Below, piece by piece: positions 1 through 32,000 of a stretch of 32,000 nt of DNA. Each line of letters starts with the position of its first letter. Positions within the stretch are counted from its first letter, which is position 1. Origin of the DNA: Candidatus Saccharimonadota bacterium (lineage in GTDB: Bacteria > Patescibacteriota > Gracilibacteria > BD1-5 > UBA2023); NCBI GenBank assembly GCA_046350815.1, contig JAXLZO010000001.1, positions 240,001-272,000 on the forward strand. The letters are read 5' to 3'. Below the pieces are notes generated by a model that saw only the letters and a program-made list of their open reading frames with translations, ran no database searches and was not told where the DNA came from. The position numbers and the translations under genes are program-made.

Positions 1-102
1 AAGATGCGATTGCTCTCCGAGAGTCATAATAGACCCAGATCCAAATTGTTTTTCAATCTGTGCAAGGGCTGCTTTGAGAGCTTCTTTTTTGTTATCAGTC
101 AT
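1..102 (-). CDS. recA: Recombinase RecA, first 34 codons (gene continues past the left edge)
   Basis: Reverse translation from ATG (100-102) gives [34 protein letters not shown]. This matches the conserved RecA N-terminus (E. coli ...[26 protein letters not shown]...). Confidence 0.9.
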
Positions 103-179
103 ACGAGAAAATATTTTGTTTAAAAGCGAATCTACTATAGAGAGATGATGGAGAAACTCAAATTTTTTATAAATAGCAA

Positions 180-960
180 GGCTCTAGACCAGAAGATTTT
201 AGAAATATCTAAGATCTTCTGGATTTTTTATAAAATATTTTAATCATTGTAATAAGTTCCTGCTCAAGTTCAAAGCTTTCTTTGGTATACATCCATTCAC
301 ATTCTTTGAGATGAAGGTGAAAGTTTACTTTCACACCGTTGAACTTGTTCAATCGGCGCTTTGTGAAACTCCAGAAGTTCTCAATCCCGTTGATGTGAAT
401 TCCATTCCCAAGTGAGAATTCACTTGTACCATGGTTGACTCGGAAGTGCTTGTCGATTCATACATCTACGAGATCATCGTATCCCTTCCAGCCATCTGAA
501 TACAGGATAGAATCTTCTATGCTGACTTTTCCCTGTATTATAGGTCGGAGTGTTACAGCTTTGTAATTCGGAATAATCTCTGTATATATTTCTACTCTTC
601 CATTCTCATCTTTTCTCTTGATGAGTCAAAACACTGGCTGTTTGAGGGTTCATCTTCATCGTTTGAGTTTTCCTGTAAGTCCTCTTTTTCTCTTTGCTCC
701 AAAATAGCTTTCATCTACTTCAATTGCACCACCTATCTTTTCTTTGAAAGCTTCAATTCGATGAGTATAGATCACCTTCCTAAAGATAGAGAAATAATGG
801 TTAACGGTCTTTCGATTATATCCCAAAAGCTCGCTTGTTTTTGTGGCATCAATATCCACACAAAAGCACTTAATAATCTTTTTAAGTTCGTGAACTGATA
901 TTTTGCTGTATGGGATCATAAGAAGAGAGTATATGAGTTACTTTCTTCTGGTCTAGAGCC
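180..960 (-). mobile_element. IS1595-family insertion sequence, type A
   Basis: Terminal inverted repeats GGCTCTAGACCAGAAG (180-195) and CTTCTGGTCTAGAGCC (945-960); identity extends to 178-196 / 944-962. It encloses a single ISXO2-like transposase gene. No clean target-site duplication is seen. Confidence 0.85.
209..919 (-). CDS. IS1595-family (ISXO2-like DDE) transposase, 236 aa with 4 TGA read as Gly
   Basis: I translated the frame codon by codon from 919 to the TAG at 209-211. Motifs IEVDESYFGAKRKRG, LYSDGWKGYDDL, HFRVNHG and GIHINGIENFWSFTKRRL are present. The standard-code track shows only the first 87 aa (656..919). Confidence 0.9.
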
Positions 961-1077
961 TTTATATTTAGCCTAGAAAGATTCTACTCATTTCTCAACA
1001 CATTTTATAAACATGTGATTGTCAAAAGTATATAGCAATAATTTTTGCTCTTCGAGACCTACAAACCCGACATGAAA

Positions 1078-1299
1078 CTAACTTCCTTTCCTCTTCCTCT
1101 TATAAAACTCTTCCAGCGATGCTCTTGTCCCAATCGTGATATCAACTGATTCACATTTGGGACATTTTTTTACTTCTTCATTATACGGAGTGGTATGGAG
1201 ACATTCCCGACAATAGATAATCACTTCTCAGCGATCTTCTGCGAATGTTTGGCGTTGTTTGCCGAATGTTGCAACGTTAATGAGTTCTGAGTATTTCAT
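1078..1299 (-). CDS. Small zinc-ribbon protein (73 aa, hypothetical)
   Basis: ATG 1297-1299 to TAG 1078-1080 with one in-frame TGA. Sequence is MKYSELINVATFGKQRQTFAEDRGEVIIYCRECLHTTPYNEEVKKCPKCESVD..., with a CxxC...CxxC pair. It lies directly downstream of smpB on the same strand. Confidence 0.45.
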
Positions 1300-1309
1300 A
1301 GAGTGTCAT

Positions 1310-1813
1310 TTAGTAATGTTTCATAGCTACTTCTGCTTCTCTATTGAGTGTGCGCTCTTTAAGAAGTTGTTTTTTATTATAATCCTTTCGTCCTCGCACA
1401 AGTGCAACTTCCACCTTGAGAAGATTTCCTTTCAAATATATTTCTCTTGGGATCAAGGTGACTCAACCAGTCTTTATTTTCTCTGCAAATTTCAGAACAT
1501 CCTTTGATTTGAGAAGAAGGGTACGATCTCTGGTTGGATTTTGACCAAGTGTAATACCTCACTGTCTATAGGGAGTAATATGCCACCCGATGACTACAGG
1601 CAGGCCATTCTTGAGGCTGATATACGCACCTTTGAGATTGGTAGATTTTTCTCGCAGAGATTTCACTTCCCATCCATGAAGAATTACTCCCGCCTCAAGA
1701 GTCTCAATCGTTTCATAGTCAAAATTCGCCTTTTTATTGACGTGTATGCTCGTGCGTTGTTTCTGATGAATCATAATATGGAGTATAGCGATAGTGCGAG
1801 GTGAATCAACCAT
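1310..1813 (-). CDS. smpB: SsrA-binding protein SmpB (167 aa; alternative start ATG at 1774)
   Basis: Fragment 1559..1813 joins through TGA to the downstream frame, which ends at TAA 1310-1312. Motifs NKKANFDYETIETLEAGVILHGWEVKSLR, NPTRDRTLLL and VRGRKDYNKK are present. Confidence 0.9.
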
Positions 1814-1844
1814 CTTTCGTCTTGGAGATCACTTTTTTGCTAAA

Positions 1845-4800
1845 TTAAGGTCTCTTCGAGAGAATCCAACCAAGCATCGATTCAGGGTTACCGATATATC
1901 GAGCTTCTATTCGAAGTTTTTCAAGAGAGAGTAGTATGATATTTCCTTGAGGATCAAGTTCAAGAAATTTTCGTATTTGCTCGGTACTTGTCCCCTTGGG
2001 AAATTCAAAAAAATAATGATTTCCGATTCGGGAGAGTTTTATTACCCCATAATCCTTGAGGATAATTTTTGATTTGAGAAGTTTGAAAAAGTTCGATAGT
2101 CCACCCATTTCACCTTCGTAGAGCATTTCACTTTCCAGCTCCTCTATTTCCTCAATACTACCAAGCGACTCTGCAAGACGATAAAAGTGGATTTTTTCTC
2201 ATTCCGATGAGAAAATGGACTCATCTGGAAGTATAGAGAGCTCGAGTTCTATTTTGGTCTGTTGGTTGAATATCTTTGTTCCGGTCTGTAGCTCAACGAT
2301 TTTTTCTTCAAGCATCTTGATGAATACGGGAATTCAGGTCTCTCGAGTATGGCCGGACTGCTTAATTCAGAGAACCTCTCAGGCTCCACGAATCTCAAGA
2401 TCTCTCAAGGCAAGCTCGAATCCAGCACCAAGATAGGAATGCTCTTGAAGCGTGATAAGTCGTTTTTTTGCATCATTTGCAAGATCCGTCTTTGTATAAG
2501 TGAGAAGACAATATGCTTCACGGTCACGCCGGCCAACTCTTCATCGGAGTTGATGAAGCGATGAGAGTCAAAAATCCTGCGCATCCCGTATGATGATCGT
2601 ATTTGCATTCGTGAAATTGACACCATTTTCAATAACGGTTGTGGAGAGGAGAACATCACTTTTTCCTTCGCGAAAGGAAAAAATATGGTTCTCGAGTTCC
2701 TCTCGATCCATACTTCCATGCACAGTAGTAATACGAAGCGGATCTCACGATGATTTTTTGATTCATACACAGATATCTTGGATCTCTTTGCTCACCATTG
2801 CAAGGGTTGCAATACGATTATGAAGAACAATGACTTGTCCATTTCTCTCGATTTCCCGTTCGATCAGAGTATGAATATGTTTATGATCCCATGGATGAAT
2901 CTCTGTCATAATCGGCTTACGCTCTCTCGGTGGAGTTGTAAGAAGCGATATTTTTTTGACTCACGAGAGTGCCATGTTGAGTGATCGCGGAATAGGCGTT
3001 GCCGAGAGTGAAAGAATATCAATATTTGTTTTGAGTTGATTGATTTTTTCTTTGTCCATCACGCCAAACTTATGCTCTTCATCAATGATAAGCAGACCAA
3101 GGTCTCTATATTCAACCGATTCGGAGAGAATTCGATGAGTTCATACCACCACATGAATATCACCTGATTTCAATCATGCTATCACTCGCTTTGCAGCCTG
3201 ATCCGTCACCATCCGAGTCAAAAGTCCGACCTTGATTCAAAATGGCGAGAGACGTTCTTCTAACGAAATCGCATGCTCATGTGCAAGTACGACCAGAGGT
3301 GAAATAAGTGCTGTTTGTTTTCCAGCAAGAAAAGATCGATAGATAGCATTCATAGCCACTTCCGTCTTTCCAAATCACACATCTCATGAAAGGAGTCGAT
3401 CCATAGGTTCGTCTTTCGCCATATCTGAGAGAACATCGTTGATCGCCTGACGTTGATCGTTTGTATAGGCATATTTAAATGCTTCACGAAAATTTGCTTC
3501 TTGATGTTCGAATTCTGGAAACGCAAATCATTGTATTTTTTTGCGTTCTGAATAGAGAGCGAGAAGCTCACGAGCTATTTTCTCCACATCTTCACTTGTT
3601 CTCTCCATTGTTCGTTGCCAATCACCCGACCCGAGGTTATTGAGTGTTGGATTTTCTTCTCAGACATACTTTGAAATCCTATATACCTCGGTCGCTGGAA
3701 CATAGAGCATATTTCCCTCCCGATATCTAATGCGAATATATTCTCTCGTGAGATTTCCGAGTGTTTTTTCCTCTATTCATTCATAAACACCGATTCCGTG
3801 ATCGATATGAACCACATAATCACCATCTTCAATCTGAAGAAGAAGGTCAATATTTGCATGCTTTTCTCTATCTCATCGTCGTTTAATAATCAACGGAGAG
3901 AGGATGTCATCTGAGAGGATCGTAATAGTAGTAGGACTCGAAGGTATTTGAAAAAGTTGTGCGTATATTTTAGCCATACTTCATCATACTCGATGAGATT
4001 CAACGCGTGCCATGGGGGGTAATTCGATACCTTTAACAATTGGCAAACCAATATCGGTCAATCTTTTTTCAATCTTTGCAGGATATTTAGAAAGAATCAC
4101 AACATTCTCGTTCTCTAAAGTATTTTTGAGACTGAGAATACTCTCAATATGCAACGATGAAATATCGGCAGTCGATGAAGTTGTACGCCCTATATGAAGA
4201 GATTCATTCCAATCCTTTGTGTATTTCAGAGTTGTCGAAAAATCCCTATGATGAGAGATGCATTGAATATTGTTCTTATCGAGAGCTTTCTTAAGATCAG
4301 AGTATCCTCTTTCAATCTCCGATTCTTTTGGTTTGATAGCAGACATATTCTTTGTCTCAGCAATATCTCACAATGGAATCTTTGGAAGAAGAATACTCTT
4401 TTTTACATACGAAACATTATTTTTCATCAAAACTATCGACTCAATCAATGAATCAAACCAAGAAATAGAGAGTACGTCAAAATCCATTCATCGAAGACTG
4501 AGTTGTATGGTATCTCCAAGTTTCCTATAACTCCTTTCACGAGAGAGGGTATCATCATAGAACCAACCATGTTCAACAAGTTCTCAAGAAACATGAAGAA
4601 TATCAATCTCTTGATCACAAGAGAGACAAAGAGCATCTCGCTCCAACGGATGAAGCCATGACCCGACCGGAATATTCTTTTCTTCAAGAAGAACGTGATA
4701 TCAAAACACACTCGCCGTGAATGCATGATGGTGATTATTCACCTTTATTATTCACCCAGAAAGAAGACTTCCCAGTCGAAAAAGAGTGAGAGTATCGCTC

Positions 4801-4946
4801 TCATTTTCTGTCAAAATAACGCTTGATCGTTCATCGCAATAAGCATGAACGATCGTAGTAAGTGCGTGCGGACTCGTAATGTACATGAAACCCCTTGAAA
4901 GATGGAAAATTATATGGAAAATACTCTGAGTGAAAAATTTTTCCAA
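1845..4946 (-). CDS. mfd: Transcription-repair coupling factor Mfd (about 1033 aa; start is TTG 4946 or ATG 4886)
   Basis: I checked every in-frame triplet from 4964 down to 1845 and found no TAA or TAG, only TGA. Motifs are [G]DV[G]FGKTEVA (Walker A), [24 protein letters not shown]...[15 protein letters not shown][G]LSSLHQLR[G]RVGRR and RGA[G]EVL[G]IKQSGH, where [G] marks TGA. Confidence 0.93.
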
Positions 4947-5025
4947 GAAGAGAAAATTGATTTTTTACAAAATACCATATAAAGAATTGCGAAAGAAACA
5001 ATATAGTGTTGTTTCTCATGATCAA

Positions 5026-5031
5026 AGGAGG
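5026..5031 (+). promoter_or_regulatory. Shine-Dalgarno site AGGAGG, 7 nt upstream of ATG 5039
   Basis: The sequence is atcaaAGGAGGagaaaatATG. No comparable SD was seen upstream of the other start codons I inspected in this window. Confidence 0.6.
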
Positions 5032-5038
5032 AGAAAAT

Positions 5039-5641
5039 ATGGAATCTCCGATATGTTTTGAATTGTCCTATGATAAGGTGTTATGGGGTAACGATTCACG
5101 CATTGAGGATATCCAAAAATGTTTGGTTGTTATCAGTATTTCTTACGCGAATATTAATCACCAAATAAATACGACGAATAATAAAGCGTTCGTATTTCAT
5201 TTACATGGAATCACTCATAGCATGACAGCGGCGAGAGTTCACACCATACCGCAAATTGGTATGAAGGATGGTGGTAGCATACAGATATGTTTGCGACATC
5301 AAAAACAAGTGGCAACCGTCTTGGTGGCTGATGATATTGATATCTCCATTTTACAGACAGCGATGTTCTACTATATGGAGTATTATACGCAAAAATACCA
5401 GCTTCTCCAGAATGAGAAGAGCACACTCCAGGAGGAAAGAGCTCGACTCCAAAAACAAGTAGCCAAAATAAAAGAAAAGGTAAGTCTTCTGCAAGAAAGA
5501 GACATGCTCGAAGATGATCATCTTATGGAGGAGGTCCTGGACCAACTCTATACCGCAGAGGAACGACACGAAAAAAATGGACAAGATTATTTTAAAACAA
5601 TCCAGTCTATTGGTCGACTCTTCCGTTTTCAGGAGGCATAA
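5039..5641 (+). CDS. Hypothetical protein with C-terminal coiled coil (200 aa)
   Basis: The frame is intact even in the standard code (track ORF 5006..5641). I chose ATG 5039 because of the SD. The C-terminal segment QLLQNEKSTLQEERARLQKQVAKIKEKVSLLQERD is heptad-like. A terminator hairpin follows. Confidence 0.6.
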   Translation: MESPICFELSYDKVLWGNDSRIEDIQKCLVVISISYANINHQINTTNNKAFVFHLHGITHSMTAARVHTIPQIGMKDGGSIQICLRHQKQVATVLVADDIDISILQTAMFYYMEYYTQKYQLLQNEKSTLQEERARLQKQVAKIKEKVSLLQERDMLEDDHLMEEVLDQLYTAEERHEKNGQDYFKTIQSIGRLFRFQEA

Positions 5642-5668
5642 CAAAAGAGTCTGCTAATTTCTATCTTT

Positions 5669-5702
5669 AAATACTAGGGTTATGCCCTAGTATTTCTTTT
5701 TG
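5669..5702 (+). terminator. Rho-independent terminator
   Basis: Stem AAATACTAGGG (5669-5679) pairs with CCCTAGTATTT (5685-5695) around a 5-nt loop. A T-rich tract TTTCTTTTTG follows. Confidence 0.7.
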
Positions 5703-5726
5703 TCAAAATCAAAAAATCAATATACT

Positions 5727-5987
5727 ATGAAAAGTATTCTTATTCATACTTGTATGTCATTTCATTCTCATGATGAGTGTTCTCTTGCTCAAACAGAGAT
5801 ACACTCAAGTGTTATTGTTTGATCAAAAGGGCAAATTGTCATCCCAAAAGATGTTCGAGATAAGCTCTCTATCAAACCGGGTGATACTCTTACAGTAATC
5901 ACCAAAGGTGGCATCGCTATCGGTCTTATTAAAAATAGCGATCTTCCAGCACTTCTATCTTATCTTCAAAATGAAATCCATGATTAA
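5727..5987 (+). CDS. AbrB/MazE/SpoVT-family DNA-binding protein (86 aa)
   Basis: The sequence ...SSVIV[G]SKGQIVIPKDVRDKLSIKPGDTLTVITKGG... matches the swapped-hairpin signature G-x-KGQ-[IV]-x-IPK-x-[IV]R. It has one TGA and overlaps the next gene by 17 nt. Confidence 0.7.
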
Positions 5988-7920
5988 TTCTTCTCAAAAA
6001 CAACTTATCCTCTTGTGGATTTTTGTATCAGTCTTTCTCACTTCCTGTGGAAACACCGATTCAGCACAAACAAAAGAAAAAACGCCAATAGAAGTATCGG
6101 TTATGAAGCCAATGACTGGATGAGTATCTCTTGATCAAACGATCGTTGGTCGTGTTATTGGTGATCCGGAAGTGACTATTTCATCACAAAGTGCTGGCAT
6201 ACTTTCATCGGTATCATATCGTATTGGTGAGAATGTAACACTCGGATCTTCACTCGCGACCATTGATACATCAAGTACTACCAACAATTTGAATCTCAAT
6301 AATGCTCAAACAGCACTCAATAACGCCAGTAGTATTGCAGAAAGTACGATTGCTAGTCTTGAATCTGATTTGAGTGCAGCTCATATTCAGTATGAAAATG
6401 CCAAGCAAAGTCAAAAGAGTGTCTACAATACGACCCAAACACAACTCGATCTCTGAGTGTTAACCGCACAAAATAATACTGCTCAAGCAAAGACAAATCT
6501 TGAACAAGCAGAGCTTGCGCTCTCAAATTTTCAAAAAACAAAGCAAGAGTCTCTCTCTAGTCTCAACGATCGTGCATCCACCCTCTCAAAAACCATTGAT
6601 GCAAGTCTCATTCAAGTTGTGTCAACTCTTGAACCAGCACTTGAATCAGCTGATAAAATTCTCGGAGTAACTGATAAAAATAAAGATCTGAATGATTCCT
6701 ATGAGCCCTATCTTGGCAGTAAACTCACACGCTCAAAGGAACAAGCAAATGATGCATTTTTAACAGCCAATCAACTCCTCGATTCATACCGACGCACCTT
6801 TGCGAGTGATCCAGAATATCGCCTATCAGCTGCGCGAGAAGCAAACAGTGCAGCAGTAGAACTCTATCGACTTCTCACTCTAGTTGTTCAGAACTCCGTT
6901 ATCGATGTGAATCGTTTTTCTCAGACCCAATCGGATAGTATACTTTCACAAGTCAGTGTTCGTCAACAAGCTCTCATACCACTCGAATCCACATTGACAA
7001 GTCTACAAAATAGCCAAAAGGATCTTGAAACTCAACGATCAACAACACGAGCAAATCTTGAAACTCAAGAACTGTCTCTCAAGAAAGCACTTGAAATCGC
7101 ACAAAAACAAAATGGTCTTATAGCTGGTTCGGACACAGTCGCAACAGCTGAGCTTTCTGAAAAAAATCTCGAAAATACAAAAGCACAAATCAATCAAGCA
7201 CGTGAAAGTGCTGATAACGCACTCAAGCTTGCAGATGCGAACCTCAAAAGCCTTGAAGCAAAAATTGCTGCCCAACGAACACAAGCTCAAGCAAATGTTG
7301 ATAATGCCAAATGACAAAGAGACATTGCGAACGTAAGTGTAAAAAATGGAAACTTTCTCTCTCCGGTAAATGGTGTTGTGACGGCACGTCTTGTTGAACC
7401 GGGAATGTCTGTATCGCCTGGTACACCCCTCTTTACTCTTGCTACCAATTCAACAAAAATTGTGCGGAGTGATCTTCCACTCAATATTGCTGAAGCTCTG
7501 AAAGTTGGTGATGAAGTTTCGCTTGTAAGTCTCTCATCAAGTATAAGTTTCTCAGGTCGTATTAATCGTATCGCCAGTGCACCAGATGCAAATACAAAAC
7601 TCTATCGTATTGATATTGCTCTACCGAATGATACAGATCTCCACTATGGAGAATTTGTACAAGTTCATGCTCAAATCATACATGGTCTATCAGATACACA
7701 AAGTGGATCGATTAGTCTTCCTATGAAGGTGATCATGGCAAAAAGCCAATGAAGGTACGAAGTCTGGGTAATAGAAGATAGTCGACTGGCAAAGCGCGAA
7801 GTTACTCTTGGAGCAATATCGAGTAATCAGGCTGAGGTACTCAGTGGTATTACCTCTGATACCATGGTCGTAACAAGTGATGGAATATACGGTGAAGGTG
7901 ATAGTGTTATTATTCGATAA
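5971..7920 (+). CDS. Efflux transporter periplasmic adaptor (membrane-fusion protein, HlyD/AcrA family), lipoprotein, 649 aa
   Basis: Track fragments 5908.., 6172.., 6457.. and 7378.. are all in one frame and are joined by TGA. The lipobox signal is LILLWIFVSVFLTSC. A lipoyl/beta-barrel segment reads SPVNGVVTARLVEPGMSVSPGTPLFTLA. A very long helical insert lies between the lipoyl halves. The stop is TAA 7918-7920. Confidence 0.85.
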
Positions 7921-7939
7921 TTTTTTAGACTTCTTCTCT

Positions 7940-10900
7940 ATGAATGATTCCAATAACAAAATTCGAGAACATTCTCATGATTCTATCGAGCATATCGAGT
8001 ATGACTCAGAGCTTGGAAAATGATGGTATAGCGCATTTCTCTCACGTACACGAGTGATACTTCTCATTCTCGTTTCTATTTTTGTAGCATGATACCTTGC
8101 ATTAAAAACTCTTCCCCTTGAGTCAAATCCCGAAGTAAAAATCGGGAAAGCGATTGTCTCCGTTGCTTATCCATGAGCACCCCCAGAAACGGTCGAAGAT
8201 CTGATTACAAAACCAGTTGAAAAAGAAATTGCCCGTGTAAAAGGAGTCGATACGTATGAGTCAACTATCAGAAATGGTATATCCTCAACAGTGGTAACAT
8301 TCAAATCCAATGCGGATGCTGCTGATGTGACACGTACCATGAAGGATCAAGTCGATTTAGCGGCGGTTGATTTTCCTGAAGATGCTAAGGATCCTGTTGT
8401 GAAAGAAATATCCTTCTCTGATGAGCCAATATGGGTAATGACTGTATCTTGAGATATGGATAGCATTACGCTTGGTGACTATGCGGATCGGATTGCTGAC
8501 GAGCTTGAAAAAGTACCATGAGTACAAGATGTTCAGGTAACAGGTGCTGACAAATTGGAATATCAGATACATGTTGACCCTATAGCACTCAGCTCATTTG
8601 GATTATCTCTTGAAAGCATTAATACCGCTCTCAAATCAAAGAATATCAACCTTCCTCTTGATAGTGTGAACACATCAGATTGAGAGCATGCCATTACGAT
8701 TGATGAACGTATATACAAAATTGATGAAATTCTCAATCTCCCACTCACACAACTCACAAATACAACCACCAATTCCCAAGGTATTATTCGTATCAAGGAT
8801 ATCGCAAGTGTTCGCGCTCTCACTGCTGATCGTAGTACTATTTCTCGATTTGCACCACAGACAAAAAGCGGCTGATTGGCAACAACAACCAATTCAGTTC
8901 AGCTCTCAATCATTAAACGATCTGGTGGCTCAATTCTCGACCTTGTCGATCTTGGGAATAAAAAGATCGAAGAAATGAGAACAAATGGCAGAATCCCTCC
9001 TTCACTCAGTATCACAACCATACAAGACAATTCTGAGCGAATACGCCTAGATCTTAAACAGCTCATTCACGATGGTCTCATCACCGTGACCATTGTAATT
9101 CTTGTACATTTTGCAGTTATCGGGGTAATTGAAGCTTTTGTTGCAGCACTTGCCATACCAATCGTATTCTTCATCACTTTTGCAGTCATGGCATTTGCAG
9201 GACAAACATTGAATTTTCTCTCCATGTTTGCGCTCATTCTGTCACTTGGTCTTCTTGTAGATGATGCGATTGTCGTGATTACAGCAATTAATCAGTATAA
9301 ACGATCAGGAAAATTTACTACAAAAGAAGCGATTCTTCTGGTTATTCGTGATTTTAAAAGGGTGCTTATTTCGACAACTTTAACAGTTGTTTGGATTTTT
9401 TCAGCAATGCTCTTTATGACTGGATTGATTGGAAAATTTATTTTCTCAATTCCATTTATCCTGACTGTTACGCTTCTAGCATCTCTTGTTATCGCATTGA
9501 CGCTCAATCCAGCGCTTTCATTGTTCTTTGCCTCGCTTGAGTGACAGAACTTCGACACAAAACTTCGAGCGTATCTTATGAAGTTTACCCTTCATTTAAA
9601 AGATGTATCATTATTTCAAAGAGTTCTTGCGGGAACAAAAATGTTTATCTTCACGTTCCTTATCCCAATTATTCCTATAGGATGGTGCGTTTATGGTTTC
9701 CTTAAAGTATGGCTGAGAATCTATCCATACCTCTCAAAAGGGCTTTATTCACTCCATCCTCTCGAAGCATTTTATGGACGCATTCTCACATCGATCCTAT
9801 CATCACAGGTGAAATCTCGTTGTCTTCTCTTTGGTATTCTCACACTCTTTATACTTTCGTGTTTTCTTCCAGCATCTGGACTGCTCAAGTCTGATTTCTT
9901 TCCAAAAAGTGATCAATCATTGATGACCGTTAATATCGAGGCACCGGCTGGCACCACACTGGAATCAACTTCTGAGCTCGTTCGAGCTATCGAATCCCAA
10001 CTCCAAAAAGAGAAAGAAATTGCATCCATATCAACAACTGTTGGACAACTCTCTGATCTCTCATCAGGAGAAAGTAGACAGGGAGGACAATATGCTACCG
10101 TAACAATCAATTTAGTGAAAAAGGAAGATGGACGTAAGGAAAGTTCTATGAGTATTGCTGATAGGCTCCGACAAGAATTTACCACCTTCTCTGGTGCAAC
10201 AATCTCAGTATCCGAACTCTCTGGTGGACCTCCTGCTGGTGCTGACTTCTCTCTACGCATAGCAAGTGAAGATAGTGACACACTCGAGACCGTTTCAGAG
10301 GAAGTAATGAAAATAGTACGATCTATTCCAGGTGCTGTGAATGTACGATCAAGTAATGTTGTTCTACCTTCAGAGTTTCGCCTTGAATTCGATCCAAGTG
10401 CATTAGCAAACTATCAATTGTCAGTCTCTCAAGCAGCCCTTCTCTTAAGGAATGCAACCGCTGGATCTGAAATATTTAAGATCAAACAAACTCAGAAAGA
10501 AATTCCAGTAGTCACACGTTACATGACAGGTTATACCTCAAGTCTTGATTCGATACTTTCTCTCAACATACAAAATCGATCTGGAGTAAATATTCCCGTA
10601 TCGTCCATTGCTCGTGTAGTACCCACCCCGGCACTCGCATCTATAGAACGCTATAATGGGAAAAGAGTAGTGAATGTTACCGCAAGTGCAGACAAATCAA
10701 CCAATGGAACAGAGCTTCAAGCAGCATTTCAAAAGAAGATCGTCTCATACCATTTACCGAGCAATACAGAATTTCTCTATGGGTGAGCAAACGAAGAAAA
10801 TGCAAAATCGGTAGCATCACTCTGAGTAGCTATGATGTTCTGATTGCTTCTCATCGTTGCAACACTCGTTCTCCTTTTTGATTCGTACAAACTCTCAGCT

Positions 10901-11293
10901 CTTGTTCTTGTAACTATTCCACTTTCTCTCATTGGAGTATTTGTGGGACTCACAATCTTTCGACAGCCACTTTCATTTCCTGGAATGATCGGTCTCGTTG
11001 CACTCTTTGGTATTGTGGTGAGAAATGGAATCATTCTCTTTGATAAGATCAATCACAATCGCTCTATCGGGATGAAGATGAATCAAGCAATCGTTGATGC
11101 GGGACGTACTCGTCTTGAGCCGGTTTTACTCACATCTGTCTGTACGATTCTCGGTATGGTGCCACTGTCACTCTCAAATCCTACCTGGACACCACTCGCA
11201 CTCTCTATTATATTTGGCCTTACTGCATCTACACTTCTAACACTCCTCGTGCTTCCTGTATTGTATTCAAAAGTAGCTAAAGAATCGGAGTAA
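7940..11293 (+). CDS. RND-superfamily efflux permease (AcrB/AcrD/AcrF family), 1117 aa
   Basis: A single frame holds fragments 8876.., 9578.. and 10844.., joined by 11 in-frame TGA. Motifs are LSLGLLVDDAIVVI, GMIGLVALFGIVVRNGIILFD and AIVDAGRTRLEPVLLTSVCTILGMVPL. Confidence 0.92.
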
Positions 11294-11407
11294 GAAAATG
11301 GTATTATTTTACAATAAGCTATTGAATTCACGAAAGAACTTCTTACAATTATTCAGACATACAAATGCAACCATAACAAGGTTTACCACATTACAACTTT
11401 AGATTTC

Positions 11408-12112
11408 ATGTGACACTCTTGAGGCGCGCAATGGATTTCTCTGGCGGATTTAATGACGGGACTGATGTTTGTGTTCTTGCTCATTTCTGTAGCTTTTATG
11501 GCAGATTTGCAAAAGCAAGAAGACAACAAAAATAGAGTTTTACTTGAGTATAACAATACACAAGGGGAGATCCTTAAAGACCTGAAACTTGCTTTCCAAG
11601 ATAAAGAGAAAGAATGGGAAATGACCATAGACGATGATCTGAGTATTAAATTTACCAATCCCGATGTCTTATTCGATCCAAATGTATCAACGGTGACCCG
11701 GAAATTTCAATGAATCCTTGATGAATTTATTCCACTTTATGTATCCATCATAAATAATGAAAAATATAAAGATGCCATTGTTGAGGTGCGAATAGAATGA
11801 CATGCTGGAAAATGTGATGAATCGGAATATATGACTTGTCTTCGGCTCTCTCAAGAGCGATCTAACGCGGTACTTTGATATATATTTAGTCACTCAGATT
11901 ATAAAAATATAGACGAAGTGAACAAGAGAAAACTAAAGTTTTGGCTCACTTCTAATGGTATGAGCAATGGAAAAAATCTTGATAATAATGGTCGATACGT
12001 ATTTAAGTCTTGAAATGAACTCGATCCAAAGCTCTCAAGGCGGGTCGAGTTTCGTATTGTCACAAATAGCGAAGCACTCGCAAAAACACTAATTGATAGT
12101 CTCTGAAAGTAA
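11408..12112 (+). CDS. MotB/OmpA-family stator-like protein (ZorB-like), 234 aa
   Basis: I checked the frame triplet by triplet; it has 7 TGA and ends at TAA 12110-12112. The N-terminal TM segment with a conserved Asp is WISLADLMTGLMFVFLLISV. The OmpA-like peptidoglycan-binding signature is VEVRIE[G]HAGKC...CLRLSQERSNAVL[G]YI...RRVEFRIV. Confidence 0.8.
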
Positions 12113-12135
12113 TTCTCATACGTTATTTTTACAAT

Positions 12136-12537
12136 ATGTCAAATAATACTCATACCAAAATTAACAGATTGCGAGCCTTATTAAATGACTGAGATATTAA
12201 ACAATATCAACTTAATTCGATTCTAATGGATATAGTGCGCATTACATCTTGTGAGGAGTTCAATGTATCAATTCAAACAAAGGTAATCGACAAAATCCAA
12301 ATTCTTTTATCAGGGGATTATTATATATATGAGTTAGCAGCATGTGTATCAGATCTTAATATATTACTTGAGAATATTCTTGAGATTAATATTGCAGCAG
12401 AAAATAGTTTTAGTGACCAGTGGGATGATGAAGGGTATTTTGAAAATGAAAGAAGGTGTAAGCATAGTGAATATTGATTTTCATGCATGGAATTATTTCC
12501 TGATGAGGATGACTGGTGTAGTGCTTGCCGTAATTAG
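12136..12537 (+). CDS. Hypothetical acidic protein, 133 aa, C-terminal CxxC
   Basis: Runs from ATG 12136 to TAG 12535-12537 and contains track ORF 12226..12477 plus 2 TGA. The C-terminus reads ...SDQWDDEGYFENERRCKHSEY[G]FSCMELFPDEDDWCSACRN. It lies 23 nt after the MotB-like gene. Confidence 0.55.
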
Positions 12538-12546
12538 TTTATCTTT

Positions 12547-13299
12547 GGGTCTAAACCAGTTGACAGGATAAATTATCCCATAAACTTGGCTCTATGATCA
12601 GTAAAACTACCTATAGGAAAAAATCACGAATTTGAGATGCAAAAATAAGAGAAATTGTGAAATATTTTTCTCTGGATTTTACTTCAGATAAAACAGCGGT
12701 ATTAACAGGTCTCAATCCAAAAACAACACAGGATTGGTATAGATATATCAGAAAGGCGATAGCCTTTCTCTGTGAGAGAGAAAAGAATGAAATATGGACT
12801 GGAAATGTTGAGATAGATGAGAGTTACTTCTGACCAACAAGAGTCCGATGAAAGAGAGGAAGGTGAGCTGGTATGAAGACAATAGTCTTTGGTTTACTCA
12901 AAAGAAACTGAAAAGTATATACTGAGATAGTTCCTGATGTAAAAGCAAGGACTCTCGTGCCAATCATTCGATGAAAACTTCGTATAGAAGAGTCTGAGAT
13001 TAACAGTGATGGATGGTGAGCTTATGATGGGCTTGTAGATATTGGATATGAGAAACACTACCGTGTTCATCACGGAGCAAATGAATTTGCAAGATGAACT
13101 CAACACATTAATTGAATAGAGTCATTTTGGAGTTATACCAAAAGAAGACTCTCTCAATTCAATGGAATCAAGAAAGTCTACTTCTACTATTTTTTGAAAG
13201 AATCTGAATTCAGATATAATTGTCGTATTCAATGAAAAGATATTTATAAGGAAGTGCTAAAGTTACTTCGTCAATATAACCCGTAACTGGTTTAGACCC
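12547..13299 (+). mobile_element. IS1595-family insertion sequence, type B, copy 1 (753 bp)
   Basis: Inverted repeats are GGGTCTAAACCAGTT (12547-12561) and AACTGGTTTAGACCC (13285-13299). The 7-bp direct repeat TATCTTT flanks it (12540-12546 and 13300-13306). By eye it is identical to 28232-28984. Confidence 0.92.
12594..13286 (+). CDS. IS1595-family transposase, 230 aa, 10 TGA read as Gly
   Basis: Sequence MISKTTYRKKSRI[G]DAK...VEIDESYF[G]PTRVR[G]KRGR[G]AGMKTIVFGLLKRN[G]KVYTEIV...NSDGW[G]AYDGL...HYRVHHG...HIN[G]IESFWSYTKRRL. TGA falls on the family's conserved Gly positions. Confidence 0.92.
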
Positions 13300-13316
13300 T
13301 ATCTTTAATATATTGT

Positions 13317-14762
13317 ATGGTCCCACATTCATTTACAGTTGAAGTCATAATTGGTCTCCTGTGTGTATTCTTCGTTACGTTTTTTGTATGGCTTCTCAAG
13401 AGAGATAAAAATCTCATCACCATGACAGGTATATTATGTACTTTTGGTGGTATTATTTACGCACTTCTAGGTTTGGACACAGTGAATATATCTGGAAGTA
13501 TGCCGAAACTACTTAATGGGCTTTCAGTCGCATTTATTCCATCTGCTCTTGCGATAGCTATTACGATTTTTTGGAATCTCTTCTTTGAGAAAAATGAGAC
13601 GGAATCGGGAAAGTGAACTGATGATTTACTGAAAGATATATCATCCAAGATGAGTGAGCTTATTGAGAAACAAAAAACTCTTGAGAATCTTCCATTGATC
13701 CGAGAGGAACTAACAAAAGAACAAGATATAAATATTTCTCTCTTGAAATGAGTACAAGATATGCTCGAAGCACAAAGAGAAATCAAAGAATCAAATGAAA
13801 AGAATTTTTGAGAGACAATAAACAGCATAAAGACATTGGAAATGCTGCCAAAAATACACAAAGAACTCGAATCTATCAATACACATATTTGATGAAACGA
13901 TAACATAAGCTTACTTAATGGAGTACAACAATTGCAAAGTTCGATGAATGAAAAGCAAGATGACTTGAAAAAATCGTTCGATGAGTTTGCCCGAGAAATG
14001 TCTGAAAATAACATGAAAGCACTCACAGAAAGTATGCAACAATTTATGGAAGATTTCAACGCAAAGATTAACGATCAATTGTGACAAAGCTTCCAAGATC
14101 TTAAGAGCTCCATTGATCATCTTCTTGAGTGGCAAGCGCAATACAAAGTTAATATTATAACTTCTATGGAAGCACTCAATCTCTCAAAGGAATCGCTTGA
14201 AAGATCTAGCAAGGGATTTGAGATTACAGTTGAAAAATCAGAAACATTTATAGGTGTTGCTGACTCTCTTAAGAACGAATTACACTCTTTAAACGAGAGT
14301 CTCATTCTTCTCAAATCTGGACTGAATGAATTTGATGCTATTGCTAAAAATAACAAGGAGGCAAGCCAGAAGATAATTGAATCAATAGATGTATTGAAAA
14401 ATAATTTCGTATCCAAAGCAGAAGTTATAGTTGAGGAGAGCGAAAAACATATCAGCAATATGCAGACTACCTTTGCAACTCAAGCAAAGAATTTAACAGA
14501 GACACACCAAGATATACTCCAAGATTTGAAAAATAATGTAGACAATACGAACAAGAATGTATCTGAACAGTTTGAGGAAATTGGAAAAAATCTTGAGAAA
14601 CAAACAGAGAAATTAGGAGAACGAACCCTACAGCTCGATAATGATATAGGAGAAGCTCTCAATAAATCTCTTGATAGTTTATGAAGCGAACTTACTTCTA
14701 TTACGGAAAAATTTACAGAACAATTAGCGAGATTGAATTCTATTTTACAAACAAAAGAATAA
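13317..14762 (+). CDS. MotA/ExbB/TolQ-like channel protein with a coiled-coil tail of about 380 aa (ZorA-like), 481 aa
   Basis: I verified the frame triplet by triplet across 7 TGA, joining track ORFs 13317..13616 and 14166..14684; the stop is TAA 14760-14762. TM segments GILCTFGGIIYALLGL...LLNGLSVAFIPSALAIAITIFWNLFF resemble the MotA/ExbB signature. The remainder is E/K/L/N/Q-rich helical sequence with only two prolines. Confidence 0.7.
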
Positions 14763-14765
14763 TAG

Positions 14766-15503
14766 ATGCAACTACTGGATTTTCACACCTCCTGACTGTC
14801 TGAACTAAGAAAGAGAATAGGAGCCGATTTATTAGATTACAAAGCAATTCCTTGGGAGCCACGGCAGGCAAGCATAGTACCCGTGAATCCAAGTAGTATT
14901 CAAATCAATTCCTTAGATAATACAATTACTAACAATGATAATGAAAGGATTGTAGTATATATACGAGATATTATACCTTATGAATGAAAACATAAAGATA
15001 CAAAAATACATTTCTACGAATGTGATACTATTAGAACCTTTATGGAAAAAGGTAAACAAAGATTTGTTGGAGCTTACACACAAACATGAAAGCTGGAAGT
15101 ATGCTATATGTGAACAGATGAACAAGTAGAAAAGCAACTGGGCGTATGTAGTAATTGTTTAAAAGAAGCTCGAGAAAATAAATATATTCCATTCGAATTA
15201 CTCAACCCCTTTTCCCTTAAAAAATACTTTGATTTCTATGAATATTACAGAAATCGAGTCAAAAATCCTAAATATAATTTTCTCACCATTACAAAAAATC
15301 AATATCCAGCTAATTGGGAAGAAATATCAAAGCATGAGAGGCAAAAAGTAGACTGGGTATGTCAGGATTGTGGAAAGGATTATAAGAATAATAAGGGGGA
15401 ATTGCATGTACATCATAAAGATCATAACAAATGAAATAATTTTTCCGATAATTTTGAGGTGTTATGTTACGATTGTCATGCTAAACATCATAAACATATG
15501 TAG
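14766..15503 (+). CDS. HNH endonuclease-domain protein (ZorE-like), 245 aa
   Basis: The ATG lies 3 nt after the preceding stop. I verified the frame; it has 5 TGA and ends at TAG 15501-15503. The C-terminal HNH motif is WVCQDCGKDYKNNKGELHVHHKDHNK[G]NNFSDNFEVLCYDCHAKHH. Confidence 0.8.
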
Positions 15504-15621
15504 CAACGATCGTTTTCATCTGATGTACCCGTACGAATCATCTTGACTTTCACTACTTCCAGATAGACTGTCCAGTATTATCTATTTCAAACGGAGCCGA
15601 GAGGCTTTTTCATTTTTATTT

Positions 15622-15903
15622 TATGAACAAGACAAAAATTATTGCCACTATCAATGATGGCACCGAAGATGAACAATTTCTGGAAGATCTCTATGATCGT
15701 TGAGTTCGAATTCTACGGTTCAACTTTTCCCATGGGGACGCCAATAAAGTTCGTCACGTCATGAGTCTCATTGCCAATATTGCCAGTCGTGGCAAATATC
15801 TTTCTACCGTTCTCGATACCAAATGAATCGAGATTCGCACAGGAAAAGTTGATCAAAAGATTCAATTTTATAAATGAGATCATATAAAACTCGTTACGGA
15901 TAA
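15622..15903 (+). CDS. pyk: Pyruvate kinase, N-terminal fragment (frameshifted gene)
   Basis: MNKTKIIATINDG...DR[G]VRILRFNFSHGD...VLDTK[G]IEIRTGK...KLVTD, then TAA at 15901-15903. PK homology continues in the +1 frame. Confidence 0.85.
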
Positions 15904-15961
15904 TGCTGATGTATCAGGGGAGAAATCTCTTTTTATCGATTATCCTTATCTCAGTGAAGAT

Positions 15962-17050
15962 GTGAATATTGGACAACGCATCGAGATAGACTCAGGTGTT
16001 TTTCATGTGCGAGTCATTGCGAAAAAAGGAAGTATTACTATAGTAGAGGCTGAAAATGATGCACTCATAGGATCAAATCGTCATGTAAATCTACCAGGTG
16101 TAAAGCTCAGACTTCCATCGCTTACCGAGAAAGATAAAACCGATCTTCTCTTTGCTATAGAAGCAGGCATGGATTTTATCGCTGCGAGTTTTGTACGCAA
16201 TCGTCAAAATGTAGTGGACATACGTGAATTCCTCGATCAGAACGGTGGAGAGAATATTAAAATATGTTCAAAAATTGAGAATCAAGAGGCGATCGAAAAT
16301 CTTGATGAGATTATTCTCATATCGGATGGAGTAATGGTAGCACGTGGAGATCTCGGTATTGAGGTGCCCATGATCAGTCTTCCAATGTATCAGCGACGTA
16401 TCGTAAAGTCTTGTCGTGAGCAAGGGAAATTTGTCATCGTAGCAACTCATATGCTCAAATCTATGACGGATGCACCAACTCCAACGCGAGCAGAAGTATC
16501 TGATGTTTTCAATGCAGTGTTACAAAAAACTGATACGACCATGCTGTCGGAAGAGACGGCTATTGGCTCATACAAACTCGAGGCAGTTGAAGCGATGAGA
16601 GACATCACAACGGAGGCTGAAAATAGTCTCGAATACGGACATCCCGATTATGAAAGTAGTAATATCAGCGAGCGTGACAAAGAGAAGAAATACCTTATTC
16701 GTTCAGCCCTCCGTCTCGCAGAAGATCTTGGTATCACCAATATTCTTCTCTTTACAAGAACTGGTCGTCTGGCACGCTTTGCCGCAGCGTATCGTCCGAG
16801 TCACCTCATTCATGCTTTTACTGGAAATATACAAACATTACGATATACAAATATTCTCTTTGGAATTGATCCGAATCTCCTCCCAAATTGGTGAAGCCAT
16901 GAATCAAATCTCTGGAATGCTATTGAAACACTCCAGAAAAATGGAACTATTAAAACGAACGAGAAAATTATTGCTATTACTGATATTGAGCGAAATGAAG
17001 AAGAAATCCCAAGTCTTGAAATTATTGATCTAAGTAAAATAAAAAAATAA
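15962..17050 (+). CDS. pyk: Pyruvate kinase, main body (GTG 15962 is the first start codon; homology begins at 15902)
   Basis: Motifs NLPGVKLRLPSLTEKDKTDL, DFIAASFVRN, ISKIENQEAIENLDEI, DGVMVARGDLGIEVP and MLSEETAIGSYKLEAV are present. The frame continues through TGA 16892 to TAA 17048-17050. Confidence 0.9.
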
Positions 17051-17069
17051 CCTTATAAGGTTATTTTTT
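17047..17069. terminator. Bidirectional hairpin terminator between convergent genes
   Basis: A-run, then ATAACCTT (17047-17054) pairing with AAGGTTAT (17057-17064), then a T-run. It sits between the pyk stop and the stop of the reverse-strand kinase-like gene. Confidence 0.55.
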
Positions 17070-17936
17070 CTTTGCTGTAGTTACTATTTCAGCTTTCTTA
17101 AGAGATTTTACATGCTTATCAACCTTGATCACTTCACCAGTTCGAGTCTTATCTGTGACTTTTTCCACCATAATTTTACTATCAAGGTAGTCTAAGAGTG
17201 ACTTCGTAATATCCTTGGCAATATGACGCTTCTTGCCTTCAGCATTGAGTGTAAGAACTTGTTTTTTATCCTTATAGATACGAGCATAATTCTCAACAAT
17301 ATTCTTTTGAGCGATATGAATCATTTTTCTCTTGTCCTTTCGAGTAAGTTTGTCACCTGTATCAGAATAGACAAGATTATTGATGAGATGAAGTGTGAGG
17401 ATAGAACAATGTGTCTTGAGGCTACCGCTACGTACCATATCAGCTCGCTCATAGATACGATCAAGAGTTTCCTTGAGAGGAACATCCATATAGACGGTAA
17501 GTGCTTTGTCAAAAACCTCTTTATAGAGACCATTTGCAAACCAGAGAAGTCATTTTCGAATCTTCTCTTCAGAAATCCCAAGCATCATACCACGTACAAC
17601 GATCGTCTCAAGACCTCGCTCAAGAAGCACCACCTCACCACGAGAGAGTGCTGGAATAATCTCACGCTCGAGTCGATAGACAAGATCAGCAACTTGAAGA
17701 ATAAGATTTGCTTCGGAAGTAATCATAAGCTCAATTTTCTTTGCAGCCTCATTTGACTGAAGAAATGGACCAATAAATGGAGCATCCTTCCAACTTGAAA
17801 CCGTAACCTTGAATCCTTGTTTCTTGAGACTTCGAGAAAGTTTTGCAATTTGTGTTGATTTACCACATCCATCTGCCCCTTCAAAAACAACAAGGGTACC
17901 TGAGAGATCTTTGACGGAAGAAATATTTGCTTTCAT
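17061..17936 (-). CDS. Thymidylate-kinase-like P-loop kinase, divergent, 291 aa
   Basis: Fragments 17550..17936 and 17061..17489 share one frame and join through a single TGA. The P-loop is LVVFEGADGCGKSTQ. The position of the Tmk DRY motif reads LLERGLET. The protein is longer than I recall typical Tmk to be (roughly 210 aa). Confidence 0.65.
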
Positions 17937-17966
17937 ATATATTTGTATTTATTTGATAGATTGAGG

Positions 17967-18725
17967 TTAGACTGCTGCAGCTGTCATCGCAGATCCAAGA
18001 GAAACATGATATTTTTTCTTGAAGTACTCAGCTGTGATGCGAATAACATCAGGAGTGGTCTCATAAACCGGCTTTGTACCATCAATAATATGAAGATGGT
18101 CACTCTGTGCAGCTTGGTCATATCCAGCAATAACTCGAGTTTGGAATTGCATAAAGCTATCAATGATATTATCAGAAAATGACATATCCATACCAGCTTC
18201 ATACCACTTGAGTGGGTTACGTCCAATGGCACGTTTAGCAGCTACGTCAACTGGAAGTTGGAAGTAGAATGCAAGGTCAGGCTTTGGGAAGAAGATATCA
18301 TAGAATGCACGTTGATCATCCACATTGAGTCCACGAGCATATCCACGAGCGAGTGCTGTATACATATAACGATCACAGAGCACTACCATACCAGCAGCAA
18401 GTTTTCCTTTAATTTCAGTGATATATCGCTCCATAAAGTCTGCGGCAAATACGAGATCAAATACAACCGCAGGACAATGAGGATCTCGCTTCTTGATTTC
18501 TTTACCAAGGGGCTTGATAAGGAGATTCGAATTCCATTCGGTATGGTGACAGAAAAACCCATTCGCTTCGAGGAGTTTCTGAAGAATAATAAGTTGTGTG
18601 GATTTACCGGATCCATCACATCCCTCAACAATAATGAGTGTGCCTGGACGCTCAGAAGTAGGGAAAAACGTTGCAACCGGTTCGCTCTTGGCTACAGCTT
18701 TTGTATTGGTATTTTTATGTGCCAT
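17967..18725 (-). CDS. tmk: Thymidylate kinase family protein, 252 aa
   Basis: This is an intact ORF with no TGA. Motifs are LIIVEGCDGSGKSTQ (P-loop) and VLCDRYMYTALARG (DRY/S..AY region). Confidence 0.7.
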   Translation of the reverse strand: MAHKNTNTKAVAKSEPVATFFPTSERPGTLIIVEGCDGSGKSTQLIILQKLLEANGFFCHHTEWNSNLLIKPLGKEIKKRDPHCPAVVFDLVFAADFMERYITEIKGKLAAGMVVLCDRYMYTALARGYARGLNVDDQRAFYDIFFPKPDLAFYFQLPVDVAAKRAIGRNPLKWYEAGMDMSFSDNIIDSFMQFQTRVIAGYDQAAQSDHLHIIDGTKPVYETTPDVIRITAEYFKKKYHVSLGSAMTAAAV

Positions 18726-18827
18726 ATGTTTGATAAAGAAAGGTACAAACAGAGATTAGCATTCTTTTGCAAAAAAAACAAAAAAATGAATAAACATTCA
18801 TTTGCCATATTCAAAATTTTAGTCCAA

Positions 18828-18852
18828 TAAAAAAACTTCTCGCATAGAGAAG
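18828..18852 (-). terminator. Rho-independent terminator downstream of the ABC permease gene
   Basis: Stem CTTCTC (18836-18841) pairs with GAGAAG (18847-18852). The A-run at 18828-18835 on the + strand is the T-run following the hairpin on the - strand. Confidence 0.5.
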
Positions 18853-18881
18853 CCAAAAGAATCAATAATTGATATATCAAA

Positions 18882-19658
18882 CTACGAGCGAATTCCGTAA
18901 CCTCGAGAAAGCAAACGAAGAGTGATAACTGTCGTCACTGCAGAAACGATAATCAATCAAGCGAGTGAACTCCAGATTGATACCATAGATGTGTGAGTTT
19001 CACCTAAAAATCCATAACGCAGGAGTGTAATTACCCAAGCAATCGGGTTAAAATAGCTAATAATCTGAGCCCAGTGAGGGAGCATCGCAATCGGATAGAA
19101 TATTCATCCAAGATAGGAGAGTGGTGTAAGGAAAAAAGTTGGAATAATGGAGACTTGATCAAAAGTTTTTGCGAAAAGAGCATTGATAAATCAAAGAGCA
19201 CTGAAGAAATAAGCAAGGAGGGAAATGGTGATAAAAACCATAAACGGATGTACAACAAAATAACCACCAAAAAACAATGACACTACCCAAGTAATGAACG
19301 CAATGATAAAACCGCGAACCATTCATCCAACCACATGACCGAGGAATAAAGTGGCAGGATGTGTCGGAGATATGAGAAATTCCTCCATGGAGCGAGAAAA
19401 TTTACTTCCAAACAATGAACTCACAACATTCGAATATGTATTCGTAATCACTCACATAGCGACAAGTCACGGCATGAGAAAAGTCGCATATGAAACTCAT
19501 CAAGAAAACGAAATATTTGACCCGACAACTCCACCAAAGATGACAAAATAGAGTGATTGATTGAGAATAGGTGGTATAATTGTCTGTGTCCAGATACGAA
19601 ATATACGGGTCAGTTCGCGACGTGCAATCGTCTGAAAAATAATATATTGTGTGTACAT
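18882..19658 (-). CDS. ABC-2 type transporter permease, 258 aa
   Basis: ATG 19656-19658 to TAG 18882-18884 with 8 TGA. Sequence MYTQYIIFQTIARRELTRIFRIWTQTIIPPILNQSLYFVIFGG...FLISPTHPATLFLGHVVG[G]MVRG...; the hydrophobic six-helix pattern is typical of ABC-2 permeases. Confidence 0.85.
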
Positions 19659-19661
19659 AAA

Positions 19662-20564
19662 TTATCAAAGATGAGAAAAGAGGGCTTCCAAACGATTTTT
19701 TTCTGGTCGTATGCCCGTCACACGACACTCTTGAATTTCAAGAATTCGAAGTGCGTGCATGAGAGAGAACTTTGGATCTATCGTGACAAGATAGGCGCGT
19801 TCTTTCTCCAAATAGACAAAATGTTCATCGAGTACATCTCTACTTTTTTGTGCGACTTCCATACGATATACTTCTTCGCCAAGAGAATCAAGCATCTCGC
19901 GAACAGTCGTATCATGAATCTTTGTCCCATGTCGAAGCATCACCACTCTTTCAGCAAATCTCTCAACCTCCTCAAGATAATGAGTAGTAAGAATAACGGT
20001 AATCCCCTCATCGACTCGAAGTTTCTCGACAAATTGCCAAATAATTTCTCGTTGTTCGACATCGACTCAGGCAGTCGGCTCATCAAGTATGAGAAGTCGG
20101 GGGCGATGCATCAGAGCACGTGCAAGCATAAGGCGACGCTTCATGCCACCGGAGAGCATACGTGATTGTTTGTCGCGCTGTTCCGTGAGTCAGAGAGTAG
20201 TAAGAAGCTCGTCTGCTCGGGCTCGAGCTTGCGGTCGGGCTATACCATGATATCCAGCATTATCGAGGAGAATATCATAAACCTTGTCAAAAGCGGCAAG
20301 ATTCACTTCTTGTGGCATAAAACCTATCAGTGATCGCACTTGTTCAGGATGTTCATCAAGATCAACACCAAACACTCTCACACTTCAAGAGGTCTTATTG
20401 ACGAGTCAACCAATAATACCGAGAGTCGTGCTCTTACCAGCACCGTTCGCTCAAAGAAAAGCGGAAAAACCCCCTTCTTCAACACTATAATTCAGACCCT
20501 GAACAACTGGAGTTCAAGCCTTATATTCTTTCACAAGATCAGATATTTCGAGGGCAAGGGTCAT
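19662..20564 (-). CDS. ABC transporter ATP-binding protein (ABC-2/DrrA-like), 300 aa
   Basis: I verified the frame. Walker A is L[G]ANGAGKST, the signature is LSGGMKRRL, and Walker B is LLILDEPTA[G]VD. The gene ends ...FSHL[G] followed by TAA 19662-19664. Confidence 0.92.
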
Positions 20565-20672
20565 AGAGGATTTATTACTTAGATAATCATATTCAATAAC
20601 ACAGAATGACAATATTTAAAATTGAATTCAGTTTGAAAATAAAGATACTTCTTAAAATTAACTAAAATTCTC

Positions 20673-21362
20673 ATGGATATTTTCAAAAACTATCACTCAT
20701 TTGATTATACAAATGGTTTTCCTATTTGCGAGAGGGCTAAGCCCAAGGAATTTCGTGATGAAGTGTTTACGAATTTTTTGTGTGAGCTTCCATCGAGGCT
20801 TTTGGAGTTGCGAAAAGTTATACCACGAGAGATAGTAATGGATTTTAGCTACAAAAGTCTCGAAGAAATCGACAAGTGGTACATACCATTTATATATCAA
20901 TGTTATATTGATGGAATTATCCCTGACTTGCCTGATGGTAAAGAGTGGCATATTGAGAGAGGCTATGAGCATGATGTGGAATCAGGATTATTCAGAATTC
21001 CAATCGAGTTTCGTTCACTCGCATACGATCTTGCTATTTATTTAGTTGAAACACTTCGCCGTATTGCTATGGATGATATTCATTGGGTTATTGGGCATGG
21101 AAAGGTAAACAAAGTTCGAGGGTATGAAGCTGCTGGTCATCCTCGTGCTTGCTCTGAAAAATTCAAAGACTCACAAATGCAATTTAACGATGCTGACAGA
21201 GGATGTATACCTATAACATTCATTATTTTAATGTATACAGGTGGTGTAGCACAAGAAGATGGTAATAAAAAAAGTGGTTTATTGATAAATAGATTTAAAA
21301 ATATATTCAATATATTTGCAGATGACAATGTCCCAGAGTCATTGTTGCACCCGCAATATTAG
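20673..21362 (+). CDS. Hypothetical protein, 229 aa
   Basis: An intact ORF without TGA. I recognise no motif. It is transcribed divergently from the ABC operon. Confidence 0.55.
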   Translation: MDIFKNYHSFDYTNGFPICERAKPKEFRDEVFTNFLCELPSRLLELRKVIPREIVMDFSYKSLEEIDKWYIPFIYQCYIDGIIPDLPDGKEWHIERGYEHDVESGLFRIPIEFRSLAYDLAIYLVETLRRIAMDDIHWVIGHGKVNKVRGYEAAGHPRACSEKFKDSQMQFNDADRGCIPITFIILMYTGGVAQEDGNKKSGLLINRFKNIFNIFADDNVPESLLHPQY

Positions 21363-21386
21363 TGATATTAAACCCATCTATATTTC

Positions 21387-21701
21387 ATGAATTACTTTCT
21401 CATTCTTGTTATTACAGCCCTATTACTCACAGCTTGCATCTCACATCAATCAGTCTTAACTAAGAATATCCCACCCACAGTCATCTATCAAGATGAAGAA
21501 AAGTATGCCGATCTCGATAACCTCACGCAAGCAGGACTTCTCCATACACTGGGTGAAGTTATCATCAAAGATCCCATTATAGGTGGACATGTCCCTCAAA
21601 CGATTGATGGAGACGTCCTTCCAACTATTGCTCATCGAACTGAACTTCGATCTCTCGACTATCGAGACTACAAGCCATGAGTACGGTCAGATATTGTCTA
21701 G
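21387..21701 (+). CDS. Lipoprotein gene, 5' fragment truncated by an IS insertion
   Basis: The signal peptide with lipobox is MNYFLILVITALLLTAC. The frame passes TGA 21678 and ends at a TAG created at the IS junction (GTC TA|G). Confidence 0.7.
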
Positions 21702-22417
21702 GGTCTAGACTAGCAAATTTTTAAAAATAGCTTTTTTTGCGAGTCTGAAATTTTTATAATTGTATCGAAATTCGCACCCTTTCAAACGAAGATGAAATTT
21801 ATCTGGGGCAATCCCATTAAACTTTGCCATTCTTCTTTTGCAGAAACTCCAGAAAGATTCAATACCATTCACATGATTCTTTCCTCTGGCAAACTCATTC
21901 TCACTGTGAAATACCCTATAGTGATCATATCCATTTAAAACAAGAGAATCATATGCTTTCCATCCATCCGTATAGATGGTAGATCATTCCAGTATTTTCC
22001 CATGAATAATTGGCATAAGTTCACTTCTGGAGCAGTTCTCTACAATACTTACAAATACTCTTCCATCTCGCTTGAGAAGTCCAAACACTGGTGTTTTTCC
22101 TGCAGCTCACCTTCCTCTTTTTCATCTAACCCGACGAGCACCAAAGTAACTTTCATCCAGTTCAAATTCTCATCAGAATTCATACCTTTCTTTGAAACTC
22201 TTTGATTCCTCAATGGAAATTCGCACAATAGCCTCTCGAAATCGGTTATACCAAAGATTCACACTATTACGATTTATCCCCATAATTTTTGCTGTCTGAG
22301 TAGCAGTAAAATCCTCAAAAAAATAGTAAAAAATTCTTCAAATTTTATAAGTCGATAATTTTGTGTATTTGATCATAAGCAAATAGTGTAAGAAGTACTA
22401 TTTGCTAGTCAAGACCC
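21701..22417 (-). mobile_element. IS1595-family insertion sequence, type C (717 bp)
   Basis: Inverted repeats are GGGTCTAGACTAGCAAAT (21701-21718) and ATTTGCTAGTCAAGACCC (22400-22417), matching at 17 of 18 positions. The 7-bp direct repeat TTGTCTA flanks it (21694-21700 and 22418-22424). Confidence 0.9.
21705..22376 (-). CDS. IS1595-family transposase, 223 aa
   Basis: Sequence MIKYTKLSTYKI[G]RIF...EF[G][G]EFELDESYFGARRVR[G]KRGR[G]AAGKTPVFGLLKRDGRVF...YTDGWKAYDSL...HYRVFHS...HVNGIESFWSFCKRRM. The stop TAG lies inside the left IR. Confidence 0.9.
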
Positions 22418-23034
22418 TTGTCTATCCAGCATTTCTCAAGCTCTCCATCACCGAACAAGCACAATTCTTGGAATCATATACAAAAAATAATCCTCAAGAA
22501 CTCGTGGTCCAGTTTGCAAGTACAGGAACAATTGATATGAAAGCTTTTCAAGAATCTTTCAGACAGCTCCCAAAGGCATCTGTTATTCGGCTGGAGTTTT
22601 ATAGTATTCCCGCAAACTATTATGAGCTCTTTGATGCCATGGATGAAAGACTCACCCAAGACTCAGAAATAGAAATCCGGATTTGGCTCCCTGACATCCC
22701 ATTTGGCTTCTCGGTGGATGCATTCTTCCTTCATGTCAAGAAATGGATCAATCGCCATCCAAATCATCTCGTTATTAAAGATTTCTCTTTCTCGATACTT
22801 AATGCTCCAGTGATACAATTTGTCCTCGAGAATCCAGCATCAGTACTCGGAGATTTCCCAGCCAAGAGAGTCTCTGCCGATCCGGTCGTCATCGATACAC
22901 GATGAGAGCCACCTGGTGATGGTCCAAAATGAAAAGCAGTCATTGAGCAGTTTTTCAAAAATAGCAAAGTCGAGAATATGCTTTTTGATTTTGGGAAGAA
23001 AGATGGAGAGAAAATTGAGGTATACGGATATTAA
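22418..23034 (+). pseudogene. Lipoprotein gene, 3' fragment (continuation of 21387..21700)
   Basis: Removing the IS and one TSD copy joins ...RSDIV to YPAFLKLSITEQ... in frame. The fragment continues through 2 TGA to TAA 23032-23034. Track ORF 22402..22905 (TTG start inside the IS end) is this fragment. Confidence 0.75.
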
Positions 23035-23060
23035 AAAAAACACCGATCGGTGTTTTTTTA
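23033..23060. terminator. Bidirectional hairpin terminator
   Basis: AAAAAAAACACCG-AT-CGGTGTTTTTTT is a palindrome with flanking A and T runs. It sits between convergent genes ending at 23034 (+) and 23092 (-). Confidence 0.7.
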
Positions 23061-23091
23061 AAGGCCTAAACTAGAAAATTTTTAAATGACT

Positions 23092-24306
23092 TTAATAACT
23101 AAGATTATCTAGTATTGTACTATTAGGTGCGGTGCGATAATGAGATTCAACATATGTTCAATCAGACTTAACATAGCTATTTACTGGAACTAAATTAGAA
23201 TTTGTTGTGGGAAGATCTACTAATGTGGGAGATATGGATAGTGCTTCTACTGAAAGTGGCTTATCAATACTTATGGATTGAGTTAGTGGTTTTCTATCAG
23301 AGAAATTAATGATACTAGTGGGTTTACAGGAGATAGACTTACGATCCCACTGATATCATTCATTACATCCACAATAATCATCATGGATATACCCATTTAT
23401 TAGATCGCAGTTTGATGCTGACGCTTTAGATGGATCATTAATAAATGCTAGTTCTGAAATCCATCATTCAGTGTCATTTTGTTTAATTTGATACCATGTC
23501 ATACTTCAGACAATCATTTTATTCAAAATATACACATACTCTCATCGAATAATGGGCTTAATAATATCTCAGTTTACTCCTGGGGTTTTTCGAAAATTTA
23601 TATCTTGCAGGATCTCTTTATATTCCAATTCTTTTAAGTTGGTATTAATAGGCGTGAGGTATGTACTCCAGTAAGTCACGCTTATTTCATTTTCACATAG
23701 TGTTCAATTTTTATCTGATTTGAGTAACAATATCTCATTTCAACTCTGTTGATTTCAATAGAGTTGATGTTCTTTTGCAAATTCTTGAGGAATACTTTGA
23801 AGTAAATTTACACTCATTACATAATTTGACAGCATATTAGATTGAAAGTCCTCAGAATGCTTGACTCATTGCATATTGTGAAAAAATTTCAATAAATATG
23901 CATCTGACTCTTTTATCAGTGATATAGTATGTTTGTATCATTCCGATGAAGCAGTGAGCTCAGTTAATAATGCCTCTTGTCATAATATACTTCTCTCGGC
24001 TAATAATTTAGGTGCAATAGTTTTCTGGAAAGGTATACCACTATTATGCTCTGTAGTTAAATTATAGTGATTTTGGTCTGGTGCGATAGAATAGAGTGCT
24101 ACTATTTTATGTATATTGCAGTAAGCTTTCCAAATACTCTCTATTGTTTTTTCGTTTGAAAGTTCTGTATTTCTTGTTTTTAGATATAAGGCTTGCCTAT
24201 TGGAAGAATCCTTTTTTGGAGTTTCTTGTGTACTACATCACGATATTGTAAGAGTTACTAGAGCAAGTGAAATAACATATGCCAATCTGGTTATTGCTTT
24301 AAACAT
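23092..24306 (-). CDS. Hypothetical lipoprotein, 404 aa, 13 in-frame TGA
   Basis: I checked every in-frame triplet from 24321 to 23092 and found no TAA or TAG before TAA 23092-23094. The signal peptide is MFKAITRLAYVISLALVTLTIS[G]C, a lipobox whose Gly is TGA-encoded. The gene is invisible in the standard-code track, which has no ORF of 60 aa or more here. Confidence 0.75.
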
Positions 24307-24385
24307 AAAACTTTTATTTGCTTACTTATAAAATATTCTATCAGAGATGCTAGAAAACCTTCAGTTTGCTCAAAAATAGTCATAA

Positions 24386-25684
24386 TTAGATCTTCTCTCT
24401 CCCACCCATAAACGGTCGAAGCACCTCTGGAACCCTCACACTTGCATCCTCATTCTGATAATTCTCCATAATAGCAACCATTGCACGACCGCAGGCAAAT
24501 GCTGTCGCATCATTCGTGTGGATGAGTTCTACTTCACCACTCGATCGGCGAACTCGTGTCTGAAGGCGACGAGATTGGTAGTCACTCATATAATCTGCTG
24601 TATGAGTCTCTCGGTATTTGCCTTGACCTGGAAGCCATGCTTCAATATCAGATCACTTTGCATTGGGCTTACCAATATCAAAAGTACACTTTTGGAGCTT
24701 CTGATACGGAAGACCAAGCTGTTGCATAAGATACTCTTGGATCGCTGAGAAGAGAAGATGCTCGTCATGTGCTGTCTCAACTGTCGAGAATGATTCCATC
24801 TCCATCTTATCGAACTGATGCATACGGATAATTCCTTCCATATCTTTACCGTACGTACCGGCCTCACCACGAAAACTGGTAGCATACCCGAGGTATCTCA
24901 CCGGCATATCAGCCTCAGCAAATATCTCACCAGCATGCATAGCTCAGAGAACATGTTCTGCACTTCCTTGGAGCCAGAGATCCTGTCACTCAATCTTATA
25001 TCGATCTTCGATTGGCTCGAGACGATCCATAGCATCGTATGGCTCGGTCTTGATCATAAGTGGTGGGAGCACTGGGGTAAATGGTTTTGCTGAGACATTG
25101 AGCCCATGTTCCTTGATAATCGATGCGAGGACTTCTTCATTCCCAAGTGTCGCCATTACCCATTGAACCAGTGCCATCTGGAGAAGGACGAGATTACCTT
25201 TGAGGTAAGCAAATCTTGAACCCGCAACATTTGCAGCACGCTCCTTGTCGATCCATCATCGGATCTCTGCAATCTGAGCATGATTGCGAACAGGGAAGCC
25301 AAATTCTGGAATAGTTCCCCATTGCTTCACGACAACATTCTCATCTTCCGTGAGACCCACTGGAGTATCGGGAGTTGGGATATTTGGGATTTTCTTAAAG
25401 AGGGCAAAAAACTGGCTCTCTACATCACCAAAATCCTTCTCAGCATTCTGAATCGATTCTTTGAGAGATTTTGCTTCATCGAGAAGTGCAGGATCTGGTT
25501 TTCCTTTACCCATCAGAGATGAGAGCTCATTGCGACGAGCACGCATGGCATCGAGTTCTTGTTGAAGACTTACACGTTTCTTATCGAGATCCATAACCAA
25601 ATCAAGATCTACTTTGACGACCTTGTCATGAAGTGCTTTTCGAACTATTTCAGGGTTGGTTCGAAGAATTTTAATATCAATCAT
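24386..25684 (-). CDS. serS: Seryl-tRNA synthetase, 432 aa
   Basis: Four track fragments share one frame and are joined by 5 TGA. The N-terminal coiled coil begins MIDIKILRTNPEIV. Class II motifs are YLGYATSFRGEAGTYGKDMEGIIRMHQFDKMEM and ...ATAFACGRAMVAIMENYQ. Confidence 0.93.
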
Positions 25685-25707
25685 AAAATGAGAAATGAGA
25701 GAAAATA

Positions 25708-27183
25708 CTATTCGTTATCCGAAGTTGAAGATGATTTTTTGGTTTTTGTGCCTTTTTTATCTCATCGATAGATACTACCGGTTTCGCGATATTGCTTCTT
25801 CTTATGTTCCATTTTAGCCAGTCGTTCCTTTTCTTTGAAGATACTGACTCGACCCTTGAGCTCGAGGTTAATCGGAGTACCTTGGAATCAAAATGCTTCA
25901 CGGATACGATTTTCAATATAGCGTGGATAGGAGAAGTGAAAATGTGAAGCATTGTTCACGGAAATCACGAATTTTGGAGGATTCACCTCAACCTGTGATC
26001 AATAAAATACTTTTGGTTTGTGCGACTTACGATTTCCCGTCGGTGGATGATCAAGAATAATCTGTTGCAAGAAGTTATTGAATTCCCCAGTTGTCACTCG
26101 CTTATGACGCTCATTGTAGATGGAGAGTGCCTGATCAAGTATATTATTAATGCGCTTTCCATCAGTTGCCACTGTGAAAACTGGACTAACATACGCAATA
26201 AATGCAAGTTCCCGTTGAAGATACTTCAGATAATGTTCCATGATTTTATCTTTGTCCGTATCAGGACGAGCTAGAACTTTATCCCACTTATTGATAACCA
26301 AGATAACTCACTTTTTCTCTTCGAGTGCTTTGGAGAGGACAACTTGATCTTGGTGAGTCACTCCTTCATCCGCATCAACCACGAGAGCTATCACATCAGC
26401 ACGTCCGATAGCACGTTCACTGCGAAGTACACTCCAATCCTCAATATCAGCGTGCTCAATTTTACCAGAGCGACGAATACCCGCTGTATCGATAAGAATA
26501 TATTCATGACCGTTGTACTCAAAATGAGTATCGATACTATCTCGCGTCGTCCCTGGCATATCGCGCACCATCGCTCTGTTTTGCCCGGTAATTGCATTGA
26601 TAAGTGAGGATTTTCCAACATTTGGGCGACCTATGAGGGCGAGCTTGATGGGAGTTTCTTCTGATTCCTCTTTCTTCTCGAGACCATGTGACTTGAGAAA
26701 AGCTGATATTTCACCCCAGAGTTGACCGAAGCCACGACGATGTGACACAGATACTGCAATGGGCATACCGAGACCGAGAGACATGAGCTCAAGAGCTTGT
26801 GTATCACGTAACTCATTATCTGCCTTGTTAGCAACCAAGATGATTGGTTTCTTCATGCGACGAAGTACTTTTGCAATCTCAAGATCTTCATTGGATATAT
26901 GCGAATATTCCACAACAAAGATAATAGCATCCGAGCGTTCGATCGAAGCCTCAGCACGCTCACGAATATCACGAAGTATCTCATCACGAGAACCTGAAAC
27001 AAGTCACCCACTGTCACAGAGGGTAAAGTGACCGCCTGTTTCACGGTCAACCATGCTAAATTCGAGAATATCACGGGTTGTGTTCTCCTGATCATGCACA
27101 ATGGCAATTTTATGTCCAATAAGGGCATTGAAGAGGGATGATTTCCCAACATTCGGACGCCCAACGATAGTGATACGAGCCAT
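25708..27183 (-). CDS. der: Ribosome-biogenesis GTPase Der (EngA), 491 aa
   Basis: Two tandem G domains are present ([16 protein letters not shown] and [16 protein letters not shown]; DS G[G] and DTAG; NKAD and NKWD), followed by a KH-like C-terminus. I translated the frame codon by codon down to TAG 25708-25710. The track's upstream start at 27198 is TTG, and I prefer ATG 27183. Confidence 0.92.
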
Positions 27184-27314
27184 GAAAAAAGTATTCAAAA
27201 ATGAGAAGCGGATTATATTGACAAATGAAAAATCTCAAAAAGAGAATATACTCTCCCTCAGAGTATCAAGGATATTGCGCATATCATTGATCTCAATACA
27301 CTTACGAAAAAATT

Positions 27315-27872
27315 ATGTCAAAACGAGCTCTTATAATCATTGATTGCATTAATGAAATGCTTCACCCTGATGGCAAACTCTCTCAAAAAGGATACAGAAA
27401 TTTTCTAGAACAACACCAAAGCATAACCCATATCAACAAAGTTATAGCAGATGCAAGAGCAAATAATTCCCTCGTCGTATTTATATCACTCGGATTTCAC
27501 GAGAACTACGCAGATTGTCCACTTTCGTCACCTCTCTTCCAAAATGCTCCAAAATTTGGGATTCTCAAGCGATGAACTTGGTCAACAAATATATATGAAG
27601 AGGTCAATCATAAAGACAATGATATTTCAATTCATAAAAATCGTGTCAGTGCATTTCATCATACAGAATTGGATAATATTTTAAAGGAGCATGGTGTGAC
27701 ACATATTCTGCTTGCTGGTTGTGCAACTGATCTTGCAATAAATTCAACTGCTCGTGATGCGCATGATAGAGATTATAGTGTCACGATACTATCATCGTGC
27801 TGTATTGCAGCAAATAATGAAGATCATGATAATAGTCTCCGACTATTAGGAAAAATTACAGAAATTTTATAA
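27315..27872 (+). CDS. Isochorismatase-family cysteine hydrolase, 185 aa
   Basis: Fragments 27315.. and 27669.. share a frame through one TGA. Motifs are RALIIIDCINEM, NRVSAFHHTELDNILKEHGVTHILLAGCATDLAINSTARDAHDRDYSVTIL. Confidence 0.8.
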
Positions 27873-27883
27873 AAATTTTTACT

Positions 27884-28333
27884 ATGCAATTATCACAATT
27901 TCTCGTGGAAGCAAAAACTTCTACCTATGCGGCTGGGGATAGTGCGAAACGGACCAAAGAAACGGACCAATCAACTACAATGATATTTGAGAAAGGAGAC
28001 TGGAAATACCACGATAATTACTTTGGTGGGGAACCTTACGGTGGTCGTGAAGTGGTGCTCTTCCAATGAAAACCAATCTGGATGATGACATACTATGGCT
28101 GGGTCGAAAAAAGCAGAGATATAATTGCATGAGAAGTCTATAGAATCCTCCAATGAGCACTCAGAAATATACCTGAGCGTGCACCATATCGTGGACCTCT
28201 AGAGTACAAAGATGAAGAATATATTTATCAAGGGTCTAAACCAGTTGACAGGATAAATTATCCCATAAACTTGGCTCTATGATCAGTAAAACTACCTATA
28301 GGAAAAAATCACGAATTTGAGATGCAAAAATAA
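27884..28333 (+). CDS. DUF5680-like protein gene truncated by an IS (native part 27884..28231; read-through tail is IS sequence)
   Basis: Sequence MQLSQFLVEAKTSTYAAGD...YHDNYFGGEPYGGREVVLFQ[G]KPIWMMTYYGWV...EEYIYQ, then the IS left end is translated as GSKPVDRINYP... to TAA 28331-28333. The family assignment is from memory of DUF5680 sequences and needs an HMM check. Confidence 0.6.
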
Positions 28334-28984
28334 GAGAAATTGTGAAATATTTTTCTCTGGATTTTACTTCAGATAAAACAGCGGTATTAACAGGTCTCAA
28401 TCCAAAAACAACACAGGATTGGTATAGATATATCAGAAAGGCGATAGCCTTTCTCTGTGAGAGAGAAAAGAATGAAATATGGACTGGAAATGTTGAGATA
28501 GATGAGAGTTACTTCTGACCAACAAGAGTCCGATGAAAGAGAGGAAGGTGAGCTGGTATGAAGACAATAGTCTTTGGTTTACTCAAAAGAAACTGAAAAG
28601 TATATACTGAGATAGTTCCTGATGTAAAAGCAAGGACTCTCGTGCCAATCATTCGATGAAAACTTCGTATAGAAGAGTCTGAGATTAACAGTGATGGATG
28701 GTGAGCTTATGATGGGCTTGTAGATATTGGATATGAGAAACACTACCGTGTTCATCACGGAGCAAATGAATTTGCAAGATGAACTCAACACATTAATTGA
28801 ATAGAGTCATTTTGGAGTTATACCAAAAGAAGACTCTCTCAATTCAATGGAATCAAGAAAGTCTACTTCTACTATTTTTTGAAAGAATCTGAATTCAGAT
28901 ATAATTGTCGTATTCAATGAAAAGATATTTATAAGGAAGTGCTAAAGTTACTTCGTCAATATAACCCGTAACTGGTTTAGACCC
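28232..28984 (+). mobile_element. IS1595-family insertion sequence, type B, copy 2 (753 bp)
   Basis: It has the same sequence as 12547-13299 (offset 15685). The 7-bp direct repeat TTATCAA flanks it (28225-28231 and 28985-28991). Confidence 0.92.
28279..28971 (+). CDS. IS1595-family transposase, 230 aa (identical to 12594..13286)
   Basis: Identical nucleotide sequence to copy 1. The identical antisense track ORFs 12894..13106 and 28579..28791 confirm the duplication. Confidence 0.92.
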
Positions 28985-28985
28985 T

Positions 28986-29099
28986 TATCAAAATTCCTAT
29001 ACTTGAAATATTGAGCAATTTTCAGGTAAAGAAATAATAAAGCAGGGTGATACGATAGTTTATCAGGCCCAATATATGGGAGGGATCATCGATCAGTAA
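28986..29099 (+). pseudogene. DUF5680-like gene, 3' remnant
   Basis: After removing the IS and one TSD copy, ...EEYIYQ continues in frame as NSYT[G]NIEQFSGKEIIKQGDTIVYQAQYMGGIIDQ to TAA 29097-29099. Confidence 0.6.
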
Positions 29100-29203
29100 A
29101 ATATTATTTTTCTGTTTTCTCAAACTTTAAAAAAGTATGCATCTCTGAATATTTTCATACATCAATATTCCATTAATTCCATTGAGACAAAATCTCATTT
29201 CAT

Positions 29204-29236
29204 AAGAAGGAGTGTTACACTCCTTCTTTCTTTTTA
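29204..29236 (+). terminator. Rho-independent terminator
   Basis: Stem AAGAAGGAGT (29204-29213) pairs with ACTCCTTCTT (29219-29228). A T-rich tract TCTTTTT follows. Confidence 0.7.
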
Positions 29237-29246
29237 TAAAATACAT

Positions 29247-29963
29247 ATGAATCTACAAAAAACTATTTTTTCATTTGTGTATCTATTATGTAGCATAGTG
29301 CTCACATCTTGTACACCGTGAACTCACACACCATCCTCTTCTTCATCACAAATATTAGCCTGATCATCCTCTCTACTATATACCTATATTCCCATTCATT
29401 GTGAAGCATCCAAAATTCCTGAGACACTCAAAGTGATTGAACAAATTTCGTCTGGATCAATCATAGAGATCAATATTCAAGATGATTGCAAGAATGGCTA
29501 TTTTATACTTGAAGTGCCTCTGTCGATTCGTGAGGCGCTTGCCAAAGGAAGTTATAAAATGGTTATTCTCGGTGATGATTCCAGTGAAGGTCCACGTACA
29601 TCTTTCACTGCAGATGAATGGCAATGGCTCAAAAATCTCAATACACAGCTGATCATCAGTAGAGAAGTGGAAATGACTTTCCCTGGAACATCTCGGACAG
29701 CAGATCAACGTGATTTATTTGAGATACTACCTATATTGAGTGCAGGAACTCCTAAAAAATATACGAATCTAATTGAGTACTCGGATTATTTTCCTGGCTC
29801 ACTCACTCGAGAGAACATCCAAAAATGTGACTCTCTTGTGCTCGGATCCATATCATACTCATGAGCACAAACATTGTATAAATCACCAAAAGAAGATAAC
29901 TATCCAGCGGAAATGAAATGATTTAGAGACCGAGCTTCTTGTTATGCACAAGTCATCCGATAA
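29247..29963 (+). CDS. Hypothetical lipoprotein, 238 aa
   Basis: ATG 29247. The signal peptide with lipobox is MNLQKTIFSFVYLLCSIVLTSC. The frame is continuous with track ORF 29433..29864 through 2 upstream and 2 downstream TGA. The stop is TAA 29961-29963. Confidence 0.7.
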
Positions 29964-29993
29964 ATTCTTTTAAATTCAACTTGAACCTCAAAA

Positions 29994-30019
29994 ATCTCCG
30001 TGGAATATTCCACGGAGAT
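29994..30019. terminator. Bidirectional hairpin terminator
   Basis: TCTCCGTGGAAT/ATTCCACGGAGA is a perfect palindrome flanked by AAAAA and TTTTT. It sits between convergent genes ending at 29963 (+) and 30034 (-). Confidence 0.75.
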
Positions 30020-30033
30020 TTTTATTGAATCGA

Positions 30034-30573
30034 TTACTCGTCCATTCCCACAACCACTTTTGCATGTCGTACGACATGCTCACCCATCATAAACCCTGAC
30101 TCAAAGTCAGCAATGATTTTGCCTTGTGGTCCAGGACCTTGACTCATAACATCATGTCGAGCTGGATCCACATCTTGACCAACACTGTCGAATTTATTCA
30201 CTCCAACAGAAGTTAAACCTTTTTCGAAAATATCCTTAGCACTCTTGATACCAGCAAGAAGCGTCTCCGCAGAAGTAGACTCATTCGACTGATCAGCAAT
30301 GCGTGCTATATTGTCATAGGCAGGAAGTATTTTTCCAACAATATTCGCAGTGAAAAATGTTTTCATCTCTTCTCGCTCACGAGCATGACGCTTGACGAGA
30401 TTGTCATAGTCAGCTTTGAGCCGCTGAATGATGACAATTTGATCATCATCTGATGAAGAAGTCTGAGACGAAGATTCATCTTCTTGACTCACAGCTTCTT
30501 CAGAAATATTCTCTGTGACAATATTCTCATCATCGAGTTTTTCTTCATTGTGAGTTTGATTCTCTTGTGTCAT
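30034..30573 (-). CDS. grpE: Nucleotide exchange factor GrpE, 179 aa
   Basis: An intact ORF. It has an acidic N-terminus, then LKADYDNLVKRHAREREE..., ILPAYDNIARI, and FDSVGQDVDPARHDVMSQ...GKIIADFESGFMMGEHVVRHAKVVV. Confidence 0.9.
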   Translation of the reverse strand: MTQENQTHNEEKLDDENIVTENISEEAVSQEDESSSQTSSSDDDQIVIIQRLKADYDNLVKRHAREREEMKTFFTANIVGKILPAYDNIARIADQSNESTSAETLLAGIKSAKDIFEKGLTSVGVNKFDSVGQDVDPARHDVMSQGPGPQGKIIADFESGFMMGEHVVRHAKVVVGMDE

Positions 30574-30608
30574 AAATTTGTATTAAAAGTTAAAAGAAAT
30601 ATTAAGGA

Positions 30609-31109
30609 CTAACGTTTAAGTTTATTCTTGACTTCTGCTGCTTTTGATTCAATGCGATACCGAGTATCCTCAAATATATCACGAATGCTTGATTCGAGAA
30701 TCTGGTATGCATGATTTCCATCTCGTTTCAATTTCTCAATAATCACATCTGCTTCCGACTTAATCGTGTTAATATGCTCTTCGCGACGTGAGTAAACATC
30801 TTCAATTTTTGATCGAATATCATCGAGATTTGGGGCTCCAATTTCTTTAAGACGGGCGATTTCCTGAGAAAAATCCTCCTCCATATACGCAATTTCTTCT
30901 TTGAGACGATTGCGTATGCTGGTGAGCTGAGTGCGAACTTCATCACTTAATTCAAGCTCATTGATACGATTCCAGATATCTTTATGAAGATTGACAAACT
31001 CATCACGAAATTCAGAAAAACTCGATGGGAACTTGTCATTTTTTGTAACTATTGCAGCCGCTACACCAGCAATATAGCCAAAGCCAAGCCAAAGAAGTGA
31101 TTTTTTCAT
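30609..31109 (-). CDS. Membrane-anchored helical protein (YtxH-like), 166 aa
   Basis: An intact ORF. The N-terminal anchor is MKKSLLWLGFGYIAGVAAAIV, followed by charged helical repeats. It is located between groEL and grpE. Confidence 0.5.
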   Translation of the reverse strand: MKKSLLWLGFGYIAGVAAAIVTKNDKFPSSFSEFRDEFVNLHKDIWNRINELELSDEVRTQLTSIRNRLKEEIAYMEEDFSQEIARLKEIGAPNLDDIRSKIEDVYSRREEHINTIKSEADVIIEKLKRDGNHAYQILESSIRDIFEDTRYRIESKAAEVKNKLKR

Positions 31110-31120
31110 ATGGAAGAATT

Positions 31121-31157
31121 AAAAGAGAAGAGAGTATAGAACATATACTCTCTTTTT
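31121..31157 (-). terminator. Hairpin terminator or attenuator downstream of groEL
   Basis: An 11-bp stem AAGAGAGTATA (31128-31138) pairs with TATACTCTCTT (31144-31154) around the loop GAACA. T-rich sequence follows on both strands. Confidence 0.55.
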
Positions 31158-31164
31158 GCAAATA

Positions 31165-32000
31165 TTAATACATACCGCCCATACCTCCTCACATACCGCC
31201 ACCATGATTATGTTCTGGAGCTTCTGGCTTTGGAACATCAACAATGACTGATTCCGTCGTGAGGAACATACCAGCTACTGAAATAGCATTTAGAAGTGCA
31301 AGACGCTCAACTTTGGTAGGGTCAATGATTCCTGCTTCGAGCATATCAACATAGGTATCAGTTGCTGCGTCATAACCATATGCAGCGTCAGTATTCTTAG
31401 CGACATTATCAACAATAACCGCACCTTCCTTACCAGCATTTTCAGCAATTTTTCGAAGTGGATAAGAGAGGGCTCGGGCAACGATATTGAGTCCGACTTG
31501 CTGATCGCTTGTCAATCCTGATACGTTTTCAAGCGATTTTGCTGCCTTGAGGAGCGCTACTCATCCTCCAGCTACGATACCTTCATCAACTGCTGCTTTT
31601 GTAGCATTCAGTGCATCTTCGATACGGAGTTTTTTTTCTTTCATCTCGACTTCCGTCGCAGCCCCTACACGGATCACTGCGATACCACCAGAGAGTTTTG
31701 CTACACGCTCAGCAAGCTTTTCTTTATCATAATCAGAGTTACTTGCACGGATTTGTGCCTCGATCTCAGCTACACGTCCATCGATCATGTATTTCTCACC
31801 CTGTCCGCCAATGACAACAGTAGAATCCTTCTTTGCAACGATAGCTTTTGCACGACCAAAATGATCAACAGTGACGTGTTCAAGTTTAAATCCAAGCTCT
31901 TCTGTAATAAGAGTTGCACCAGTGAGGATTGCAATATCCTTGAGCATCTCTTTCTTACGATCACCAAATCCTGGAGCCTTGATAGCGAGGACATTCAGTG
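31165..32000 (-). CDS. groL: Chaperonin GroEL, C-terminal part (gene continues past the right edge)
   Basis: ...[10 protein letters not shown][G][31 protein letters not shown]...[26 protein letters not shown]...HNHGGGM[G]GGMGGMY. The true stop is TAA 31165-31167, 24 nt beyond the standard-code stop. Confidence 0.95.

Follow-up and report, generated by a model that had tools for sequence, protein, structure and literature searches.

Gene content of the window

The window, that is, the whole stretch of 32,000 nt analysed here, was read as a unit, and 28 curated genes define the counts given below. RecA, named by an earlier sequence-only reading of this DNA, is indeed present at its left end, but only the first 34 codons lie inside the window (1–102, minus strand, identified by reading the sequence), as the gene continues past the left end. 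It is followed on the minus strand by a diverged copy of an IS1595-family transposase (copy a, 209–919, 4 in-frame TGA), by SmpB (1310–1813, 2 TGA) and by Mfd, the transcription-repair coupling factor (1845–4886, 1,013 aa, 25 TGA). The plus strand then carries a coiled-coil protein (5018–5641, 0 TGA), an HlyD-like membrane-fusion protein (5971–7920, 4 TGA) and an AcrB-family RND transporter (7940–11293, 1,117 aa, 11 TGA).

A type II Zorya set was identified farther along the same strand. It comprises ZorB (11408–12112, 7 TGA), which is MotB/OmpA-like with a peptidoglycan-binding domain, ZorA (13317–14762, 7 TGA), which is MotA-like with a coiled-coil tail, and the HNH endonuclease ZorE (14766–15503, 5 TGA). 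These proteins strongly matched the PADLOC type II profiles ZorB2 (1.4e-69), ZorA2 (4.1e-58) and ZorE2 (3.8e-42), and ZorB matched the solved ZorB structure 8vvi (7e-35). Whereas the usual gene order of type II Zorya is zorA-zorB-zorE, the order in the window is zorB, an unassigned 140-codon ORF, an IS element, zorA and zorE. The set also differs in that its three genes are all TGA-rich (32–50% of Gly codons).

The IS element lying in this locus, copy 1 of an IS1595-family element (753 bp, 12547–13299, plus strand), has terminal inverted repeats of 15 bp that match perfectly, GGGTCTAAACCAGTT, and is flanked by a 7-bp duplication of its target, TATCTTT. Its transposase CDS (12594–13286) contains 10 TGA, which amount to half of its Gly codons. 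Copy 2 (28232–28984, plus strand) is 100% identical in sequence, has the target duplication TTATCAA and splits a DUF5680 gene (27884–28333, plus strand, 4 TGA), whose 151-aa ORF was restored by in silico removal of the element.

Between the Zorya locus and copy 2, we found pyruvate kinase (15623–17050, plus, 4 TGA), two thymidylate-kinase-like proteins (17061–17936, minus, 1 TGA, and 17967–18725, minus, 0 TGA), an ABC-2 permease (18882–19658, minus, 8 TGA) and an ABC ATPase (19662–20564, minus, 7 TGA) whose final sense codon is TGA, followed by TAA. Next come a hypothetical protein identical to GenBank MFO0763492.1 (U0518_01290; 20673–21362, plus, 0 TGA), a further diverged IS1595-family transposase (copy c, 21705–22376, minus, 6 TGA), an uncharacterised protein (22537–23034, plus, 2 TGA) and a putative lipoprotein with a GC content of 32% (23092–24306, minus, 13 TGA vs 4 GGN). 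Seryl-tRNA synthetase (SerS; 24386–25684, minus, 4 TGA), the GTPase Der/EngA (25708–27183, minus, 5 TGA) and an isochorismatase-family protein (27315–27872, plus, 1 TGA) complete this part. The right end holds a second putative lipoprotein (29247–29963, plus, 4 TGA), GrpE, identical to GenBank MFO0763503.1 (30034–30573, minus, 0 TGA), another coiled-coil protein (30609–31109, minus, 0 TGA) and the C-terminal 277 aa of GroEL (31165–31998, minus, 2 TGA).

TGA as a sense codon and the amino acid it encodes

If TGA is taken as a stop, the window's longest stop-to-stop frame is 414 codons, vs 1,140 when only TAA and TAG are stops; dropping TAA or TAG instead brought no gain in frame length. The sequence-only reading had described the standard-code ORF track as fragmented, with fragments fused by read-through of TGA into full-length frames, and this was borne out. 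The maximum of about a dozen fragments per gene that it gave was however too low, since Mfd, with its 25 in-frame TGAs, falls into 26 pieces when TGA is a stop. The same effect is seen in one public collection, where GroEL, called with table 11, is split as 414 + 108 aa.

Re-calling the genes with table 25, a check which that reading had proposed, gave a coding density of 89% for the 28 curated genes, and single Pfam matches run through whole profiles across TGAs (2–328/328 in pyruvate kinase, to 1020/1021 in AcrB, 2–143/143 in SmpB). Among 9,523 sense codons, 146 are in-frame TGA (1.5% of codons, 24% of Gly codons), distributed over 23/28 genes and evenly along gene length, while no in-frame TAA or TAG occurs inside the 28 genes. 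Five short genes carry no TGA at all, a minor correction to the claim, otherwise sound, that the whole window uses TGA as Gly. As had been stated, all frames close with TAA (21 genes) or TAG (7 genes), none with TGA, and the C-termini obtained in this way match the ends of Pfam profiles. Counting TGA as Gly raises the Gly content of the window genes from 4.7% to 6.3%.

The amino acid was assigned by a Codetta-style test on Mfd, in which 21 well-aligned TGA columns out of the 25 TGAs in the gene were scored against 47 reference Mfd genes whose own DNA is free of in-frame TGA. Gly obtained +20.5 nats, Ser, the next best, −40.5, and Trp and Cys −81.1; the codon-reassignment inference suggested earlier, run here on Mfd alone, thus gives Gly. 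The per-column Gly score of TGA (0.97) was at least equal to that of the GGN codons of the same gene (0.73), and 12/21 TGA columns were Gly-majority vs 5% of all columns (binomial P = 5e-11). Of the 26 Mfd columns with at least 95% Gly among the 47 references, 16 are filled by GGN in the window and 9 by TGA, and these TGA sites include the Walker A motif S[G]DV[G]FGKT, I[G]TH, F[G]L..LR[G]RVGR and RGA[G]ELL[G]. When the 643 in-frame TGAs of 32 relatives were pooled, Gly scored +638 nats. TGA is also found in relatives at the same Gly columns as in the window. Judged from these alignments, Gly is the sole decoding of TGA with positive support.

All motifs cited in the sequence-only reading were located. 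In Mfd, the TGAs of [TGA]DV[TGA]FGKTEVA are at 3384–3386 and 3375–3377, those of DF[TGA]LS..LR[TGA]RVGR at 2568–2570 and 2541–2543, and those of RGA[TGA]EVL[TGA] at 2379–2381 and 2367–2369. In GroEL, the TGA of IVAGG[TGA]VALL is at 31561–31563 and that of the GGM tail at 31189–31191. Single TGAs are found in DTK[TGA] of pyruvate kinase (15824–15826), DSG[TGA] of Der (27004–27006), L[TGA]ANGAGKST and DEPTA[TGA]VD of the ABC ATPase (20451–20453 and 20067–20069) and E[TGA]H of the OmpA-like protein ZorB (11798–11800), and the ESYF[TGA] and [TGA]KRGR[TGA]A motifs of the IS1595 transposases at 12831–12866, 28516–28551 and 22107–22124.

For eight proteins, the TGAs were also compared with the best standard-code homologue per gene, taken from a solved structure or from E. 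coli, and the residue opposite was Gly in 30/49 and Trp in 0/49. The ABC ATPase, aligned with human ABCA4 NBD1, has Gly opposite 6/6 TGAs, Walker A and D-loop included, and in GroEL both TGAs (2/2) correspond to Gly in the E. coli protein, the third of AGGGVAL and one of the GGM tail. Gly was opposite 11/16 TGAs in Mfd, 3/4 in pyruvate kinase (against E. coli PykF, DTK[G] among them), 4/8 in the RND transporter (against E. coli AcrB), 2/4 in Der (four of the five TGAs facing G, A, A, G in B. subtilis EngA), 1/4 in SerS (G, R, T, T in the Aquifex enzyme) and 1/5 in ZorB, in which E[TGA]H pairs with EGH of the solved structures 8vvi and 8qyd. About 40% of the aligned TGAs hence face a residue other than Gly in a single best reference, for instance R, T, T in SerS and E, E, E, K in ZorB; these are variable positions, which add noise. 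Between the three IS1595 paralogues of the window, GGN is opposite TGA in 19/31 non-TGA pairings, and TGA swaps with GGN between paralogues and orthologues. The claims that TGA falls on conserved Gly positions and that Trp does not fit there are both upheld.

Lineage of the DNA and competing readings

The three window proteins checked, Mfd, GrpE and one hypothetical protein, correspond to entries that GenBank lists under a MAG named 'Candidatus Gracilibacteria bacterium', whose Mfd entry shows Gly at every one of the 25 TGA positions, and the nearest Mfd loci are labelled Gracilibacteria and are TGA-recoded. The NCBI label is unreliable alone, because many genomes so labelled use table 11. The literature confines UGA=Gly to Gracilibacteria/BD1-5 and Absconditabacteria/SR1 (PMC8629427), which make up GTDB class JAEDAM01 (orders BD1-5 and Absconditabacterales). 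The taxonomic call that had been made from the code agrees with this range and with the GenBank matches.

Thus, we consider it nearly certain (probability of about 97%) that the window derives from the chromosome of a Gracilibacteria/BD1-5 bacterium which uses table 25, with UGA read as Gly and UAA and UAG as the only stops. From what is known of this clade, a dedicated tRNA-Gly whose anticodon is UCA would read UGA, and the loss of release factor 2 (prfB) would have ended the recognition of UGA as a stop. Such a tRNA would be marked by the Gly identity elements G1:C72, C2:G71, G3:C70 and U73 (PMC8629427). A scan of the window and of 36 flanking or related loci found no tRNA gene, and no release-factor gene lies within the 32-kb window. 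In usage, TGA is an A+T-rich synonym among the codons for Gly, and it takes a larger share of them where GC is lower, between window genes and also between related genomes. Since TGA is Gly, the genes of the window make sense only under table 25.

It is very improbable that the code is of the extended Absconditabacteria type, in which CGA and/or CGG encode Trp in addition to TGA = Gly. Codetta predicted CGA/CGG as Trp in Absconditabacteria and CGG as Trp in some Gracilibacteria (PMC8629427), but CGA is frequent here (141 per 10,000 codons, vs <37 in Absconditabacteria; CGG is at 21 per 10,000 codons). Moreover, CGA is found at the Mfd Arg columns 497, 634 and 809 (47/47) and 781 (45/47), and CGG at the invariant Arg columns 558 and 786. 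The top decoding was Arg for CGA and CGG alike, CGG being scored at only 5 codons. Both codons stay Arg, and this therefore indicates plain table 25.

We also regard as highly doubtful a dual use in which TGA, mainly Gly, would be a stop for some genes by context. The ABC ATPase ends with ...HL-TGA-TAA and ZorB with TGA-AAA-TAA, a stop reading leaves an intact protein at three TGAs (the last codon of the ABC ATPase, the near-end codon of ZorB and one in the C-terminal tail of Der), and rare alternative UGA readings were reported in BD1-5 proteomics (PMC4032931). However, a TGA stop is needed by none of the 28 genes, TGA is evenly distributed over gene length, and the 2 TGAs seen in the last two codons of these genes do not differ significantly from the ~0.8 expected. 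In the same published proteome, peptides unique to UGA-Gly numbered 97 and those unique to UGA-Trp 3, with zero specific to a UGA stop (PMC4032931).

Reading TGA as Trp, as in code 4, is extremely unlikely, and the column analysis already refutes it. This code occurs in Mycoplasmatales and several insect endosymbionts. TGA is plainly a sense codon here, and public databases carry close relatives with W at TGA positions; yet Trp scored −81 nats vs +20.5 for Gly, Trp was never opposite TGA in the standard-code homologues, and the Trp content would reach an implausible 2.4%. The W-bearing entries contain 3.4–5.2% Trp, vs 0.4–0.7% in rows with G at those columns, and were read as the output of automatic code-4 gene calling, which would explain such values by translation of UGA Gly as Trp.

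Finally, the standard code with artefact or recoding (pseudogenes, sequencing errors, selenocysteine, programmed read-through), which has nothing in its favour beyond the presence of in-frame TGA, has a negligible probability and is already refuted by the 146 in-frame TGAs over 23/28 genes with zero in-frame TAA or TAG, by identical sequence assembled independently from several read sets and by the relatives with TGA at the same Gly columns, selenocysteine in particular being rejected as these TGAs are in ordinary genes and Cys, at −81 nats, rules out Sec-like positions.

Uneven TGA use and comparison with known codes

The proportion of TGA among Gly codons is 0–15% in core genes, chaperones included, but 32–76% in the IS transposases, the genes of the Zorya set and one of the lipoproteins (chi-square P = 2e-8), the top share being that of the putative lipoprotein at 23092–24306. 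We raise tentatively the possibility, less probable than its contrary, that in this genome TGA does not interchange freely with the other codons for Gly. The accessory genes could come from a mobile pool locked to code 25, out of lower-GC, TGA-rich relatives. Alternatively, there could be selection against UGA in highly expressed genes, possibly because it is decoded more slowly or with more errors. The IS1595-family element has been recently active, and its transposase depends on TGA=Gly. The identical copies, with a transposase that requires 10 UGA codons to be read as Gly, show mobile elements active behind a genetic-code barrier.

The value of these data is mainly practical. Gene calls, domain searches and novelty claims on the window or the remaining contig require table 25, as table 11 shatters genes and table 4 turns every UGA glycine into a false tryptophan; later findings in the window based on 'short ORFs', 'pseudogenes' or 'long non-coding gaps' need to be reconsidered accordingly. 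In scientific terms, this is one further confirmed instance of a known code, reportedly described in 2013, with validation by proteomics following in 2014, and the genome as publicly deposited already carries a table 25 annotation.

Compared with table 25, the code of SR1/Gracilibacteria, the window shares UGA as a sense codon on Gly positions, termination only by UAA/UAG and closest homologues from Gracilibacteria that also have in-frame TGA; no difference was detected within the window. A small source contig (1.28 Mb) and a low to moderate GC (38%) are also as in table 25 organisms. With table 4 (Mycoplasmatales, Hodgkinia, Zinderia, Nasuia and others) the window has in common the passage of UGA from stop to sense in a reduced genome, with loss of RF2 expected, but the amino acid is Gly instead of Trp, and TGG is the only Trp codon (0.83% of codons). 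The extended code of Absconditabacteria (SR1) likewise has UGA = Gly, whereas in the window both CGA and CGG encode Arg as usual and CGA is common, which points to the BD1-5/Gracilibacteria side and not to Absconditabacterales.

Open reading frames with TGA read through

Under the standard code the window (GC 38%) contained only 21 stop-to-stop frames that reached 150 codons or more, with a maximum of 414. When TGA was dropped from the stop set, frames extended up to 1,140 codons and the total ORF length was about four times higher; dropping TAA or TAG instead had almost no effect. The fragmentation of standard-code ORFs described in the sequence-only reading was therefore found again, and all the motifs quoted there were located at definite coordinates.

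Before the Pfam search, long frames were translated with TGA as X to avoid presupposing any amino acid. This allowed us to identify Mfd, SmpB, an AcrB-family transporter, an HlyD-like adaptor, pyruvate kinase, two thymidylate-kinase-like proteins, an ABC-2 permease and its ATPase, SerS, Der, an isochorismatase, a DUF5680 protein, GrpE, the C-terminal half of GroEL and four IS1595-type transposases. Complete profiles were spanned by single HMM matches running straight across the TGAs. The first 34 codons of RecA are found at 1-102 (minus strand). The two thymidylate-kinase-like genes are adjacent and diverged (17061-18725, minus strand; Pfam PF02223, E = 1e-10 and 8e-18), and the first carries a long lysine-rich C-terminal extension. 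Three small ORFs in gaps of the gene set were judged by eye: one AbrB/SpoVT-like (SKGQIVIPKDVRDKLSIKPGD; 5642-5970, plus strand), one zinc-ribbon-like (CRECLH...CPKC; 920-1309, minus strand) and one lipoprotein-like (MNYFLILVITALLLTAC; 21363-21704, plus strand).

The 28 curated genes take up 89% of the window; of their 9,523 sense codons, 146 (1.5%) are in-frame TGAs, evenly distributed over ten gene-length deciles. The stop codon is TAA in 21 of these genes and TAG in the other 7. A dual role, in which TGA would encode glycine and also act as a stop in some genes, is very improbable. Two 3' ends could recall it: the ABC ATPase ends ...HL-TGA-TAA (19662-19667), with TGA as the last sense codon, and ZorB ends ...SL-TGA-AAA-TAA (12104-12112), where TGA adjoins the C-terminus. 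However, about 0.8 near-terminal TGAs are expected, so that the two observed are not a significant excess and are compatible with chance, and nothing in the window requires a stop reading of TGA. These two 3' ends are the sites to inspect for any residual termination at UGA.

Identity of the amino acid at TGA

Database homologues constitute circular evidence, as the annotation table already fixes the residue at TGA columns: the identical GenBank Mfd, annotated with table 25, has G at 25 of 25 TGAs. Since G or W follows the translation table, database relatives are unable to show the residue, and TGA-free DNA references and solved structures were therefore used. Eighty Mfd loci were taken as DNA from species-representative genomes and translated with TGA as X; the 47 without in-frame TGA in the Mfd core, including Gastranaerophilales, Bacteroidia, Syntrophomonas and Erysipelotrichaceae, served as references.

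Well-aligned columns held 21 of the 25 TGAs of the window Mfd, and 12 of these 21 columns had a Gly majority, versus 5% of all columns (P = 5e-11). At the 26 columns with at least 95% Gly, the window gene has TGA at 9 and GGN at 16. In this Codetta-type scoring, the summed log-odds at the TGA columns were +20.5 nats for Gly, -40.5 for Ser, -47.6 for Ala and -81.1 for both Trp and Cys, and the per-column score of TGA as Gly (0.97) was no lower than that of the gene's own GGN codons (0.73). TGA was the sole strong departure from the standard table when all 64 codons were scanned in the same way, the remaining mismatches being small swaps of similar residues (I/L/V, S/A/T). In 32 recoded relatives, Gly scored +638 nats over a total of 643 in-frame TGAs.

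Checks independent of this column test were made on eight proteins with solved-structure or E. coli homologues. Glycine was opposite 11 of 16 aligned TGAs in Mfd (E. coli), 3 of 4 in pyruvate kinase (E. coli PykF), 2 of 4 in Der (B. subtilis EngA; the other two being Ala), 6 of 6 in the ABC ATPase (human ABCA4 NBD1), 1 of 4 in SerS (Aquifex), 2 of 2 in GroEL (E. coli), 1 of 5 in ZorB (8vvi; EGH motif) and 4 of 8 in AcrB (E. coli; local BLAST), that is, 30 of 49 in total, and Trp was opposite none. Also, among three IS1595 paralogues of the window, GGN made up 19 of the 31 non-TGA pairings of TGA, the commonest partner being GGA, one base change away.

TGA is thus shown here to be a sense codon for glycine, TAA and TAG being the sole stops in the window. 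The observation made from the sequence alone is confirmed, and its interpretation, TGA as glycine under table 25, is supported. The Trp reading (code 4), said there not to fit these positions, is rejected by the Mfd score and by the absence of Trp opposite any of the 49 TGAs; it would also bring Trp in the 28 genes from 0.83% (TGG alone) to 2.4%. As glycine, TGA represents 24% of all Gly codons of these genes and brings their Gly content from 4.7% to 6.3%. Selenocysteine is ruled out by the Cys score at the Mfd columns, and pseudogenes or sequencing errors by the frame and column tests. A phage or plasmid origin of the window is rejected in view of the GroEL, Mfd, SerS, Der, pyruvate kinase, SmpB and RecA genes.

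Established knowledge of the clade (PMC8629427, gTranslate preprint) suggests that UGA would be decoded by a tRNA-Gly(UCA) and that RF2 would be absent. Proteomics validated UGA as glycine in a BD1-5 bacterium, with 97 unique peptides for UGA-Gly, 3 for UGA-Trp and 0 for UGA-stop (PMC4032931). tRNA scans detected no tRNA gene in the window, in the 8 kb past its right end or in the 32 related loci, and no RNA family was matched in Rfam at gathering score.

Code variant, lineage and database entries

In Absconditabacteria, CGA and CGG are reported to be additional codons for Trp, and CGG is possibly Trp in some Gracilibacteria (Shulgina and Eddy; PMC8629427). Such an extension is rejected for the window: among its Arg codons CGA ranks second in use (141 per 10,000), CGA and CGG both occur on invariant Arg columns of Mfd, and the best decoding of each is Arg. 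Both codons remain Arg, and the window therefore uses plain table 25.

Three window proteins, namely Mfd, GrpE and a hypothetical protein, have identical counterparts in GenBank (MFO0763477.1, MFO0763503.1 and, with locus tag U0518_01290, MFO0763492.1, respectively), all encoded by a 'Candidatus Gracilibacteria bacterium' MAG with a 1,283,673-bp contig. The organism is also present in SRR26348419, SRR26348420, SRR26348422 and ERZ3756520. TGA as glycine is thus a phenomenon known before, and this genome has already been deposited under table 25. The nearest Mfd loci are labelled Gracilibacteria, 'Peribacteria' or Patescibacteria, and all have in-frame TGA; several recoded relatives among the fetched loci L005-L057 are recorded as 'uncultured Candidatus Peribacteria'. 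A 2026 preprint assigns table 25 to GTDB class JAEDAM01 (orders BD1-5 and Absconditabacterales) and points out that table 11 is used by dozens of NCBI 'Gracilibacteria'. As this label covers table-11 genomes, it is the sequence test that counts.

The next-closest ENA and Logan Mfd entries (relatives' proteins P0002-P0004 and P0107) have W at TGA columns and an abnormally high Trp content (3.4-5.2%), and look like machine translations with table 4. In a public collection, GroEL is cut by table 11 into 414 and 108 aa (locus L001, 7769-9385). In homology searches against wrongly translated entries, invariant Gly columns misleadingly appear as mixtures of G and W. In practice, all other findings in the window need the table-25 reading.

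Uneven TGA use, the IS element and the Zorya genes

The TGA share of Gly codons varies strongly from one window gene to another (chi-square 86.8, 26 df, P = 2e-8). The GroEL, GrpE, pyruvate kinase, SerS, Der and Tmk-like genes have 0-15%, whereas the share reaches 32-76% in the IS and Zorya genes and in one lipoprotein gene, the latter being the extreme (23092-24306; 13 TGA vs 4 GGN). TGA is absent from five genes, compared with an expectation of 0.9. This share drops as gene GC rises (rho = -0.51, P = 0.006), and in Mfd of the 32 recoded relatives (L005-L057) it ranges from 4% (GC 0.42-0.47) to 89% (GC 0.21; Spearman rho = -0.85). TGA acts as a synonymous, A+T-rich codon for Gly whose use is driven by base composition. 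Its uneven use may reflect foreign origin from lower-GC donors, or selection against it in genes with high expression.

A 753-bp IS1595-family element is present in two 100% identical copies (12547-13299 and 28232-28984), with 15-bp perfect terminal inverted repeats (GGGTCTAAACCAGTT) and 7-bp target duplications (TATCTTT for copy 1, TTATCAA for copy 2). Copy 2 splits the DUF5680 gene (27884-28333 plus 28992 onwards), whose Pfam match ends at profile position 73 of 104; in-silico excision of this copy and one target duplication restored a 151-aa DUF5680 ORF. Of the Gly codons of the 230-aa transposase, half (10) are in-frame TGAs, and this protein is therefore producible only in a host reading UGA as glycine. 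The element is mobile, has been active recently and sits behind the genetic-code barrier.

Copy 1 and an unassigned 140-codon ORF (within 12113-12546) separate zorB from zorA. The genes for ZorB (11408-12112; PADLOC E = 1e-69), ZorA (13317-14762; E = 4e-58) and the HNH protein ZorE (14766-15503; E = 4e-42), all on the plus strand, constitute a type II Zorya anti-phage defence system (11408-15503). Searching the literature for Zorya in combination with Patescibacteria turned up a single paper, an incidental one. The usual gene order of Zorya systems is zorA, zorB, zorE, whereas here it is zorB, zorA, zorE.

What the first reader, a model, noticed from the sequence alone, without database searches (positions are those of the whole stretch)
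11408..15503. Candidate Zorya type II-like defence locus in non-canonical order: MotB/OmpA-like, small acidic protein, MotA/ExbB-like with a long coiled-coil tail, HNH nuclease
Four co-directional, tightly spaced genes make up the locus. There are 23 nt between genes 1 and 2, and the HNH ATG lies 3 nt after the preceding stop. Gene 1 has a MotB-type TM helix with the conserved Asp (WISLADLMTGLMFVFLL) and an OmpA-like peptidoglycan-binding domain. Gene 3 has MotA/ExbB-like TM segments (GILCTFGGIIYALLGL...LSVAFIPSALAIAITIFWNLFF) followed by about 380 aa of nearly proline-free, E/K/L/N/Q-rich helix. Gene 4 ends in a clear HNH motif (ELHVHHKD...N...LCYDCHAKHH). Zorya type II is defined as ZorA (MotA-like with a long tail), ZorB (MotB/OmpA-like) and ZorE (HNH). 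This locus differs in three ways. The order is B-x-A-E rather than A-B-E. It carries an extra 133-aa acidic CxxC protein. Its ZorA-like protein is only 481 aa, much shorter than I recall for E. coli ZorA. It also sits in a code-25 CPR bacterium. No flagellar, gliding or Tol-Pal genes are nearby, which argues against a motility or envelope role. This could be an undescribed minimal Zorya variant.
Basis: partly seen in the sequence, partly recalled or inferred. Interest (0 to 1): 0.88.

Follow-up and report, generated by a model that had tools for sequence, protein, structure and literature searches.

The report
Type II Zorya defence locus, IS-interrupted
This is a recognisable type II Zorya anti-phage system (membrane motor ZorA/ZorB plus the ZorE HNH nuclease) in a Gracilibacteria genome that reads TGA as glycine.

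Summary
The locus is real and is a type II Zorya system. Under code 25, the three core proteins match PADLOC ZorB2 (1e-69), ZorA2 (4e-58) and ZorE2 (4e-42). ZorA and ZorB find the solved S. kujiense type II ZorAB (8VVI) as their best PDB match. The ZorB Asp and the ZorE HNH/zinc residues are conserved.

- There are five ORFs, not four. A 753-bp IS1595 element (12547-13299, 7-bp target duplication, identical copy at 28232) sits between the small gene and zorA. A 96%-identical relative has the empty site.
- A 481-aa ZorA is not "minimal". The median in 81 related loci is 483 aa, and the solved type II ZorA is 378 aa.
- The B-A-E order is non-canonical, since the published order is zorABE. But it is shared by every Gracilibacteria Zorya locus whose order could be read (four), and by one Kaiserbacteria locus.

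The 133-aa acidic protein is a real gene (dN/dS 0.24). It is an orphan found only in this lineage, and its role is unknown.

This is a new member of a known kind, of modest interest. No report of Zorya in CPR bacteria was found, and the public record does not annotate this locus as Zorya.

The parts
11322..11349 (+). Promoter-like site (TTGAAT-16-TACAAT) in the 114-nt gap upstream of zorB. Weak evidence only.
   Evidence: The number of such sites in the region is not above the shuffled expectation, so this is only a candidate.
11408..12112 (+). zorB (234 aa, 7 in-frame TGA=Gly). It has an N-terminal TM helix with Asp14 and an OmpA-like peptidoglycan-binding domain.
   Evidence: PADLOC ZorB2 1.4e-69, full length. 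PDB 8VVI_A (S. kujiense type II ZorB) 5e-35, with D14 aligned to the critical D21. Pfam OmpA 7e-5 and MotB_plug 0.038, both below the gathering score. One TM segment at 12-30. NCBI's gene model (204 aa, 'OmpA family protein') starts at M31 and omits this helix.
12136..12537 (+). Gene X: a 133-aa acidic (pI 4.3) orphan protein, predicted helical, with a Cys-rich C-terminus (C108, C117, C128, C131).
   Evidence: No Pfam, NCBIfam or PHROG hit. The only matches in 5.8 billion proteins are itself and a fragment. An exhaustive HMMER search finds only spurious tandem-repeat proteins. It is present at the same position in L001. dN/dS is 0.24 versus L001. AF2 single-sequence pLDDT is 51.
12540..12546 (.). 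Left copy of the 7-bp target-site duplication, TATCTTT.
   Evidence: The relative L001 has a single TATCTTT at the empty site.
12547..13299 (+). IS1595-family insertion sequence (753 bp) with 15-bp perfect terminal inverted repeats (GGGTCTAAACCAGTT). The transposase ORF is 12594-13286 (230 aa).
   Evidence: Pfam DDE_Tnp_IS1595 5e-27. NCBIfam IS1595 5e-47, above the cut-off. A 100% identical copy lies at 28232-28984. At least four protein accessions for the identical transposase exist in the source genome.
13300..13306 (.). Right copy of the target-site duplication, TATCTTT.
13317..14762 (+). zorA (481 aa). It has three TM helices within residues 1-90 (the MotA/ExbB-type motor core), followed by a helical tail of about 385 aa with only 2 Pro. 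The tail contains an internal duplication (121-147 vs 173-204).
   Evidence: PADLOC ZorA2 4.1e-58. PDB 8VVI_F (type II ZorA, 378 aa) 4e-26, aligned across both the TM core and the tail. Pfam MotA_ExbB 3.8e-4, just below the gathering score. TM segments and composition.
14766..15503 (+). zorE (245 aa): an N-terminal domain with conserved H82/C86/C128/C131, plus a C-terminal HNH nuclease (C199, C202, H216, H217, N225, N229, C234, C237, H238).
   Evidence: PADLOC ZorE2 3.8e-42. NCBIfam ZorE 3.2e-24, below the equivalog cut-off. All residues that are at least 85% conserved in the HNH and zinc sites of 53 ZorE homologs are present.
15593..15608 (+). Terminator-like hairpin plus T-run after zorE. 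It is the only one on the + strand in the locus.
28232..28984 (+). Second, identical copy of the IS1595 element, flanked by the 7-bp duplication TTATCAA. It splits a 151-aa gene that starts at 27884.

Best explanation
The locus is a type II Zorya anti-phage system (zorB, zorA, zorE) resident in a code-25 Candidatus Gracilibacteria genome.

Inferred mechanism, by homology to the characterised type II system:
- Five ZorA and two ZorB subunits would form an ion-driven motor in the cytoplasmic membrane.
- ZorB's OmpA-like domain would bind peptidoglycan.
- Ion flow past ZorB Asp14 would turn the ZorA ring and its long helical tail.
- On phage attack, the complex would recruit the soluble ZorE HNH nickase to the membrane, where it would damage DNA.

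The gene order B-A-E is a trait of the Gracilibacteria clade of this system. Two lineage-specific additions sit between zorB and zorA:
- An orphan 133-aa acidic, Cys-rich gene (X), which is under purifying selection and has no known role.
- A very recent IS1595 insertion that leaves all ORFs intact but physically splits the operon.

Shown: the family assignments, conserved key residues, synteny, the IS anatomy and the genetic code. Inferred: the 5:2 assembly, anti-phage activity, and whether the IS impairs expression.
For: - PADLOC gives type-II-specific hits for all three core proteins: ZorB2 1.4e-69, ZorA2 4.1e-58, ZorE2 3.8e-42.
- The best PDB matches are the S. kujiense type II ZorAB complex 8VVI: ZorA 4e-26, ZorB 5e-35.
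- ZorB D14 aligns with the critical D21. The PG-binding motif residues S148, Q149, R151, R211 and R212 are invariant in the family alignment.
- The ZorE HNH and zinc residues are conserved.
- The three genes are co-conserved and adjacent in 55 of 83 related loci.
- Four code-25 relatives read as B-A-E (L001 with X in between), and the five code-25 loci form one ZorB clade.
- TGA aligns with Gly.
- The IS is a simple insertion. It has perfect inverted repeats, a 7-bp target duplication, an empty site in L001 and an identical second copy.
- The published mechanism of type II Zorya is in PMC11890865 and PMC11946911.
Against: - Scores against the NCBIfam equivalog models ZorB2, ZorA2 and ZorE are far below their curated cut-offs: 126 vs 400, 60 vs 700 and 85 vs 600.
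- Pfam MotA_ExbB, OmpA and HNH are all slightly below their gathering scores.
- The gene order is not the canonical zorABE.
- The IS insertion may have uncoupled or silenced zorA-zorE expression.
- Zorya is reported to be under-represented in single-membrane bacteria. CPR bacteria are generally thought to lack an outer membrane (background knowledge), so activation might work differently or not at all.
- There are no functional data.
Confidence: 0.85

Rival explanations
1. The system is a Zorya II locus that has just been inactivated or is decaying. The IS1595 insertion between X and zorA separates zorB from zorA-zorE. This would break the co-expression and stoichiometry the ZorA5B2 motor needs, so the locus no longer defends.
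For: The IS lies inside the operon. The same IS is active in this genome: an identical copy disrupts another gene at 28232, and at least four identical transposase accessions exist. A published survey excluded Zorya loci with pseudogenes or non-canonical arrangements, so such loci do occur.
Against: - All four Zorya-locus ORFs are intact.
- The insertion is intergenic. It lies 9 nt after the X stop, and the IS ends 17 nt before the zorA ATG.
- The transposase is co-directional with the operon, and no + strand terminator-like hairpin is predicted inside the IS, so read-through is possible.
- The insertion is too recent for decay to be visible.
Confidence: 0.3
2. Gene X is a genuine fourth component, so the locus is a new four-gene subtype of Zorya II. 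X could be a zinc-binding regulator or inhibitor that restrains ZorE, or one that tunes the ZorAB signal.
For: X sits inside the operon, 23 nt after zorB and, before the IS arrived, 19 nt before zorA. It is kept in the relative L001, with dN/dS 0.24, similar to ZorA (0.18) and ZorE (0.28). It shares the cassette's low divergence rather than that of the flank.
Against: - X is absent from the three other Gracilibacteria loci read through past zorB (L002, L003, L015; L004 ends just after zorB) and from the 78 other loci surveyed.
- No homolog was found in 5.8 billion or 1.84 billion protein sets.
- It has no recognisable domain, and the structure prediction is uninformative.
- Zorya II works as three genes in E. 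coli.
Confidence: 0.15
3. The locus is not a defence system. It would be a MotAB/ExbBD/TolQR-type envelope energiser that happens to sit next to an unrelated HNH nuclease.
For: Pfam shows only generic, sub-threshold MotA_ExbB, OmpA and HNH similarity. NCBI annotates the proteins as 'OmpA family protein' and 'hypothetical protein'.
Against: - The Zorya-specific profiles score far better than the generic ones.
- The ZorA tail itself aligns to the solved type II ZorA tail.
- The ZorE-type HNH protein is co-conserved next to the pair in most related loci.
- There are no motility, TonB or Tol-Pal genes in the window or in relatives. The relatives instead sit beside GmrSD, Mrr, HepT/MNT and pAgo-like genes.
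Confidence: 0.02

Closest known systems
Type II Zorya (ZorA-ZorB-ZorE), e.g. the E. coli system and the S. kujiense ZorAB structure PDB 8VVI (Mariano et al. 2025, PMC11890865)
   Same: - The same three protein families, with near-full-length profile matches.
- A short motor core (about 95 aa) followed by a long helical tail in ZorA.
- A ZorB plug/TM helix with the critical Asp, plus an OmpA-like PG-binding domain.
- A ZorE with an N-terminal domain and a C-terminal HNH.
- Co-directional, tightly packed genes.
   Different: - The gene order is zorB-(X)-zorA-zorE instead of zorABE.
- An extra orphan gene and an IS element lie between zorB and zorA.
- The ZorA tail is about 100 aa longer than in S. 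kujiense, through insertions that include an internal duplication.
- The genes are written in code 25, with 19 in-frame TGA=Gly codons in the three core genes.
- The host is a CPR bacterium.
- Identity to the closest standard-code ZorB is only about 45%.
Type I Zorya (ZorABCD; Hu et al. 2024, PMC11946911)
   Same: The ZorAB 5:2 motor with a tail, and the principle of sensing the envelope and recruiting a soluble nuclease effector.
   Different: - There is no ZorC or ZorD here.
- Type I ZorA is about 700 aa, with a larger motor domain.
- Matches to the ZorA1 and ZorB1 profiles are much weaker (1e-6 for ZorA1; 5e-50 or weaker for ZorB1, against 1e-69 for ZorB2).
Flagellar stator MotAB, and ExbBD/TolQR
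   Same: A distant common ancestry of the membrane core, and the Asp-bearing TM helix in the B subunit.
   Different: There is no cytoplasmic rotor-binding domain. A long coiled tail is present instead. There are no partner genes, and the Pfam scores are below threshold.
IS1595 family insertion sequences (ISXO2-like DDE transposase)
   Same: A single DDE transposase ORF (PF12762, NF033547), short terminal inverted repeats, a target-site duplication, and multiple identical copies.
   Different: The element is small (753 bp). The transposase is written in code 25, with 10 in-frame TGA codons.

Membership tests
Zorya type II | ZorA: a MotA/ExbB-type membrane core followed by a long C-terminal helical tail, matching ZorA2 profiles | tested here: met
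   PADLOC ZorA2 4.1e-58. 8VVI_F 4e-26, with both core and tail aligned. Three TM segments in residues 8-89, and 2 Pro in the 386-aa tail.
Zorya type II | ZorB: an N-terminal TM helix with the critical Asp, plus an OmpA-like peptidoglycan-binding domain, matching ZorB2 profiles | tested here: met
   PADLOC ZorB2 1.4e-69. 8VVI_A 5e-35, with D14 aligned to D21. The PG-binding residues are invariant.
Zorya type II | ZorE: an HNH nuclease effector of the ZorE family with intact catalytic and zinc residues | tested here: met
   PADLOC ZorE2 3.8e-42 over residues 45-245. H216, H217, N225, N229, H238 and four Cys are conserved, as in 53 homologs.
Zorya type II | Canonical co-directional gene order zorA-zorB-zorE (PMC11946911 methods) | tested here: not met
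   The order here is zorB-X-IS-zorA-zorE, and the genes are co-directional. In the survey, A-B-E occurs in 46 loci (49 counting 3 with a split zorA) of 83. B-A-E occurs in 4 loci plus 1 with X, all of them CPR.
Zorya type II | Co-conservation of the three genes as a unit in relatives | tested here: met
   L001, L002, L003, L015 and L044, plus the 46 A-B-E loci (49 with the split-zorA loci), keep all three genes adjacent.
Zorya type II | NCBIfam equivalog cut-offs for ZorA2, ZorB2 and ZorE | tested here: not met
   Scores are 60.2 vs 700, 126.5 vs 400 and 85.5 vs 600 bits. The top-ranked family for each protein is still the type II Zorya model.
Zorya type II | A ZorA5B2 complex forms, ZorE is recruited, and the system protects against phage | not testable with these tools
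   This needs expression of a recoded operon, cryo-EM or pull-downs, and plaque assays.
MotAB / ExbBD / TolQR envelope motors | Pfam MotA_ExbB and MotB_plug/OmpA above the gathering score, in a motility, TonB or Tol-Pal gene context | tested here: not met
   MotA_ExbB scores 20.6 against a cut-off of 22.9, MotB_plug 14 against 24, and OmpA 23.5 against 27.2. The neighbours are efflux-pump and pyruvate kinase genes.
IS1595 family insertion sequence | A DDE_Tnp_IS1595 transposase, terminal inverted repeats, a target-site duplication and multiple copies | tested here: met
   PF12762 5e-27 and NF033547 160 bits against a cut-off of 75. The 15-bp inverted repeats and 7-bp duplications are present at both copies. 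The empty site is seen in L001.
Genetic code 25 (TGA = Gly) | In-frame TGA codons at positions where homologs have Gly, not Trp | tested here: met
   Across the 19 TGA codons of zorB, zorA and zorE, the aligned residues in standard-code homologs are most often G (293 counts). W is not among the six commonest residues. ZorB residue 131 is G in 77 of 78. No tRNA gene lies in the window to confirm this directly.

The most novel reading that the evidence does not exclude
Gracilibacteria, and perhaps other CPR bacteria, carry their own lineage of type II Zorya. It would have a fixed zorB-zorA-zorE order and be written in code 25. It would work in the envelope of ultra-small episymbionts, which are thought to lack an outer membrane, even though Zorya is reported to be under-represented in single-membrane bacteria. 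In this lineage the orphan protein X would be a new accessory subunit that gates ZorE or the ZorAB signal.
Probability: 0.15. Interest if true: 0.55.

Novelty: new member of a known kind. Interest (0 to 1): 0.3.

Why it matters
Zorya surveys so far used RefSeq genomes and discarded non-canonical gene arrangements (PMC11946911). As a result, CPR bacteria and B-A-E loci were not counted.

This locus shows three things:
- A complete type II Zorya has been resident in code-25 Gracilibacteria long enough to acquire TGA=Gly codons at conserved glycines.
- It forms a clade with its own gene order.
- It appears to be exchanged between strains faster than the surrounding chromosome diverges.

This gives a concrete test case for whether envelope-sensing by ZorAB works in bacteria without an outer membrane. 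It also shows that NCBI's annotation (PGAP) missed this locus: the public record calls these proteins 'OmpA family protein' and 'hypothetical'. It does not reveal a new mechanism.

Tried and rejected
- Homologs of X. The word-indexed search found only X itself and a fragment. The exhaustive HMMER search returned two large tandem-repeat beta-rich proteins, P0123 and P0124. They share an 'SGDYY' motif, and their E-values are inflated by 6-8 repeated stretches. I rejected them as homologs of a predicted all-helical protein.
- AF2 on X as a single sequence gave pLDDT 51 and pTM 0.30. That is too poor for a fold search, so none was run.
- Pfam, NCBIfam, PHROGs and PADLOC gave nothing credible for X. 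The only hit was a PADLOC DRT hit at E=0.005.
- No tRNA-Gly(UCA) could be found, because the window has no tRNA genes at all.
- I asked whether recombination between the two IS copies created the B-A order. I rejected this: each copy has its own matching 7-bp duplication, the IS-free relative L001 already has B-X-A-E, and L002, L003 and L015 have B-A-E.
- Script error. In some searches the 'window' sequences were empty because the wrong record was picked. The WINDOW leaf in the tree is therefore meaningless, and L001 stands in for it. The HMMs used in the survey were built from L001-L003 only, which does not change the counts.
- Doron et al. 2018 could not be read, because the id I tried is not held.
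- Literature searches for Zorya together with Patescibacteria or CPR found only incidental co-mentions.


Full report
**1. What is in the sequence**

Under the standard code the region breaks into short ORFs. With TGA read as a sense codon it resolves into long ORFs:

| Coordinates | Length | Identity |
|---|---|---|
| 7877-11293 | 1138 aa | RND pump |
| 11408-12112 | 234 aa | zorB-like |
| 12136-12537 | 133 aa | gene X |
| 12594-13286 | 230 aa | IS1595 transposase |
| 13317-14762 | 481 aa | zorA-like |
| 14766-15503 | 245 aa | zorE-like |
| 15623-17050 | 475 aa | pyruvate kinase |

All are on the + strand.

The genetic code is 25, not 4. The 19 in-frame TGA codons of the three core genes align most often with Gly, and not with Trp, in standard-code homologs. 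For example, ZorB residue 131 is G in 77 of 78 homologs. The exact proteins are on record in an NCBI MAG named Candidatus Gracilibacteria bacterium, on a 1.28-Mb contig.

**2. The overlooked element**

The stretch 12547-13299 is a complete 753-bp IS1595-family insertion sequence.
- It has 15-bp perfect terminal inverted repeats (GGGTCTAAACCAGTT) and a DDE transposase (Pfam PF12762 5e-27; NCBIfam IS1595 160 bits, cut-off 75).
- It is flanked by a 7-bp target duplication, TATCTTT.
- A 100% identical copy at 28232-28984 has its own duplication (TTATCAA) and splits a 151-aa gene.
- The source genome lists at least four accessions for the identical transposase.
- A metagenomic relative, L001 (ZorB 96-97% identical), has the empty site. 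It carries a single TATCTTT, and only 19 nt separate the X stop from the zorA ATG.

The IS is therefore a recent, simple, intergenic insertion. It did not create the gene order. It leaves every ORF intact but physically splits the operon. No + strand terminator-like hairpin is predicted inside the IS. The only one in the locus follows zorE, at 15593-15608. Whether zorA-zorE are still properly expressed cannot be decided here.

**3. What the genes are**

PADLOC profiles give type-II-specific, near full-length hits: ZorB2 1.4e-69, ZorA2 4.1e-58 and ZorE2 3.8e-42. Among all PDB chains, the best matches of the two membrane proteins are the S. kujiense type II ZorAB complex 8VVI. ZorA scores 4e-26, aligned in both the TM core and the tail. 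ZorB scores 5e-35 over residues 7-228.

Key residues are in place:
- ZorB D14 aligns with D21, the critical aspartate of type II ZorB.
- The OmpA-type PG-binding residues are invariant in a 28-sequence family alignment.
- ZorA has three TM segments within residues 8-89, followed by a 386-aa tail with only two prolines.
- ZorE retains every residue that is at least 85% conserved in the HNH and zinc sites of 53 homologs: C199, C202, H216, H217, N225, N229, C234, C237 and H238. It also retains an N-terminal H82/C86/C128/C131 cluster.

Generic Pfam models (MotA_ExbB, OmpA, MotB_plug, HNH) all fall just below their gathering scores. The NCBIfam equivalog models rank the right families first, but far below their cut-offs. 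This may be why the public record names these proteins 'OmpA family protein' and 'hypothetical protein'. NCBI's ZorB model also starts at M31 and so omits the Asp-bearing helix. Homologs support the longer start.

**4. The claimed peculiarities**

*(a) 'Short/minimal ZorA' is not a difference.* The solved type II ZorA is 378 aa, with its tail at residues 100-378. In 81 related loci the median ZorA is 483 aa, with an interquartile range of 447-511.

*(b) The gene order is genuinely non-canonical.* The literature gives zorABE and states that non-canonical arrangements were excluded from the published survey. I surveyed 83 ZorB2-family loci: 80 GTDB species representatives plus three metagenomic contigs.

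| Order | Loci | Where |
|---|---|---|
| A-B-E | 46 (+3 with a split zorA) | mostly Bacteroidota and others |
| B-A-E | 4 | Gracilibacteria L002, L003, L015 (all code 25); Kaiserbacteria L044 |
| B-X-A-E | 1 | L001 |
| B-A plus other effectors | 15 | Flavobacteriales |
| A-B | 11 | 7 have a short ZorE-like gene; 4 are cut short or unresolved |
| A-E-B, B-E, B only | 1 each | L081; L059; L004 (contig ends after zorB) |

In a neighbour-joining ZorB tree, the five code-25 loci form one clade (no support values). The B-before-A order is thus a clade trait and not a peculiarity of this locus. The Flavobacteriales B-A group suggests it arose independently at least once more.

*(c) Gene X is real but is an orphan.*
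- It is retained at the same position in L001. dN/dS is 0.24 (20 non-synonymous and 17 synonymous changes), comparable to ZorA (0.18) and ZorE (0.28).
- It is absent from every other locus surveyed.
- It has no credible homolog in 5.8 billion or 1.84 billion protein sets, and matches no family in four libraries.
- It is acidic (pI 4.3), predicted helical at low confidence, and ends in a Cys-rich stretch.
- Its function is unknown. Candidates are an accessory regulator of ZorE or ZorAB, or a passenger gene.

**5. Context and evolution**

The window's neighbours are housekeeping genes: an HlyD adaptor and AcrB pump upstream, then pyruvate kinase and thymidylate kinases downstream. In relatives the system does sit among defence genes:
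- GmrSD, Macro and HepT/MNT in L003.
- Mrr and SNase in L002.
- A pAgo-like gene in L044.

Between the window and L001, divergence changes sharply at about 11370, just upstream of zorB.

| Region | dS | Nucleotide identity |
|---|---|---|
| Flanking RND gene | 1.40 | about 80% |
| Zorya cassette including X | 0.15-0.30 | about 93%, with mosaic blocks of 100% and about 78% |

This pattern suggests that the cassette was exchanged between strains by recombination more recently than the flanking chromosome diverged. That is an inference from one pair of sequences.

**6. How it most likely works**

This is inferred by homology (PMC11890865; PMC11946911):
- A ZorA5B2 ion-driven motor sits in the cytoplasmic membrane.
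- The ZorB PG-binding domain engages the wall when a phage perturbs the envelope.
- Ion flow via D14 rotates ZorA and its tail.
- ZorE is recruited to the membrane and nicks DNA.

None of this is shown for this locus. Two uncertainties are specific to it. The first is the IS insertion. The second is the host envelope: Zorya is reported to be under-represented in single-membrane bacteria, and CPR bacteria are generally considered to lack an outer membrane (background knowledge, not tested).

**7. Verdict**

This is a type II Zorya system and a new member of a known kind.

The modestly new points are:
- It occurs as a distinct B-A-E clade in code-25 CPR bacteria.
- I found no report of Zorya in CPR bacteria in the searchable literature.
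- It carries an orphan intervening gene.
- The public annotation does not recognise the locus as Zorya.

Interest is 0.3.

Noticed in passing
L016:5995-12681 (also L011, L014, L018, L022, L024-L027, L029, L032, L037, L045, L048, L062): Fifteen Flavobacteriales/Bacteroidota genomes carry a type-II-like ZorB (240 aa) and ZorA (about 510 aa) in B-A order. In the four loci checked, these are followed by a ZorC-like protein of about 470 aa and then an ORF of more than 1000 aa. In L016, PADLOC scores them as ZorC1 (1e-21) and ZorD1 (E=0). This is a type II-style motor paired with type I effectors.
   Followed up: partly
L072:4718-7133 and L073, L074, L079, L080, L082, L083: Gammaproteobacterial loci (Oleispira, Thalassolituus, Saccharospirillum, Oleiphilus) have zorA-zorB. 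In the two loci inspected (L072, L080), these are followed by a protein of only 152-157 aa. In L072 that protein matches the N-terminal part of ZorE but lacks the HNH domain (PADLOC ZorE2 1e-9).
   Followed up: partly
L044:4193-8155: A Kaiserbacteria (CPR, standard code) locus has a pAgo-like 499-aa gene directly upstream of zorB-zorA-zorE. Its ZorA is unusually short, at 249 aa.
   Followed up: no
window 10373-15560 versus L001: Divergence jumps at about 11370. The flanking RND gene has dS 1.40 (about 80% nt identity). The Zorya cassette has dS 0.15-0.30, with mosaic blocks of 100% and about 78% identity. The most divergent block is the ZorE N-terminal region, 15023-15217. This suggests recent recombinational exchange of the cassette.
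   Followed up: partly
window 28232-28984 and 27884-29070: A second, identical IS1595 copy with the 7-bp duplication TTATCAA splits a 151-aa gene. The reading frame is restored when the IS and one duplication copy are removed.
   Followed up: yes
window 21705-22376 (-): A third, diverged IS1595-family transposase (223 aa, Pfam 3e-30). It is about 74% identical at the DNA level over a 72-nt core to the other two copies.
   Followed up: partly
window 13677-13928 (ZorA residues 121-147 and 173-204); L003:5995-7581: The ZorA tails contain internal duplications. Here, TLENLPLIREEL...ISLLKGVQ matches TLEMLPKIHKEL...ISLLNGVQ. L003 has a long repeat, KTMIKDSGEQITMMKEVFAEQSKDLKESHKDILTDLK, present twice. 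Tail length therefore appears to evolve by segment duplication; it ranges from 399 to 528 aa among Gracilibacteria.
   Followed up: partly
window 17061-17936 (-) and 17967-18725 (-): Two adjacent, diverged thymidylate-kinase-family genes (Pfam 1e-10 and 7.5e-18). The first has a lysine-rich C-terminal extension of about 100 aa.
   Followed up: no
window 11408-11500: NCBI's gene model for ZorB (MFO0763482.1, 204 aa) starts at Met31. It omits the TM helix carrying the functional Asp14. Homologs support the 234-aa model.
   Followed up: yes
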